Assembly (NCBI GenBank): GCA_044892505.1
Contig: CM097882.1
Location: forward strand, 323,268,001-323,332,000
Source of the DNA: Schmidtea nova
Lineage: Eukaryota
Direction: 5' to 3'
Length of the DNA stretch: 64,000 nt
The notes under the pieces are model-generated. The model was not told where the DNA came from. It did not search any database and was given only the letters and a program-made list of their open reading frames with translations. How positions within the stretch are numbered: the stretch's first letter is position 1; every line of letters starts with the position of its first letter. The position numbers were made by a program, and so were the translations under genes. Positions 1 to 64,000 of the stretch are shown here, one piece after another.

Positions 1-371
1 TTCTTCCTGGTTTGATTTCTTTAGCTTATTTTCCATTGACAATGGATTATTCATTATATCTTTTGCAATAATTTTTGCCTGCTCAACTATAGCAGCATTG
101 GCTTTAAGATTACTATCGAATTCTACTGTGAAATTTTCCAATTTCGAACTGTAAGACGAAGAGACATTAAATTTCTTTTTATTTAATTCGAACATTTTTT
201 CCGAGGAAAAATTCGAACTTTTGTTATTATGAAAGGATGTAAATTCCATATGATCATCTCCGTTGAGAATTTTGAACGGAAATGATTCTAATTTTTCATG
301 ATTGATAGATTGATTTGACTTTGCTATGTCACTGTCAGTCGGAAGATGTTCATCAGATCGTTTATTGAATT
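1..371 (-). CDS. Internal exon of an unidentified host gene, running off the window start
   Basis: Open frame from acceptor ttctag|AA at 371 to position 1: FNKRSDEHLPTDSDIAK...MENKLKKSNQEE (~123 codons, no stop). Its phase-1 start is compatible with the exon ending at 5276. Confidence 0.6.
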
Positions 372-1096
372 CTAGAATGCATCATAATTATATTGCACGA
401 TTTTCGCTATAACATTTAAAATTCAGTTTAATTTTTTTAAATAATCGATTAAAAAAATTATAGAAAAAAATTCATAAATCTGAAAAATTCTGCAAAAAAT
501 ATTCAAGTTTTTCTTACACATCAATACTTGCAATAGTTCAATAAATTTCTATAATCCGGACAATTGAAATTTTGCTGTGTAAATATGCAAATAACAGCAG
601 AACTATTTAATATGTACTGAAAACAAGTTAAATCCATCACCTTTACTATTAAAGTGAAAATGAATTTTTGCATACCACTACTGCTACTCGAGACACTGGC
701 TTAATTAGATGAAACAATGTGCATTTCAGATAAATATTAAGCCAGGATTAATTTTTTATAAGAAATAGTCAATTAATATTATTGGGAATTTAACTAGTTG
801 AATGATGTAAATTAAAACTAGAAAGTTTTATTTAGATTACGGACTATTTCAAAAACAATGTAGAGCTTTGAAATATTCTTTTTAACAAGAATTTTTTTTA
901 AAAGTACACAAAGTTATATTGGCAGTAAATGCAATGATAGTAAATGAAGTCACTAACATCATTGCTGGAAATAAGTATCAATTCTGGGATAAAAATAGAA
1001 AATGCTAAGTACGGCCAAATGTTGAAATTTGTCATTTTATATTTGTTATCGATTTTCATTTCTTGAAAGCAACAATTTGTTTAGTATTTTACAATG

Positions 1097-1113
1097 AAAT
1101 ATAAGAGAAAATG

Positions 1114-1196
<83 letters not shown>
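1097..1196. repeat. (TA)n microsatellite
   Basis: About 100 bp of uninterrupted TA. Confidence 0.98.
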
Positions 1197-1197
<1 letters not shown>

Positions 1198-2299
1198 CAA
1201 TCATTTGTAAACTTTGGTATTAAAACTAATTATTTTACTATTAAGTTTATGTCCTGATGAAGAAAACTAACACTAGCAGTTAAAAAATAACTAATTATTA
1301 ATAACGTATATTCAAAGTTTTAATTTTTGATAATTTAAAATTAATTATCAGAAGAATACAGCGATAAAAATGATTTTACTCTGATTTCTGGTAGTTCCGT
1401 ACTCACTATTTGTTAATTTTAATAATCGTATCGTCAATCATTTTATTAATAAGTAAAAAATCGAATGTCATTTAAATTTTAAATCAATCCAAACTATGTA
1501 TTTTAAATCAATATATAAAAATTAAAAATAATGTTTAACAGGGAAAAGCACGAAATTATCACCATCATGCTGAAAATGTGCCGGAGATATGAGAATTATA
1601 GTTTATTTTGAAGGTCTTGGAAGTAAATTGCAAAATTTGTAATTAGAATTTGTATTGAATATACAAATTTCTGTGATAAATAGATCGAATACAGAATGGA
1701 TTATATTTTTTTTCATTTACGCATTTTATTCTCAATCTTGTGTTTTTGAAAACTTTCACGATACTTCAAAAATATGGAATTTGTTTTAATTCCATGAATA
1801 TTTCATAGGTAGCAACTACTTAATATTAACTCTGTAATAATAAAGCACATAAAAGTCAACATATTCTTTGCCACCTCAGTTACCATTGAATATATTAGCC
1901 AAAATGTATTTCAACACGAATACCATATATTATTGATAGCCATTTATTTTGAATGGACGGAATGGTGTAAGTTATACTTTAGAAGATATAATTTGAATTG
2001 AATTGCATTGCATTTTTTTATATAAAAACATGCGAAATTTCCTTTAATTGAGTGTGGCAGGCTGGAAATATTCATAATTCAATATTAATTATTATTATGC
2101 GTTCAATAAGTATCCCGACTACCCCATAAAAGATAATAGGACTTTGACAATATTCTATTGAAATCATAATACATTATCTATGGTTACAAAATTATAGTTT
2201 ATTTTAATATGCACCTGCATAGCAATGTGGGAAAGCACATTTTAAATTTGTCAAAAAAACTTATGGCAATATATGCCCTCTCGTACCACGATCTGCGAT

Positions 2300-3050
2300 T
2301 GAATTAACCAGATGAATAAGAAAGTTGATAAGAAAGTTGGTTGTCCTTGTGAAATTTCTGAACAAAAAAGAGGAATGTTTGCAAATTGTGAAGGAAAAGC
2401 GCCAGATCATTATTAAAGATATCTCGCAGCGGTTGATTGTGAGTACAGAAGGCGTGAATGTCATTCTGAATAAATAGGAAAATTAGCATCCAAGTTCGTC
2501 CCACGTTTTCTTTCCACTGGGGTACGTGGAAATTGAAACCCCTTTATCCCTGATGTTTCTAAGACAAAATCCCTTGGGAAACGAGTTCCAGGAAGGTGAG
2601 ATCTGGAACATGTCATCAAAAATCATTGGTGTTGACAGTTTTTTTAGAATCAAAATAGCATAATCTGGACGAATTTCGCTGAAAAAGGCTTGAAAATTAA
2701 TTCCACCTACTACAGAAACCTCATGGACATATGCAGATGTAATCCCCGAAAGCGACATGGTCTCTCTCTATGCCTCTTTCGAGGCAACGCCCCAAAAGAA
2801 ATAAGTGATTGTAGTGATTAAGAAAATATATTTGTTCTCTTAGATAACCATCGCTACAGTCCCGATCTTACGTCCAGAGCATTCTATCTATTCAGGCATA
2901 TGGAGATACATTTGCGAAGTAAAATCTACCCAAATGCTGCAGATACGAACTTTTTCTTGGGAGATCAAATTCCAGTTTTCAAAAATGCCTTTTTGCATAC
3001 TAATACATAGCTGCAGGAAGTATGTGGACCACAATGAATCCTATAATGAA
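2300..3050 (+). pseudogene. Degenerate mariner (Tc1/mariner) transposase
   Basis: Fragments KRQIIIKDISQRL, KLASKFVPRFL (WVPxxL-like), FAEKGLKINSTYYRNLMD, LFRGNAP (HxDNA-like) and YSPDL..FYLFRHM, with stops and frameshifts. Confidence 0.75.
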
Positions 3051-3739
3051 AAAAATCTTACATGTCCATGTTGTTCTTATGGTTATAATTAACCGTTCCT
3101 GGTGGTTGTCTTTAGCACTTAGTCCGGGTACATATTGAACGCACCACGTAAATATAAATATGAGAAATAACTTAGAATTAAAAAATATCATCGATGTATT
3201 ATTGGGAAAAATTTCTATGTAAATTTCTAAATTACATACTTTATTCTTTTAAAGCAGCCACTCTTAATATTTACCTTCATTTTACCCCTTTGAGATTTAA
3301 AAAAAATATTTTCGCACCTCCAAAAAGAATAAATAAATAAAGATTGTCATATTTAATAGGATATTAATTAAAAAGTTCAAATTAAAATTGATTAATTGTT
3401 GTTGTTTCCTAATTACTAATAAGTAACAGTTGGGCTTAATTAAAATATACAAGTCAAGCCCTTTTACTCGCACCCATTATGATGTCGATCGTACTCCTAA
3501 GGCGCGCTTGTACAATTGGCTTAATATAATGTTGTATTTCAGTGGACAAAACGAGTATTGTTATGGACGAAATGGTTAAAGCGTAATTTTTTTATCTAAT
3601 TACTTTCAATTACTTTAACTCTTGCGTAATTAAGATGCGTTTCGGTCACTAAGGTAATAGAAAATATTTTAAAGTCTTATATAAGATTTTTTCTAAACTA
3701 TCTTTGAAGTTCCAGTTTATGTTAAATATCAATTGCGTT

Positions 3740-4425
3740 AAAATATCCAAAACATGATTTAATTGCTAAATAAATTTGTGTAATTACTAATTTAAAATAA
3801 GTAAAAAACATTTTAAGTTTTCAATTTTCTTAAATAAGTACCGTAAATCGCAATTTAGATCTATTTTCTAGTTGTGATAACTTTGGTCCTAAAAAGTTAA
3901 ACACCAACGTAAGGTATCAATTGAAACATTTTGCAAGACCAGTTGTTTTGGAAACGCTTTTTTATATATTAATTTTATGTTCTTATTTTTATTTGATTAT
4001 AAATATCAAAGTTCAAATGCAATAAGCCTCTTAACTAAAAATCATATTATAAATAATTTCAATACTCTTAAAGAATTTTTATGGTTATTTTAGGTAACTT
4101 CTGAATAAAAAAAAATATTATCAACTGTAATAAACAATCTCTTTATTAAAATAAATTGACACTAACTCAAAAATTTAAAATATCCAAAATTTAACAAAAA
4201 ATGATTTAATTGCTAAATCAAATTAAACAATTAATCAATTGGTTTGCGTTGTAATTACAAATTTTAAAAAAACATTTTAATTTTTCAGAAATCATACCAT
4301 AAATTAGATTTCTGTCAAATCTATTTCCGAATTGTGATAATTTTGGATTTAAAAATGAGTAAATACCGACATAAGGTATTGATTGGAGCATTTTACGACA
4401 CTTATTGTTTTGGAAACGCTTTTTT
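3740..4425 (+). repeat. Degenerate ~240-bp direct duplication (3740-3960 and 4180-4425)
   Basis: Shared AAATATCCAAAA...TGATTTAATTGCTAAA...GTGATAA...TAAGGTAT...TTGTTTTGGAAACGCTTT blocks. Confidence 0.7.
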
Positions 4426-5275
4426 AAATTTTAAATCTTTGTAACTCTATTCGAAGATAAACACAAAAATAATTAATTTAAAAAATCTTTTGGTGGTTTC
4501 TTATCGTAATTAATTTATACTATCATGATAAAGAAATACTATCATCTGTAATGGGCAATCATTTTAATTTTCAAATTTTATGAAAGTTTATCATTCTGAT
4601 AGCCGAATTGGTAATAATCAGTGATCATTAATAATAGGTTTTAAATAGACAATAACGAATATACAAGTTGACGTTGTGCATCACAAATAGCAACAGCAGC
4701 CGATTAAATTAGCTAAATAATATGATGTACTAAAATGAATTAACAAATAATAGTAACCATTTTAAATTGTAAATCAAACCCTTCAATATTATTAATAAAT
4801 AAAATTACACATTTTCGTTTTACTAATAAGTAAAAACCTAATTAATTTCAATTGTTAAACGCTTTTTATCATTAAGTAATTTTTTTTGTACTATTACTTG
4901 TACTAATACAATCATATAATTTGTTTTTTTCATATTTTTAAAAGTGAAATTTACAATTTAAAACTGTCACTATTATTTATATTCGAAGACTAAAATCCAA
5001 ATTTATATAAGGAAAACTAATATTAATAAAAAACATTACTTTTACATTCTATTCTTTAATTTGAAAGTTTAATTGAATTATTTACGTCTACTAAAATATC
5101 TAATATTGTAAACTTTTAATTTTGTTGATAAACTAAAAGTATTTAATTTTGTTCAATCCAATCAAATTTGTGGATTTATTTGTAAGAATAATTAAAAAAA
5201 TTGTGTATCTTGGTAAACTTGAATCAAAAATTGTTAAATCAAAATCTATTATTAATCAATAAATGAAAAATTTAC

Positions 5276-5654
5276 TTTTATATTTGTGATATCGATAAGC
5301 ATTATATGGGGAATTCATATTTTCCACAGGTGCTCGAGGTCTATATCGATTGAAATTCTTTTCCTTTAAATATTTTCTGGTAATCACTTCGACAAAAAAA
5401 ATATCAAAATTTTATCAACTTACTGGGAAATCTTTGACATTTGTAGTTGTAGTCGTTGGAGACAAATCACCTTTGTTGGTATTTCTTAATTTGGAGGTTT
5501 AATTAATAATTATTTATATCTAACGAAATACCTAATAATATTGCAATTCATAACCAAAATCCTTAATAAAAATATCACAAATTGTTTTTAAATCGTTTTC
5601 GAATTTGTTTAAATAATCAAAGAGTATTGGAATAAACAAATATTTGATACAATT
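5276..5654 (-). CDS. Three small exons (5654-5555, 5484-5424, 5376-5276) of an unidentified host gene
   Basis: GT-AG introns of 70 and 47 nt splice into one open frame: NCIKYLFIPILFDYLNKFENDLKTICDIFIKDFEIPTKVICLQRLQLQMSKISQKYLKEKNFNRYRPRAPVENMNSPYNAYRYHKYK. The GTAAGT donor at 5423 is strong; the GTTATG donor at 5554 is weak. Confidence 0.5.
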
Positions 5655-6229
5655 CTTTGATTTAATTTAATTAAAATTATTCATTTTAAAAAGTCAATTT
5701 TGTAAATTTTTCATTTTATAGTTTCAATTCAATTCTATTGAATTTTTAATTTCATTAAGAAAAATACTTTTGATATTCATTTTTATTAAAAATTATTGCT
5801 TTTTAATTTTTAATTTATAAATATTGGAAATTTTTATTGTGAATAGTAATGAAAAATGTTCTAACTAATAATGTAATTTTCCTTAATAAGATTATGTATA
5901 TCAGAAGTGGCAAAAATTTTGATCATGACGGACGACCAGCTTTTAAAATTATTGGTGGCGATCTACTAGCATCTTATATATTAAGTGATCATAAGAAAAA
6001 ATAGTAATTTAAAGCCAAAAAAAGTTTAAATTTAAGATGAACATAGATAATACCAATATCTATTCAACCTTAAGTTACTTAAATAACAGAAATTAATGAT
6101 TACTTCACAAAAACATAAAATAGTTTATAAACGACAGCATCATGTTCTTTTATTTTAATTTTATTAATGTTAACAATGTGCTTGTAAATATTGACTATTA
6201 TTATGTCGTATCAGAAGACGCGCTGTAAA

Positions 6230-7130
6230 TATGGCATTTCATATTTTCAGCAAGTCGTCTTGTCATATTGTTGTTCATATGTACTTACAGCTGTCCGTAA
6301 ACAAATTACCAAATGGTTATCTGTCAAACGGGAGTGATGTTTTGTTTTGATTACATTTATGGTAGAAAATATTACTTCGCACAGTTAAGTATAGCCGTAA
6401 AAGGTTATTAAATATGCGACACATCTTCATAAACATGGATAATTATTCTTCAAAAGTAAATTCTAATTACAATTTTTGACAAGAAGTTCTTGATTTCAAA
6501 ATTATAATGCATTTTAGGTTAAAAATTTCATCCTCAACTACTATTAGGTCTACATTCAAAGGTTCTTTTAATTTTATTAATATTTCTTTTATTTGTATTT
6601 TGTCATTGAATGAGAATGATATGGATAATATTATATCTTCTATTTTTGAAACATTTTTAAATTTTCTATTCAAACTCATTTCGAAAGCAGAGACATCTTA
6701 CTAGCATATTGAATATATTTATCTAAGTTTCAATCTTTAGATTTGCCTGCCATATTTTCTAGATGTTTTAAATCCCTTCTACTTAATTAAAAATTTCTTG
6801 TTTTGTAAATTCCAAAAATCATCGGAAAATAAATTCCAACGGCTACGCAACATTCCATTCGACAAAGGTCGATCACAGAAGATTTTCTGTACCTGATATG
6901 TATATTGATCTCCAAGTGGGAATAATAAATCTCCTTCACTAAAACCCATGTTATAAATTGCAAGATTATTTGATTTATAAGGGCTTACTAATTCGTTTTG
7001 ATAGAAATCTTCACCCTGGAAGCTTCACTCAGCTTAATAAGTCAATAATAATATAAATTACCAGTAAACTCAGTTGCTTGAGAAATTTTTTTCCAAAAGA
7101 AGTTATCTAAAATCGATAACTACAAAATGG
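6230..7130 (-). pseudogene. Degenerate hAT transposase C-terminus (GTF2IRD2/SPIN-like)
   Basis: NYPCL*RCVAYLITFYGYT*LCEVIFSTINVIKTKHHSRLTDNHLVICLRTAVS matches the FGSTYxCExxFSxMxxIKxKxRSRLTDxHLxxCLR dimerisation motif. Confidence 0.75.
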
Positions 7131-7764
7131 AAATTCAATTTCCATAACAGAAATTATTCAATAAAATTCCAAGAATTTTAGCTTTCCGTTTGATATAGAT
7201 TTCAGTTTTCCTTAAAATTAGTCTTTTACCCGAATACGGAATGACAAACATTCGACCCCTAACATAAAAAGTTAAAAATAATCTACACATCAATTTAAAT
7301 ATCGAAAAAATGCAAGGTCCTTACTTTAATAAATTTTGACAAATAACCGTTGCCATTGTCAAGGCCGCCGCAAATTTTTTAAATGCTAAATTTTAAATAA
7401 AAAATTATATCACAAATTTTGAGCAAGATAGACATTAGTATAGGGGATAAGTAGAATTTAGTTAAATTTACTAACACAAACATAGAGAAAATTACAAACA
7501 TCAGGAAAATAATGGTAGTTTAGTCAAAAACAATAGAAATCAAATACCCCGAATATAGGTGTTGATAAAAGATTATTCGATCCCCGAATTGAGATTGCGA
7601 TGATATGCTTGATTATGAGCTTGCGAATAAAGATGGATGCATGAAAATTCTTGGGTCTTGAAATAATACCGTGTATAATGGTTGATTGGGGCAAATTAAT
7701 AAATTTTTATCTAACAAATTATTTTATTTGGGTAATTTTCAATAGAACTCCGTATCTAAATCAC

Positions 7765-8005
7765 GTAGGAAGGGACCAAATAGGCATTACACCTTCTATC
7801 GGTAGCCCTTGGACCCCGGAGATATTCGGTCAATCATAGTTTCGAATTTTCGACGTTCACTGATTGCGAATACCCACCCATTTGTAGCATTACCAACGTT
7901 ATAGTGTGACGGGCAACAAGATGGTTATTTCAATGTTTTGTATGTTGAGTTGTTGATGTGAGTCATAGCAACGTCAAGGTCATACTGACGATCAACAACC
8001 CACCA
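7765..8005 (+). mobile_element. 3-prime structured terminal module (E1) of the TG...CA coding-LTR family
   Basis: ACCTTCTATCGGT (7791)...CATTACCAAC...TTTTGTATGT...CAACAACCCACCA end; clearly homologous to 8895-9135. Confidence 0.7.
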
Positions 8006-8894
8006 GAAGATAGAAATATAGATCAATATTATAAAAGTTAGGGTAAATTATCTAGACAAAAAGAGGGGGGGTCCCGAATTTGCTTAAATCCTCGAAACAA
8101 ATTTAATTGGATAATAAAATTTTGAATAGACCGACATGAAAAACTGGTATCAGTCTATACCTTAAAAACTTGTAAACTTCCGATCCGTTCCCAATAACTA
8201 CTGACTCGGCCAAAGTTTATAATATTATTTTAGTTTTATAATTTATTGAATTAAAATTTAAATCAAAATCAGTTATACTGTTCTATTAAAGGGGATCCAA
8301 AACTAAATGATTATTTTAAAATTAAAAAAGATAAAACTTAAAAATTTATTAGTGATGACCAGAAGTGCCGTTAAAGATTGGTAAATCCTGAACCAAATAC
8401 CGTAAAATAGTGAATTTTACCAAAAATCAATAAGTGCACTGGGTCGAGTCGTGAACAAATGATCTGAGTCGATAATATGTTGGGACATGCGTATGGAAAA
8501 CTAGTTATGTTTTGACGTGGTAAGGTATAACTAAAATTGTTTTCTGGGGAATAAATATTTCGATGATCACGATTGAGTAAATGTTCATTTTAGAGGGTGC
8601 TGTTCGAATAAAGTAATACCGGATTATATCTAGGGGTTGGTGAAATTAGGAGACGAACAGTATCTCGAGAAATCTGAAGGACTTTAATACGTTTAGGACG
8701 GATGATTTTATTGATTTTGTTCTGTTTACTATCGTGTTATGTGTATTTCAGATGGATTCTTGTACGAATTAGGTTGTGTAAATGTTTTAATGTTGGAATT
8801 ATCCATTTTGATGTAGAAATAAATTCTAATCGATATAAATTACTGATTTTAAATTGTTGATTAGAATCTTATTGAATGTTCATAGATAAATAGT

Positions 8895-9135
8895 TGGATA
8901 AGGGACAAAATGGACATTAAACCTCCTATCGGTAGCCCGTGAATCCAGGAAATGTTCGGTCAATCATAGTTTCGAATTTTCGACACTCGTTGATTTCGAA
9001 TATCCACATATTTGTTACATTACCAACGTTAAATTGTGACGGGCAACAAGATGGTTAAACTAGTGTTTTGTATGTTAAGTTGTTGATGTGAGCCATAACA
9101 ACGTCAAGATCATGTTGACGGTCAACAACCCACCA
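8895..9135 (+). mobile_element. 3-prime structured terminal module (E2) of the TG...CA coding-LTR family
   Basis: ACCTCCTATCGGT (8921)...CATTACCAAC...CAACAACCCACCA; direct repeat of E1 with scattered substitutions. Confidence 0.7.
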
Positions 9136-9225
9136 ATTGTAATAATTTTTTTATAATTAATATTATATAATTATTATCAATAATTCTCATAATGACTATA
9201 GATCAAAATTTTTTTTTTATAAACA

Positions 9226-9265
9226 ATAACACAATATTTCGGCACGGCCTTTATCAAGTGTGTAT
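9226..9265 (-). ncRNA. Minimal type I hammerhead ribozyme, U3-A8 core variant (PLE pLTR)
   Basis: ATACACAC-TTGATAA-A-GGC(CGT)GCC-GAAA-TATT^GTGTTAT. Stem I is ACAC/GTGT plus ATA/TAT, stem II is GGC/GCC, and stem III is the palindrome ATAT. It lies 90 nt downstream of the PLE stop codon. Confidence 0.8.
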
Positions 9266-9356
9266 CTTAATCGTTATATTAACTTAATCCTAAATAGTAA
9301 CCTTAATTATTTAGTTTATATTTTATAATGATTTTATTGGATGAAAAAAATTTATT

Positions 9357-10880
9357 TTAATTTTTTTGTGCGAATTGAATGTTGATGGGCGGTTTGTATT
9401 TTTTTATGTAAAAAGTCTCGGAAGCTAATCTTTGTAATGAATTTTTGAATCCCTCTTGTAGAATCTGGCATTTTGTTTCTTCTATAGATGGCGTTGTTTT
9501 GTGTACTTTCTTCCAGTGTTCGTAATAATTACTGGTTTTGTTTTTAGTGTGTTCATTAAGTCGGGTGCGAAAAGTTCTATGTGTTTCTCCTATGTAAGTA
9601 GCGTCACATTTTTGGCAAGAAAGTTTATATACTACATTTTTGGAAAAGCAAAAGCATCGGGTTGTGGAACGGCAAAGACATTTATGTTTGGAGATGTTGG
9701 AAATTGGTGGCTTTCGGAGTTGTGATTTTAACGGTGCGGAGGTTATGAACGTTGGACGGATGTGGATAGGCAAATCTGTTTGATTAAAAATGTTGGTGAT
9801 TTTGTTGGCTGTAGTGTCATTTAGGAAAGGTAATCTTAGATATGTTGTGTGTTTGTTATTGTTATTGTGTTTCTGGCGTTTCCTATTGTTGCGTTTATTG
9901 TGGTATGATTCGTTAAGGAAGTATTTCTTTACAAAGTCTTCAGGGTATCCATTTTGGAGGAATCGTATTTTGAAATTTTCTAATGTTTCTTGTATTTTGT
10001 TTGCGTCTGAACAGTTTCTTATGGCTCTTTTTCTTTCTCCTATTAGTAATGCGATTTTGAGTTGAAGTGGAACGTAGCTTTTCCATGGGAGGATATGACC
10101 ACTATGTAAACTTTTAGAATATAGCTCGGTGCTTACATTTAGTGTATCTTGGCCTTTTGTGAAACTTACCATGGTATCTAAAAACGGTATTTTACCTTCT
10201 GTGTTCGGTGTTTCAAAAGTGAATTGTATGTTGGTGTTAGTAAAATTTGCGTGTGATAGGATTTGATTGAGAGGGATTGTGGAGACTATGAAGATGTCGT
10301 CGATGTATCGTTTCCAGAAAAGTATTTTGTCCCTAAAAAAAGATATGATCTTAGATTCTATAAAGTTCATGTAGAAGATGGCTAAGATGGGAGAAAGGTT
10401 ATTACCCATGGCTAATCCATGAATTTGTTTGAATGGTTTTTCTTTAATTATGACAGTATCTGAATTTATTGCTAATTTTAGAAGTTCTATAAAGTCTTGT
10501 TTAGTTAAGTGTGCGAGGTCAGTATTGGCTTTATGAGTTTCAAAGAAAGAAGCTGCGATATCGAAAATGTTATTCTCTCCGTGAAGAGGAATAGATCCGT
10601 AAAGATTGGAAACATCAAGAGATCCCCAGAAGTACTGTTGTCCTGCGTTTAACGGAAGAGACGTATTTGTAATTTCGGAGACGAATTCAGTTGTGTTTTT
10701 AAGATGAGAAGGAACCAAAGGCAAAAGTGTTTTTACGATTTCTGAAAGAACTTTAGAAAGTGTTGTGGAAGGAGTGTCAACTGCAGATACAAGAGGTCTG
10801 CCTTTTAAAGGACTTTTGTGGTCTTTAGGTAACATAGTCATATTACTAGGTAAGGGCTCACTAAAACTATAAGTGACCAA
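9357..10880 (-). CDS. Penelope-like reverse transcriptase with C-terminal GIY-YIG endonuclease (507 aa, N-terminally truncated)
   Basis: LPKDHK..RP.VS, LDVSNLYGSIP, GLAMGNNLSP, WKRYIDDIF, IQFTFE, IPFLDT; Cys-rich linker KCLC-RSTTR-CFC; NVVYKLSCQKCDATYIGETHRTFRTRLNEH. Confidence 0.96.
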   Translation of the reverse strand: MVTYSFSEPLPSNMTMLPKDHKSPLKGRPLVSAVDTPSTTLSKVLSEIVKTLLPLVPSHLKNTTEFVSEITNTSLPLNAGQQYFWGSLDVSNLYGSIPLHGENNIFDIAASFFETHKANTDLAHLTKQDFIELLKLAINSDTVIIKEKPFKQIHGLAMGNNLSPILAIFYMNFIESKIISFFRDKILFWKRYIDDIFIVSTIPLNQILSHANFTNTNIQFTFETPNTEGKIPFLDTMVSFTKGQDTLNVSTELYSKSLHSGHILPWKSYVPLQLKIALLIGERKRAIRNCSDANKIQETLENFKIRFLQNGYPEDFVKKYFLNESYHNKRNNRKRQKHNNNNKHTTYLRLPFLNDTTANKITNIFNQTDLPIHIRPTFITSAPLKSQLRKPPISNISKHKCLCRSTTRCFCFSKNVVYKLSCQKCDATYIGETHRTFRTRLNEHTKNKTSNYYEHWKKVHKTTPSIEETKCQILQEGFKNSLQRLASETFYIKKYKPPINIQFAQKN

Positions 10881-11414
10881 AGGACAAAGACTAAGGTATA
10901 AACATTAAATTTATATTAAAATTCATCTAAAAAATAATTATAAATAAATTATCACAATTACCAAAAACACTTTTAAATGAAATATTAACAGTATCTAATG
11001 AAAAGGTCATACTATGAAACATACACATGAAGAATAAGAAACTAGAAAAAGGAAAAATTTTGACTTAAATATATTTAAATTAATACACTTATATTATTAA
11101 AATTGATATTTAATAACAAGATCATTAATTTTCTTTCATTGCTCAATAATATTCTATATAGATAGTCATTTATTCTAAATTATTTTATATTTAAATATAG
11201 TTCAATTATTGTTTAGAATTTAGAAAATTGCAAGTTTTTGATTTTCAATTTTTATACTGATTTTTAAAGTAATTTAATATTTTAAATATTCAATAAAAAT
11301 TGTTTCACTTTATGTAATGCTTCAAAGAAAGATTTATTTTAAAATAAATCTATATATACTGTGACTTACATTTTGAAATAAATAATAATCTACATTTCAA
11401 ACAAAGTCATTACA

Positions 11415-11951
11415 ATGGTTCTCGACGCAAATTACAAAGAAATAATTAAAAAATATTCCCGAAGTGAATTACAAAACAATTTACAAAAGATATATTTTAA
11501 GAAATGCAAAAAAGTTGTTTTTCGAGATTTTGCGATGGTTATGTTTTTAATTTTGATATATTTCCACAAATCCACTTTTTCTGAGTTATTATTTATAATT
11601 TATCGATTTGTGCTAGCAAATGTCATGAACCCTTATATAGTTGATATTTATAATGCAATTAATTCCGATTGCATATTAGCTAATCCGAATCATATAACTG
11701 TGTCCAAGTCTAATAATTTTTTATCAGCCAAAATTGATTTATTACATTTCGAAGAAGATGATTTATCTGTTATTAAATTTGAACAAATAACTCTCGTAGA
11801 AAAGAATTTGATCAAAATAAATTTTACCTTGAATGATTGGACAATTGTAAACAATTCGGTATCAGCAGCTCACATTTTTAATTTATATAAAGCTGACAAA
11901 GAAATCAAATCGTATTTAGTTTGTGATCTACAGTCTAATTTGCTACTGGAA
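11415..11951 (+). CDS. Exon 1 of a C6orf89/BRAP-like membrane-anchored cupin-family protein gene
   Basis: ATG-initiated, with a hydrophobic segment (FAMVMFLILIYF), DCILANP, INFTLNDW and IFNLY...VCDLQSNL. Ends at a GAA|GTAAGT phase-0 donor that joins in frame to 19238. Confidence 0.75.
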
Positions 11952-12772
11952 GTAAGTATTATTTATAAATTGGTCTTATTTTCTATAAATTATAACAATT
12001 CCGTATAAATATATATTCTAAAGTGATGTTACTTCATCTATTATACTCCAATCATGCGATTTCAATGGGACGCGATTGATAAAAGTGAAAATAGTCATAC
12101 AACTCGATAAAATTGTAATATTTAGTATACATAGGTTTTTTGAAATTTAATCTTGCATGAATTTCAAAGGGAATGTCAAATATAAATATGTTTATTTACT
12201 TAGTTATTCCGAGTCGCGAGCTTATTTGCAAAACGTTTTTATATTGATGTTTAAGAGAAATATCAAATTAATTTATTCCGTTAGTTTTCCGGTGATTCTC
12301 CGCATTTGTATTACATAATTTTGTATTTGATTTGGTTATTAGAAAGTAATTTGTTTGCTTACCCAAATTTTTGTATGGAATAAATGACTCCCACAACGTG
12401 ACCTTTTCCTGAAACGAATTTAATGCGGTGTAAGAAGCTTACCAGTGTATTATTTTACAATAAAAAAAGCAACTAACATTAGAAGGCTATTAATAAATCT
12501 TATTTGAATCTGGTCGAACCTTTGAGTGAAAACGAGTTTATATACTATTATGTCTAAGCCAAAAAATTTTTACCTACATATCTCAAGGAACAAAACGATG
12601 AACTGTGATTCCGTTTGGTACCTTTACTCGATTTACTCTAATGTGAAATAGTATTTACGTAACAAAAAAACATAAAAATAAAAACACGTGATTTGGAAGA
12701 ATATATTTATTAAAGCTTGATCACACATATTTCCAATTAACACACTATACAATGACAAATAAATTAATCGAG

Positions 12773-14660
12773 TCAGTCAATAGAATGAGCTTCTTGGGTG
12801 TCGACGCATTTCTTCTTTAGGTGCCTTCTTTTTATCGGGCTAATTTGTTTTCGTTTCTGCGCTCTTCCGTGGGTTGGACTAGGCGTGTCTGACATTTCAA
12901 GCACTTGTACGGGCGGTGGGAACCACTTGTCTAGCGTTAATGGTCGTATTTAATTCGTCTACTCATTTTGGACGAAAGTTTGAGTCAGGTATCGTTGGCA
13001 ATTCATCAGGGCGTCTCTCTCTAATTGTAAATCAAGGATACTTTGCTTTGCTCTGCTTAATCGATTATTTACCACCTTCGTTTCGTGGGGTGAAAAACAG
13101 CTATTCTCTAACTGTAATACCCTCCGCTTTAAGTTTGCAATTAAATTTGGCTTTCACTGACAACCTCTTCTCGTTTCGATTCTTTTCGTCACACATTTGT
13201 CTCCGGATAGTGTCGAATTCTGTCCAGAATAAAATAACAATACATCCAACACTTCTATAATTTCTCCTCGGTTTGTTTTCACACTCTCACTATCTTCGGT
13301 TTCCCATTATCAGATGGTGTTATTGCTTTAAATTGAACAAAATTTCACGCCCCTCTATATTTCGCCGCTGTTTACAACCTATTACAACTTACGCCTACTC
13401 TGACTTTCCAGTTACGTCAAACTTAATATTCAACTATTTGATACATCTAATATTTACAATCTTTTATTCGAAACTATTCTAATTTCACCAGAGTTAAATA
13501 AAAATAATTATTATAACTGAAAATATTTAGAACAAAACTTTTGTACGATAATATATTACTAAACGACAATTTAAAAAATTTTAAAACACAAATTCGGATA
13601 TCAGTCTACATTATTACATTTCGATCATGCGAATCGGTATCGGTTCAATACTCCTCTGCCTCGGTGGGCTGAGGAAAGAGTCGGTGGTTTCATCGAAATA
13701 GATCGGCTGGAAGATTAACTTGCCCATCGCAATCAATTCTGACATAAACAACATTGTTATACTCCGGTACTTCGCTTGGCTATTCGATGAAGTACTTTGG
13801 GCAGGAAATCGGGTAGGTGATGTCCACATTTATGGAACATTTAGCATTTCTGTGCAAAAATTTTTTTCTGGGCTGTCCCGGTGAAGACTGGATCTCGGTT
13901 CCATTCCTTCTCGCATGAAAGTACTCAGATGCTCCTCGAATATTTCCTGAGCTAGCGATGTCGGAGTGTCCTTTAATGAATAAGTAATTGTGATAGCGGG
14001 ACTCTGTTGATTTGGCATCTTTGGTTGATTGATGAGTTCGTCCACTCCTAGTTCCAGCGCAAATCTTAGCCTCGAGATTGAACATTTCGGAATTTATCTG
14101 TATCGACAAATAAGTTGTTCATAAATAATTACAAATAATGCTCCTCTACCATTGGAATCTATGTGGGTCGGTATAGAAAAATATTTTTTAATGCTCTAAT
14201 ATTGTCGATGGGAATTTTATCAGATTTGTTTCGTCGGTAGAATTACCTTTATAAACGCTCTGCGCCTACCCTGACTATGTGGCCTAATCGTGATATGATG
14301 GATTGAATTTTCATCGCGTTTCTATCGCATTTCCGCTCTATTGTTCGATTTCCTTTATTTAGAAATATAATGATTTTACGGCGGCAATTCACAAAGAAAA
14401 AATTATTTTCCACGCTTTTACGTTCTCGATGTTTCTCGGCAGAGGTACTAATGTAACTGACAATAGGTTTCCGGCCGTTCAATAAGTGTTTTACGGTAGA
14501 ATAATCGGGCGAATTTTAGGTAAACATTGGGTTTTCGGCAATTTATAGTAGACAATAGATAATAAATTTTTCGAAGAACAATGGGGTTTCCTGTCGAAAT
14601 TTTATGAACAACGGGTAGAGATTTTCGTATGACCATAGGTTTCCGGTAGAGATTTTTCAA
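12773..14660 (-). mobile_element. Degenerate copy H of the coding-LTR family (ORF1 and ORF2 remnants; ends not resolved)
   Basis: ORF1 remnant 14045-13614 (SLAQEIFEEHLSTFMREG). ORF2 remnant ~13195-12773 (CFSPHET..LQLERDALMNCQRYLTQTFVQN..IRPLTLDKWFP..QKRKQISPIKRR). Repeated GAAACCYATTG motifs at 14460-14660. Confidence 0.8.
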
Positions 14661-14727
14661 TACATTTTGGATGGGTTGAAATCGTTTGGGAAATTATTAT
14701 GAGGAATAAAGTGAATTGGCACTTTTA

Positions 14728-14783
14728 GAGAAATTTAAATTTACTTTGTTTTATGAATAAAACAAAGTAAATTTAAATTTCTC
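14728..14783. repeat. Perfect 27-bp inverted repeat with 2-nt spacer
   Basis: GAGAAATTTAAATTTACTTTGTTTTAT-GA-ATAAAACAAAGTAAATTTAAATTTCTC. Confidence 0.97.
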
Positions 14784-15563
14784 GCTGATTTTACTTCTCG
14801 CTGATTTTAACTCCTTATGAATTTGAATAGTCTTTAAGATTTTACTTCCTATGGATTTTATACTCATTAAACCTCAATACAGAGTCCCTCCTGATTTTTA
14901 ATAAGACTACCACGCTAGGTTGTTTAGTTACTGTTTCACACTTTTACTCGAACGAGAACGAAATTCTTTCCTGGTGCACTCTTGCAATTTATCGAAAATG
15001 GTTCTACTTGTTAAATGAAAACAATCAAACGACTAATTTTTCTGATGACTTAAGCGACCCGAGTCACTGAAGGTTAGCGACCCGGAAGGCCGTCATAACC
15101 TTGATATTACTAATAGTTTAATAAAACCATAACTGAACGCAGAATATATGAAGGGTTAACCAATAATAAACAATAAAAAGGAATAAACAAATAATTACTT
15201 GATAATAACTTGTATTTTCTAACAATTACAAGGATTTTCTACTACAACGGTATCCCGAGTTATCACGTTTAGGAAAAACAAAAGTCGAGTCAAAGCTAAT
15301 AGTTTAGGTTAAGTTAACACATCGCAATAAGTTAGGTTAAAAACAAAAATATCGTCAAATCGTGAAAATTTATATTATTTTCTTAATTATTTTGTAAAAT
15401 TATTTATTTCTTTGTTTCTTTCTACGGGGATTTTCATCGGCAATCGTTATTTAATTTTTTTAATTTTTCTATTTTCTCTTCATTTTCATTACCTCATTTT
15501 CTTTTATATACTTTCTTTTTTTAATTTATTATTTTTCCTGTCGTTCTTTAATATTAAATATAT

Positions 15564-15635
15564 ATACACACTTGATAAAGGCTGTGCCGAAATATTGTGT
15601 TATTGTTTATAAAAAAAAAATTTTGATCTATAGTC
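15564..15635 (+). ncRNA. Second copy of the PLE pLTR/hammerhead (ribozyme 15564-15603), cut by an assembly gap
   Basis: Identical to the reverse complement of 9194-9265 except one C-to-T change in the stem II loop. Confidence 0.8.
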
Positions 15636-15771
15636 NNNNNNNNNNNNNNNNNNNNNNNNNNNNNNNNNNNNNNNNNNNNNNNNNNNNNNNNNNNNNNNNN
15701 NNNNNNNNNNNNNNNNNNNNNNNNNNNNNNNNNNNNNNNNNNNNNNNNNNNNNNNNNNNNNNNNNNNNNNN
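15636..15771. other. Assembly gap
   Basis: N run. Confidence 1.
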
Positions 15772-18439
15772 GGAATTTGTAAATGTATTCAAAGAAATTT
15801 ACCAATTTCCTGTCATTTCACATTACTATTTCGCCTGTATTTACAAGATGAATTCAATTCTTTTTAAAATCAAGTTTTACATTTGGATACTAATATCTCG
15901 CTATATTATGAAGAATTTGCATTTGACGAGATAAATGATAAAGAAATCTTCTTTTGTCTAAATGAAACTGTAAAATATTGTTAAAAAATCTTAAATTATA
16001 ATTACAGAAGCTAACAATTTACTATAATTTCTAATTTAATGACAAAATGATTCCATGATTTAGAAATATCTTTAAATTTCTCCTCTTAAAATATTTTTGT
16101 TTTGTAAAAAATTATCTTAATAAAGGGCTCGGTTTAACGTTTTACTCTTTTAATGGTATTACAAAATCTATTCCGTTTCTCGCTAGAGTTTATGGTACGT
16201 TAAACAACACTGTCTCCACTGTCAGTATTAGTTATGCGTGGTACGATAAAAGCGTACTGTATTCCTGACAATTACGATGAGACCAAGAGATGGAGTTCGG
16301 AGCTGAAAATAGAACAGACAAGCATTGTTCAGACTTGCCAACCGCGATCCACAAGACTTTCAGCTCTTTTAATTCAATTGTAGATTTGAACTGTTACTTC
16401 TTCGTCTATGCTGCCACAGAGCATGTGAGTTTCCTATAAAACCAAAGTCGAATCTGATCACTAAACATTTAGTATTATATTTGCCAATATCAATACTTTG
16501 CCACATTTTTATTAATAATTTGATGTGAGAAAACAATCATAAACAATGATTTGATACATTATCAAGTTTTAATCATTTTTTATTAAATATTTAATATTCA
16601 TATATAATTATAATAATATATATTTATTATTCATAAATTAACATAATTAAATTAAAGAAAAACATTATTAATTTAGAAATTGATACTACTAAATACAAAG
16701 GTCACACTAATAGATGAAAAGCCCTATATACACTCAGTGTCAGTTATTACGTTCCACAGTAACATTAATTAAGGCCTGATGCGAAAGAATTAAAGTTTTA
16801 AGAAGATACAATAAAATTAATGTTGTCATATTCTAATTCGCATGTAAACTACATAAAATAGATAAATTCTCGGTTGAAAAATTCATGCACTAATGGATCT
16901 TAACACTATGTTCACCGTGTTTTTTTGTAGTATCTGATGCCTGTGACGATTTCTTCCACAAGTGAATAAGAAAGAATTCGCGTAATTAAATATAAAAAAC
17001 TTTTTTATCACATAATGCATTTATTTGAAAATATACAGTGAATTACGTTTAGTTTTCAGAAGACGTCATATGACGTACCCAATCAACAACCTACTGGTCA
17101 GGGCTTCCAATCCCGGTCATATTTTTCGATCCCGGTATTCTGGGATTACATTTTAAATCCCTGGATTGACTTCTACTGAAAAATTTAATATTAAGTAAAA
17201 ACTAATAATTATGTTTTTTAATTAATTCATAGTAAGTTATTATAGTGAGTAATTCATATATTATAAATATTAATTAAACATTAATTAAGTTGTTGTTGAA
17301 ACTGGCATCCGAAGAAACAGAGCTCGCATTCAATCTTTCAAGTAAATCTACAGTTAATTTAAAATATAGGATATGAAAGCATAAATAGTATTCATACGAA
17401 CCACTTTTCAAAAGTCGGTCGAGTTAGGGAGAAACGATGAAAAGAGGCATCTCAAAGGAGAGTACACAATTTGAGTGTAGGTCAAATTTACATACGAGGG
17501 ACCGTACGAGAATTGAATGGGGAAAATTATTGATAATAAAAAGCATGATCAAAGAATAAAACTATCAAAATAAAGATAATAATTTATTAAAAATTATAGA
17601 AAGAATTCCCATTAAAATATCGTAAAAATAACAGAAACAGGAATGAAAATAGAATTGAAATTAAATCTTATTGTTTTAATCAATCAATTAACGCGCTTAA
17701 AATATGGATACAAGCATTATTTAATAGAATTAAAATTAAATATTTAGAAATAAATAAAATAAATTATAAAATTAAATGTAAGGAAAATAAATAAATAAAT
17801 CAGTTAGAAAAATAAATAAGTTAAATATAAAAATAAATATATGAATTAAATTTTAAACAGTCTTTTTTTAATAAACAATGCATAGTAATCACACAAAAAA
17901 TAATATAAATAGACGCTGAAAAACCATAATTTTAACACGCGCTTGAGTAATTTTGAACACAGTAACACGTTGGTTCACGATTTACAATTCTACCAGCCAG
18001 CACCGGTCAGTAATATTTTCTATTCGATTGTGTGATACATCAGTAATAAGTATGTTCTTATTTTATGTATTCTTTTAAAGTTTGTTATAATTATTATGCT
18101 TTATTTGTAACTGAATTTTTGTAAATTGTAATCAATAATAAATATTTTATTTTAACTATAAATTTGTTTTGTTTTGCCTTGTTCGATTGATTTGTCCCGA
18201 TTAAATTGATTTTAATAGAGGCTCGGTTGGCTCACCAGTCACGAGGCTCCGATGGTTAAGAACTGTTTGGGCTGAATAATAGATTCCTGCGGACCATTGT
18301 ATCATTAAACTATATCGGACGGCGAGGGGAAAAGTACAATTTCGAAGTGTTGTTAAGATAGTTTTAGGATAAAAAGGTATAGATTTTGATTGTAATCAAA
18401 TAGCGTGGGAATATAGGAAATTGAGAGTTGATAAATTCC

Positions 18440-18659
18440 AAGGACCTTAGGAAAGAGAGAGTAGCTAGACGCGAAAGACCTATCGACAGCAAGGAGTAGT
18501 TTCGACAGCGAAGCTCATCTGCTCACTGGATTCTCGCCTCCATGTACATTACCAACATAGCTTACCAAGGAGTAACTGGGTACATGGGTGAAGTAGATCA
18601 CATTTATGTTGCGGTATGGGTTGTATCCATTCCTAAAGCCAATAGTAAATTTTTTAACA
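18440..18659 (+). mobile_element. 3-prime structured module (D) of the coding-LTR family, ending TTAACA at a gap
   Basis: GACCTATCG (18477), GAGTAG..GCTC, CATGTAC-ATTACCAAC-...-GTACATG, TTTATGT. Confidence 0.7.
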
Positions 18660-18794
18660 NNNNNNNNNNNNNNNNNNNNNNNNNNNNNNNNNNNNNNNNN
18701 NNNNNNNNNNNNNNNNNNNNNNNNNNNNNNNNNNNNNNNNNNNNNNNNNNNNNNNNNNNNNNNNNNNNNNNNNNNNNNNNNNNNNNNNNNNNNN
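18660..18794. other. Assembly gap
   Basis: N run. Confidence 1.
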
Positions 18795-19181
18795 ATTTTC
18801 ACTGTTGAATGATAAGAAGATTTTTACTCCTACAAATGACATGACAGTAATTATGAACAATTCATTATTAATGAAGTTAGCAACTGAAGAATGGTAACAT
18901 ATGAATCATTGAAATCTATGGGGGAGAATACGATTCCCTACCCAGTTGAGTTTTTGTATACCCTTAACTTAAATTACTCGAGATTTTGTTTCAAACAAGG
19001 AGCTTCAATAGTATTGCTAGGCAATATTAAACCTCAAAAACGGTAAACTCTTTATATTTTATATTACAACTATTAATATTATACTAATTATAAATAATGT
19101 GAAAAATGAAACTTAGTAATTTATTAAAACATTAATTTATTTGAAAATTATAACCGTAGCGATCCACGGGTATATAACTAA
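18795..19181 (+). mobile_element. Helitron fragment: PIF1-type helicase remnant and 3-prime end
   Basis: TPTNDMTVIMN...YPVEFLYTLN...FKQGASIVLLGNIKP, then the terminal CCGTAGCGATCCACGGGTATATAACTAA (hairpin plus CTAR). Confidence 0.75.
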
Positions 19182-19237
19182 TATATATATTTCTATTTCT
19201 ATTATTTAATATAAAATAAATATTCCAAATTATTAAG

Positions 19238-19427
19238 GTGCCTGATCATTTTTCATTGTTACACAAGGTTATTACTGAAAAGCCACGCAATTGGTTTGCC
19301 TTATGGAGCCATTGTGAAGATGCCCAGCTGAAATTATTTAGAAAATATTTCATAAAGCCAAATTTTTTGCCTTCATATGCACAGATGACTGATCCAAGCT
19401 GGATTGTTCTTTCACAAAATTATCAAG
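19238..19427 (+). CDS. Exon 2 of the C6orf89/BRAP-like cupin-family gene
   Basis: ttattaAG|GTG acceptor in phase 0. VPDHFSLLHKVITEKPRNWFALWSHCEDAQLKLFRKYFIKPNFLPSYAQMTDPSWIVLSQNYQ matches the WFxxWxNC..FRxxYxxPxFLP..W motif of this invertebrate family. Donor CAAG|GTTAAT. Confidence 0.75.
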
Positions 19428-20731
19428 GTTAATAATATTTTATATTTAGTTTGTAGGGTTTTAAAGTAAACAAAAGTCAAAATTAATGAAAAATAATAAA
19501 ATTAGTTTTTGAGGACATTTAAATATTTCTCTAGTTACTCATATTTAAAGCAGTCATGTCCAACCATTTCTAATGATAAGTGAATTTAAAATTAAAATTG
19601 TGAGAATTCTTTGAAGACTTAGTAATTTGAAATTATGCATTTTTTACATGTAAATTAACTTAATATCCTATTGAAGCTTAATTAAATAAACCTTATGTTC
19701 AATTTAATTAAAAGTTTATTTAAAGCCGTATTATTTTTCAAATTTAGTTATCATTAGGCAAAAATTAAATCAAGAAGTTAGATTTAATTAAAATAAGTTT
19801 TTATTATCGAAAGCCAGTTTAAAAAAGAAATACTTGGTTAAATTGGATAAATTATGTATCATTCAATAGAGTAAAGTTGATTTTCAAATGTTATGTTGTT
19901 GATTAAAAATTTCGAAAACAGAAGCTCTATCATTTTAAATAATTTTCTCAATGATTAGTTGGTGTATAATTAATGTTTCAAAATTCCATGGATTCAAATC
20001 CTACTTTCATTATTAATAATTGTCCTCAACAAACTACCAATTAGTTCGATTATTTTAGCAACAAAATTAGATGCTAAGATAATTCCCAATACGAAGTGCG
20101 TCCAGATCCATGTCATTTATATAAGAATTATATTATGAAGCGTATGTTGAGAGGAATTGTTGAACCCAGAAGTCTTCTTTAAAGCTTGTAGCGGACTACT
20201 GGTATGATTGATATGTTATTGTGTGCTTGCATGTTTACTTATGTATATAAATATAGTTATTATAATAAATAAATTAAACAAACAACTTTTTAAGAGAAAA
20301 TTATTAATTAAAATTATTAATTTCTCTTTAATTTATTTTTAATTTATATTAAAGATTTGTAATCTCTAGAAAAAAATTAATGTAGAGATTATGTTTTCTT
20401 TTGCAGGTGGGAGGGAGGAATAAACAAAAAATAATAAAACAGAATAAAATACATGGAAATTAAAGAACCATCATCGGTTTTCCTAAGTCATGTTGCATCT
20501 CCATTGACATTACCATGTTTCACTAATGTCACACCTAACATTATACTACTTGCATCACACAATTTTATTCCACACTAGCTGTTATTCACTATCAGAAATT
20601 CCGCAACTAAATCGCCAACCTTAACAAAGATCGTCCAGTTTTACAATATCCGCAGTTATTCTGAAGAACCTCCAAGGTACACCAGTTGATGATATCCGAT
20701 GATCTTCTCACATGGTGAACAACTTTCAATA

Positions 20732-21950
20732 TGTTAGTGTTGGGTAATCGGGTTCTTGTTTTTCGGCTTGGCACTATAGTTATGGTAACCACGGCGCCCT
20801 TCATGAATGGTTATTCCCCTCACTTCATTGATGTAGTCATAATTATTCTCCAGTAACTATGCTGATGATGTACCCGGCGGAACGTAAATCAATGAACAGG
20901 TGAGCTTTTTCTATCAAAACAATTCCTCACTGTATCCTCCTTTCATTTTCCCGGTTGGCGATAGAAGGCCTTACGCCACACTTTTGATCTTATCCAACAC
21001 TTCTCCATTCACCTCGGTTGTGTGATTTAAGCATGTGTCTACTATGATTATCGGTAACCGAACTTTACAACGATACGAAGAGTATCAATCATATTAATTC
21101 ATTTATTACATACTAAATACTACATTTAGGAATGCACTAAGGACACAATACATAAGTCATTTATGAAGTCCTTTTATGATAAGACCAGTTATTGATCCAG
21201 CACTTCACTTTGAAGTTGGAACACTTAAGTTTCTCGTCACTGAAATATTTTTCTCTCAATGAAAACACCTGCTCTTCTAATTACACATATGCTCATGTAA
21301 TTTTTGTAGTATCTATTGTGTTACAAATGTGTTATAAATTCGTTTATTCTTTGGTCAATATTTATTCGGATCGGATCATCAAATGTTTCTTTTAAGAAGC
21401 TCATCAGATTCAGATATTTCCACGTGGAACAAGTCACATCAATTTGTAGAATATTACGCGGGTCAAATTTATCTACCCCCGAAAAGAGATTTTCCGATAA
21501 TCTCGGCTGGATCCTTCATTAGCATTTATGTCATCTTAGTAATTCCCCTTCTCTCGTACCGTCATCGCCGAGTTCTTGAATTTTATCAAATTGATTTGTT
21601 ACTATTTGACTAGAAAAATTACCTTAAAGATTCGAACCAAAACTCCATCCGAATGTGAACCTCTCGACAGTCCAAGAGGCCACCAGATCTTCACTTTTCG
21701 TTAGATAGGACTAGACAAAACAAAATCATAAATAAAATAAAAATTCAAACAAAAACTTACGTGCATTTTGTTTTTCCTCTAAATCAATTACAATCAGCAA
21801 AATTTTCAACAAATTGTGTCACTCTCAAATCACGATAAAAGGCTTGTTGACGTATTATTTGAAATGGATTTGACTAGTTCTCAGTTCTAGTCGTTTCGTA
21901 ATGAATCTTCCTCAGTCTCTACTATAATTCTTGATAAAAGGTTGTTATGA
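20732..21950 (-). mobile_element. Degenerate copy K of the coding-LTR family
   Basis: Terminus CCCAACACTAACA at 20732; structured module 20830-20990; ORF2-like KYFSDEKLK near 21240; GTAAGT donor near 21760. Confidence 0.7.
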
Positions 21951-22628
21951 TAAAGTTGGTTAACGCGGTAAAAGATGTTACTTTACTTCCAAAAGTTGAT
22001 ACTCTACTGGATTTAAATTTTAACTATTGTTTAATAAAGTATCTGATCACTTTTTACTTTAAAGAATGATTTGTATATTGTTACAAGTTTATCTAACACA
22101 AAATTGTTCACAGATTTTTAATATTATTGAGCTATACAATGATAATTTCATTAAATCCCAACTGAATTCTTAAATTCTTATATCAGTACATCAAGTTTGG
22201 TAAATATTTAGGATTATTAAAGGAAAAATATTTAGAAAATGGACAAATTAATGAAGGTAAATTGAAAATACTTAAACTGCATCAACAAATGTTCATTTAT
22301 AGTAATATTGTTTAACCTATAATTATTGATGATTTCAGTGTTCCCCTATTAAAATATAAATGAATAGGATGAAGTAGTACAAATACAAATTGAAAATCCA
22401 ATTTATTTGCGAGTTTCAATAACATGTATAAACAATTATGAAAATTATTATACGTGATGATTCAGGACAATTAATAAACTTTTCCAAATATTCAAAAACT
22501 TATCTGATATTGCATTTTCGAAAGATCTAATCCTGATATTATTTCGCTCTAAAGAGGTAATCAAACTAGTGGTAATCTGCCATATTTTGTTGGTGAACAA
22601 TCAATAGGTACCCATAGCTAGGTACAAT

Positions 22629-23090
22629 AGCTACCCAGCCACGCGATCCCAATGAGTTGGAATCACCAAACTGCAGAGTCAGAATTGGGATTCAAACCGT
22701 TTCATTTAAATATTCTGATGAGAAATTAAGATTGTTAAGCCAGGTTGGTTAAGTACAATTGGAAGATTGGCTCTTCCTATTCTTAAACGACATGGTTCTT
22801 TTGGAGTATAAACCGCCAAAAATGCAATAATGAATAATCAAAAAATATTTCCAATTTTGAAAAGATGTGTTGGTGACTTTGTTTTGGAGTAATCTTTTCT
22901 CTCTTGATTGTAAGTGATATGACTGATTCGCCTTCATGAAAGAAATATGTCTCCTCACTCAACAGAAGTGTTGGTAATGTTGTAATGTGATCACCAACGA
23001 GAAGAGGAGCTTCGTTAGCAGAAATAATCCTCGTTGCGCGCTTTTTACGGATTCGTCTCGGTCGATAGAAGACCTTTGTGTTTACCTTAT
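22629..23090 (-). mobile_element. 3-prime part of copy F of the coding-LTR family
   Basis: TCTTCTATCG (23063-23073), ACGAG/CTCGT stem with GAAGCTC, and CATTACCAAC. Its terminal ~110 bp is duplicated at 23767-23878. Confidence 0.6.
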
Positions 23091-23762
23091 CCGGCTATTG
23101 TGTAAAGCTTATACGCCTCAACTTTCCCCTATCTCAAATATAATATTCACAGTACTCATCTGAGTTGCTCGTCTTATTACGGCATATAATATTATTACTA
23201 GATACACGTTAACACACCGAATTATATTCAAGGCTGTCACAGAAATAACATCTCTGAAATTTATAAGAAATAAAAGATGTTATTTTAAATTGTGCACCAG
23301 AAATTACTCCTCATAAAGTTTATCAAGTTACTGGAATTAACATTAAATACTTGATTTTCCGTCATAAATGTATGCTCTGTGGACTTGAAAAGCTAACCAC
23401 TTCACTGAGTGTTCATATAGATGTCAGTATTGCACCGATACAAAAGAAAACAGGCTATAAATATTTTTATCAATAAACTAAACCTGCATAAAAAAGTATT
23501 ATAAATTAACTTGTTAATTGTTTGTAAATAACTTATTCAAAGATATTACCTGTTGAGTATAATGAACTAATATTGTAAACTTGATAAATCGGGATGTTTT
23601 GACAGTGACTGAGAGAGCTAAAGTAACAATAATTGTCTTTGATTCCGCTGAGAGTATTGCTTCCCAAAAACAGTGTTCTCATTATTATTTATTCATTCTT
23701 TCTCATATGCATTTCACATGTAAAATAGTTCACCATAATTAAAATGAATTGTTTTGAATCTT

Positions 23763-23878
23763 TGTAGGCTACCCAGCCACGCGATCCCGATGAGTTGGAA
23801 TCACCAAACTGCAGAGTCGGAATTGGGATTCAAACCGTTTCATTTAAATATTCTGATGAGAAATTAAGATTGTTAAGG
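23763..23878 (-). repeat. ~115-bp near-identical duplicate of 22629-22740, bearing a ...GCCTACA terminus
   Basis: GCTACCCAGCCACGCGATCCC...ATTCTGATGAGAAATTAAGATTGTTAAG is present twice, with 2 differences seen. Confidence 0.9.
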
Positions 23879-24249
23879 GTAATTAGATGACCTTGAGATC
23901 TCCTTTTTAGGGATGATAAATTATTCCATAAATATGATAATCCAATAAGTGTTCGCACTGACAGGAGTCGAATTTCCTCAGTGAAAGTAAATCGGATATG
24001 GAAAATGAACTAATATTGGTAAATAACAATAAGATCTACGAAAGATAAAAAACAAGCTACAGCTACTGAAATCGTTACAAAATTCCGTTACTTTAGGAAA
24101 GTGAGAATGTAACATTATACATACAATATCTGATCCACTCAGTTCATGAAAACGGTTGAGGTTGACGAAGGCGTAACAAATTGAAATATTGGTCTTGTTA
24201 AATGACACAATGTCTGAAGAAATTATTTCGTAGAATTCGTTGCATATAT

Positions 24250-24650
24250 TGATGAGAGATGCATTAATGGTTGGAATTTTCGCAGAATAGAAGTTCCATT
24301 TAGGGACTAAAATTGATACATTTGTTTCAGCAAATTGTTACATATGATCGAGGAGAAATATAGTGGGATTTTTCAGCTGTTGGTTGTATTAATAGACAAG
24401 TGATTTAGAAGAGAAAATGTAACGAATAGAGGACAGAATTAATAGGGCAAATGTTGCATTCCCAATGAGAACGATGAGTAAGGAATTTAATTGCCATCAA
24501 GAGAAATTAGCTGCTGACAAGAATCGACCGGAATTATGGACAGAAGAAATCCATTAGTTCCCATTATATCATCAAAAGGTTCTCACCGAGTATAAGCCAA
24601 CGGGCAAAATATGTAAGAAATTGCGACATGAACGAGAAAGGTACCTGTCC
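24250..24650 (+). pseudogene. Possible RTE/LINE C-terminal remnant
   Basis: RINRANVAF and VLTEYKPTGK-like fragments; heavily degraded. Confidence 0.3.
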
Positions 24651-24968
24651 TAGATGTTAGATTACGACATTAAGAGGAGACTACCCTATATAATCGGCTA
24701 TACCCGCATATAAGCTGAACCTCTCCAAATTTGGTTGAAAAAAATGCCCAAAATAGATGACCCGCGTATTAGCCGACCTATTAAAAAATGAAATTTTGGG
24801 TAATATATCATTTATTTCAAATTATGCAATTCACTAAGAACCATAACAATTTAACATGACAAAAATTATTTTTCAGAAGAAAATAGCAAAATGTAATAAT
24901 TATTTTAATTAAAAGCAGGTTCGCGTATAAGCCTTCTAAGTTTCCAAGGTAATTGATACTCATTAAAT

Positions 24969-25171
24969 CATCAATTCCCAACCTTAGTGTCGAAACCCCA
25001 ACGGGGGTCGCGTGACAGTTTGCTAGGGGTCGCCAAAACATAATTATCATAATATTTGGCTGCAAAAATGCTGTAACTGAAGTGCAACCATATTGATTTT
25101 ATTGTTTGGGTCGCCACAAATTGGCAAACGTTATCACGGGGTCACAGCACCAGAAAGGTTAGCAACCGCTG
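24969..25171. mobile_element. hAT (Charlie-type) MITE
   Basis: Exact 8-bp TSD CATTAAAT on both sides. Ends CA..ATTCCCAACC / GGTTAGCAACCGCTG, with internal GGGGTCGC repeats. Confidence 0.85.
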
Positions 25172-25449
25172 CATTAAATAGAGAAACAGATTGTAGTCAG
25201 TTTAAAATCAGTAATCTCCACTAAATGGGACTGATGTTTGCGCTCTTCGATAAAATATAACATAAAGTAGCATGAAAATGATTTTAATATGTGGATTCCT
25301 GCATAATCATGGTGACAATTTAAAACAGATGCTTCGAAAATCAAAATTACATTCTAAATTTGATTCAACTGAATTGATTTATAATAAAACATCCACGCAG
25401 TATAAAAATTAAATATTTCTATTTAGTGAACAACTATATCCTATTAGAT

Positions 25450-25591
25450 CAGCGGTCGGGAACCTTTTTTAAGTAAAGAGTCAAATCAACAAAAAATTTA
25501 AAAAAATGAAATTTAAGAGCCGCAGTCAGACATATTCGAGCTATATTGAAGCTATATATTGAAGCTAAGAGCCGCCGGTTCCCGACCGATG
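25450..25591. mobile_element. hAT MITE
   Basis: 15-bp TIRs CAGCGGTCGGGAACC / GGTTCCCGACCGATG (1 mismatch) and exact 8-bp TSD TATTAGAT. Confidence 0.92.
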
Positions 25592-28183
25592 TATTAGATA
25601 GATTGAACAAGTCATACATTGAGCTGCCTGATCAACCATTCAGTCTCGATCAATAATCGATTCTTCTGTGATTAGAAGCCAGTCTTCTGTAATTTAATAA
25701 GGCAAACAATAATAAATAATGTGTTTTATTAAATTTGTTTTCTCTTACTGCGACTCAACTCATGATGACTCACTGGTCTGTCATGCGATACCAGAAACCT
25801 AACCTAATTATTCCGATCGATAATATTTGTTTATCATTTTTTGGATATTTAGAATTTATAACGAAACTACATCAATTTAAATTAAAAGAAAAAAATAAGC
25901 ATACTGACCCACAATTACGATTCAGATATCAATTATCTTGTCATTTAAATTAAATTTACTTACGAAGAAAACTATATAAGCAGATCCAAAAGAGAAAAGG
26001 GGGGAAAAAAAATCTCAGAATAACAAATCGATTAAGTAACGATGACTGCGGTTTCCAAGAGAATTGATTGATATTACGAGAGAAGTAAAGATAATATCCG
26101 ATTAATTATAAAATCGTAAAAGTAGAAGGGAAAGACATTAAGGGAAGGATAAAACTATTCTTTTTGTTAAAATATAAAATAAAGCGAATTAAAACCAGGG
26201 TTTTCAGCTTTCGTATTCTCTGGGTGCGCCAATTCTTTCAACTCTTACTTACAATTTCTTTGTTGAAAATAATCAGCGATTGTTGTTCTAAAAAGGAGCC
26301 AACGATTTCTTGCAGGATGTAACAGACAGCAAGGATTACCAAATCCTATTCTTGTACTGTTCTTTTATTTAATTTCATTACAAAGTTGTAAATTTGATTA
26401 TAATAAAGTATTTTCTTTTGAACATAAAAGTTGGGTTCTGATTTATTAGAAAGTAAACATTACACACAACCATACGAATAACTAATTATATTTATTTGGA
26501 ACACTAGGAGTCAAACTGTGTTAAGATTATCTAACCCCCGCTTTTGACAATAATAATAATGATAATAATAGTAATAATAATAATAATAGTAATAATAAGT
26601 TAAATAATAAATTAAAATGATTTACTTAAAATTTACCTAAACCGCAAAAATTGAGGTCAACACATGCACCCAAAATTCTCACACTCATATATTCACAAAC
26701 ATCAATATGATTGGAAACAACGCTAAATCCCATTAATTGACTATGTTCTGATACTCAAATATAAAGAAGAACAGACAGTCTTTTCTAAGGTATTTGGGAT
26801 TCCAACCATGACGTTTGAAAAAATAAACGAGAACAGAACAAAGAGCAATACAGAAAACTCAGAATCGCCAACAAACACGCCAACTAAGCCATAAACAAAA
26901 GAATAAGAAAAATAATCAGCACGAATGTAAACCTCGTCATTAAATAGAAATACTAAGCAATTTTCAAAATTGCTTATTTTAGAAACTTCCGATTTATTGA
27001 TTAAAAAAATTATTATAACCTATTTTTAGTAACTTTCTAACATTCTAATATATTTTTAGCAATTTATTTTATAATTATTTCTTTTAACTTTAAAGCCAAG
27101 AACCTGACTATAATAATGATTGTACATTGAATTACTTTTTATTTGTGTACAACAAAAATAAATAAATAAAAATAGAAAAATAAATAAACGACGAAACTAA
27201 ATTCTTATTAATATTTACAGTAGTCGCATTTGGGTTGGTTGTTGAGACTCACATGTCCAGATTACTTTTCTTATTTCCTCACATTTGTTGACTTTACTGC
27301 GGTAGAAATTGGCCAGAGTTTATCTTCCAGACTACTCTTTCAGTCATTATCTCTCGAAAACTCAGTCATGGTATATAGAAGATTGGGCATATCCTAGAAA
27401 AACCATCACTTAAATATTTTCTTATACGATCATGACGATTGAAAAAGCATGATTTTTGAAAACCATTTAAACAATTTAGACATCAAAAGCGTTAAATTCT
27501 AACCATATAGATTGATGTTTTCCGATAGTTCATTAATTTTTGAATATTAAGAACTGCTTGTAGTGATATCTATCAAATTTAGTAAAAGTAGTAAATAACT
27601 AGTAAAATATTTACTTTTTATTTAAATGAATAAAACTGAAAATTGCCAAATAAAATATTTAAACAACTTTTCTTTTGACGAATTTTGTTTTCTTCGACAT
27701 TTCTGAATTCATGTAAACATGATTTTACTACTAAATTAAATTATAAATTTACTTACACAATTTTTATATTTAAATTGTTAATAGCTAATTTGAAATATGA
27801 AAAGTAATTCAGTGATTATTAAATTAAATTTGATTAATTTAATATTAATAAGAATCTTTGCATTCAAGATGTGTATGTTTAATAAAATGATACTCATTTT
27901 CATCATCAATATGACTCCAGTTAATCGACAAAATTCACTAACTTCAGTTAATAAAATAAATAAATTTCTTTCTGTTCCAATAGATTAAATTATTCATGAA
28001 TTAGATAATTTTTCTATTGTGTTCAGTTTTTAGTATTTCTGATGATTTTATTCTTTGATACCTAGACTATCTTTATCTGTTTCCATTTTTCTCATTAGTT
28101 CATATTACTTTAATTTTCATCTTTTTGATTTTTTGTCCTCTTTCCTCTCTGTTTTCTACAAATTGGTTTCTATTTGTTCTTTT

Positions 28184-30945
28184 TGTTGGGTTAGCGCAGT
28201 GGTCAGGAACAGTTAATAAGCAAGAACAAATAAATAAAATTAAATAATTAACAAAAAAAGTAAAGAAATAAAAGAAACGGTTAAAGAAAAAGAAAAACAA
28301 TAATCAAAATGTTAATATTACTATAAAAGAAAATGGTAACGGAAATAAAAGTACAAAATCCGTTAAAAAAGTACGAAATTATGAAAAAGGAAATAAATTA
28401 AAAAAATAAATATTTATTTATAAAAATAAATCAAAAATTTAAAAGAAAAACAAGGAAGTAAATATAATTAATCAAAACATATTAAATCAAATAATCTGGC
28501 CAATCAAAGGCTCAGATCGATTCTGATTGGCTGATTGAGTACTGAAATTAGTATAAAAGAGACGCTCAATTAGTTGAAAATAGAGAGACACAAAACGACA
28601 AAAAACTGTTTTTAACATAAACAAACACAGTTTTTTGAAACCGTTTCAACTCGTAGCAGACTGTCAACTTTAACCATTTGAACTAATATCTCACTAATCA
28701 ACTTTGAACTGTTCATTGTTTACTAAACCCAACTTGACAGAATTCTAACTTTATTCAAATTGTGTATCATAAGAATATTATTGTAAGTATTTGTGTTTCG
28801 ATTGATAAATATAAATTTTAAAAATTACTAATGCGTTTCAATTCTTGCATTCATTATGTTTTATTCGAAAGGAAATTTTTTTGAAGTTGTGGAGGCCATT
28901 CAGGTCGCCAACTTTGCGATGATTCAGCCATTAATTTTGCCTTTGGTGTAGAATGGATAGCGGGATCGTCGGCAATTGGTATTAAATAATTGTAAACTGT
29001 TGCAGTAGCAGGGTTCCGGAATTCTAATGTCACTCAGTTAATTCCTTTTGATAGATTCAAAGATGGTTGTTACTAGACTTCAGTTTTGACTAGCTTAATA
29101 ATTATAGAGCCGATTTAATTTAATAATCATAACTTAATAATTCAGTGTAAATCCGTTGGATACAGTTTTGTTCATTTTCCATATTCGCCTCTTCACTGAA
29201 CTTCAGATTTTACTCTACAGTGTTGACGCGCAAACAGATTTAAAATAAAAATCGAGAAAAGGAGTTTTAGACACCACACTGGTAGTCCACCATAAAATTT
29301 TCATGCCTCTCGCTGACTAATGAAAATCTATAACACTGAGTACTGTAATCATTTAGAGAATCAGACGAGCGAAACGCACTCTAAATTAAAAGCATTCGGT
29401 CACTTACCTCCCATGAGATAAAGTAACGACTGACAATATTAATTGCATTCCCTCGTATAGTACTCGCGATAAATAGCAAGGTATGCGTAGTTCGAACACT
29501 CCACAGCTCAGTGACATCACATCGTAACAGAGAACTCTGTGGGGTATGGAAATTTCACTTCGTCGCACGTAAAGTATAGTATTAAAACCTCCATTGAATC
29601 CACATATAACATTAATTGAAAACCCATTAGTGAGATAGACATCTGTTAATTATGACTAAAAGTAAGCGCGTAAACAAGATGAATAAACTCGAATAGATAA
29701 ACTCTAAAAACCCATTAGTCGACTGATGAGATATAGAATTCGTTAAGTGCATGCAATTAAATTAAATTTTCCTATACTAGTGTCAAAAATTAATAATAAA
29801 ATTTCTACTGATTGTGGTAAAGGGTCATTGCATAATTACGTCACGCCAAAAAGACCATTTTGACTAACCCACCCACCCTGTCACTCTTGGTCACATTTCC
29901 CTAGACCCACACACCCCCAATCGTGACGTCATTTTATTGTTCACGAAATGGGGGTAGCCTAGTGGTACCATAAGCCATTCAAAATATAAATTTACGGACA
30001 GTTGAAACAGATTAAAAAAAATTTAATGATTCAAACAAGTAAAATGAACTTATGGATTTTAAAATTATTTCGAGCACTTCATTTAAAATGTTTAAGCAAG
30101 ATCATTTTAAAATTTTTTTAAAATCGTAGCTTTATTAGTCATAGTTGTCCAGTCAAAGTATCAGCATCATTGTAGCATAGGAAGATTGTTGTAATTAGAA
30201 CTTTTTTGGTCTAACCGGTCCATTATAAAATACAACTAGAAGTGACGCCACGTTCAGCTCAACTCACTCACCCACCCACGTCACGTTTCGTCACGTTTTC
30301 AAAAAATTGTAAACGGTACCTTACCCAGAAATTTGTAGCGGACGACATCAGATATTTAATAAGATCAACGACCTTGGTCGAATAGTACCAAACACCACAT
30401 CGAATGGACCGCCAGTAAAGGGTAAAAAGTGAAAGAGGATCAGCTCGCAGAAGCGACAACGAAAGAAAAGATAATTGATGGAAAAATGATGAAATCGCAG
30501 GATGTGCAATAAACTTTTGTAATGCAAATAACGATCATAAACAAATGTATTACAACGAGTTGATTCTTCTTAATTTATAATTAAACAAAACTTAAATAAT
30601 AAAATAGGGCATATTGGACAAAGCACATTTAAACGGTAAGCTAGGAGTTCAGCGAACGCACTCTAAATTAGTGACTAGTGATAAAGGGTAAGATGGGATT
30701 AGATAAAGACCTTCTATTGGTCAATAAGGAACCCGCGAGAATGGTAGGATCGGGAGTAGTTTTTGCAAAGAAGCTCACCTGCCGATTCACATTCGCCTGT
30801 CATGTACATTACCAAGTTAAGTACATAGGGTATTTACAGGTACATGGACAGTAAGCTTTTTATGTGTTGTAGTGCGACCCAAGATAAACAAAATTTTATA
30901 AAATTAAAAAATACAAAAATTAAAATAAGCACTAGCAACCTAACA
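28184..30945 (+). mobile_element. Complete copy C of the coding-LTR family (2762 bp)
   Basis: TGTTGGG...CCTAACA with TTTT on both flanks; CTGATTGG and TATAAAAG at 28523-28560; GTAAGT donor at 28783; ORF2 remnant 30305-30475 (NCKRYLTQKFVADDIRYLIR..KRISSQKRQRKKR); structured module 30680-30870. Confidence 0.8.
29821..29945. mobile_element. Possible PIF/Harbinger-type MITE remnant inside copy C
   Basis: TAA|AGGGTCATTGCATAATTACGTCAC...CACCCACCC...CGTGACGTCATTT; a related partial copy lies at 30240-30300. Confidence 0.35.
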
Positions 30946-31744
30946 TTTTTATCATTTCCTTTCTCTTTAATCTTCATCTGTTCCCATGATGTCGGCTATT
31001 ATCTAACTAGTTCGATTTTTTAAGCTCCAACTTTTTTCGGTTATGGTGTCTTCAATCCCATTTTGTATATTAATAAATTAGATTGCAGATGATTGCAGAG
31101 TAGTTAGGTATATCAATGTTCGATAAATTTAACACGTTAAATGCCACAATGTTACAACAAATGTATCGGACAAAAGTATTTTTCCTTTTTTGGCTTTTGA
31201 ATTAATTTTTATGAACAAAATCAAAGTCAAAGTCAAATTTATAAAAATTAATTATTATTTTTTAGAGATAAAATTTGTTTCACGTGGCGTGGACGAACAA
31301 AATAAGTGTGAGACAAATATTGTCTCACATGACTTTCAATGTATTAACTAATTCTTATTTTAAATTTCTTTATGCAAAAGATTTTCCTAATAAATTCAAT
31401 CAATTATAGTTCTATCTTCCTCTATCATATTTTAATTTTGGTTTTTCTGTTATGAATGTTTGCGCCCAACCAATGAAAAGTCTTAAGGGACGGACTTGAA
31501 TGCATATCGCAATTTTCGACTAAATAAGACCAACCGCAAATATCCATTCAAAATATCCATTTTTCAATGACAAAGTATGTGTCATACACATCTGTCTATA
31601 CAAATTACTGCATAAATTTAATAAAATCAAAATTACCATAATTTTATTTTTACATGAAGAATTCTTTCAATTCTCGTCGATATTATCTTTAGCTAAATAA
31701 TGTGGAATAGGACGAAGCTCATGAGCTCTTATTTATCTTTAATA

Positions 31745-31975
31745 TGTTGGTGTATGGGTTATTAAAATACTCTGTTACTAGGGTTACGACGACCATGACA
31801 CTTCATGAATCACATGAATTACTCATAACTAACTACTCCTCGGCAATTATGTTGGTGATGTACGCGATGGTATGAGAACCGATAAGCAGGTGACTTTCAC
31901 TACCAAGACTAATCCTCATTATATTCTTCTTGCGGGTTCCTGACTGCCGATAAGTCTTACGTCGAGTCTTCATTA
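31745..31975 (-). mobile_element. 3-prime structured module (I) of the coding-LTR family
   Basis: GACTTATCGG..GGAACCCG..GTCACCTG..GTACATCACCAACATAAT...GTTATG; terminus CACCAACA at 31745. Confidence 0.7.
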
Positions 31976-32821
31976 TTATCTGCATATGTATTGTGGGTTC
32001 ACACTTTGATTCAGAAAGTTTACTTAGTCTGCGTTAGGAGCACATATCAACTATAGCCTTTAATTGCATATAGTATGAAGCATACTATAAGGTCAGCCCT
32101 TCCAAAATCCCAAGCATCATTAGCAATTCACTACAGCAACCATGGCAATCAGTTTATGCATCCAGACTTTCTCAGTTGGAAAATTAAGAACAGTTATAAC
32201 CTATTTTACAGCTGTCGTTGCACTGCGTGCGTACACCAAGTTATTTTTTCATGTATGTTTTTAATAACCGATAACTAAATACTGAGGTTCGGAGATTTTG
32301 TTGTACACTTTAATTATGATTTTATTTAAAGAGAAAAAGTTTAAGTTTAAGAAGAAAAGCGATATTTTTTGTTCGTTTAGGCTATCAGTAGCCTTCCTCT
32401 GCCTTATCGCTACACCAATGACAGCAATTCAGTTCGATAACATTCAAATCTTTATTAAATTTCACATGTTTGTTTGTTCGTTAGAGTCAAATTTTCTAAA
32501 TTAATTTTGATTTACTTTGATTTTATCTATTTAGTTGAAATGTTTCATACAAAAAATTGTAAGATTTTAATATTATTATAGTATATTATTTTAATATGTT
32601 GGGGTTCTATAAAATATTATTCTAAATAAAATAATGTAAATTGATTAATGCATACAAATTCGATCAATTCCTCACAGTAGAAGCACACAATCGGTCCAGA
32701 AAAAAAACAATAAAAGCACATAGATTCGTGCATACTCAGCTAGAGAAATTATTTCTTTATTTAAAACCTGATTGGAACAATAAGCGACTTAAATAATTAA
32801 TCAAAAATTTATTAAAATTTA

Positions 32822-33453
32822 TTAAGCTGTAAGCTGAAAATCAACATATTTTAGATGGAAAAACTGGAAACAAATGACAATTGAAAATATAAATGCATTT
32901 AAAATATGATTAAATCGAAGGGTATCATTATAAGCCTTATAGTATAAGGTATAAAATTTTAAATAAAAAATTCTTATACACTTGTATTTTATACTCCCCG
33001 ACAGGACGTATAAAAACATGATCCAAACTAATTAAATAATTAATTAAGCATGAAATAATCCATCAATCATTGTGAAAGAGAAAAATAAAGTCAGTTTGAC
33101 GATAAGATATTTAAAATGACAAGCAAAGAATTAAAATTTAAGATCGAACGAGTTTCATGTACAAACTTGAAATAGGAAAAAATCCCCAAAATGATTGATG
33201 GGTAACAGTTATATTTAAAGAAATAATTAGGAAAAATTACCACAGTGAGTCAGTATATGAATTCTGATTACATTTGATTGTAGGTGATTGAATTTGCAAA
33301 ATAATTATTCTATTGAAATTGGAAACTATTGTTGTATTCTTGAGAAACTTGTGATATTTATTTAATTAAATATTTATTTTGATGAATTTGTCTTATTGAT
33401 TTTATAGAAAAAAACACAGGAGTCAGAACGCTGATTGTGAAACTAATTTCATG
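32822..33453 (-). pseudogene. 3-prime half (TM5-TM7/H8) of a rhodopsin-type peptide GPCR pseudogene
   Basis: Continues in frame from 46303 once the insertion is removed (..IIYNMI|HEISFTISVLTPVFFSIKSIRQI). IMFLYVLSGSIKYK resembles the NFxLYxxSGxxFR motif. Confidence 0.6.
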
Positions 33454-36235
33454 AATCTGTTGAGTTAGTACAACCTATAAAAATAAGTATTAAATCGAAA
33501 ATAATGAAATAGTAATAGAATAATTAGGAACATAAATAAAATGTAAAATAATTAAAGAAAACTAAAAAAATAATAAATTATAATGAGCCGGAAAATAATA
33601 ATACAAAAGAAATAAAATAAAATTGAATAAAAATTAGAAAACCGCTAAGTATATACAATTGACCGAAAAAAGGAATTAAATTAAGAATTAAATAAAAATA
33701 AATCAGAAAAATAAATTAATAAAAGATGATTAAAAGGGGAAGGAAAAAATCAAACTTCTAAATCAATTTAATTGAGTATCCAATAAAAATACGGCTAAAA
33801 TTTGATTGGTTATTTGAGCGCCAAAATCACTGAATAAGGACGGCTCAATCAGTTGACTCTAACAGTTAAACTTTTACAAAGACTAGTTTTTGCTTACTGT
33901 AAAACTGTTATGTACAAGCTTACTCTTGAATATTTTGCGAATCATTTTGGAAGATATTTGTAAGAAGATTCATTTGTAAGTATTTTCTGTTTAACCCATT
34001 TTGCCTGAATTTTTTCTCAAAATTTATAATAATTTCTTCAAATCATAATGTTATATGATACATAATATTTAAAATTTTTTTTTTGCTTTCGTATTGGTTT
34101 TATACGAGTTTTTCGAGATGTTCCATATTTGTAACACTGGGAATAATATTAAGTAGGCGTTATAAAGCTAAATTAAGAAAAAGGTTATTTCAACACAACT
34201 AAACTTATAAAATAGCGTAGATAGGTAAGTCAAGGTATGTAAGTATAATTATTTATTTACTTACATGTAGCTACATATAATAAACATTTTATGATAATCA
34301 ATATCTTATAATGAACATCTTATACTATAGTAGAGGATAGATAGCTATCTAGATCAAGCCAAATTCTTTTTGAAAATAACATAATTAAACATAGAAATTA
34401 CATAATTATATATATATTTTTGAAAAATTGCATAATTGTCCATTTTCATTGTGTAATTCTCAAATAAAAATACATAAATTGCATAAGATTTTTATAAATC
34501 TATATATTTATGATCTAATATTAATATAAATCTATTATACAATACTATATATCGATTCATATGATTATTACATAATATTAAATATTGATTCATACAGTTG
34601 TTACGTAGTATATTATTATTATTATTAATAATAATAATAATAATAATAATAATCAAAAAAAAATAAAATAAAAGTAAAAGTTTTTTGTTTAATAACATTT
34701 TTCTACATTTATTTTTTGACAAATACTTGTCAGAAATTACAAAATTGAAATCAACTTCAATATACAGAAACTTTGGGATTTGAACCTGGGCATTTTTTAC
34801 AATTTTCAATCAAAATTTTTTTCAACAAAATTATTATTATAAAACTTTTAAGCAAAAACAATAAAATTTTTTAAGATATGATAGTTATTAAATAAATTTA
34901 CTTGAAAAGAAATACTCATATAAATCTCACATATAAAAGTTAAGAAAAAATTGATCTATGTAATTTTTATATACAAATTTCAATGGATAAATATTACTTT
35001 AACTGAATTTTAGCACTCAATTGTTTTTTCATGTTATAGAGACATAAATGTTTGAATACAGATTAGTATCGAATTTTTATTGTAAATGGCAAATACATAT
35101 AAATTATTTTTAATGACTTCAAATATTTGTCTTAAATATATTTTAAATGGACAAACACATGTAAATATTTTAACTGGGTAAATAGAATTTTATAAACAAT
35201 TTTATCTCTCAAATTTTCTAATAGATATTAAAAATTTCTAAACGATTTCAATGTATTAATTTCAAGATAGATATCAAACATACGATCAAAATAGTTTGAT
35301 ATTTAAGAATTTTTTCTCAATACAATAATATTTTTAAAAAAAGATATAATAACTAAATCCGAGAGTTTTTATTACACAATAAGAAAAGTTAAAAATGAAT
35401 TTCTTTTCAAATTATTTTAATGATATCAAAAAGTAGATTATCAGAGATGGGACAAAATTATTTTAAATTAATTATGATTTATTACGTTAACTAAATTCTA
35501 CAAAAGACACTAGTGAAAAATCAATTTTTTAAACAAAGTTTAATAATAATAATAATATTTAATACTAATAAAAGATTTACACAGAAAAAATATTATTATA
35601 AAATATATAGTAGTAAAAAGACAAATCTTTATATGCAAAACTTTATTAAAATCCAAAAGAAAGTCTTGCACTTTTAATTTTCAAAATTGGTGTCATAACA
35701 TCCTTTTGATCGAATTTATAGCCCTGAATTGTGATATCAATATAACAATTTTCCATATCTTTGAATTCTATTTCTTAAAATACATCATGGAATCTATTAT
35801 GACGAACATTGATAAACATGTTTTCATTACAAAATAGTTTTAAAACTTTATTGACTGTGATGGCATTTTCCTTAGATATTTTACCATAAAGATTATAATA
35901 CCAAGTTTTACTCAGTTTAACTGAAAACATTTACTTAATTTCATTTATCAATATATAAATTTGATGATCGAGATACAATTTAACTGGTTTCACATCATCT
36001 TTGATCTAACTGGCTTGATAGATTCATTGTTACTAAATAATTTTAATCCTTCCAAAATTATATTAAACACAAGAGAACTTTTTATAATACAAGTTAATAA
36101 CCAAACAAAAGATGAATACTTTAAAATACTTAAACAAATACAACTAAAAACATTTAAGATTTATAAAAACATACAAAAAGAATCAAAATATAAGACTAAA
36201 AAGCCAAAATATGAAAATAAAATTTTATTCATTAA

Positions 36236-36516
36236 TCAAATGATCTTTATGCATCTTTCGAGAGCATAAAGAAGCTCCTCCTTATCTTTTAAAAGCTTCC
36301 AATTCGGGCAGCATTTACAATGAATGCAACAAATTGGTTCTAATTTGATGTTAGTCCTTTCTAAATTTCTTTTGTGTTCTAGTATTTGTTCGATATCGAG
36401 TCCAGTAATTAATACGATTTTTAATTTTACCAAATCCGGTGCCCAAAAGATTAAATCCTTCATTTTATAAGGATACATCTTACTCACGGTACCAACCAGT
36501 ACGTTTAAAAGTGTTT
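36236..36516 (-). CDS. Putative terminal exon of unknown function inside the piggyBac-bounded segment
   Basis: ttttAG acceptor, then ~93 open codons ETLLNVLVGTVSKMYPY...PICCIHCKCCPNW...ERCIKII*. Confidence 0.4.
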
Positions 36517-36582
36517 CTAAAATAAAATAAAGTAAAACAAATCAAAAATAAATAAACTAACCATCTCACTCATTTTGATAAT

Positions 36583-36711
36583 NNNNNNNNNNNNNNNNNN
36601 NNNNNNNNNNNNNNNNNNNNNNNNNNNNNNNNNNNNNNNNNNNNNNNNNNNNNNNNNNNNNNNNNNNNNNNNNNNNNNNNNNNNNNNNNNNNNNNNNNNN
36701 NNNNNNNNNNN
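36583..36711. other. Assembly gap
   Basis: N run. Confidence 1.
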
Positions 36712-37423
36712 ATTATTGTTATGGTCCTTATTATTATTATTATTATTAAACAATTGCGGACGTCCTTGCGGACACCGGATAGTCCCCCCTATGTTCGATG
36801 CTTGTCAGCAAACTAAAATAATTTGATCCGGAGAAATAATAATTAAAATTATAATGCAAAAATTCAGAAAATAAATCAAGAAAGCAAATTGATTAAAAAA
36901 CAAATTGCCAAAAACAGTAGGAATAAAGAAAAAAATAAGAAACAAGGAATTGCTTAGGAAAAAACAAACAATTATGAACGCAAAATGGAAGCAAAGTAAA
37001 TCCAAGTGTAATTGTATGAATGCGGAATTAAACGCAATTTTATCATTGTGAGTACCTTTCAATTTTTACTTTCTTTGTAATAAAGTTTTATTGTTATTAT
37101 GAATTTTGTTTTTGTTACATATTAAATTATATTGAATAAATATACAGTCTCGCAGTCACAACAATTTAACAAACAACACAGCACACACCCCGAGTGTCCC
37201 AACATAAATCTGTGACTCTCTCGGGCTCTACAAATCTCTCCCTCAATACACATCCTACACACTATATTAACCAAAAACATTATTTCTACACAATACTAAT
37301 TGACAACTTCAATTCACAACATTCATCACAACATAATCCTCCATTAACCTTAACAATTCTCAATAAAATTCCATTAGAACAATATAATCCTCCATTAACA
37401 TATAACAATATAACAATATATAT

Positions 37424-37429
<6 letters not shown>

Positions 37430-37494
<65 letters not shown>
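37430..37494. repeat. (TA)n microsatellite
   Basis: Pure TA run. Confidence 0.97.
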
Positions 37495-37500
<6 letters not shown>

Positions 37501-38426
37501 TATGATTTACTTGTTTTGAATGTCTTACGGGTCTGTTTTTAATTAGTTTGTTTTGCACGTAAGTACGAATAGAAGTGTAAGTGCCCGAGAGAGTCTGGAG
37601 TTATCAGTGTGCCAACACTCGGGGTGTGTGCTTTGTAATGTGGAAGACAATAATAAAACAAATAATTAAATAAATTAATTATTAACAGTAAAATTGTTAA
37701 GACAATAAAAGATTAGCTATACAACTCTATAAAAGTTACTTTAGTATGATCTTTCTTATCAACCTCTCTCTTAGGAAGGATGGGGTGTATTGAATGGTTA
37801 GGTGGAACGGGATATAATTCTTTATTTTAGAATACACTGCTTTGCCTATCACTAGTTTCGGATGGACAGAATTTATTTAATGTGTAGATGGAATGGAAAT
37901 ATAATTGGAAATATAATGGAAATATAACGGAAATATACGGGATATAATTCTCTATTTTGGAATACTCTGCTTTGCCAATCACTAGTTTCGGATGGATGGA
38001 ATTTATTTAATGTCTAGATTCTATAGTAATTCTGTTTATTTTCTTGATTCTGTTTTTATTTGGACTTTAGCTTTTTATCTTTTTTAAATTTTTAATAGCA
38101 GCCGTTGACGAGGGAGATTGTAACTTGTAAAGTTGAATTTTCTTTCAGCATAATTTTTAATTTCTAATTTTTTAATCAATTTTTCCATAGCTTACTATAG
38201 TTTCTTTCTATAGTAAGCTATTTGATTTTGCAAATTGAATTTTAAATTAAATTTTGGATTATTATAATTCTAAATTATAATAATAATAATAATAATAAAT
38301 TTACACACAACGAAATAGGGGGTTCCCGGTGACCGCAAGGGCACCGTCCATAACAATGACGGCGCTTACCTCATCACACGAGAATAACAATAATCATAAA
38401 ATAAATTAAACAATGAAATATGACAT

Positions 38427-38464
<38 letters not shown>

Positions 38465-38599
38465 AAATATTTCAACACACACAACTCAATGAAAAACATA
38501 CACAAATTATGCATACATGTGAAAACGTTAGGTAATGCTTACTAAAGTAACTAGTATTTCATCATCCTCGATCTTTGACTTAACTCACGATAATCAAAC

Positions 38600-40180
38600 G
38601 TTTCAATGTCAAATATTACACATGACTAATATATTGAGACATAACGGATTTACATTACTCAAAGTTTTAAACCTTTTCTGATTCATATTTGTAATTATGT
38701 TTCTTCGATAGCTCATATTAATAAATTAGGGTTCTGATATCAGCAATATCTGTATGATCTAAGAATTACAAAAAATATTTCACAATATTCAAAAGTTTTA
38801 TTTGGAGGATTTACAATAAAAGATTTAATAAAATCATCGCATTTAAACTACGTAGATCAAGCCATGCATGATATTGAATGATTTTCAATTGATTTTTAAA
38901 AGTTAATGACAACATAGATAATTTATTGATAAATGTTAAAAATAATCAGAAGAAAAATGGTGAAAAATCCATCTTTCTAATTTGTTGAGTAATTAAATAA
39001 TCACATTGTTATCTATATTTACCAATACTTTAATTTTACATTAAAAATTAATTTTATATATTTTAAATTCAGTAATTTTCAGACAAAATAATTAATTTAG
39101 TAATTATCTATATCAAAAATTAAAATACTACTAATTCTACATTGAAAATAAATCATAATATTATAATTAAATTTAGTTAGCATGACTATTTATTTGGCAA
39201 CAATTCAAATAAAAATTTATTCTAAATAACTAATTTTTGCTAAAATCAAATACAATTTATTCTGACTAAATTTTAACATAAGTATTATTTTAGAAATACA
39301 CATTGATTCCATTTTAAATTCCATTTTAAAATTTTCAACTTTTTCTCAATTAATATTTTATCAAATTATTGATTTCAGTAAATTTAAAATCTATTTAAGA
39401 TTGAAACTAATGTCAATTTAATCAAAGGTTATGGCTAAAATTCAGATGATTACAGTGATTATAATAATTTTAGAGTATACAAATAGAAATTCAAATAACT
39501 TTCAAAGAATTTTCATGACAATTTTAGTTAATTAGAGGATATTTATCTATTTATGAATAACTTGTCATAAAAAAGAATCAGTTACAAAGAAATCTTGATT
39601 AAAAGATATATTAATTCTTCAATTTGATCAACTACTTACTAATTAATTCTTTATTTAAATGAATGGAAGTTTAATTTTTTGTGAACCAAAACTGATTTTA
39701 CTTTGATATTTCAAACTCATATTGTAGTAAAATTATTTGAAAATCAAAATGTCATTCTTAAAATATAGTGAAAATATTTCATACTTAAAACCTAATGAAT
39801 CTTACCAATTAAAAATCTCATTGCAGTAAATAAACTATAATTTAAAAGAAATTTATTATTATTACCATTTTTCCTATTATCGACATTCAAGTTTAAAAAG
39901 TACTATAATATAGTAACTAAAACCCGTCTAAACCTCGATATTCAAGTGGTTAGAGACACTTTAAATCTTTCATTGAAAATCACTAATTTAATAGAATTAA
40001 TGACTATCGAATAAAATACATCGAAATTCTCTTCAATAAATATACAACTCAATAATTCACCATTAAAATTCATTTCACAATGATTATTTCCGTATGAAAA
40101 ATGTTTCCCTCTTAGTGAATTTCCTCATTTACAAAGATTTACTCCATCTAAAAGGATTTCATCGATACACTAAATTAAAT
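38600..40180 (-). pseudogene. Possible degenerate LRR-type host gene fragment (cargo)
   Basis: Codon-like stretches with stops, including HLNFSHN, INISFNQ and CDDFIKSFIVNPP-like fragments. Confidence 0.3.
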
Positions 40181-43100
40181 TTTATTCCCCCATAATTTTA
40201 TCGTCAATGATATTACCCTAATTAACATTGAAATTAATTAAAATAAAAAGATTATTCAAAATTTCATGTATTTAAAAATAATTAATTAATTTTCTCAAAG
40301 ATAAAATAGAAATAAAATAGAAATATTCTTAAAAGATTAAAAAAAGAAAATTACTCAAAAAGGAAAAGTTACTGATGCAATCTTAACTTTTATTGCAGCA
40401 TGTATAATGGAGTGGGGGTAAAAATACTAAATGTTCCGATATCGGAACACTGGGCAAAAAGGGGTTAATATAATATTTTTTTGAAGTTAAATGCGTTATT
40501 TTTTGTTATATTCATGTTCTTTAAATTTTAGTAATTTAAAATCAATAGAATTTTTGGAAGTTGGAGATGGTTTACTGGGTCGCCAGCTTCGCTGTAGTCC
40601 GACTTTTAACTTTCGAGTGTAGAGTGGATGGTAGAGCAACCGACCAAAGATAACAGAATGGTAAAACTAAATTAATGAATATTGAAATCAGTGGTGGTAT
40701 GGAACGTCAGTTTTCCACGTCAGCAACTAGGATTAAATTTTAGTAAACTATAACATAGTAAAATCACTATAAAGGAATAGAGATAGGAACCTGCGTACGC
40801 TACTTGGTTATTACCTGAGGTAACCCCGGTAGTAGGGAGAAATAATCTGGTTAATTCGAAGCTTAAAAATTGATTATCTATATGAGATTGGGGAAAATCT
40901 TTCAGATTAAAATCCATTAGTTGACGAGAAAACAATTGTTTAATACAGTCCATTAGTAGGTGCTCAACATTTTCGTTGAAAATCCATTAGCGACGGGTAA
41001 AAGTTAATTAACTAAATTCATTAGCCGGGGAAAACTTCTATTCGTTTAGGACAACCTAAATTGTTGACTGAAGTAAGGAAATTTAATAATGAAGTCAAAA
41101 TATCCATTAGTTAATGATTGCGTAATTCGTCTGTCGTAGTAGGACAGTGTAAGGAAATGATTGTACTTAATTGATTGACAGATAAAGTCTGTTTTTTAAA
41201 ATAAATTATGATTAAATAATTTAAAGAAATCTGAGGCCTAAAAATATGTCATTAATGTAAAAATTCAATATTTATTTCCCACTAGCATTAGAACTGACGA
41301 TGGCACAGATATACGATCAAAAATATCATGAGACCCAAGGGACAGGGTCCACAAGAATCATTTCAATCATAAAAAAGGGTTCATAGAAAAATAGTATGAA
41401 AACTTTCTGGTAATGGCGATGCCCTTAAAGACAAATATTTCTACCAAATTGTTACAATAAATATTCGCCGAGCATGAGGCGCACTTCAGACGAACGGGGA
41501 GGCGCCGAGCTTTAGCCTCCATCGTGAAAGTCCCGACCACATCGTGTGACATAGGGGACCAGAATGACCTCATCGATTCTGAATACGACTATCCACGGGA
41601 CACTCCAAATTATGCTGTTTAAAACGACGTACCATTGACTGAGAAAGAGCATATTTTCACCTGCGGAGATGAATGGAGTGAAGGACAAACTTACCCGAAT
41701 ACGCCAAAGTAATGAAGATCTAAAGATGGAATTGGAAGCTATCAGGATAAAGCTGCGCAATTGCAAACGTTATTTAACGCAACGGTTTGTTGCAAATGAT
41801 TTGAAAGAGGTAATTCAACCCCTTACTTTTTCGAAATGGTATCCGACCACTGTCTAAACGGAGAATTCTGACAAGGTACAGGAAGAACCGAGAAAGATGC
41901 CCAAGAAACGCAAGAGGATTAGTTCTCAGAAACGACAAAGGGCGAGAAAACAACTGATAGCCAAGTCAAGCGAATCCGAGAGTGAACAATGATAAACATT
42001 GATATACTCTGTTGAGTGATTGTTCTAATTATATGTATGATATTGTGCTTTATTTGGTTATTTGTGCGAGCTTTGAATAAATTAAAATCAATTGAAATCA
42101 ATAAAGATCAACGAAGAAAATGTACGACAACTCAGAGATAAGTTTTAGACTGTCTTGTGAGATAAACACACCTTGAATGAGTGACCCGTGAAAGGGTGAG
42201 TAGGATAAAATTGTGAAAACCTTCTATCGGTCATTAGGGAACCCGTGAGAACGAATGAATCGGGAGTAGTGTTAATGCAGAGGCCAACCTGTCGATTCAA
42301 ATTCGCCTGACGTATGCAGTACCAACGTAAGTACAAAGGATATATACGAGCATACGAGAGGAAAGCTTTTTATGTGTTGTGTTGCGACCCTAGACGAGTA
42401 AAGATAAATGTGATTAAATTGCATAAATATTTCAAGCACACAACTGCTGGGCCAGCCAACACACAAAATCAAACCCTAGAAACAGGAATAAATCAATAAA
42501 ATTAACTTTTTTTTCTCGGATCACTGAGAAATCTGAAAATAAAATAATAGAATCATTAAATCAATTAAAAACATAAGAAATAATACTTCAGTTTTGCGAG
42601 GAACAACATACTTCAACGATTCTAAAATAACTAATAAAACAATTTTAAACACTCGAGAGTTCAATTAAGGGGAAAACAAAAATAATATTCAGTAATCATA
42701 ACGAATTAAAAACAACCAAGTACCAATTATGAGCCAACAGATGAATTCTGATTGGTGAGGACTACAAGCGGAATGAGTATATAAACAGTGGTTATTTAGT
42801 CAAAAGGAACACCTTTTTCACCTTGTGTAGAATTTTCACATTGAGACAACTGTTTACTTGTAACTACGTTGGAGGCGAAAATAAAGGTATTGTTGTAATT
42901 TGATGTTGTTAATTATATTCATCCTCATGATATTTTCTAAGCTCAGTATGATGGTAAGGGCACGTCCCGTAAATCTAACGTCTCGACGGGCGATAATGGG
43001 CCTCCCGACCGACACTCTTCGCAGTGTTGGCGGTGCGGCGTACGATAACTAAAATGAACGGGGAAGGGGAAAGATCGCACATTGGGGCATCGAAAGACAT

Positions 43101-43254
43101 TCTATACCAAAAATTATGTTACCGATGAATTGACAACTCAGTAACTAAATACATTTATTCAACACACATCACGAATTCGATATCGAAAACGCGAGGATAA
43201 AGAGATCTGCATAATAATGATTAGGATGCACTATAGCGTGGGAAGATAGGTGTT

Positions 43255-43785
43255 ACCAACTTTAAACTACCAAAACCCTAGGTAGAAGAACTATCATGTT
43301 CCAAGGCAATAATGCGCATTGAGATCACTAATCGGCTAGATCCGACTAACATCGACAATTAGAATTTTTCAGTATGATAGCCAATAGGCTCGGAACAAGT
43401 ATTACTCGTCCCATGAGCAGATGAAATAGACCAACTTTAAACTACCAAAACACTAGGTAGAAGAACTATCACGTTCCAAGGCAATAATGCGCATTGAGAT
43501 CACTAATCGGCTAGATCCGACTAACATCGACAATTAGGATTTTTCAGTATGATAGCCAATAGGCTTGGAACAAGTATTACGCGTCCCATGAGCAGATGAA
43601 ATAGACCAACTTTAAACTACCAAAACCATAGGTAGAAGAACTATCACGTTCCAAGGCAATAATGCGCATTGAGATCACTAATCGGCTAGATCCGACTAAC
43701 ATCGACAATTAGGATTTTTCAGTATGATAGCCAATAGGCTCGGAACAAGTATTACGCGTCCCACGAGCAGATGAAATAGACCAAC
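43255..43785 (+). repeat. Three near-identical 175-bp tandem units inside copy B
   Basis: ACCAACTTTAAACTACC starts at 43255, 43430 and 43605, with a partial start at 43780. Confidence 0.97.
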
Positions 43786-44526
43786 CATCTAGGATGTTGA
43801 AATAGAGATTCCATACCCCACCAAATTGAGCGCTCCCACTTACGAAACTGAATGTATAAAACATAGCATGGAGTTTGAAGGAAAACATAGAGACATTTGG
43901 TATGATGATACCCTGTCCGCGAATTGTTGACGTATGAGACGAAACGATGCATGATGTTAATATGACTGAACCAGGAGATTGGGATGAATGATCAATTGAT
44001 AAATATACCCTACGATTGAAAGACTTGAGGTCGAACATCTTATTTTTTCCATGAAACTGAGAATGAATTTGCTCAGAACCGTCGTAGACGACGAACTACG
44101 TCTCTTATTGGCAACAGAAACACTATGAATGCCGAGAAAATCGATACGAAATGTTGAGCGAGAAACCTAAATTAATACGAGGGAAATAATTATTCCAAAT
44201 CAAATGGTTTGTTGTGGGCTATTGAATAAGATCCAATCAGTCTACGGGAGAAATAGCCTAATCAATAAAATGAAATCTAACTGTTGCGACTCAGTGAGAC
44301 AGGTGGTAATTGGGAACAGGGAATGTGATTGTTTGGAATGAGTAAACTCACGCGTTTGTCTGAATGAGGGTATGAATTGTCTGAAAGAGATATACAAACT
44401 GTCTGAAAGGTATGACTGCGAAAGTGATGTCTGCATAGGAACAAGAGAATAAGGAGTAGAAGTGGGAAACCATCGACTACTACAACCCAACGGAGAAGGA
44501 GAATAATTTGATTTCCTCATTATATA

Positions 44527-45096
44527 ATGCGCGCTAACCTTTTCTCGGAGATCGCAAACATCCGTTACCTGGATGATGGCCATATTGAACTCAAACTTCA
44601 ACGGTCCACAAACGTACCCAGCCTCTTACAAGCTGAGATAGAGCGTCATCTCCGTCATTGGAGAAGGAAATTTCCCCAATCAGCGTCCAGAGATTCAGAT
44701 GAGGAATGGGAGATGCAAGTCAAATGGGTAGGAGACCCTTCATGGTCAATTTTTGAAGTACCAAATTGAAGCCGAATACGCAACTCCGTGACTCAAAGGC
44801 CAAGGTGGCTCCTGCATTTCAAGTTCATAGACCCTTCGATATTACAATGACTGGGTTACATTCTCCTCAGTCCACCTCGCAATATCTATACGGAAGAGGT
44901 TCTATCGTATCCGAATCTACCATGTGGATTTCAGGAAGCTTGGAGATCGAGATCGTCTTGAGCAACGTTTGTACAATTCCAGGAAGTTCTCATATACGAC
45001 GATCAACTGTGTTGGGTACCGAATCCGATTTTCTACCACTAGGATGGAATCAAAAAAGGAGATAGTCATTATACCCAAGATTGGATCGACTCGTAA
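44527..45096 (+). pseudogene. Copy B ORF1 (Trp-rich family; 190 codons, 4 in-frame stops)
   Basis: LQAEIERHLRHWRRK, GDPSWSI and FIDPSILQ*LGY align with the copy G ORF1 motifs LQQIHQKMWAWRRE, GCASWPI and FIPASTFKELGF. Confidence 0.7.
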
Positions 45097-45375
45097 TGTC
45101 GATTACGGGACAGCCAGTTTCGTTGTGTATTATCGGATTGTTTGTTTAGACACTAATTAAATCGTTATCTTTCAATTTGATGTTGCTTGATTGCGGTTTG
45201 TATGAATACAAGTAGGGAAAGTGTTTGAATGAGATACGTGTCGGAATGGCTCGTAGGAGCTTAAATTAAAAAAACTCTATTTGATAGATAGGGAAAAAAG
45301 GAGGGGAATCCCAAAATTAATCGAATAAAAATTAAATTAAGAAAAAGTAATGAGTGTATCCTATTATAATTATAG

Positions 45376-45945
45376 ATGGAAGTACTAAAATCATGCATAG
45401 ACACCGACGAGCGACGATAGTTATATCGACGAATTCACCTCCTCGAGGGTAAAATAAATCGCCAGGATCTGGAGCTGGAGGAATTGAAAAGAACTTGGTT
45501 CAACCCTGAAAAAACAAAAGCGATATTTAAGAGTCGAGACAGAGTGGAAAGGGCGCTGGAGGAGCAGGCCCGGGAAACTGCGGCGACCAAACTAGAGTTA
45601 AATTGTTGCCTACGATCCTTAACTAGCGAATTTCTAGAGACTCATCTAAAGACGCAAATACGAGAAAACACATTTGAACGTTGGGTCCCAACTCGACGAG
45701 AAACCGTAGAAACATAGACCGAGAATCAACCCGCCGCAAAGATGCCTAAGAGTGTCGAAACAGGGGTAGCGAGGGACATGGTCAGCGAACCCTTCAAGGT
45801 AAAGAAACGCAATCGGTTAGGAGCCAAAAGGCACCGAGAGCGAAGGGCACTCGCGAAGAGAATAGGGATCGAAGTAGATCTCCAGAGTGGGTTAACCGAA
45901 AACCAATTAGTCAACGTGATAAACACTAGTATCTTTTTGAATTAA
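45376..45945 (+). pseudogene. Copy B ORF2 (coiled-coil/Arg-rich family; 2 in-frame TAG)
   Basis: tatAG|ATG start; WFNPEK, AATKLEL, FERWVPT, RNRLGAKRHRERRALAKR and LTENQL all match copy G ORF2. Confidence 0.8.
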
Positions 45946-46302
45946 ATAAAGGTTTTGTGTTAGTTCATGCGTTTTGTTTGTTTAGCGTATGCATGAGAAA
46001 AGAGAAGGATGTGGAGAGTGAACGAATGCACAAAGGGTGAACATTCATAGAAAGGGACCGAAAGAAAACCACACGAGACCTATCGGTAGTGGTGGACCTG
46101 TAGCCTTAATGGGGGAATAGTAGTCTTTCGACTGCTCTCCTGACCTATTAAGCTACAACGCTTAGTGCAGTACCAACATGAGGCGCAATTAGGGGCAAAT
46201 CATGGGCACGAGCGAGGAAATGTTTTTATGTTGGCCAGGTGATCCTAATCTTTCCAACCAAACACACCTGTGTTTGAACAATATCAACCAACACAACTAA
46301 CA

Positions 46303-46990
46303 AATCATATTATAAATTATTAAATATATAAAGCTGAAATCTTTGACAGGATACTTATATTTATGCTTAGAAACATTTAAAACAAATCGTGAATATTCCA
46401 AATCCTGAACTTCGGGATTAAAAAATTTACAAAAATCTACACACTCCTCCCACAGCCTGCCATAATTGGTGAACAAAGCAATTTTAAAACTAATTATACT
46501 TATATAATTCATAAATAAAAAATTTAAAATTATTAAAATAAATCATAGCAAAAAAGCCATTATCTGACAACTGCCAGAAACACTTTCTTATTATTTTCAA
46601 AGATCTAGCAAGATACAAATTAAATTTTCCTTTGTCATATTTAAAAATTATGTATATTTCAATATCTGATAAATATCTTTCTACCAAATTTTTACTAAAT
46701 TGAAGTATTAATTTTTAATAATGAGATACGGTTCTTAACCGGTTGACTGCTAGAATAGTTTCCAAATTTCTCTTGACACCTTGAAAATTTAAAGTATTTT
46801 TCTGTGGCGATTAACCTGTTAAAATAAATACATGATAAATAAATATAAATAATGAAGAACACTAAGTGAAGGAAATTATTTGTTACTAAATAAAATAATC
46901 CGGAAAATTTTGCTGAATATCAATTTTACACATTTCGTTTTATAGTGGAGTTCGTTGGGTGATTGTCTTGGTGCTTCTTTGTTGGATTTC
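46303..46990 (-). pseudogene. 5-prime half (N-term to TM5) of the rhodopsin-type peptide GPCR pseudogene
   Basis: VTNNFLHLVFFIIYIYL (TM1/TM2-like), NTSI*...LVERYLS (TM3 ERY motif), WEEC (ECL2) and a hydrophobic TM5 start; frameshifted. Confidence 0.6.
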
Positions 46991-47579
46991 TGTCTTTCAT
47001 AAATTTGTATAATCTTTTTGGCACATAAAAAATTTCAGATATGTAAAAATAAATAATATTCGAACATTTAACTTCATAGCACACTGATAATTCCAAATAT
47101 AGTCAGTAATTAGCAATATGCTTAAGAGTTTATTTTTAATAGTTTTAATTTACTTCTTTGGAATTGTTTGGGACAATAAGAAATACAGTTTAAACTTTAA
47201 ATGTCTAAGGCATTAAATAAAAATAAAAATAATTTACTCGAACGATTCCAATTTCACTGCGAGAATTTCAAAGTCTGAGAGCATTGACAAAGTGAACCAA
47301 TCTACGACTAAGAACTACATTTTAAGAAAATAGAATTAAGATAAATAACCAATCTCTAGTTAGAGCATGGAAAATCCCTGTTGGTTTCTGCTGGAGTTCT
47401 GTTCTAAAAATAATCATATATGAAAATTAAATTCTTACCATATAAACGGACCAATAAAAACAAACAAACTTTTGTTGATCGGTTATCTAGTTTTCTTTTT
47501 AATCGAAATTTTATCATTACCATCGACTTAGGGACGATCGGTATTCGATTCCCTAAATTTGAATATTGTAGTGCCATCG

Positions 47580-47581
<2 letters not shown>

Positions 47582-47636
<55 letters not shown>

Positions 47637-47646
47637 CATACACACA
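47582..47646. repeat. (TA)n/(CA)n microsatellite
   Basis: TA run followed by CA. Confidence 0.97.
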
Positions 47647-47769
47647 CATTTTAAAAACTGTAATAAATTACATATATGTATATATAATTTAATTAAATAT
47701 AGTTATGTATAAAAATATTAATCAATGTTGTTTATATTTACAAAAAAAGGAGAATTAAAAAATAAACCG

Positions 47770-48890
47770 ACATTTACAAAACTTAAAAGCAAAGCAGCAG
47801 ATTCAAATTAGCAGTTTTATTCAATATTAAGCAGCAAGCAACTAGCAAGTTCAAAAATGGCTGTTTTATTCAATATGAAGAAGGAAGTAATTCAAATCGC
47901 AACGCGCAGACACATTTATTTTAATAAATGTTTATTATTAAAAGTAATTTATTTCAGAGTTACTACAATTGGTGTCAGAAAAAGTGGCAACTGTCAATAT
48001 CACAAATCATCAACAATTGCACAATTCACAGCTTCGTTGCCTCTCAGATCCGTTTCATATTCTACATCCCAGCAACAGTTATTAGCACAACCTAGCCTAG
48101 TGAATGTTCAATACATTCACGATCCTATTCTCAGTTCAGTAGCTCACGAACATAATATGCTATCAGCCTCTCCGACAACTGCCGAAGTTAAGCACTCTTT
48201 CCAACAAGCTTCAGCGAAGCATGCTATCATAGAACATATTTTTTATTATATTATCTTATATAAAATTTTATCTGTATCTATCATAAAATTTATTAATTTA
48301 TTAATTTTATTTTATTATAAATTTATTTATAAAAATTTTATATGCACTCCATCTACCTCGCCCTTATTACCCATTTTAACTACAAACCGCACCCACATTC
48401 AAAAACAAGAGCCAACCCACAACAATTATTCCTTTCCCACAGCTGCATCCATTACACCAACATATATCCTTATACGCTTCAACAACATAATAAGCCCAAT
48501 CGCTATTACAACTTACCTTTACACCGACATTGTCGCCTCTCTCCACATCGATAAAACTTCTTTTTACATGCTATGTAACGGTTTCTGGTTTCCTTCGATC
48601 ACCGAGGTACTACTAAATTCAATCATAGACATCCATTGTCACATCCTAAGAGGTGTTCGTCCTGCAGCAGAACCATCTTTCTCATCCGGATTCCGCCCCA
48701 TTCTGTTTTTTCTAGACCAAGACGGTACATCTTCGTCGTGGTTTCGCATTTTCGAAGCCCGCACATCCTCCTTCCCAAATCACGCGCAGATCATCTTCTC
48801 GACAGTTTACCTGCTTAATTAATATCGGAACTGGCAACCAAAATCGCTGAAAGCAAATTCAGATTCAAAATAACAGTTTTATTCACCAGT
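47770..48890 (+). mobile_element. Gypsy-type LTR retrotransposon remnant
   Basis: ...TACA-AT-TGGTGTCAGAA PBS-like site at 47970; CAGATTCAAA..AGTTTTATTCA is repeated at ~47797 and ~48860; degenerate integrase zinc-finger-like LHIDKT...FWFPSI...CHI. Confidence 0.5.
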
Positions 48891-48949
48891 TGAAAAATAT
48901 CTGCAAGGTAACATCATTTTATGTTTCACTCTATGTCCTTGAAGGACTG

Positions 48950-49541
48950 AACTAGATCACTTTATACTTGATAGAAAGGCAGTTATTTCTTCTCTCAGTT
49001 CATATATTCTTTTTAATATCCGACCCCTGGATAACCATCAAACTTCCGCATGTAATAATAATGTTTTATGAGATGTTCCCATTTCCTCGCACAATCTTGA
49101 ATTCAGTGCACTTGATTTTATATAATTTACCGTTTTAACACCTGTTGTTAATACCTGATTTAAATCAGCACTAACATTTTTACTCGCTAGAATTTCTCGA
49201 TGTATCATGCAATGTGTACCTATTATATTCGGAGCTACTTCTTAAATTTTTGCGAGTAATCCTAAATTTTTACCTAAATTTTAGCTGCACCATCAGTACA
49301 AACTGAAATGCAATCTACCATTTTTAAATCAATACCCCATTATTTCCAAGCATTTTAAAAACTCATCCTTAATTTCACTTTTATCCCAATCTACATATCT
49401 AATATAAATAAGTAACAAAGATTTATTAACAATATCCTTCGACTCATCTAATTGAAGAGCATATATTTTTGATTTTTTGATTAGTTGCTGTTCAGCATCT
49501 TCGCACATCATGTTTATACAAAGTTCGACCATGCAAGGCAT
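48950..49541 (-). pseudogene. Buster/Charlie-type hAT transposase fragment
   Basis: YALQLDESKDI...LLIYIRY; THCMIHREILASK; WLSRG; RIYELREEI. Confidence 0.85.
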
Positions 49542-49914
49542 AATTAGATTTGAATGTGTAACATAATAATTGTGTGTAACTGCTCAGATATTTAAACGAC
49601 TAACCATCCTTAAAAATGCAAAATAATATTGATATATTAAATAAATCTTATGAAACAGAAGTCAGGGCTTTGAATTTTTAAACAATTTAACTGAATACCC
49701 AACTAAAAATTATTGGAAAAGTTAGAATTAGATGAATGTTTTATAGAAAAATGTTTTAACTTTGGTTCATATTTAAAATCCAACGAAGTATGAAAATTCT
49801 ATATTAGAACTGAGTAAATAAATAAAAAGCAAAAAATTAGAAACTGTTTCCAAATGAAATTATAATTTTAAGAATATTTTTAACGACTCATTTACGTTCA
49901 TTGTTGTATAGACA

Positions 49915-50060
49915 GGAAACATATTTAAGATTAATTATATAGAACAACATTTGAACGCATTAGTTATATTGTCAATAGAAACAGAATTTGCAATGAATAT
50001 TGATTATACTGATATAATTAATACTTTTACTGATAAAAAGTTAGAAGAATATTATAATAA
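49915..50060 (+). pseudogene. ZMYM1/PRKRIR-type hAT transposase C-terminal fragment
   Basis: TYLR...EQHLNALVILSIETEFAMNIDYTDIINTF matches the YLRSTMxQxRLxxLAxLSIE motif. Confidence 0.7.
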
Positions 50061-51370
50061 ATATGTTAATATTATGTTAATATAAATATGTAGAGGTCTA
50101 CCGATATGTTTTTTCCGATATCAGTATATCGGTAAAAAATTTCACTACATAGTGGATATACTTGTGTGGAAAGGAGAAATATTTGAATGGCATTATAATT
50201 TTTCATATTCAGAATTTTAAGAATTGAATAAATTTACAGAAATTGAAAACAAAAATTATTACCGTAAAATGTGTAAAATTTACAACATATTATTACTTAA
50301 CATTTGATAAACGAATTCAATAATTCAAAAATTAAAAAAATTAAAAAACATAAAATGTGTGAATAAACTGCATTAATACATTATTTTTGGGTTTAATTTT
50401 TTAGATTTATTTCACAGTGTAAATTTGGCATGGGACTCGGATTATATGCTTTTAAATATTTAAACAAACCCAATTATATAATTACTTGGTTTTGCAACCA
50501 AATTTGTCGTTATACTCGTATTGTCAAAAAGTCGGTAATATCGGCACCGATAAGACCTAGAAACGCATATCGATAACCTGTGATGCGGGTGTTAAAATCT
50601 AATACATTTATGTAATTTTAAGTCTCCAACAAATATAAGAATGTTGAAAAAATGATATTGATAGGCTTAAAATTCGAGTTTGTTGTTATAATAATCAAAT
50701 TCCTCTTATCATGGTTTTATATAAAGGTAGTTGTTTTTTTCTTCCCCATTTCTACGCCAATTGATGATTGTTTTGCATGATTGTTTGCATGATTGTTTTT
50801 TTGTTTCTTTTATTTCCAATGGAGCATGAAATTGTATTTCCGGGTGAAAAGATAAAAACATAGGCATAGTTCAATTAATCTTTACTTGATTGACGAATTA
50901 AAAATATAGGTATGAACAATGAATTGTGTTTGATTTCTACAAACAACACATTGCTAAGATATGGGATTATTAATTAATATATTGTATAAAAAGGAAATTT
51001 AAATTTTCCATATTTATTCTTTAATACCCCGATTTCATTATGATCCCTATACAATTTCAAACCTATATTCATGTCGCTATAAATTAGAAGTTGTTTATTT
51101 TCTAGCAACTTGCCCAAATATAAAAATATCAGTAGTAATCATATCGACATACACAAATCCTGCCTATACCGATATTGCTGAAATGATGTATCGGCACCGA
51201 TATATCGGTAGACGTATAGTTGTGGAATTATTAAACGTATTTTTGCGCAACCCAATTTTTTGATTATTCTCAAAGTTTCAATTTTTTGTTATATTTTAGT
51301 CTATAACATGTAAAGTAATTTCACAAACTGTACTAAATAAAATGAAAAAACAATGTAAATTATACTTCAA

Positions 51371-52508
51371 TTAAAGAAGCATTTCACCTTTCTCAGCCAA
51401 CAAACGCAATCTTTTGTCTGAATATATTTGTCCCGCTCCACTAAATAGTTGTTCATTTGGGACACTTAAAGCTGGAGGGGATAAATATTTCCGCGCAAGA
51501 ATAGATAGTGCACCGAATTGATTCAGATTTTGGCGCCAACACAAGTATGGGTCTTCGTTTCGAATTAATAATGGCGCTAACAAATAATTATCAATCATTT
51601 TCAACATTTCTGCCGCTTCATTTGCTGATTCAACCGATTCACTGGTAGGAAAATGATTCCATAGCCAAGATTTTGCAAGTGGTGCAGATTTCCGGACTGC
51701 ATTTTTTTCATTTACTGTCGTCACAGAAATATCATCCTTTTTATCTACTTTAATTGCTGCCACCTCTTCCTTCAACCAAGTTTTTGCCATCAATACGGTT
51801 TCATCACTGTCAAATATCCGATCTTTGAAACGAGGGTCGAGCACCGTGGCCAGAACGAGTGTTTTACTTTTTGCAGTATCTGAAAACCTCGTGTTTCTCA
51901 AAACATTCCGTTATATAATGTCCAGTAAAACTTAAAAGTGAAATTCCAGTTGACGGATCAGACCATACATCAGTGGTAAACCTAATATCTTTCTCGAAAT
52001 AAATGAGTGCCTTTATTTTTGATTGAACTTTTCGGTACATGTTTGGAATTAATTATGTTGCAAAAAATTTTGGGCTGGGTAACTTATATCGCTTTTCTGC
52101 CTTCTCCATCACACGTCTGAACCCAATATTTTCAACCATGGTGAATGGTTGCGCATCAACGCAAATCATTTCTCCTATTAATCTGTTCCAAGAGAGTGCT
52201 CTTGATTCATTAAAATCCCAAGCGATTGAGCGATCAATTACTTCTGATATAATAGGTTGGTATGATAAATGTCCAGACGTAGATTCCACCCTAGATGTTG
52301 TTTTTTTTGTCGTTTTGAACTTTAAATATTCGATTTCATGCTTATATTTCAAATGACTTATCAAATTAGTTGTCGAATAGGACTTAGGCTCCTGCCCACC
52401 CCGAGAAACTGCCTCATTGCAGACTTAGAAATTTGCTTTGCTGACATCTAGAGAATTAACGTCGAAAACGGCCCAAATATTACTGGTCATCATCGATGGT
52501 GTTGGCAT
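51371..52508 (-). pseudogene. BED-finger hAT transposase (ZBED1/ZBED4-like) with catalytic-core deletion
   Basis: IWAVF..VCNE..STTNLISHLKYKH (BED); QPFTMVENIGF; FTTDVWSD; ATVLDPRFK; LARKYLSPPALSVPNEQLFSGAG. Confidence 0.9.
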
Positions 52509-53393
52509 GGTAAATTTCCAATTGTAATTAAATAAATTTAATCGAATTATTGATTTAAAAAATTAACGGAAACCAATAATGATTAATTTCAAAATGTAAA
52601 CAACCCAGACATTCTATACGGTCTAACGATATATGTTTTCCATTATCATCAATATATAGAACAGAATTTTCACATATATAATTATAACGGTGATTGTTTT
52701 TCACTATATATTTTGATTCTACAGCATTGATAGTAAAAACCATGGTCGCCGGATCATATTATTTGAAGTTTATGTCGTTAGATAATGCAAATGTAGTATT
52801 TTCATTTACCCCACTTAAAAAATATCGGTATTATACCTATCGGCACATATATTTCCGGCCGATACCGATATTGCCGATATGAAGATGTTGGGGTTGTGGA
52901 GGGGTTGTTAAAGGTGTATATGCATGTCAAAGTTCTAGGGATTCTCCATCCACAGCCCCACATAACTTTATCGTCGACACGCGTATGCCCTTGACTATTC
53001 CCTACTAGTCAAGTTGGTACTGCATACGGTGGTGGAAAAATGATGGGCAGGTGAGCTTTGTTGCCAAAACTACTCCCCATTTATCTTCCCTCGGGTCCTT
53101 GCTGCCGATAGAAGGTCTTACGCATTTACATTCTATGGATGTTCGTTTCCCACTGAATTTTATACTACATATCCTTATGATCTATCACACGCTTTTCCCA
53201 ATTGCACTCTCCTTCGCTGTTCTACGAGCCTACGAAACTCCCGCTGCTAAGTCACGGTCGGTGGAGGTTTTATGACGCGATTTTTATTTCTACGATTTAC
53301 CGGTGTTGTCTTATTTTATTTATTAAAAGCACACGATGAGAGACAAAATTAAAAAAAAAAAACACTTTTATTAAAACAAAAAAAAACAGGTTG

Positions 53394-53999
53394 TTATTTG
53401 ACATTGACGTTTTCGTACGCAAACTCCAGGCTAATCTCCTGAATCAACTCTTCTTCGGTCAAGGTGTTTAAGTGGTGGATTTGCTCGTCCAGTCGCTTCG
53501 CAAATTCTCGGCGACGACGACGCTGTCGCGATCCCATTCGGTGTTTTCGAAGCTCTTGGTTTAGGACAGGTGCTGACGCCATTGTTCTCGATGGATCACT
53601 GTGAAAAGTAGGCAAATCGTCCGTTACAAGAGTCGGGGCCATGATGATCCCATCTTCCGTTCCGCATGCGACATCTTGATAAGTATTTTGCGTCCAGCGC
53701 TGAGCGGTAATCGGCCGGATTAACGCGCGTAATTCGGAGTCGATATAACTTCTTGTTACTGCATTTAGGCAATTACGCAGTTCTCTCTGGACGGCGTCGA
53801 GTTCTAATTTAGTTGCGGCCAGTGCTTCCTGCATTCGCTCGAGTTTTTGCGATTGACCCTTCATTTGCTCGGGTGAGAACCACTTCGCTCTCAGTTCATC
53901 ATTGGCTACCGTGAGTCGCTTGATCTGCCGCTGCTGGTCCCTCAACTTCCTATCTTGGATTTGTCCCATGACTCTCCTAGAGTTTTCTGAAGTCGGCAT
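53394..53999 (-). CDS. Novel 201-aa coiled-coil protein with Arg-rich motif (family ORF2)
   Basis: Intact ATG ORF with heptad-like N-half and RKHRMGSRQRRRRREFAKR. Homologous remnants occur in copies A, B, C, H and probably K. Confidence 0.8.
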   Translation of the reverse strand: MPTSENSRRVMGQIQDRKLRDQQRQIKRLTVANDELRAKWFSPEQMKGQSQKLERMQEALAATKLELDAVQRELRNCLNAVTRSYIDSELRALIRPITAQRWTQNTYQDVACGTEDGIIMAPTLVTDDLPTFHSDPSRTMASAPVLNQELRKHRMGSRQRRRRREFAKRLDEQIHHLNTLTEEELIQEISLEFAYENVNVK

Positions 54000-54336
54000 G
54001 ATGTCTGAATGTTATAACGATAAATTCGCTGGAGGACCTATCAACAATGTTATTTTATTTAGACGACTATTTACGATTGAGGAGCAAAATGCGTACTACT
54101 GTGTTCAAGTATTAAATCTTTACACAAAAAAAAATATTTTGCTATTTAATGATTGGAGACTCAAAATATTTATTTAACTATTTTACACTAGTGAAAGAAT
54201 TTCCTACTGACTGTAACATCTACAACACTGGATATTAATAAGTTTCTCATCTATATTGCAACACTATTAATAAAATGGAACACTCAGATTGCTCTAAAAC
54301 ATTTATTTAATTTAAAATAGGTGGCCACCGATTTAA

Positions 54337-54813
54337 CTATCCATCTTCGGTCATTTTCCCTCGGTACGAAAATATCGATCTGATTTGTAGATGAGAGCTG
54401 ATTCCAGTGGAGTTGGGTGAGGCTTGCTGGAGACGGGTCCTCTCGGCTTCCCGAAGGGGTCGTATTGCCGTATGGAAAGTGAACCCTAACTCCTTGAATG
54501 TGGAGGCTGGAATGAACCCCCAATAAATCACACAGCTCGGGAATCCCCGTTTATCTAACATCAGGACGAACCAGGCGGCGTGCCATGATTCGAATTCCTC
54601 GTCTGGGATGATTGGCCAGCTAGCGCAGCCTCGGTACCACACGTGATGCCGTGGGTGGTCCCATACTGTAAAGGGACATGCTGTTTCAAGCTCTCGGCGC
54701 CATGCCCACATTTTTTGATGTATTTGTTGCAAAATCTCAAATGGAGCCGGCTTTAATGGGCTGATTCGGGCTCGTTCTCGTCGTTTTTTGATGGTGAATC
54801 TGTGTTTGGTCAT
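54337..54813 (-). CDS. Novel 158-aa Trp-rich protein with basic N-terminus (family ORF1)
   Basis: Intact ATG ORF 5 nt after a tttAG acceptor. Homologous remnants occur in copies B and H, and possibly A. Confidence 0.72.
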   Translation of the reverse strand: MTKHRFTIKKRRERARISPLKPAPFEILQQIHQKMWAWRRELETACPFTVWDHPRHHVWYRGCASWPIIPDEEFESWHAAWFVLMLDKRGFPSCVIYWGFIPASTFKELGFTFHTAIRPLREAERTRLQQASPNSTGISSHLQIRSIFSYRGKMTEDG

Positions 54814-55760
54814 GGTACTAAAACGATGATGAATTTTATAATAGTTAACAATTTAAATCAATGATTAATTATATTAGATGTTATCTCTCATCGTGATGCC
54901 TTTATTATTTGCCTTCCCCTTAGACCTTAACTGAAATCAAGAAAAACTGTTGCTCGTTACGGTATACATTACTCTCGCGTCTGCTTAGATTTATCTATTT
55001 ATGATCAATAATATAGTCGAAAATTGGTGATTTGTCTGCGTGGACATCGAAACATTGGTATCTCAAAACGGAAACTCTCTCACATCATGTATCTCCTAGC
55101 TTACTCGGAAAACGCCCCTTTCGTATCAAATGCGGTCGACATAATTTTCCAAGGTTTATTAGGTGTTTATTTAGCAACTGTGCTGTGGTGAGGGTGAAAA
55201 ATTGTGCCTCCTCACAGTCAAAAATTCTTTCCTATCCTACATCGTTAGACTTTATCCGAAAATCGTCTCCTCTGTAGCTAAAATGATTCGAAAAATAATT
55301 CCCCGGATTTGTTGGGTGTCCCATGTGCAAATTCTGTCAACTACACAAAAAAGTCATATTTTGTTATTCATTACTTTACCGTGTGTGGAGCCCTCGAGCA
55401 CCACGCCACGGACGGACACCTTGGTAACCTAAAGCTCCCAGTCGGCGCAAAATTAATATGATCATTATATAGTTTAAATGCAAACATGATAATTCACAAT
55501 CAATAAATTATAATGTGATAACATATGATTACAACAATATCAATAATAAGCATAAATATAACAAAAATACCTAAATTGAATCCCAAAAATTTGTTCAGTT
55601 AAAATCGGTAAAACAGTGATCGTCTATTGAAAATCAGTCTTGTTAATCTCAACTTAGTGGTGATCTCAGTCTGAACAATCTAACAATCTAATGTGAATCT
55701 AACAAAGTCGCAATCTGAACAAAGTCTAAGTCTAAATTTTAGTCTGATTTTATGAAAAAT

Positions 55761-55805
55761 CTGATCAGTATTTATACTGATCAGTCGTGTCTAGACCGAC
55801 CAATC
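55761..55805 (-). promoter_or_regulatory. Pol II core promoter of copy G (CCAAT box plus TATA inside an inverted repeat)
   Basis: Minus strand CTGATTGG...CTGATCAGTATAAATACTGATCAG. The equivalent CCAAT/TATA spacing recurs in copies B and C. Confidence 0.6.
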
Positions 55806-56638
55806 AGGTTTGGCCAGTTTCATGGTGGGTTTGATTATTATTTTGTTGATCTAATTAATTTTTATTTTTTAGATTGGATTCTTTCTCGGTGGTCTGGGTT
55901 TCAAAAACAATTATTCAATAACAAGTACTTTTTATTTTGTTTTAATTATTAATATTAATATTTTATTTGTTTTTAGATGTCTCCTGGGCCAGTTAATATT
56001 TAGAAATGTCTTTAATTCGTTTATTTTTATTTATAGTTTGTTCCTAATTTATCTATATTTTAACTATATTACTCTTTTCTTTTAACTTATTATTCCCCTT
56101 TTTACCTTATTTTTTCTCTTTTTTGTTTTAATTATTATACTTTTATTTCACTTTTCCCTCTATTTGGCTGGCCCAACAAAGATATCGGCACGCCGATATA
56201 TCGGTAGACGTCTATAAATATGTTTATTTATTTTTGTTAATTATTAAATGAATCAATTAATAATAACGGTTTAGTGAAAGTTTAGTAACATAACTCTTAT
56301 GAAATATATCTCAGCAAACATCTCATACAGAAATTCATTCCAATGAGTAAAATGATCAACGAAAATCAAGAACAAAGTTAAATCTATTAATTACGTATCT
56401 TGCAAATATATTATAGATTTTAACTTCCGAGAAATAAAATTCTTTTATTGTAGTATAATTGAAATTTATAAACTTAATTTGTAATATATTAAAATCAATT
56501 TCGGAATCTAATTCTTTAATTTAATCAACTTTTCACATTGTGAATTTAAGCAACTTAGAATTTTAGCGATATTGTTGGGCTAAACAAAGAGCCCAAAAAG
56601 TTAATAAAGGAATATTGGGTTATAAATGAGTAGTCGGT

Positions 56639-57246
56639 TGGTATCTGACTCCGGTGTTCTTTTGTTCACAAAATAAATTAGACTCAACACAATTATTTTT
56701 ATTTTTCAATTCAATCACAACAATCTAAATCACAGAAAGTTACAATATTTGTCTGCACTCTTACGTTAGGGTAGAAAACCAAATAGGAGATCTCCCTTTC
56801 TGGTACGTAGAGAAAATTGATCAATCGATATTCAATAACTTTCAATTACCGTTTCTGATTCCTTTTTTTCTTTAATTTCTCCACTCAATTCTTTAAAATT
56901 TCTTCGACCAATCTGGCAATCTCGGCAAATTGCTTTCTGTTTAAATAAAACCTTGTCGCGTGGTCATGTCGCTCCATTAATCAATTAAATTGGGAGTTGC
57001 AGCTAAGTGAGTTTGCGGCTTCTTTCCCCGGGACACCCTTCAATTAGTCCATTTATTTTAATTAATAGATTTATTGACGCCCCGGGTTTCCCACACCGCT
57101 CGGGATTCCCATTAGCTCGGGTTTTCTATAAGGTAATTAATAATATTAATTAATTTGTATTTTTTAATATTTCTTTTTAGGGGCTTCTTTCAATTTTATA
57201 TACTTGTATTTGAATTCGTATCATCATATTGCATCCTCCCATACCA
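56639..57246 (-). mobile_element. 608-bp LTR with TGGTAT...ATACCA termini preceded by a polypurine tract
   Basis: Minus strand TTTAGAGGGGGGAC|TGGTATG...GTCAGATACCA; internal CAGATTGG and TATTTAAA. Confidence 0.65.
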
Positions 57247-57480
57247 GTCCCCCCTCTAAATCTTTATTTTTAAATTTTTATAAAATTTTAATTAATGTTT
57301 GCACTTAAATTATTATTTTTCCTATTTTTATTGATTTGTGCATTTTAAATTTATTTTCTGTTTATTTTAACAACCCCAGCAGGAGTGAAAAATTAAAATT
57401 AAATACTAATCATAGCTGAACAAATCTAAATGGACCTAAAAACTAAACCTTGTTAATAAAACATAAAGGAATAACAATAA

Positions 57481-57575
57481 TGGTGGGTTGTTGACCGTTA
57501 ATATGACCTTGAAGTTGCTATGGCTCCTATCAACAACTAAACACATAAAACATTAGTTTAAACCATCTTGTATCT
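57481..57575 (-). mobile_element. Partial terminal fragment (J) of the E1/E2 subfamily
   Basis: CAAGATGGTTTAAACTAATGTTTT...GTCAACAACCCACCA matches 9045-9135. Confidence 0.85.
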
Positions 57576-58228
57576 TTCAACCTTGGGACATTAATAATTC
57601 TTTTATTTCCATTTTATATATTTTGGTATGTATTTATTTTATGTGAAATTAATTATAATATCTATTGAACAACAATTATTTATTATAAACATGGAGAAAA
57701 TATTTTAAACGAACAATTATCTGTACATAATCAATTATTTATTTAGATATAAACTTTAATTGAAATAATTGAGGAGAATATTCAGCTGAATATTTAATAT
57801 AGATTAAATTCGAAAAATTTGAAAATTATAGTAATTATTGTATTGAAAGAATTGCATGAATTGGAGGAAAAACGTAGGAGAGCCTCCACAAAATTTTTAT
57901 AACCTTGGTTATTACTAAAATTAGCGTCAAAATTATTATAGAAGGGACGAGAAAGTAAAATAAAAGACAGAACAGAAAAGTCCACAACATTTATAAAATA
58001 AAGAATGTAGCAAGCAATATAAAACAGACACACAATATATTACACTCACACAAACACAATAAGAGAATAAAAACAGAATATAAAATTCTTCTTAGTGTAT
58101 ATTTGAATTGGAACTTTTTATACGAATATTGTAATCGGCAATTTTTGTTTTTAATAATATATTCTTCAAACTTGACTTATTATTATATATATTTATCACC
58201 AGTGCACGTTGAGATTTAAACATCGAGA

Positions 58229-58229
58229 C

Positions 58230-58299
<70 letters not shown>
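58229..58299. repeat. (CT)n(TA)n compound microsatellite
   Basis: CT run followed by TA run. Confidence 0.97.
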
Positions 58300-58300
58300 T

Positions 58301-59717
58301 CAGTCAAATCTTGTTACTATGTTACTTGCCAGGATCGAGCAAGAGTAGCATAGTAACGAGTGTTTGTAAAAATATATTTATTTTCTCAAGTTACTTATGC
58401 GACCAAAGCTCTCAAGAATTGTCGATTGGCGCATCTTTTGGCGGATCTCGTGTATATCGTTATCTAACTAATCTCACGCTTGAATCGCACCTGGCTTCAC
58501 ACTTTTCTGGTGCATGAACTTCCGTTCGGGGCTCCAAGCGCTCGAACTTCCTAGAATGAAACGACTTCCGCCTCAACAGTTATATTGTCATCCTTGCTTC
58601 CAATCAGCTCTTCACTGCATAGCATCTCCTCCAGTGTAAAATTCCCACCAGTCGCGAGGCGCTCATCAGCTTTGAAAAAGTCAGACAGCTCGATCTCCTC
58701 GTTCTCGTGGATCTTTTCCTTGGCAGACAGAGCTTCCTAGATATCGAGCAGCTCCGCATCCTGTACCTCAATTTGGATCTCCTCTTCAATAAACTTAGCC
58801 TTCGTGAAACAATTTCTAATCGTCGACTTGCTGACCCGCAACCAAGCACGCCGAGCGACATGTAAAACGTCAAGCAACATAAACTTAAACTCATTTCCTT
58901 TATCCATGAACTCAAGTTTGCGACACAGCAGGAACTTCTTGTATTGGCGTTTGAGGTTTTGTATGATTCCTTGATTCTTTGGTTGTGACTCAGCTGTCGT
59001 GTTGGGTGGGAAGAAGACTAGTTGAATGTTGTTCAGCTCGAGCTCGGGAGGGTAACCAGTAAAGTTATCAAGACAAACCAACACTATGTCCCTGCTGGCT
59101 AAGTCTTCCGTCCCACGCACGCAATATTTCCTTGAAAAGCTTCGTCGTCATCCATGCCTTAGAGTTCGCCTTGTATTCGACTGGGATCTCCTTGTTCTTG
59201 AAGGCATGGGGTCTTTTGGAAGCGCCAATTACCAGAAAAAGAAACTTTTCACTGCCATTCATATTAGCACCAACTAAACGAGTGATCCTTTACTTATTTT
59301 TCTTTAATCCTGTACACTGGTTTCCTCTGAAAGCCATGGTCTTGTTCGGAATTAGTTGCCAGAAGAGTCCTGTCTCATCCAGGTTGAAGACGTCGTCTGC
59401 AGGGAAATGTGTGAGTAATGACCGGAGAATTTGCTGTTGCCACTCAAAAAGAGATTGTAAATCTACTGCTCCAGCTTCGCCATTCATCGTCTTGAACGTG
59501 ATGCCGTGGCGTTTTTTTAAATTGTCTAACAAACCGTCGCTCGCCATGAAGTTTGTAATATGCATCAGCTCGATCAGTTTCATCGTCTTCTCCTTTATCA
59601 AATCACCGCTGACAAGCAAATTCTGTTCTTTTGCTTGCTTCAGCCATATGAGCACTCCCTCATCAAGCTTCGGGTTGTGGCATAGTATCGAGGTGGCATA
59701 GTAACAAGATTTGACTG
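58301..59717 (-). mobile_element. Tigger/pogo transposon with frameshifted CENP-B HTH + DDE_1 transposase
   Basis: Perfect 21-bp TIRs CAGTCAAATCTTGTTACTATG; LDEGVLIW, ASDG..KKRHGI, DVFNLDETGLFW, LFLVIGASKRP, SKAWMT, VLVCLDNFTGY, FFPPNTT..QPKNQGII. Confidence 0.93.
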
Positions 59718-59721
59718 GATG

Positions 59722-60132
59722 TATATATATAATTACTATAATAACATCCATATAAATTTTATTTTCTGTATTAGTTACATTTATTTATAATTTTTCTCAA
59801 TTTTAATTTATTTATGAGAGATTAATTATGATAGATAATTTTTTTAATAAATTTAGAGTGAATAAGACATTTTTTCCGACATTACAGTTCCAAACAAAAA
59901 CTTCTAAAACAAAAACTAATACTTTTATCGCTTAAACGTTGGTTTTTGTCATTTTTTCAATTAGCAATAGAATTTTAAGAGCCTTAATACCTATTACAAT
60001 AGCTGGAGATGAATACATAGTTAACAATCTTAACATGAACATTATAATTATTATAGTAGGCTGTTTTGAATTCGCGTGCTGGGGTGCCAGATATGTGAAC
60101 CGCACAGGGCGCAATAATGCCTTGTTACGGCC

Positions 60133-60173
<41 letters not shown>

Positions 60174-60380
60174 CTATAATAACATCCATATAATTTTCAT
60201 TTTCTGTATTAGTTATATTTATTTATAATTTTTCTCAATTTTAATTTATTTATGAGAGATTAATTATGATAGATAATTTTTTTAAATAAATTTAGAATGA
60301 ATAAGACATTTTTTTCCAACATTACAGTTCCAAGTAAAAACTTATAAAACAAAAGCTAATACTTTTATCGCTTAAACGTT
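59722..60380 (+). repeat. Two ~220-bp direct repeats (59722-59940 and 60160-60380), each starting at a TA tract
   Basis: (TA)nATTACTATAATAACATCCATA...TTTTATCGCTTAAACGTT is present twice, separated by a CAGGGCCG-type hAT-like end (minus strand). Confidence 0.9.
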
Positions 60381-60766
60381 GTGATATCCACTGTCTAAAT
60401 TTTTCGGCCTGGTTCTTAAAACAAGTAATAAGAGGGAAAATTGTAAAACAGATTTATAAATAATGATTTTCGCAAGCATATCATTATATAAAGGATAGAA
60501 AAATTAAATCGATAAGTGAGATTGCTATGTAATAAAAGTATTTAACCCAAAAGTATGCTGAACCTTTGTCTGCTCGATTTAAATGTCTCTTAGAATTACC
60601 CTTTGAGAACAAACTTTTTCTTTTAAAGCGCAAAGATTTTATTACGGTAAAAATTTTTGTGGTGTTTTTTCCCAATTTTTCCCTGTCTTTATATACTAGA
60701 ATTTATTGCTGAAAATAAACAAATTTTTAAGTCATTACATACATATTTTTAAAGTGGCTTTTCAAT

Positions 60767-61014
60767 NNNNNNNNNNNNNNNNNNNNNNNNNNNNNNNNNN
60801 NNNNNNNNNNNNNNNNNNNNNNNNNNNNNNNNNNNNNNNNNNNNNNNNNNNNNNNNNNNNNNNNNNNNNNNNNNNNNNNNNNNNNNNNNNNNNNNNNNNN
60901 NNNNNNNNNNNNNNNNNNNNNNNNNNNNNNNNNNNNNNNNNNNNNNNNNNNNNNNNNNNNNNNNNNNNNNNNNNNNNNNNNNNNNNNNNNNNNNNNNNNN
61001 NNNNNNNNNNNNNN
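60767..61014. other. Assembly gap
   Basis: N run. Confidence 1.
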
Positions 61015-61462
61015 TGGTCTATTGTTGGCGATGTATTATGTTAATTAAATAGAGTTATTTATGATGTGCTGTATATGTAAGGAAATTGTTTAAGTGCCCG
61101 AAAGAGTCTTCCAAAGTTATGTGGAGACAGACGGGGTGTATGTTTGTGTATGCGAGTAGTAATACAATTTCTAAGTAAAGTTAACTAACAAAATTAACTA
61201 ATAAAATATATTCGTACAAAACAAATAAAGTAAGGTTTAGCCATAAAAACCACGATAAATTACTTTATTTTGGTGGAAGTAATAGTTATAGGATCAAATA
61301 ATCTTTGGATAGAATTGTTCTTTGAATAAATTGTTAATCGAATAAGTTGTTCTTTGATTGAATTATTCCTCCTTAATTTCCACTTCAATAAAGCAATACC
61401 TTCTTTAATTCCAAAGATTGGGTATTCTACTCTGGGATTGTTAATTAATTTTCGCTTCTTGT

Positions 61463-61573
61463 AACCAAATTAAATAAAGAAAAAAAATTCGCTCAATTGG
61501 GACAGCCGCCTAATTGGGACAAAATGCATAAGTCCCGAATTGAGCGAATTTTTTTTCTTTATTTAATTTGGTT
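61463..61573. repeat. Foldback with perfect 36-bp arms around a Tigger-like AATTGGGACA core
   Basis: AACCAAATTAAATAAAGAAAAAAAATTCGCTCAATT...AATTGAGCGAATTTTTTTTCTTTATTTAATTTGGTT. Confidence 0.95.
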
Positions 61574-62616
61574 TTGGCAACAAAGTCGATAAACCAGTAC
61601 TACAAATATAATGGAACACCATATAATTTTTTTGGTTTTATTTTATAACCCCTTTGCCCAAATTACATTTGGGTAATATAAATTAGTGGTATTTATTCAT
61701 ATAAATTATCTTATAAATAAAAAAAATTATTGCAAATAAACCTTTGAAAAATCACAGTGTAACAGCTGTCAGCTTTGTAAAGAATTACCTTGATTATGTT
61801 GAAAATAAAAATTAACAGCTGTCAGTATAATTTAACCCATTATCATATAAAATAAATCAATGTAGTACATAAAAGCAATAAATAAAATTTACCATATAAA
61901 ATAAATCAATGTAATAAATAAAAACAATAAATAAAATTAATAAAATTAATAAAAATCATAATATCAGATCGATATAATTTAACCCATTACCATATCATAG
62001 TCAATAATGCAATAAAATTAATAATAGTCACAGATGTTCAAACAATAAATATATGATCATGGTTGTTGTCATAGTTAATTGGGTTTTGATTGATTGGAAT
62101 GGTTTATGTGATTGATAGAATGTTGGGCTGATTGTGTTGATGACAAAAATGAAAATAAATGTTAACAATTGTATAAAATTACTAATCAATATAAGATTAT
62201 CGTTGAATTGGTTGGGCTGACGATTGATTGATTTACATAATGGGGTGGGATTTACTGATTTGATTGAATTGATAATTATTCTTTCTCTGGGTATATATTT
62301 ATCCTATACTTATTGGACCTTTTTCTGTAATATTTTGAGAGAATGAATGTGTCGACGTGTACACCCTCATCATCTAACAAAAGTTTTTTTATAAATTTTT
62401 GTTATTTTGTCTTTGTGTTTCCTAAAATTTATCTTAAATACAATTTTTGTCGTTTTATTTAACAGTTTTACCACCGAAGTGAAACAAAAATTTAAATATC
62501 TTAGTTTTATTCCAGCTAATTAGTCTATTGATCAACATGGTGTGAAAGAATGGAAATTAATGAAATTGTAAATAATAAAGGATGAATTTAAAAATGTTAC
62601 TTTTTTAAAATAAAAA

Positions 62617-64000
62617 CTAACTTATCTGTCGCGCGTTGCTGCGATCTCAGAAGAAAGGAAATTAAAGAAAACTCGTTTTGATAAAATTCAATTTACATTG
62701 TGTCATTTTTGTTGAAACATTCATTTTAATATGGGAAAACAATTCAAAGTATCGTTTTAATTCTATTTATTTATTCGATTGCTTGTGGATATACGGAATT
62801 TTTGTTTTTCCATCTGATGCGTACACGAACATAAATCATTGCATCGTGTGCGTATTCATGTAAGTACCATGGACTTCCTGTGAATATAGCGGTAGTATGA
62901 CCATTTTTCCCAGTTCATTGGTATTACCATCAGTAGGAATTGTGTCGCGTAATTGAATATATTCTTCTGAGCGTAGTTTGGTTTGATTGAAGAGAAGTCG
63001 TTCGGTTTCGATTTTTGCATACAAATCGACAATGTATTAGTGGAAAAATTGCCGACATTTTAAAATATGATTGTCTTGGTTCTCACGAATCATCAATCGA
63101 TATGAATAGTAATTCATGGCACTGAATTTCTTATTTGTTTCCTCATGTGTTTGTGGATTTCTCATTTTGATGGTTAAATGATATCTATCTTCTTCTTGCC
63201 AGAATAAAACTGAATATTGCAGTGCATCGTATGAGCGATGAGTTTCGTAGACTCGCTGAACATTACCATATCCGCGATGAAGAATTATATCACGGGAGTT
63301 AAATTATTCGCCAACTCAGAAGATCGCCACTTCATTAATTCTTGGTGCGTTGTATTGCCTTTCGTGTTGGGAGGCTGCTGTTTTGTCAGCTCTAATAACA
63401 ACAACGTAATCATCAGTTGGCATTCACTCGAGAGTCGTCCTGAACAGTCGAACTAATTCGTTGTATTGATCGAATAAATTTTGTAATGCAGCAACAATTT
63501 TTTTATTAGTGTTGGTATAGAATCGACTACGTTGATCAACTTATTCATCAGTGATTCCCATGAAATAAATTGGGAGAAATTTGTGATCTGAATCCTAATG
63601 GTCGCGTATGTTTACCAAGAAATGTTTCGACTGGCTTGTGTCACCTGATATCAACGTTGATAATGGTTCGGGTGGTAAAAATATTTCTGACAATTTCACT
63701 TTTCTACATGCGCAGCACATTCCTTGAGTTTCATTCTTGAATTTCAATACACGTCAAAATTTGCATAACTTGTCCATTTTTCCAATAACGAAATTTTGAT
63801 GTTGACTTATTATAATCACCATCGTAATGGAACGCAGCAAGGTTCAAATCAGCGTACAGTGTCCGTCTCGATTGAACAATGCGTTCTCGATTGGTTCCCA
63901 GTCTTGCACTCCGTTGGTCAATATTTTTATTAAAATGGGAGGACTTGAACAGTGCGTACTAGACCGGTTTCCAATATTGATTCTCGTTTCTCTCCTGTTT
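62617..64000 (-). mobile_element. Internally deleted Helitron: Rep (Helitron_like_N) remnant joined to the 3-prime end
   Basis: CCACRKVKL, HKFLPIYFMG and VDMYAKIETERL..NQTKLRSEEYIQLRD..GKMVILP; 3-prime CGCAGCAACGCGCG...TTAG at 62617. Confidence 0.88.

What the first reader, a model, noticed from the sequence alone, without database searches (positions are those of the whole stretch)
7765..57575. Conserved three-domain RNA structure with compensatory changes at the 3-prime end of 11 family copies
Copies at 7791, 8921, 18477, 20969(-), 23073(-), 30709, 31957(-), 42219, 46077, 53119(-) and a partial at 57575(-) are very divergent in sequence but keep the same architecture. D1 is GGG..RTAG..CCTTCTATCGG..GGA(A)CCC. 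D2 is a closing stem (GAATCG/CGATTC, GGATCGG/CCGATTC, ATGGG/CCCAT, ACGAG/CTCGT, CAGTGA/TCATTG, TATTCG/CGAATA) around GAGT-AG-hairpin-GCTC-ACCTG. D3 is P1 (CGTATGC/GCATACG, CATGTAC/GTACATG, GTGC/GCAC), an AKYACCAA junction and a P2 hairpin with a GG-containing loop, followed by TTTATGT. In copy K the junction CC is TC and the loop offers GA, hinting at a 2-bp pseudoknot. The stems are seen directly. Function (packaging or dimerisation signal, protein response element, IRES, or catalytic RNA) is inference, and I cannot match it to a known ribozyme class.
Basis: partly seen in the sequence, partly recalled or inferred. Interest (0 to 1): 0.88.

Follow-up and report, generated by a model that had tools for sequence, protein, structure and literature searches.

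The report
Structured 3-prime tail of retroposons
Ten scattered repeat copies in this AT-rich eukaryote-like DNA end in the same folded RNA module of about 250 bases, whose stems are kept by matching changes on both sides; it is most likely the handle by which a reverse transcriptase picks the RNA it copies, which is a known kind of signal in a family that is not yet described.

Summary
They are only 49-58% alike by alignment column, yet the spacing of the conserved blocks is almost fixed.

- **Stems:** the D2 closing stem, the D2 hairpin and both D3 stems (P1, P2) carry compensatory changes. 76% of cells are paired, against 37-47% when partners are slid, and no shuffle of 500 reaches the observed covariation score.
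- **Held-out test:** a covariance model built from four copies finds the other six and nothing else in the window.
- **Extent:** the module is larger than described. A fourth domain pairs the TTATGT block with a terminal CCAACAY motif.
- **Known families:** no Rfam family matches, even at E 10, and no tRNA is found.
- **Element types:** five copies have a small coiled-coil ORF, with no relative in any search, upstream of the module or where it would lie. Six copies are the module alone. One copy is cut short at its 5' end.

My best reading is a cis-acting 3' tail of a retroposon family that is copied by target-primed reverse transcription, with the enzyme supplied in trans. The only RT in the window is an unlinked Penelope-like element. 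I found no support for a ribozyme, an IRES or the proposed pseudoknot. This looks like a new family of a known kind and is of moderate interest.

The parts
7770..8005 (+). Copy A: short unit made of the module alone (236 nt), ending CAACAACCCACCA
   Evidence: 85% identical to B over exactly this span, with unrelated flanks
8900..9135 (+). Copy B: short unit made of the module alone
18450..18659 (+). Copy C: lacks the D1 hairpin; D2, D3 and the start of D4 are present; the rest is cut off by the assembly gap at 18660
   Evidence: no ORF2-like remnant upstream
20737..20994 (-). Copy D: module, TTCATGAA subgroup, terminal CCAACAC; P1 poorly kept
22867..23098 (-). Copy E: module, TCATGA subgroup, terminal CCAACAC; D3 poorly kept
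30684..30945 (+). Copy F: module of a long element; 73% identical to H over this span only
30215..30382 (+). ORF2-like remnant upstream of F (a fragment only)
   Evidence: profile E 5e-14
31744..31983 (-). Copy G: module, TTCATGAA subgroup, terminal CCAACAT
42194..42462 (+). Copy H: module of a long element, terminal CCAACAC
41639..41854 (+). ORF2-like remnant upstream of H (a fragment only)
   Evidence: E 7e-35
46050..46294 (+). Copy I: module of a long element, terminal CCAACAC; fold z-score -3.2
45421..45942 (+). ORF2-like gene of I, broken once by a stop
   Evidence: E 2e-43
52885..53146 (-). Copy J: the best-kept module. D1 53085-53114, D2 53043-53080, D3 52982-53028, D4 52885-52967. Fold z-score of D2+D3 is -5.9
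53394..53999 (-). ORF2 of J: open, 201 aa; long helices plus an Arg-rich stretch; no relative found in any search
54337..54813 (-). Upstream ORF of J: open, 158 aa, no relative in the window or in Pfam; whether it belongs to the element is uncertain
57481..57571 (-). Copy K: 5'-truncated copy of the A/B subfamily (last ~91 nt, D4 only) with the same CCACCA end
12776..13153 (-). ORF2-like remnant L (at least one stop) with no module downstream of it
   Evidence: E 7e-21

Best explanation
The module is the cis-acting 3' tail of the RNA of a retroposon family. It is about 235-275 nt long, spans domains D0 to D4, and is read on the strand given in the parts list.

**Shown.**
- The same fold sits at the 3' end of two kinds of copy. 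Long copies carry a small coiled-coil ORF. Short copies are the module and nothing more.
- One copy keeps only the last 91 nt.
- Stems D2 and D3 change by compensatory substitution, while their internal loops and junction (GAGUAG ... CAC CUG, and A(U/G)UACCAAC) stay fixed.
- A terminal stem pairs UUAUGUKG with CAACAYA and so brings the 3' end next to the folded core.

**Inferred.** A reverse transcriptase binds the conserved loops that the stems present and starts cDNA synthesis at the 3' end held by D4, by target-primed reverse transcription. Any RNA that carries the module is then copied, and copying that stops early leaves 5'-truncated copies. No family member in the window encodes an RT, so the enzyme would be supplied in trans. 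The basic coiled-coil ORF2 protein may coat or deliver the RNA.
For: - **Real family with near-fixed spacing:**
- **Compensatory changes in four helices:** one search gives 75.8% of cells paired against 37-47% slid, 38 double-change cells and 0 of 500 shuffles. One search gives the same.
- **Alignment-free check:** each copy's own stem arms pair better than arms taken from other copies, for the D2 closing stem (p about 0.001) and P1 (p 0.0006-0.01).
- **Strand:** G-U pairs number 45 against 24 A-C, and the ORF2-like genes lie upstream on the same strand in F, H, I and J.
- **Retroposon signs:** the 3' end is constant. A, B and K all end CCACCA, and six of the other seven copies carry terminal CCAACAY 49-86 nt after the TTATGT or TCATGA block. 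K is 5'-truncated. Copies lie in both orientations.
- **Module-only units:** A and B share both ends and have unrelated flanks.
- **Most conserved part:** between F and H, only the module is alike at the DNA level.
- **Preservation tracks the ORFs:** J, the copy with open ORFs, folds best (z -5.9).
- **Terminal stem:** 8-18 bp in nine of the ten copies tested.
- **Precedent:** LINE ORF2 proteins bind a cognate 3'-tail stem-loop (PMC4176376), and the R2 protein binds its structured 3' UTR (PMC11194090).
Against: - No RT or endonuclease gene is linked to any copy. The only RT among 148 open pieces is an unlinked, 5'-truncated Penelope-like element on the other strand.
- I saw no clear target-site duplications by eye.
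- There is no poly(A) or tandem repeat at the 3' end.
- Only nine independent sequences come from one window, and no relative was found elsewhere.
- Five copies fold no better than shuffled sequence.
- D1 and D4 are conserved in sequence rather than covarying.
- The structure was derived from members of the same set it was tested on.
Confidence: 0.55

Rival explanations
1. The module is the binding or packaging site for the element's own ORF2 protein (coiled coil plus an Arg-rich helix). On this reading it marks the RNA for RNP assembly rather than for the polymerase. This overlaps with the best explanation and could be true alongside it.
For: The ORF2-like gene is the only coding part shared by the long copies, and it lies 100-280 nt upstream of the module. 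The structure model shows long helices and a confident helix across the Arg-rich stretch.
Against: Six copies carry the module without the ORF, and no ORF2 remnant lies near them, so any binding would have to act in trans. The protein matches no known RNA-binding family.
Confidence: 0.15
2. The module is an RNA-processing or stability element. It could be an undescribed self-cleaving RNA, or a block to exonucleases, that sets the 5' end of the module-only RNAs, which are then copied back into DNA.
For: A and B start at the same point about 25 nt before D1, at a purine-rich block (GATAAGGG-like) that is also present in the long copies. The core has invariant junctions held by variable stems.
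Against: No ribozyme, exonuclease-resistant RNA or tRNA-like model matches at E<=10, and ARAGORN finds nothing. Cutting there would separate the ORFs from the tail. The common start rests on one subfamily of two copies.
Confidence: 0.08
3. The module is a DNA-level signal. It could be single-strand DNA hairpins or protein-binding sites at the end of a DNA transposon, such as a rolling-circle element whose end carries a hairpin and a CTAG-like block.
For: The D4 loop holds a conserved YCCTAG-like block. Hairpins in single-stranded DNA would also be kept by compensatory change.
Against: Copies run 40-60 nt past that block to a shared terminal motif. K is truncated at its 5' end. G-U pairs exceed A-C pairs on this strand. 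I saw no transposase or Rep/helicase domain linked to any copy and no inverted terminal repeat between the two ends of A or B.
Confidence: 0.05
4. The module is a dispersed family of genes and pseudogenes for a lineage-specific small structured RNA. On this reading it is not a mobile-element tail, and the long copies are chance fusions.
For: The short units are 236-260 nt long and highly structured, with no poly(A).
Against: Four deeply diverged long copies all place the module after the same ORF. There are eleven copies in 64 kb of otherwise transposon-rich DNA. No Rfam small-RNA family matches.
Confidence: 0.05

Closest known systems
3'-tail stem-loop of stringent-type LINEs and their partner SINEs (L2 clade, e.g. 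ZfL2; PMC4176376)
   Same: Both are a structured RNA at the extreme 3' end, shared by longer and shorter dispersed copies. In both, stems vary while loops are kept. Copies are 5'-truncated, and recognition would be by the copying enzyme.
   Different: This module is about 250 nt with four domains instead of one short stem-loop. It has no short tandem repeat at the very end. No RT-encoding member has been seen. The short units have no tRNA-, 5S- or 7SL-type head.
R2 retrotransposon 3' UTR (PMC11194090)
   Same: Both are a multi-helix 3' UTR of a few hundred nt whose fold, more than its sequence, is recognised by the element's protein and positions the template end.
   Different: R2 sits in a fixed 28S rDNA site and encodes its own RT. 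This window holds no rRNA hit and no linked RT, and the copies are scattered in both orientations.
HeT-A of Drosophila telomeres (PMC5537684; comparison from general knowledge)
   Same: Both are retroposons that carry their own non-enzymatic ORF and a long 3' UTR but no RT, so they depend on an enzyme supplied in trans.
   Different: HeT-A is telomere-specific and polyadenylated, and its ORF is Gag-like. ORF2 here matches no Gag family.
Penelope-like elements and their non-autonomous retrozymes (PMC4209133, PMC11167929, bioRxiv 10.64898/2026.07.22.740005)
   Same: A PLE supplies the only RT in the window. PLEs also give 5'-truncated copies and mobilise small structured non-autonomous RNAs.
   Different: The PLE signature is a hammerhead ribozyme in a repeated terminal region. 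No hammerhead is found anywhere in the window. The module is not part of the PLE copy, and the copies are not tandem.

Membership tests
Stringent-type LINE/SINE 3'-tail recognition RNA | Lies at the 3' end of a dispersed retroposon whose copies are variably cut at the 5' end | tested here: met
   The 3' ends are constant, K keeps only the last 91 nt, and copies lie in both orientations
Stringent-type LINE/SINE 3'-tail recognition RNA | The same tail is shared by an RT-encoding element and by short non-autonomous partners | tested here: inconclusive
   The tail is shared by ORF-bearing long copies and module-only short copies, but no member with an RT is in the window
Stringent-type LINE/SINE 3'-tail recognition RNA | Stems kept by compensatory change, with conserved loops | tested here: met
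Stringent-type LINE/SINE 3'-tail recognition RNA | Short tandem repeats at the very 3' end (a feature of L2-clade tails, from general knowledge) | tested here: not met
   The ends are CCACCA or CCAACAY with no tandem unit
Stringent-type LINE/SINE 3'-tail recognition RNA | Bound by the cognate reverse transcriptase | not testable with these tools
   No candidate enzyme is linked to the family
R2 3' UTR | Part of an R2 element inserted in 28S rDNA | tested here: not met
   No rRNA match and no linked RT
Known self-cleaving ribozymes (hammerhead, HDV-like, twister, pistol, hatchet and others in Rfam 15) | Match to the family's covariance model | tested here: not met
   No match on any copy at the gathering score or at E<=10
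Known self-cleaving ribozymes (hammerhead, HDV-like, twister, pistol, hatchet and others in Rfam 15) | Self-cleavage | not testable with these tools
   No sequence-based test of self-cleavage is available here
tRNA-derived SINE or tRNA-like 3' structure | A tRNA-like cloverleaf that can be detected | tested here: not met
   ARAGORN finds no tRNA in the window, and no tRNA clan hit appears in Rfam
Penelope-like element terminal region | Contiguous with an RT plus GIY-YIG ORF on the same strand, with a hammerhead motif | tested here: not met
   The one PLE (9360-10904, minus strand) has no module in its own 3' flank. Copy B next to it is on the other strand. No hammerhead is found

The most novel reading that the evidence does not exclude
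The module could be an undescribed class of structured RNA, possibly catalytic or exonuclease-blocking. On this reading it defines an RT-less retroposon lineage with a private coiled-coil protein, and it is copied by a polymerase of another element class, such as the telomerase-related RT of Penelope-like elements, through a non-hammerhead handle.
Probability: 0.12. Interest if true: 0.75.

Novelty: new member of a known kind. Interest (0 to 1): 0.42.

Why it matters
The module gives a clean natural example of an RNA fold held by selection across deeply diverged mobile-element lineages within one genome. Its invariant loops and junctions point to the likely contact sites.

It also marks an unannotated repeat family: long copies with an ORF that has no known relative, and short copies made of the tail alone. 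The covariance model would let annotators find this family genome-wide. If the enzyme partner turns out to be of an unexpected class, the family would show how a non-autonomous RNA borrows that enzyme.

Tried and rejected
- **RNAalifold on a raw MAFFT alignment of whole tails** gave only 8 pairs, because stems of variable length were misaligned. I replaced it with anchor-based tests and a hand-specified structure.
- **Rfam** gave nothing on any copy at the gathering score or at E<=10. **ARAGORN** found nothing.
- **Public collections.** A loose two-block pattern in viral contigs gave only chance matches, which I later used as decoys. Two specific patterns in metagenome contigs gave 0 hits and then 1 hit (L120). 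The same pattern gave 0 hits in viral contigs and 1 in prokaryote genomes (L121). L120 and L121 are both negative with the model, so they are chance hits.
- **ORF2 relatives.** The word-indexed search found none. The profile search of 1.84 billion representatives gave two hits that are internal-repeat artefacts. PDB gave only designed coiled coils, and Pfam gave nothing. No exact-match contig is on record.
- **Structure prediction.** The J upstream ORF gave an unusable model (pLDDT 40). ORF2 is all long helices, so I skipped a fold search as uninformative.
- **Ciliate genetic code** as a reason for the short ORFs: rejected, because the stop in the hAT remnant lies opposite L or F in relatives, not Q.
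- **Further pairings.** D0 with the spacer showed no signal. The outer extension of D2 was weak (p 0.07-0.12), and D1 was not significant.
- **Pseudoknot** between junction CC and loop GG: both are nearly invariant, so there is no evidence either way.
- **Link to the neighbouring PLE:** rejected.
- **Host organism:** the relatives of the PLE and hAT proteins carry no useful names, so the host stays unknown.
- **Target-site duplications:** none was convincing by eye.

**Transparency note.** My scripts printed the bounds of open reading pieces, as an ORF list does.
Full report
**1. The window.** It holds 64 kb of AT-rich DNA (GC 0.20-0.41) with four assembly gaps. There are few long ORFs, no tRNA and no Rfam match at gathering scores. 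The recognisable genes all belong to mobile elements:
- a Penelope-like element (PLE) with an open RT plus GIY-YIG frame at 9360-10904(-), which lacks roughly the first 380 residues of its relatives;
- a hAT remnant at 51347-52424(-), with one in-frame stop in the part that aligns to relatives;
- a pogo/Tc5 remnant in pieces at 58740-59784(-).

Among all 148 open pieces of at least 62 codons, these are the only Pfam domains found. The DNA looks eukaryotic and transposon-rich. The host could not be named.

**2. The observation.** Only A, B and K are close to each other (83-85%). The other copies are 63-73% alike over the core, and mean column identity is 49-58%.

Block spacing is nearly constant. 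The GAGTAGT block lies 22-23 nt before CACCTG, and CACCTG lies 31-35 nt before TACCAAC. CTATCG lies 35-40 nt before GAGTAGT, except in C, which lacks the D1 hairpin.

Two degenerate patterns catch 3 and 4 copies, with none in 100 shuffles. Covariance model R1 (167 positions, 35 pairs) scores the ten copies at 90-147 bits. The next window hit scores 10.9 bits, and the best hit in 706 kb of decoy DNA that shares two of the blocks scores 15.9 bits. Seeds match their own model by construction, so I built R2 from F, H, I and C only. R2 finds the six held-out copies, J at 96 bits and the others at 24-31 bits, and nothing else at E<=1. The family is real.

**3. The structure.** I wrote the fold from J and F and counted it on the plain MAFFT alignment A4.
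- 75.8% of cells form standard pairs, against 37-47% when every 3' partner is slid by 1-3 columns.
- 18 of 35 pairs have changes on both sides.
- 38 cells carry double changes, against 7-25 in the slid versions.
- The covariation score is 0.356, against 0.185 at most.
- None of 500 column shuffles reaches the observed score. The model-fitted alignment gives the same numbers.

By helix, the D2 closing stem has 5 of 7 pairs with double changes, the D2 hairpin 3 of 7, P1 6 of 7 and P2 4 of 5. D1 has none, since all its changes are on one side.

As a check that needs no alignment, I paired each copy's 5' arm with its own 3' arm and with the 3' arm of every other copy. I left B out because it is a near-duplicate of A. 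Own arms pair better for the D2 closing stem (-8.6 against -5.2 kcal/mol, permutation p about 0.002) and for P1 (-8.8 against -5.7, p about 0.0006). The effect is weak for D4 (p 0.04-0.1), because both of its arms are conserved in sequence. It is absent for D1, for an outer D2 extension and for D0 with the spacer.

G-U pairs number 45 against 24 A-C, which favours this strand.

Fold stability of D2+D3 against shuffles is strong for J (z -5.9), clear for I (-3.2) and F (-2.2), and weak or absent for the rest. That pattern fits old copies decaying after insertion. In J the minimum-energy fold reproduces the model exactly.

**4. Anatomy, 5' to 3'.**
- **D0:** a purine-rich GATAAGGG-like block.
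- **D1:** two short stems (CUUC-type with GAAG-type, and CGG with CCG) around a GGAAC-containing loop.
- **D2:** a closing stem of 5-7 bp, then G, a 2-bp AG/CU step, U, and a 7-bp hairpin. The opposite strand carries a conserved 3-nt CAC bulge.
- **Spacer:** pyrimidine-rich.
- **D3:** stem P1 encloses the invariant junction A(U/G)UACCAAC and hairpin P2, whose loop contains GG.
- **D4:** A U-rich stretch and UUAUGUKG pair with CAACAYA at the very end (8-18 bp in nine of the ten copies tested), around a variable loop that holds a YCCTAG-like block. The terminal CCAACAY occurs in D, E, G, H, I and J, 49-86 nt after the TTATGT or TCATGA block. A, B and K end CAACAACCCACCA.

D, E and G form a subgroup with the palindrome TTCATGA(A) in place of TTTATGT and with a poorly kept P1.

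**5. The elements.** A conserved small ORF lies upstream of F, H, I and J, on the same strand. It also occurs once without a module, at 12776-13153(-).
- It is open only in J, at 201 codons.
- In I it is broken once by a stop.
- The copy at 12776-13153(-) has at least one stop.
- F and H keep only fragments.

The structure model shows long helices, a disordered linker and a helix across an Arg-rich stretch. The ORF has no Pfam family, no relative in the 5.8-billion-sequence or 1.84-billion-representative protein searches, and no solved relative beyond designed coiled coils.

J also has an open 158-codon ORF further upstream. It has no relative even within the window.

A, B, C, D, E and G show no trace of the ORF. 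A and B share both end points over exactly 236 nt, with unrelated flanks. So there are units made of the module alone, and K is a 5'-truncated copy of that subfamily. Between F and H, only the module is alike at the DNA level. It is therefore the most constrained part of the element.

**6. How it most likely works.** These findings are the marks of retroposons copied from their 3' end:
- a constant structured 3' end;
- variable or truncated 5' ends;
- copies in both orientations;
- units made of the tail alone;
- stems that covary while loops stay fixed.

In stringent-type LINEs the ORF2 protein binds a cognate 3'-tail stem-loop (PMC4176376). In R2 the protein binds a multi-helix 3' UTR that also positions the template end (PMC11194090). 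I infer the same role here. The D2 and D3 loops and junction would be the contact surface, and D4 would present the 3' end. The enzyme is not encoded by any copy in the window, so it would act in trans. The PLE is the only RT present, but nothing links it to the family. My confidence in this reading is about 0.55.

**7. Rivals.**
- A site for the element's own ORF2 protein. This is compatible with the main reading.
- A processing or stability element that sets the 5' end of the short units.
- A DNA-level transposon end.
- A small-RNA gene family.

None of these has positive support beyond what is listed under each rival. No known ribozyme, tRNA-like or exonuclease-resistant RNA model matches.

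**8. Novelty.** The RNA family is not in Rfam 15. No relative was found in viral, metagenome or prokaryote collections, though these hold little eukaryotic DNA. The kind of signal is well known. I rate it a new member of a known kind. The unusual points are its size (four domains, about 250 nt), the absence of an RT in the long copies, and the private ORF.

**9. Limits.**
- There are only nine independent sequences, all from one window.
- The fold was derived from members of the set it was tested on.
- Copy C is cut by the gap at 18660, and nothing is claimed beyond it.

Noticed in passing
window 9360-10904 (-): A Penelope-like element copy with an open RT plus GIY-YIG frame of about 515 codons. 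It lacks roughly the first 380 residues of its relatives, and no hammerhead motif is detectable near it. It is the only RT-coding sequence in the window.
   Followed up: partly
window 43255-43785: Three tandem copies of a 175-bp unit (97% matches), upstream of the ORF region of copy I. They could be 5' monomers of that element.
   Followed up: no
window 20800-20812, 22917-22927, 31801-31812 (all -): Copies D, E and G carry TTCATGA(A), an 8-nt palindrome in D and G, where the other copies have TTTATGT. A palindrome in a loop could allow RNA-RNA pairing between two molecules.
   Followed up: no
AT-rich unrelated DNA follows it instead.
   Followed up: partly
window 51347-52424 (-) and 58740-59784 (-): Remnants of a hAT transposase (BED finger and dimerisation domain, one in-frame stop in the aligned part) and of a pogo/Tc5 transposase (DDE_1 and HTH_Tnp_Tc5, in pieces).
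   Followed up: partly
window 52800-52885: A palindromic stretch rich in TATCGG repeats lies directly 3' of copy J, on the side facing the hAT remnant. It may be the end of that DNA transposon.
   Followed up: no
window 60767-61014: A fourth assembly gap (248 N) that the finding's note does not name. It lies outside the finding's range and touches no copy.
   Followed up: yes
window 22569-22778 and 23692-23887; also flanks of D and E: Short duplicated segments (up to 98% over 110 bp) lie near copies D and E. They belong to another repeat, not to the module.
   Followed up: no
window 47857-48822 (+): The second-longest ORF of the window (321 codons) has no Pfam family and is low in complexity. 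It is probably not a gene.
   Followed up: partly
window 7803-7855 and 8933-8985 (+): In A and B, the D1 loop (TAGCCC..GG) and the D2 hairpin (GTTTCGAA) faintly recall the A and B boxes of RNA polymerase III promoters, at a typical spacing. ARAGORN finds no tRNA, and I give this no weight.
   Followed up: partly

What the first reader, a model, noticed from the sequence alone, without database searches (positions are those of the whole stretch)
28184..56178. Family of 2.5-3.9-kb TG...CA elements with 4-bp TSDs, own promoter and novel ORFs but no RT, integrase or LTR pair: giant protein-coding solo LTRs or a new element class
Four complete units are delimited by TSDs: C 28184-30945 (TTTT, the weakest), A 33458-46302 (AATC, after removing nested inserts), B 42445-46293 (CAAC) and G 52886-56178 (AAGA). 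The shared order is an A-rich ~350-450-bp head, CCAAT (+TATA), a short exon with a GT donor, an intron, ORF1 and/or ORF2, AATAAA, the structured module and the CA end. About eight more partial copies occur in the window. TG...CA ends with a 4-bp TSD are established hallmarks of retroviral-type integrase. The order fits U3, a very long ORF-bearing R, and a structured U5, meaning accessory genes housed inside the LTR itself (inference). No PBS, PPT, gag or pol is attached to any copy here.
Basis: partly seen in the sequence, partly recalled or inferred. Interest (0 to 1): 0.92.

Follow-up and report, generated by a model that had tools for sequence, protein, structure and literature searches.

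The report
Gene-carrying solo-LTR-like mobile elements
A real, very diverse family of 2.8-3.9 kb mobile insertions with retrovirus-style ends, its own promoter, one conserved orphan protein and a conserved folded 3' module; they are most likely solitary, unusually long, gene-bearing LTRs, but no partner element could be found to prove it.

Summary
Four units (C, A and B on the plus strand, G on the minus strand) start with TGTTG/TGCTG and end with AACA. Each is flanked by a 4-bp duplication. Uninterrupted paralogous sites exist for B and G.

The units share almost no alignable DNA. They do share:
- a purine-rich head of about 300 bp;
- a conserved CCAAT / CTGATTGG / TATA block;
- one protein, ORF1 (26-64% identity, third codon positions saturated);
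- AATAAA after ORF1;
- a 3' module of about 230 bp with a covariation-supported hairpin.

The window holds seven more module copies and one ORF1 fragment. No copy has an LTR pair, long TIR, PBS, PPT, gag, pol or integrase. ORF1 and ORF2 have no relatives in the protein collections, Pfam or PDB. The module matches no Rfam family.

Best reading (about 0.5): solo LTRs of an uncharacterised, diverse lineage of LTR retrotransposons with multi-kb, gene-bearing LTRs. Multi-kb LTRs have precedents (Ogre; planarian Burro).

Rivals:
- transposase-less integrase-type DNA transposons (0.2);
- a new LTR-less class (0.12);
- 3'-tail retroposons (0.06).

The decisive census of paired copies needs the source genome, which no tool here holds. 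ORF2 is not shared, introns are untested, and unit A spans an assembly gap.

The parts
28184..30945 (+). Unit C, complete insertion unit (2,762 bp); TSD TTTT at 28180-28183 and 30946-30949
   Evidence: Termini and TSD. Homologous to A from base 1 and in the last ~500 bp.
33458..46302 (+). Unit A as assembled (12,845 bp); TSD AATC. Holds nested unit B, unassigned AT-rich material and the assembly gap 36583-36711. Only its two ends are assignable.
42445..46293 (+). Unit B, complete insertion unit (3,849 bp) nested 5 bp plus the TSD from A's 3' end; TSD CAAC
   Evidence: C's uninterrupted 3' end is a paralogous uninterrupted site.
52886..56178 (-). Unit G, complete insertion unit (3,293 bp) on the minus strand; TSD AAGA (plus-strand letters). 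Both ORFs intact.
   Evidence: Paralogous uninterrupted site at 51113-51218.
28490..28583 (+). Promoter block of C (CCAAT, CTGATTGG, TATA-like box)
   Evidence: Alignment A4; nhmmer E 5e-20.
33778..33863 (+). Promoter block of A
   Evidence: E 1e-16.
42712..42810 (+). Promoter block of B
   Evidence: E 2.5e-16.
55746..55839 (-). Promoter block of G
   Evidence: E 4.5e-18.
53394..53999 (-). ORF1 of G, intact, 201 aa. All-helical, with a long coiled-coil-like helix pair, a disordered linker and an arginine-rich helix.
45421..45942 (+). ORF1 of B, broken: one in-frame stop and no frameshift over the aligned part
   Evidence: tblastn with G ORF1, 28% identity over 167 columns, E 6e-15.
41639..41854 (+). 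ORF1 remnant of A. Only the central ~70 codons are recognisable.
   Evidence: 35% identity to G, E 6e-12.
30215..30394 (+). ORF1 remnant of C (about 30-55 codons recognisable)
12896..13153 (-). ORF1-only fragment of a further copy (47% identity to A's remnant); at least one stop; no module found downstream
54337..54813 (-). ORF2 of G, intact, 158 aa; no relative in the window or elsewhere
30690..30944 (+). 3' module and end of C
   Evidence: nhmmer, (E 8e-42).
42202..42427 (+). 3' module of A
   Evidence: E 1e-40.
46054..46292 (+). 3' module and end of B
   Evidence: E 1e-28.
52901..53133 (-). 3' module of G
   Evidence: E 3e-42.
31746..31979 (-). Module and 3' end of a partial copy (ends ...CCAACA at 31745/6)
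   Evidence: E 1e-37.
20738..20996 (-). Module and 3' end of a partial copy
   Evidence: E 6e-37.
22868..23077 (-). Module and 3' end of a partial copy
   Evidence: E 2e-25.
18467..18658 (+). Module and 3' end of a partial copy. It abuts the assembly gap at 18660, so its 3' flank is unreadable.
   Evidence: E 6e-31.
7771..8005 (+). Short copy, little more than the module; ends ...CCCACCA
   Evidence: (E 1e-36).
8902..9135 (+). Short copy, 85% identical to 7771-8005, with the same start and end points
57481..57552 (-). Partial module copy (last ~70-100 bp only) of the same subgroup
   Evidence: (E 2e-5).
43255..43785 (+). 175-bp x 3.0 tandem repeat inside B (97% matches)

Best explanation
The units are insertion products of a retroviral-type DDE integrase. 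Most likely they are solo LTRs: what is left after the two LTRs of an LTR retrotransposon recombine and the gag-pol interior is lost. The parent would be an uncharacterised and very diverse lineage with multi-kb LTRs.

Each LTR is a self-contained Pol II transcription unit with these parts:
- A purine-rich U3 head.
- A CCAAT + inverted CCAAT (CTGATTGG) + TATA promoter at about +280 to +400.
- A long transcribed part carrying a conserved gene, ORF1. ORF1 is a helical, coiled-coil-like protein with an arginine-rich helix. I infer an oligomerising nucleic-acid-binding accessory protein.
- AATAAA right after ORF1.
- A ~230-bp module with at least one conserved hairpin and a U/GU-rich motif about 75 bp before the terminal CA.

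The module would be the U5 part, or the end of R plus U5. It would act in the RNA or first-strand stage, either in 3'-end formation or in positioning the start of reverse transcription next to the primer site of a full-length element.

Shown: the ends, the duplications, the discrete-insertion status, the conserved promoter block, protein-level constraint on ORF1, and the covarying hairpin.

Inferred: the LTR identity, the U3/R/U5 borders, the function of ORF1 and the function of the module.
For: Ends and insertion status:
- TG...CA ends with a 6-8 bp inverted motif and a 4-bp TSD in 4 of 4 complete units. Most LTR retrotransposons have 5'-TG..CA-3' termini and generate 4-6 bp TSDs (PMC12440569), and the TGTNR start pattern is that of Gypsy LTRs (PMC2836005).
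- The two ends are otherwise asymmetric, with no long TIR and no internal direct repeat. That is how an LTR looks.
- Uninterrupted paralogous sites show B and G to be simple insertions.

Internal layout:
- The promoter block is conserved in four units whose DNA is otherwise unalignable.
- AATAAA/ATTAAA follows ORF1, 263-324 nt before a conserved TATGTK motif.
- The best conserved DNA is the last ~230 bp (11 copies).
- Its hairpin keeps pairing through compensatory changes: 83% paired against 66% in shuffles, 0 of 1000 shuffles reaching it, and 43-60% when the partner column is slid.

ORF1 under constraint:
- It is alignable only as protein (26-64% identity, single frame).
- Pooled codon-position identity is 51/57/34%.

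Precedent for multi-kb LTRs:
- Ogre LTRs are 1.9-6.5 kb.
- Planarian Burro has an interior of up to 25 kb and a total above 30 kb with LTRs, in thousands of copies (PMC6431247).
- The Burro host genome is more than 70% A/T (PMC11410931), like this window.
Against: - None of the 11 copies is paired with a like copy around an interior.
- None of the 10 readable 3' ends is followed by a TGG-type primer site. No 5' end is preceded by a purine tract.
- No gag, protease, LTR-type RT, RNase H or integrase remnant exists anywhere in 64 kb.
- An R region of 2-3 kb would be without precedent known to me. A poly(A) signal that far from the cap would end most transcripts inside the 5' LTR.
- A protein conserved across deeply diverged LTR lineages is unusual, because LTRs normally evolve fast and are non-coding.
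- 3' ends outnumber recognisable 5' parts by 11 to 4.
- No repeat library and no genome of the source organism could be searched, so the key feature is simply untested.
Confidence: 0.5

Rival explanations
1. Cut-and-paste or copy-paste DNA transposons moved in trans by an integrase-like DDE transposase of the Ginger1 / Ginger2 / IS481EU kind. These copies lack the transposase gene but carry an accessory gene (ORF1) with its own promoter. The head and the 3' module would be asymmetric subterminal binding regions.
For: - The TGTNR termini and 4-bp TSDs are exactly those of Ginger1/2 and of part of IS481EU (PMC2836005; PMC10045372).
- Every copy is a singleton, with no LTR pair, PBS or PPT.
- A promoter and poly(A) signal lying inside the ends is the natural layout of a DNA transposon gene.
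- The terminal motif ACCAAC recurs inside the module.
Against: - The inverted termini are only 6-8 bp. Ginger1 has 40-270 bp and Ginger2 50-180 bp.
- The targets TTTT, AATC, CAAC and AAGA are neither CCGG/CCGT (Ginger1) nor RTATAY (Ginger2).
- IS481EU is known only from parabasalids.
- No integrase-like ORF exists in the window.
- A covarying hairpin points to a single-stranded (RNA) stage.
Confidence: 0.2
2. A new class of LTR-less element. Each unit would be a self-contained, integrase-inserted element whose only genes are ORF1 (and ORF2 in some), copied or moved by enzymes supplied by other elements or by an unrecognised activity of its own proteins.
For: - All complete copies are singletons with intact ends.
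- ORF1 is kept under protein-level constraint in every lineage.
- ORF1 and ORF2 have no relative in 5.8 billion clustered proteins, 1.84 billion representatives, Pfam, PDB sequences or fold libraries.
- The module matches no Rfam family.
Against: - Absence of relatives is weak evidence, because the source genome itself is absent from the collections. The window's own Penelope ORF finds nothing above 50% identity.
- A transcript from the internal promoter would lack the head, so a retro-copy could not regenerate the ends without an LTR-type scheme.
- 201-aa and 158-aa helical or unconfident proteins show no enzyme features.
Confidence: 0.12
3. Retroposons copied by target-primed reverse transcription. 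They would share a 3' tail (the module) with a partner reverse transcriptase such as the neighbouring Penelope-like element or a LINE. The partial copies would be 5'-truncated insertions.
For: - The 3' module is the best conserved part, and 3' ends exceed 5' parts 11 to 4.
- Three short copies hold little beyond the module.
- Two of them lie next to the Penelope ORF.
- The hairpin covaries, as for RT-recognised 3' tails.
Against: - A fixed 4-bp TSD and defined 5' ends with an inverted terminal motif in all four complete units.
- No poly(A) or simple-repeat tail at any 3' end.
- The short copies near the Penelope ORF are on the opposite strand.
- No hammerhead or other ribozyme match.
Confidence: 0.06

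Closest known systems
Solo LTRs of Ty3/Gypsy-type (and BEL-type) LTR retrotransposons
   Same: TG...CA ends with a TGTNR start, a short inverted terminal motif, a 4-bp TSD, a promoter (CCAAT/TATA) in the upstream part, a poly(A) signal downstream, and a conserved last segment before the CA end.
   Different: Length is 2.8-3.9 kb. A protein-coding gene is conserved across diverged lineages. The implied R region is kilobases long. No paired copy, PBS, PPT or gag-pol was seen.
Multi-kb LTRs of giant Gypsy elements: plant Ogre (LTR 1.9-6.5 kb) and planarian Burro/GYPSM1 (interior up to 25 kb, more than 30 kb with LTRs; PMC6431247)
   Same: LTR-size class. Burro is from an invertebrate genome of more than 70% A/T with thousands of copies, and tandem repeats are drawn within those elements, as in unit B.
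   Different: No sequence of those LTRs was available, so identity is untested. The review does not report genes inside their LTRs. The source organism of this window is unknown.
Mouse mammary tumour virus LTR with its superantigen ORF (from my own knowledge, not tested here)
   Same: An accessory protein gene housed inside an LTR.
   Different: That ORF lies in U3 of a vertebrate retrovirus and is expressed from upstream promoters. Here the gene lies downstream of the LTR-like promoter, and the protein is unrelated as far as the searches show.
Deltaretrovirus LTRs, in which a long folded RNA element separates the poly(A) signal from the cleavage site and binds an arginine-rich viral protein (from my own knowledge, not tested here)
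   Same: AATAAA lies 263-324 nt before a U/GU-rich motif with a structured module between them. ORF1 has an arginine-rich helix.
   Different: The folding energy of the interval is not unusual (z -0.3 to -1.75). There is no sequence or fold relation. This is an analogy only.
Ginger1, Ginger2/TDD and IS481EU DNA transposons (PMC2836005, PMC10045372)
   Same: TGTNR / TGT...ACA termini and 4-bp TSDs made by an integrase-like transposase.
   Different: They have TIRs of tens to hundreds of bp, specific targets (CCGG/CCGT; RTATAY) and a transposase gene. Here the TIR is 6-8 bp, the targets are unrelated and no transposase is present.

Membership tests
LTR of an LTR retrotransposon (solo LTR) | 5'-TG...CA-3' ends with a short inverted terminal motif | tested here: met
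   All four units. 7 of 8 termini fit TGTNR; B's start is TGCTG.
LTR of an LTR retrotransposon (solo LTR) | Fixed-length target-site duplication of 4-6 bp | tested here: met
   4 bp in 4 of 4 units. Uninterrupted paralogous sites exist for B and G.
LTR of an LTR retrotransposon (solo LTR) | The same sequence occurs elsewhere as two direct copies around a gag-pol interior, with a PBS after the upstream copy and a PPT before the downstream copy | not testable with these tools
   Within the window, 0 of 11 copies. The source genome is in no collection offered.
LTR of an LTR retrotransposon (solo LTR) | U3-R-U5 layout: promoter upstream, poly(A) signal and site downstream, both used in transcripts | tested here: inconclusive
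   Motifs are in the right order and conserved. No transcript data.
Ginger1 / Ginger2 DNA transposons | Terminal inverted repeats of about 40-270 bp (Ginger1) or 50-180 bp (Ginger2) | tested here: not met
   The inverted-end score is at the shuffle level; only 6-8 bp match.
Ginger1 / Ginger2 DNA transposons | Target preference CCGG/CCGT (Ginger1) or RTATAY (Ginger2) | tested here: not met
   TSDs are TTTT, AATC, CAAC and AAGA. Criteria from PMC2836005.
Ginger1 / Ginger2 / IS481EU DNA transposons | TGTNR or TGT...ACA termini and a 4-bp TSD | tested here: met
   criteria.
Ginger1 / Ginger2 / IS481EU DNA transposons | Integrase-like DDE transposase encoded by autonomous members | tested here: inconclusive
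   None in the window. Autonomous members elsewhere in the genome cannot be searched.
Non-autonomous LTR elements (LARD, TRIM) | Two LTRs in direct orientation around a non-coding interior, with PBS and PPT | tested here: not met
   No terminal direct repeat within C, B or G. No PBS or PPT.
Target-primed retroposons (LINE / Penelope-dependent) | Variable 5' truncation with variable-length TSDs, and a poly(A), simple-repeat or ribozyme-bearing tail | tested here: not met
   Complete units have fixed ends and a fixed 4-bp TSD. No tail. No ribozyme. The excess of 3' ends remains unexplained.
Burro/GYPSM1 LTRs of planarians | Sequence identity to the described LTRs, and a planarian source | not testable with these tools
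   Literature lead only. No comparator sequence was held.

The most novel reading that the evidence does not exclude
The units are not remnants of anything larger. They would be a new class of integrase-inserted, LTR-less mobile elements whose whole content is a promoter, one or two orphan genes (ORF1 conserved across deep lineages) and a structured 3' cis element, propagated by enzymes supplied in trans or by an unrecognised activity.
Probability: 0.12. Interest if true: 0.9.

Novelty: new variant of a known kind. Interest (0 to 1): 0.55.

Why it matters
If these are LTRs, they form a lineage in which the LTR is itself a gene. It has a conserved promoter and a protein kept under selection while the surrounding DNA has diverged beyond alignment. 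It also has a conserved folded RNA-like element at the U5 position. That would extend the rare case of LTR-encoded accessory proteins to invertebrate retroelements. It would also mean every solo LTR stays a potential expression unit scattered through the genome.

If they are not LTRs, they would show that integrase-type ends can carry a minimal, enzyme-less element. That bears on how LTR retrotransposons and integrase-type DNA transposons are related.

For annotation, such units would be missed or misfiled by LTR finders that need pairs and by TIR finders that need long inverted repeats.

Tried and rejected
Protein searches:
- ORF1 and ORF2 against 5.8 billion clustered proteins: nothing.
- Exact look-up of ORF1: not on record.
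- ORF1 profile against 1.84 billion representatives: two hits, both internal-repeat artefacts.
- Pfam: nothing for either ORF.
- PDB sequences: nothing.
- AlphaFold of ORF2 alone: pLDDT 40, unusable.
- AlphaFold of ORF1 with the window's copies: all-helical. Fold searches in PDB and BFVD gave only generic helical matches, E 0.05 or worse.

RNA and DNA searches:
- Rfam at gathering and at E up to 5: only low-complexity miRNA-like noise. No tRNA.
- Module pattern in IMG/VR: 0 hits. In JGI metagenomes: 2. In GTDB genomes: 1. All three hits are GC-rich chance matches.
- ORF1 in IMG/VR by back-translation: nothing.

Source organism:
- The Penelope ORF finds nothing closer than 50% identity, so the source genome is not in the collections and the organism stays unknown.
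- A planarian source is only a lead. The primary Schmidtea genome paper was not held.

Rejected or failed tests:
- Ginger1/2 membership (TIR length and target).
- Mini-LTR or split-direct-repeat structure inside the units.
- ORF2 as a shared gene.
- TSD-matched 5' ends for the seven partial copies: none convincing.
- The pair 7771-8005 / 8902-9135 as LTRs of one small element: no TSD, PBS or PPT.
- A stable long-range fold between AATAAA and the GU-rich motif: z only -0.3 to -1.75.

Full report
SOURCE AND GAP

The window is 30% G+C with a CpG observed/expected ratio of 1.09 and four N runs. It is not vertebrate and not human. The three outside loci fetched (L001-L003) are GC-rich, prokaryote-like chance matches.

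As the scan's program asked, the gap at 36583-36711 was looked at first. The 500 bases on each side neither overlap nor align. Continuity therefore cannot be established. Nothing I rely on crosses the gap. It lies in the unassigned interior of unit A, so A's length and interior are not established and A is defined by its ends only. No gap was filled.

Self-comparison shows very little alignable DNA between the four units. With relaxed scoring, three relations appear:
- C and A align over their first ~400 bp, starting at base 1 of both, at 62%.
- C and A also align over their last ~500 bp, at 64%.
- G shares 130-160 bp with both, near its end on the minus strand.

B shares nothing at DNA level.
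- C: TGTTGGG...CTAACA, flanked by TTTT.
- A: TGTTGAG...CTAACA, flanked by AATC.
- B: TGCTGGG...CCAACA, flanked by CAAC.
- G, read on the minus strand: TGTTGGG...CCAACA, flanked by AAGA in plus-strand letters.

A generic search for this kind of end pair with any 4-bp duplication returns 110 pairs in the window. The pattern alone is therefore worthless. The strength comes from ends that are fixed independently of the duplication:
- the start and end of the C/A homology;
- the shared 13-15 nt start of B and G(-);
- the constant position of all 3' ends 45-75 bp after a shared module.

Given fixed ends, a 4-bp match has a probability of about 0.006 at this base composition. Four of four match.

Two uninterrupted paralogous sites add to this. 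C's intact 3' end shows what A looked like before B entered it. The two flanks of G align to adjacent parts of a second copy of a hAT transposon end at 51113-51218, abutting within 2 nt. B and G are therefore discrete insertions with 4-bp duplications.

WHAT THE UNITS SHARE

- Head. The first 300 nt are 48-59% A and 59-71% purine, against 35% and 50% for the window.
- Promoter block. At +240 to +400 all four units have CCAAT, about 20 nt, an invariant TGATTGG (CTGATTGG in three), about 25 nt, then a TATA-like box (alignment A4). CTGATTGG occurs 7 times in the window against 1.2 expected. A profile of the block finds exactly the four units at E 1e-16 to 5e-20 and nothing else below E 1. From general knowledge, this is the form of an NF-Y (inverted CCAAT) plus TATA Pol II promoter.
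- ORF1. It is intact in G (201 aa). Related stretches occur in B, A, C and a fifth fragment at 12896-13153 on the minus strand.
  - Identities are 26-64%, although the DNA does not align.
  - The match is in one frame only. The non-coding module, by contrast, matches in many frames and on both strands.
  - Pooled identity at codon positions 1/2/3 is 51/57/34%. This is the pattern of long purifying selection on a protein.
  - State of the copies: G intact; B with one in-frame stop and no frameshift over the aligned part; A, C and the fifth fragment only partial remnants, each with at least one break.
- Poly(A) signal. AATAAA or ATTAAA follows ORF1 directly. It lies 263-324 nt before a conserved TATGTK, U/GU-rich motif about 75 bp from the end.
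- 3' module. A profile search finds 11 copies: the four units, six further full copies and one partial.
  - They are 36-71% identical to one another, with one pair at 85%. The window thus holds many old lineages, not one recent burst.
  - RNAalifold predicts a hairpin kept in all ten full copies.
  - 83% of its cells pair, against 66% in column shuffles (0 of 1000 shuffles reach this) and 43-60% when the partner is slid. Covariation is 0.63 against 0.33.
  - The structure was derived from the same alignment, which favours it somewhat.
  - A second hairpin is seen with seven copies but not with ten.

ORF2 of G (158 aa) has no counterpart. The ORFs at the same place in B are not significantly similar (E 0.45). 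The short exon and intron could not be tested, because there is no splice predictor or RNA evidence.

WHAT IS ABSENT

- C, B and G have no terminal direct repeat and no long inverted repeat.
- None of the ten readable 3' ends is followed by a TGG-type primer site. No 5' end is preceded by a purine tract.
- 158 stop-to-stop segments were scanned in Pfam: all those of 58 aa or more in the six frames that passed a low-complexity filter, plus a few listed ORFs. None hits gag, protease, LTR-type RT, RNase H or integrase.
- The only families found belong to a Penelope-like element, a hAT and a pogo-like transposon.

OUTSIDE EVIDENCE

- ORF1 and ORF2 find nothing in the 5.8-billion-cluster collection.
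- An ORF1 profile read against 1.84 billion representatives gives two repeat artefacts.
- Pfam, PDB sequences and fold libraries give nothing.
- ORF1 is predicted all-helical: helices 4-38 and 43-105, a disordered 106-143, an arginine-rich helix 144-179 and a last helix 182-198, with mean pLDDT 72.
- The module matches no Rfam family.
- Pattern scans of IMG/VR, JGI metagenomes and GTDB genomes gave only chance hits.

These blanks weigh little. The window's own Penelope ORF finds nothing above 50% identity, so the source genome is not represented in the collections.

INTERPRETATION

The ends and the fixed 4-bp duplication point to a retroviral-type integrase. Most LTR retrotransposons have TG..CA termini and make 4-6 bp duplications (PMC12440569), and TGTNR starts are typical of Gypsy LTRs (PMC2836005).

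The two ends are asymmetric beyond 6-8 bp, as in LTRs. Ginger1, Ginger2 and IS481EU transposons have longer TIRs. Ginger1 and Ginger2 also have defined targets (CCGG/CCGT; RTATAY) that are not met here.

Three features fit U3 / R / U5:
- the order promoter, transcribed part, poly(A) signal, conserved structured end;
- the conservation of exactly the promoter and the last segment;
- the RNA-type covariation.

I therefore take solo LTRs as the best reading, at about 0.5.

Multi-kb LTRs are not without precedent. Ogre LTRs are 1.9-6.5 kb. Planarian Burro/GYPSM1 elements have an interior of up to 25 kb and exceed 30 kb with their LTRs, in thousands of copies (PMC6431247). The Burro host genome is more than 70% A/T (PMC11410931), like this window. 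This is a lead only. No comparator sequence was available and the organism is unknown.

What would be unusual even under this reading is a gene conserved inside the LTR and an R region of kilobases.

As a mechanism, I infer that ORF1 is an oligomerising, arginine-rich nucleic-acid binder. I also infer that the module acts in the RNA or first-strand stage, in 3'-end formation or in start-site positioning. An analogy with deltaretrovirus LTRs comes from my own knowledge. It is not backed by unusual folding energy (z -0.3 to -1.75).

RIVALS

- A transposase-less integrase-type DNA transposon (0.2). It explains the singletons and the internal gene layout. It fails on TIR length and target, and does not explain the hairpin covariation.
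- A truly new LTR-less class (0.12). It is not excluded.
- A target-primed retroposon sharing a 3' tail (0.06). It would explain the excess of 3' ends (11 modules against 4 promoter blocks) and the three short copies. It conflicts with the fixed ends, the fixed duplications and the lack of any tail.

The excess of 3' ends remains unexplained. Detection bias, nested insertions and real truncation cannot be separated here.

VERDICT

The family is real and odd, but its most likely nature is a variant of a known kind. The one decisive, purely descriptive test (a genome-wide census for paired copies around gag-pol, plus a repeat-library look-up) could not be run. Interest 0.55.

Noticed in passing
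window 9357-10880 (-): Penelope-like retroelement ORF (507 aa) with RT and GIY-YIG domains. It aligns to residues ~360-877 of 843-877-aa relatives, so the N-terminal third is absent. The closest public protein is only 50% identical.
   Followed up: partly
window 49332-52424 (-), 50091-50120, 51113-51218, 52810-52885 and 56179-56214: hAT transposon remains (BED finger and C-terminal dimerisation domain, in pieces). There are several hAT-type ends (TAGAGGTCTACCGATAT with CCGATAT-rich subterminal repeats). Unit G sits about 30 bp inside one such end.
   Followed up: partly
window 58607-59784 (-): pogo/Tc5-like transposase in pieces (DDE_1 E 1e-16; HTH_Tnp_Tc5 E 1.5e-9).
   Followed up: no
window 9194-9265 and 15564-15635: A 72-nt inverted match at 98.6% identity. 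The second arm abuts the assembly gap at 15636. It could be the TIRs of a ~6.4-kb element enclosing the Penelope ORF and the ORF1 fragment, or an assembly artefact.
   Followed up: no
window 22630-22739 and 23768-23877: A 110-nt direct repeat at 98% identity, 1,138 bp apart, enclosing the module copy at 22868-23077. Its nature is unknown.
   Followed up: partly
window 7771-8005, 8902-9135, 57481-57552: Three short copies that are little more than the module and end in ...CCCACCA instead of ...AACA. Two start at the same point and lie 1,130 bp apart, next to the Penelope ORF on the opposite strand.
   Followed up: partly
whole window: 3' modules (11) far outnumber recognisable 5' promoter blocks (4). 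None of the seven extra copies has a TSD-matched TG start within 7 kb.
   Followed up: partly
window 59719-59941 and 60157-60381: A 225-nt direct repeat at 95% identity beside the pogo-like remains.
   Followed up: no
window 47857-48822 (+): A 321-aa ORF of low complexity with no family match, next to an (AT)n tract at 47582-47640.
   Followed up: no

Follow-up and report, generated by a model that had tools for sequence, protein, structure and literature searches.

Introduction

A protein-coding gene inside a long terminal repeat (LTR) is known from MMTV, whose LTR holds sag, the gene of a membrane superantigen. The gene examined here, ORF2, shares this position. Unlike sag, it encodes no hydrophobic segment (maximum KD19 0.89), is one of two LTR genes, is kept in five families and belongs to an invertebrate element.

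Among regulators of retroviral RNA, Rev, Rex and Rec are characterised as CRM1 adaptors (PMC10746203, PMC12724133). ORF2 resembles Rev, Rex, Rec and Rem in having a basic helix that is an NLS candidate, predicted oligomerisation helices, an LTR RNA structure (as in RxRE and RcRE) and a likely spliced mRNA from the 3' end (PMC10746203, PMC3504254, PMC12724133). It differs from them in that its gene lies wholly in the LTR and in its long coiled-coil N-terminus, its LC8-like motif and its lack of a CRM1 NES pattern. The invertebrate precedent is CERV of the C. elegans element Cer1, which is made from a spliced mRNA and required for unspliced RNA export, with shuttling not shown (PMC10309623). CERV and ORF2 are both orphan accessory proteins of an invertebrate gypsy element with a candidate NLS and leucine-zipper-like or heptad helices (PMC10309623). 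CERV is, by contrast, a large protein encoded outside the LTR; its N-terminal part is the same as that of Gag, and it contains globular M and G domains with a Cys loop (PMC10309623). Homology of the two is not claimed.

The element that carries ORF2 is of a known kind, a Burro-like Ty3/Gypsy retrotransposon. Compared with the description of Burro/GYPSM1 of planarians, both are about 28-30 kb long with multi-kb LTRs and a polyprotein of roughly 5,000 aa, and both have a Gag zinc knuckle, an in-frame mononegavirus-like fusion protein between Gag and protease, RT-RH-IN, ankyrin, and TRAF/MATH on an accessory ORF (PMC6431247). TRAF/MATH lies downstream of pol here, unlike in that description, whose section on these elements mentions no LTR genes, LTR RNA structure or operon-like accessory genes (PMC6431247). 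No description of genes inside Burro LTRs was found in the literature searched. The present analysis adds tests of selection, conservation across five families, an LC8-like motif, a link to a covarying RNA and the failure of the NES test.

Results

The LTR and its element families

The window is the whole analysed stretch of 64,000 nucleotides of Schmidtea nova DNA. ORF2 lies in a solo LTR bounded by a target-site duplication:

52886..56178, minus strand: solo LTR of 3293 bp, TG...CA, of a giant Burro-like Ty3/Gypsy family (family G), from identity, ends and flanks
52882..52885: target-site duplication AAGA, left copy, from the flanks
56179..56182: target-site duplication AAGA, right copy, from the flanks

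Over its whole length this LTR shares 83-98% identity with other copies and with the LTRs of complete elements, and it has no partner LTR within the 64-kb window. A search of the genome returned at least 150 matches of 85-100% identity (the best 150 of 9,252 candidates). Among the matches listed, 35 same-strand pairs 11-50 kb apart were counted by hand, and 26 of these are spaced at 25.0-25.5 kb. Two family-G pairs are 3340-bp LTRs, 99.8-99.9% identical, around an interior of ~22 kb. Full-length pairs of this family have TG..CA ends, 4-bp target duplications and, 3' of the 5' LTR, a PBS-like TGGGGGCTC, which we take to match tRNA-Pro. Three of five close copies of the window LTR that were checked are also solo LTRs, and one is followed by a PBS with its partner 25.4 kb away. 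The ORF2 copy in the window is likely a recent passenger.

Full elements measure 28.5 kb in family G, 29.6 kb in D and 25.3 kb in C. The family-G interior runs from a RING ORF through a long polyprotein to a TRAF/MATH ORF and two unnamed ORFs, and the polyprotein contains zinc knuckle, Monjiviricetes fusion protein, protease, RT, RNase H, integrase and ankyrin domains (Pfam). The order Gag-fusion protein-PR-RT-RH-IN, with ankyrin and TRAF/MATH cargo, was found in families G and D (Pfam). ORF2 occurs in both LTRs of the young families G, D (3538 bp, 99.5-99.6% identical) and C (about 3595 bp, 99.8% identical) and in LTRs of the old families B and E; in the latter two the homolog is followed by the LTR end, with a PBS after some B and old C-type copies.

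Several further observations concern these elements and their surroundings. A RING-finger ORF between PBS and gag in families G and D (L031:9531-9992, L144:5564-6022) carries a TQT motif. The last internal accessory ORF (L034:266-856, L070:2266-2928) has a hydrophobic N-terminus and a segment of KD19 about 3.1, and looks like a small membrane protein in sequence. One family-C element (L068-L070, G000:C1:88349455-88374740) has Gag, fusion protein, protease and ankyrin matches, and matches to RT, RNase H and integrase were absent among the nine ORFs scanned; this young element, with LTRs 99.8% identical, is likely non-autonomous and keeps both LTR genes. The solo LTR lies next to the remains of a hAT transposon (51371-52424, minus strand), recognised by a hAT dimerisation domain and a weak BED finger, and probably sits inside that transposon. 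The window also contains a Penelope-like ORF with RT and GIY-YIG domains (9357-10904, minus strand), Tc5/pogo-type transposase pieces (HTH_Tnp_Tc5, DDE_1; 58737-59784, minus strand) and, at 43255-43785, three tandem copies of a 175-bp unit that are 97% identical.

ORF2 and its homologs

The open frame is real, and a second gene lies upstream of it in the same LTRs:

53394..53999, minus strand: ORF2, 201 aa here and 194 aa in most copies, open from ATG 53999 to the stop at 53394
54337..54813, minus strand: ORF1, 158 aa, second LTR gene with AG 4 nt before its ATG, from selection and homology across G, D and C
12815..13174, minus strand: decayed ORF2 homolog, C-type, from the profile
30302..30471, plus strand: ORF2 homolog fragment, C-type, with RNA module at 30699-30884, from the profile
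41624..41959, plus strand: decayed ORF2 homolog, C-type, with RNA module at 42191-42395, from the profile
45376..45939, plus strand: decayed ORF2 homolog, family B, with RNA module at 46079-46231, from the profile

The usual product is taken as 194 aa because the frame stops at codon 195 in 23 of the 30 best loci; the window copy reads 7 codons further. ORF1 is 26-30% identical across G, D and C and has a codon-model omega of 0.16 in G and 0.20 in D; its predicted structure, at a pLDDT of 36.5, is too poor for use.

The initial annotation had counted five to six divergent copies in the window. A profile built from 35 natural copies recovers five (best E values from 4.7e-08 to 2e-68) and, at E<0.5, detects no further one. 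ORF2 itself is covered at 53427-53981 (minus strand), and the other four homologs carry stops. The consensus motifs proposed for these copies were partly too generous. (W/Y)F(S/N)P is overstated, with W in two of the four copies that cover the site and I and C in the other two; L(K/Q)(L/M)E(L/R)xA is overstated as well and matches two of five; I(R/Q)P(L/I)TxxxW matches three of five. NCxRYLTQxFV is likewise present in three of five but not in ORF2 itself, which reads NCLNAVTRSYI. The three basic blocks (53493-53528, 45829-45861 and 41906-41941) and the LTEEELIQEISLEF tail (53421-53462) are present exactly as described. Across the 35 copies F41, P43, E73 and T98 are invariant, and K47, R55, E66, C77, L90, I94 and W102 are at least 90% conserved. 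Pairs of families are 31-41% identical where alignable, and C and E 45%.

Selection on ORF2

That this conservation reflects past selection is confirmed by dN/dS. Pairwise NG86 values among 51 intact G sequences are 0.13-0.16 at dS>0.1 and 0.61 among near-identical pairs, and those among 25 family-D copies are 0.06-0.14; the codon-model omega is 0.21 in G, 0.13 in D and 0.13 in B (15 copies). Since these G, D and B sets had been chosen as intact and by protein similarity, copies were picked again by a non-coding spacer. Of the 29 so obtained, 26 cover ORF2 (three were dropped), and 21 of the 26 are free of stops and frameshifts. Their dN/dS is 0.13 in the 17 more diverged copies and 0.43 in the nine closest, and variants found in at least two spacer-picked copies give 0.15 against 0.35 for private ones (Fisher p=0.004). 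Third positions hold 63% of the ORF2 differences. The check for a dN/dS near 1 thus came out for selection, at 0.13-0.21. Selection keeps ORF2 in lineages that replicate, and the gene decays once a copy has inserted.

A chance open frame, or a dead relic copied along with the LTR, would suit the location of the window copy in a solo LTR and the dN/dS of 0.43-0.61 in near-identical pairs. It is very hard to reconcile with a between-lineage dN/dS of about 0.13, with the excess of third-position differences, with the 21 of 26 intact spacer-picked copies and with protein homology between families that can hardly be aligned at the level of LTR DNA, and we give it hardly any weight. For the ORF2 family as a whole, non-function is excluded by dN/dS, intact copies and cross-family protein homology.

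Anatomy of the ORF2 protein

The following parts of the protein are referred to below:

53871..53882, minus strand: WFSP kink between two heptad helices, with F41 and P43 invariant, from alignment, model and constraint
53655..53675, minus strand: DVACGTE, constrained motif in the disordered part, candidate LC8 site (pN/pS 0.11 against 0.61 in the next 31 residues)
53493..53528, minus strand: Arg-rich core of the basic helix (RQRRRRREFAKR), from alignment and constraint
53421..53462, minus strand: amphipathic tail helix, constrained in G and D, absent in C and E, with no classical NES

The predicted structure (mean pLDDT 76, pTM 0.39) has helices at residues 5-38, 43-90, 96-110, 149-179 and 182-198, with disorder at 111-147. 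Hydrophobic periodicity of 3.5 residues is found in residues 14-40 (p=0.0075) and 43-78 (p=0.010) and not in the tail, which supports heptad-type helices and with them the coiled coil proposed earlier. By region, pN/pS in family G is 0.04-0.12 in the helical core, 0.11 in DVACGTED, 0.61 in the linker, 0.13 in the basic helix and 0.09 in the tail. The profile of family D has the same shape (basic helix 0.04, xGT motif 0.10, tail 0.13).

The basic segment comprises 15 indel-free columns common to all five families, in which two basic clusters flank one hydrophobic and two small residues. Its core has 7 Arg in 12 residues in G and 5-9 K+R in 12 across all 35 rows, and is mixed Lys/Arg in four of the five families. 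Among the accessory ORFs scored, ORF2 contains the most net-basic 12-mer (6 in G, 5 in D, 4 in C). The Arg-rich motif of the initial annotation is hence sound as a sequence feature, being constrained in both G (0.13) and D (0.04). Its conservation appears to exceed what a simple NLS would need, and the helix may be both an NLS and a groove binder. The acidic/hydrophobic tail is less general: it is present in the window ORF2, and B tails exist, but it is absent from the 13 C/E alignment rows, even from family C, which is young and intact.

DVACGTE aligns with xETQTE of family B. At 109-115, TQT stands in 11 of 17 B rows with one-off variants in the other six, CGT or IGT (xGT) in G and D, and TNT in young C; most old C-type and E rows have no LC8-type anchor there. 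The pattern of LC8 clients is a TQT in a disordered stretch next to a coiled coil (PMC6607443, PMC12057147), anchors with Gly occur (PMC12057147), and many TQT peptides fail to bind (PMC6607443). The motif is accordingly a candidate LC8 site by sequence. A predicted complex of two ORF2(1-125) chains with two chains of the same genome's LC8 scored 0.58, against 0.57 for the control. This genome has about 20 LC8 (dynein light chain) genes, which are intronless, full-length and clustered on one contig (G000:C2 about 5-45 Mb; L164-L176, L186).

Searches for relatives

The single protein and the 35-row alignment found no homolog among 5.8 billion proteins (near lengths only), and the profile gave none at E<=0.001 among 1.84 billion representatives. 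The best entries of the ESM atlas reached 0.89 and 0.82 with low recognition, and no ORF2 relative was among them. Pfam and NCBIfam gave scattered weak matches only, PDB sequences a best E of 0.23, and metagenome and viral contigs no homolog. Foldseek, in rows covering residues 1-98, returned nothing at E<=0.001 and generic helical hairpins only, and the best VIA-align hit (Z 8.7 over residues 8-116) is a hairpin of the same generic type. Likeness to Rev, Rex or Rec was seen in neither sequence nor fold (Pfam, PDB sequences, Foldseek, VIA-align; fold rows for residues 1-98).

We rejected identity with Gag or L1 ORF1p, since no library match was found, with no capsid, zinc knuckle or RRM-CTD domain among the Pfam results, and the profile finds nothing in element interiors (best E 0.3); the element's Gag lies elsewhere.

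Test of the proposed export signal

The tail had been suggested to hold an export signal. We scanned six CRM1-type NES spacings (non-canonical NES lie beyond them) and obtained no match anywhere in the window ORF2, while 55% of shuffles of its own tail match. The tails of two family-D copies gave none, and another D copy has two matches somewhere in the protein. In family B, 15 of 17 tails match, as do 68-95% of their shuffles. With the tail also missing in families C and E, the suggested signal fails. A reading of ORF2 as a Rec/Rem-type CRM1 adaptor is accordingly weak, and a Rev/Rex-like mode of action stays the leading hypothesis.

A covarying RNA module in the LTR

An RNA module of ~170 nt lies 3' of ORF2 in families G, D, C, B and E:

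52945..53130, minus strand: structured RNA module, likely the R region, from conservation and covariation
53367..53372, minus strand: AATAAA, candidate 3'-end signal followed by T/G-rich sequence, about 20 nt past the ORF2 stop

The structure has five helices, with 89.5% of cells paired and two-sided changes in 17 of 26 pairs, against 32-42% in slid controls. It was scored on 33 hand-picked diverse copies, three of the helices were derived from the same alignment, and relatedness inflates the shuffle test. The conserved LTR RNA structure next to ORF2 is thus upheld as a covarying module in five families. An Rfam search with it gave nothing above gathering. It has a near-invariant unpaired CTCACCTG that resembles the U1 5' end, and GNRA-capped hairpins in G, D and C. 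A TAGGG loop could pair with a downstream CCCTA across a T-rich motif; such a pseudoknot is not significant by length (longest pairing 6.0 against 5.4 in shuffles, 29 of 33 copies parsed). Further module copies, with no ORF2 remnant detected nearby, lie in the window at 18460-18623, 20838-20977 and 31831-31961.

In family G a TATAAA stands 47 nt before the module, and in G, D and C a T-rich TATGT motif lies 3' of it, 80-110 nt before the LTR end (about 80 nt in the window). On the simplest map the module would be R and both ORFs would lie in U3. This U3/R/U5 map is provisional because a strong AATAAA also stands directly after the ORF2 stop and, if used, would put the module in U5. In HTLV-1 the RxRE bridges the poly(A) signal and the GU-rich site, and the layout here of structured RNA, T/G-rich motif and about 80-110 nt to the LTR end resembles it (PMC3504254). 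The adjacency of ORF2 and the module does not itself indicate an interaction, because it is expected from shared LTR ancestry.

Candidate splicing and 3'-end signals

A candidate splice acceptor directly precedes ORF2:

54005..54006, minus strand: AG of a putative 3' splice acceptor, 5 nt upstream of the ORF2 start codon

In all 46 G copies scored (of 51), all 16 D copies scored (of 25), 4 of 4 C and 8 of 12 B copies, the ORF2 start codon is preceded by an AG at a distance of 1-5 nt, and 5 of 5 E copies have one at 7 nt; these counts come from related, non-independent copies. Of 11 internal accessory-type ORFs, 10 have a YAG no more than 3 nt ahead of their first ATG, and neither of two polyprotein-internal Met codons is preceded by one. 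The spacers between several cargo genes are 100-120 nt long and contain TGTAAATA on the sense strand only (6, 4 and 9 occurrences against 1.1-1.4 expected). Those after pol (L033:7069-9142, L146:4582-6650, L070:790-2289) contain TGTAAATA and A(A/T)TAAA, and each ATG there is closely preceded by a YAG. The layout of the accessory genes after pol is operon-like. Flatworms trans-splice, and Macrostomum operons have a spacing peak at ~100 bp (PMC8629364).

Sense-strand GTRAG donors are rarer than in shuffles (21 against 55, 24 against 54, 37 against 54), a deficit due in part to stop-codon avoidance. Donor-like sites are present near the element 5' end, and cis-splicing is thus also conceivable. 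No GT..AG joint was found among the 15 joints listed out of 19 (four runs of unknown kind from one study), a result that is silent on expression. Because the accessory ORFs carry acceptor sites and 3'-end-like signals, the full-length RNA likely needs protection; we infer that a genomic RNA of 25 kb has to pass many of them without being processed.

Discussion

We regard it as plausible, though short of an even chance, that the ORF2 product is an RNA-binding regulator of full-length RNA processing or export, analogous to Rev, Rex and CERV and probably without a classical CRM1 signal. We favor this reading because ORF2 has the most basic 12-mer among the accessory ORFs, the LTR contains a structured RNA, the need exists and CERV provides a precedent. 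The LTR location, the selection, the five-family conservation, the model helices, the covarying RNA and the acceptor- and 3'-end-like signals are established here. Beyond them, the ORF2 mRNA would be short, spliced or SL-trans-spliced, and would come from the copy in U3 of the 3' LTR. The product would form a dimer or oligomer through its heptad helices, possibly clamped by LC8, and its basic helix could act as NLS and as a groove-binding RNA helix. It might then bind the LTR RNA module, so that genomic RNA would be protected from internal processing and exported from the nucleus.

Several observations argue against an RNA regulator. The window ORF2 has no CRM1-type NES pattern, and the tail is absent in C and E although C is young and keeps ORF2. 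No likeness to Rev, Rex or Rec was found in sequence or in the fold of residues 1-98. Rev-type proteins are small, whereas ORF2 has about 190 aa with a long coiled part, and its basic block is mixed Lys/Arg in four of five families. The proximity of ORF2 to the module would follow from common LTR descent, and use of the AATAAA right after the ORF2 stop would place the module in U5. In family B, moreover, the basic block has a bZIP-like spacing that points to DNA. The strict Rec/Rem form of the RNA regulator, in which the Arg-rich motif binds the module and the C-terminal tail is a CRM1 NES, appears improbable. The tail is hydrophobic, acidic and constrained (pN/pS 0.09 in G, 0.13 in D), and family-B tails fit class 1c spacing, but no pattern is found in G, B does not exceed its shuffles, the tail is missing in C and E, and where present it is modelled as a stable helix and not as a free peptide.

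The spacing of the family-B block leads to a different target for the same helix. The basic region of bZIP proteins has the spacing N-x7-R, which the B block fits, and a basic helix with small central residues, joined to a coiled part and a short tail helix, would suit a dimeric DNA binder. ORF2 might then be a transactivator or anti-silencer of the LTR, similar to foamy Tas or bZIP proteins, with the basic helix in the DNA major groove. A counter-silencer would have a reason, since Burro of S. mediterranea is reported to be silenced by nuclear PIWI (PMC8532177), and LC8-bound transcription factors exist, as ASCIZ shows (PMC6607443). We nevertheless consider a DNA activator unlikely, if worth keeping in view: no bZIP or HLH match is among the 25 Pfam families listed for the 35 members at E<=1, bZIP clusters reach only 0.78 in the ESM atlas, below significance, only 17 of the 35 rows have the Asn, the basic helix is not followed by a zipper (heptad power p=0.07 and 0.99), and an acidic activation region common to all families is absent. 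Membership of the bZIP class itself is rejected on the Asn count, the missing heptad zipper and the Pfam result. The LC8-like motif opens a third route, in which ORF2 would be a host-targeting or structural accessory, an LC8-clamped coiled-coil scaffold with non-specific RNA binding whose basic block is an NLS or a general grip. We think this rather doubtful, whether it took the form of an RNA chaperone, a small-RNA or dsRNA decoy, or a particle or trafficking adaptor. TQT in 11 of 17 B rows with one-off variants in six and the constrained xGT of G and D (pN/pS 0.11, 0.10) speak for it, as do the setting in disorder beside a coiled coil, which is that of LC8 clients (PMC6607443; Gly anchors PMC12057147), and the other cargo (RING, TRAF, ankyrin), which targets host pathways. 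Most old C-type and E rows nonetheless lack the anchor, and many TQT peptides do not bind LC8 (PMC6607443). LC8 binding would in any case define no function, because it fits both nuclear models too.

Returning to the RNA regulator, its most far-reaching version combines an operon-like programme with an LTR-encoded, independently evolved switch of the Rev/Rex type, in which an LC8-clamped coiled-coil protein, its basic helix bound to the covarying LTR RNA, would allow read-through and non-CRM1 export of the 25-kb genome. We hold the combination as a whole to be unlikely, though a serious option. If true, each cargo gene would have its own acceptor and 3'-end signal, possibly used via host SL trans-splicing, and thousands of solo LTRs would spread the gene and its response element in the host genome.

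Regulatory genes in the style of complex retroviruses are barely known in invertebrate LTR elements, with CERV as the precedent found. A selected orphan LTR gene and a covarying RNA in five families make a defined candidate protein-RNA pair, which can address how the RNA of a 25-30-kb retroelement with many acceptor and 3'-end signals survives and gets exported. If no CRM1 signal is needed, the Rev problem would have been solved here in a new way. Through the many solo LTRs, the regulator and its element could come to lie throughout the host genome.
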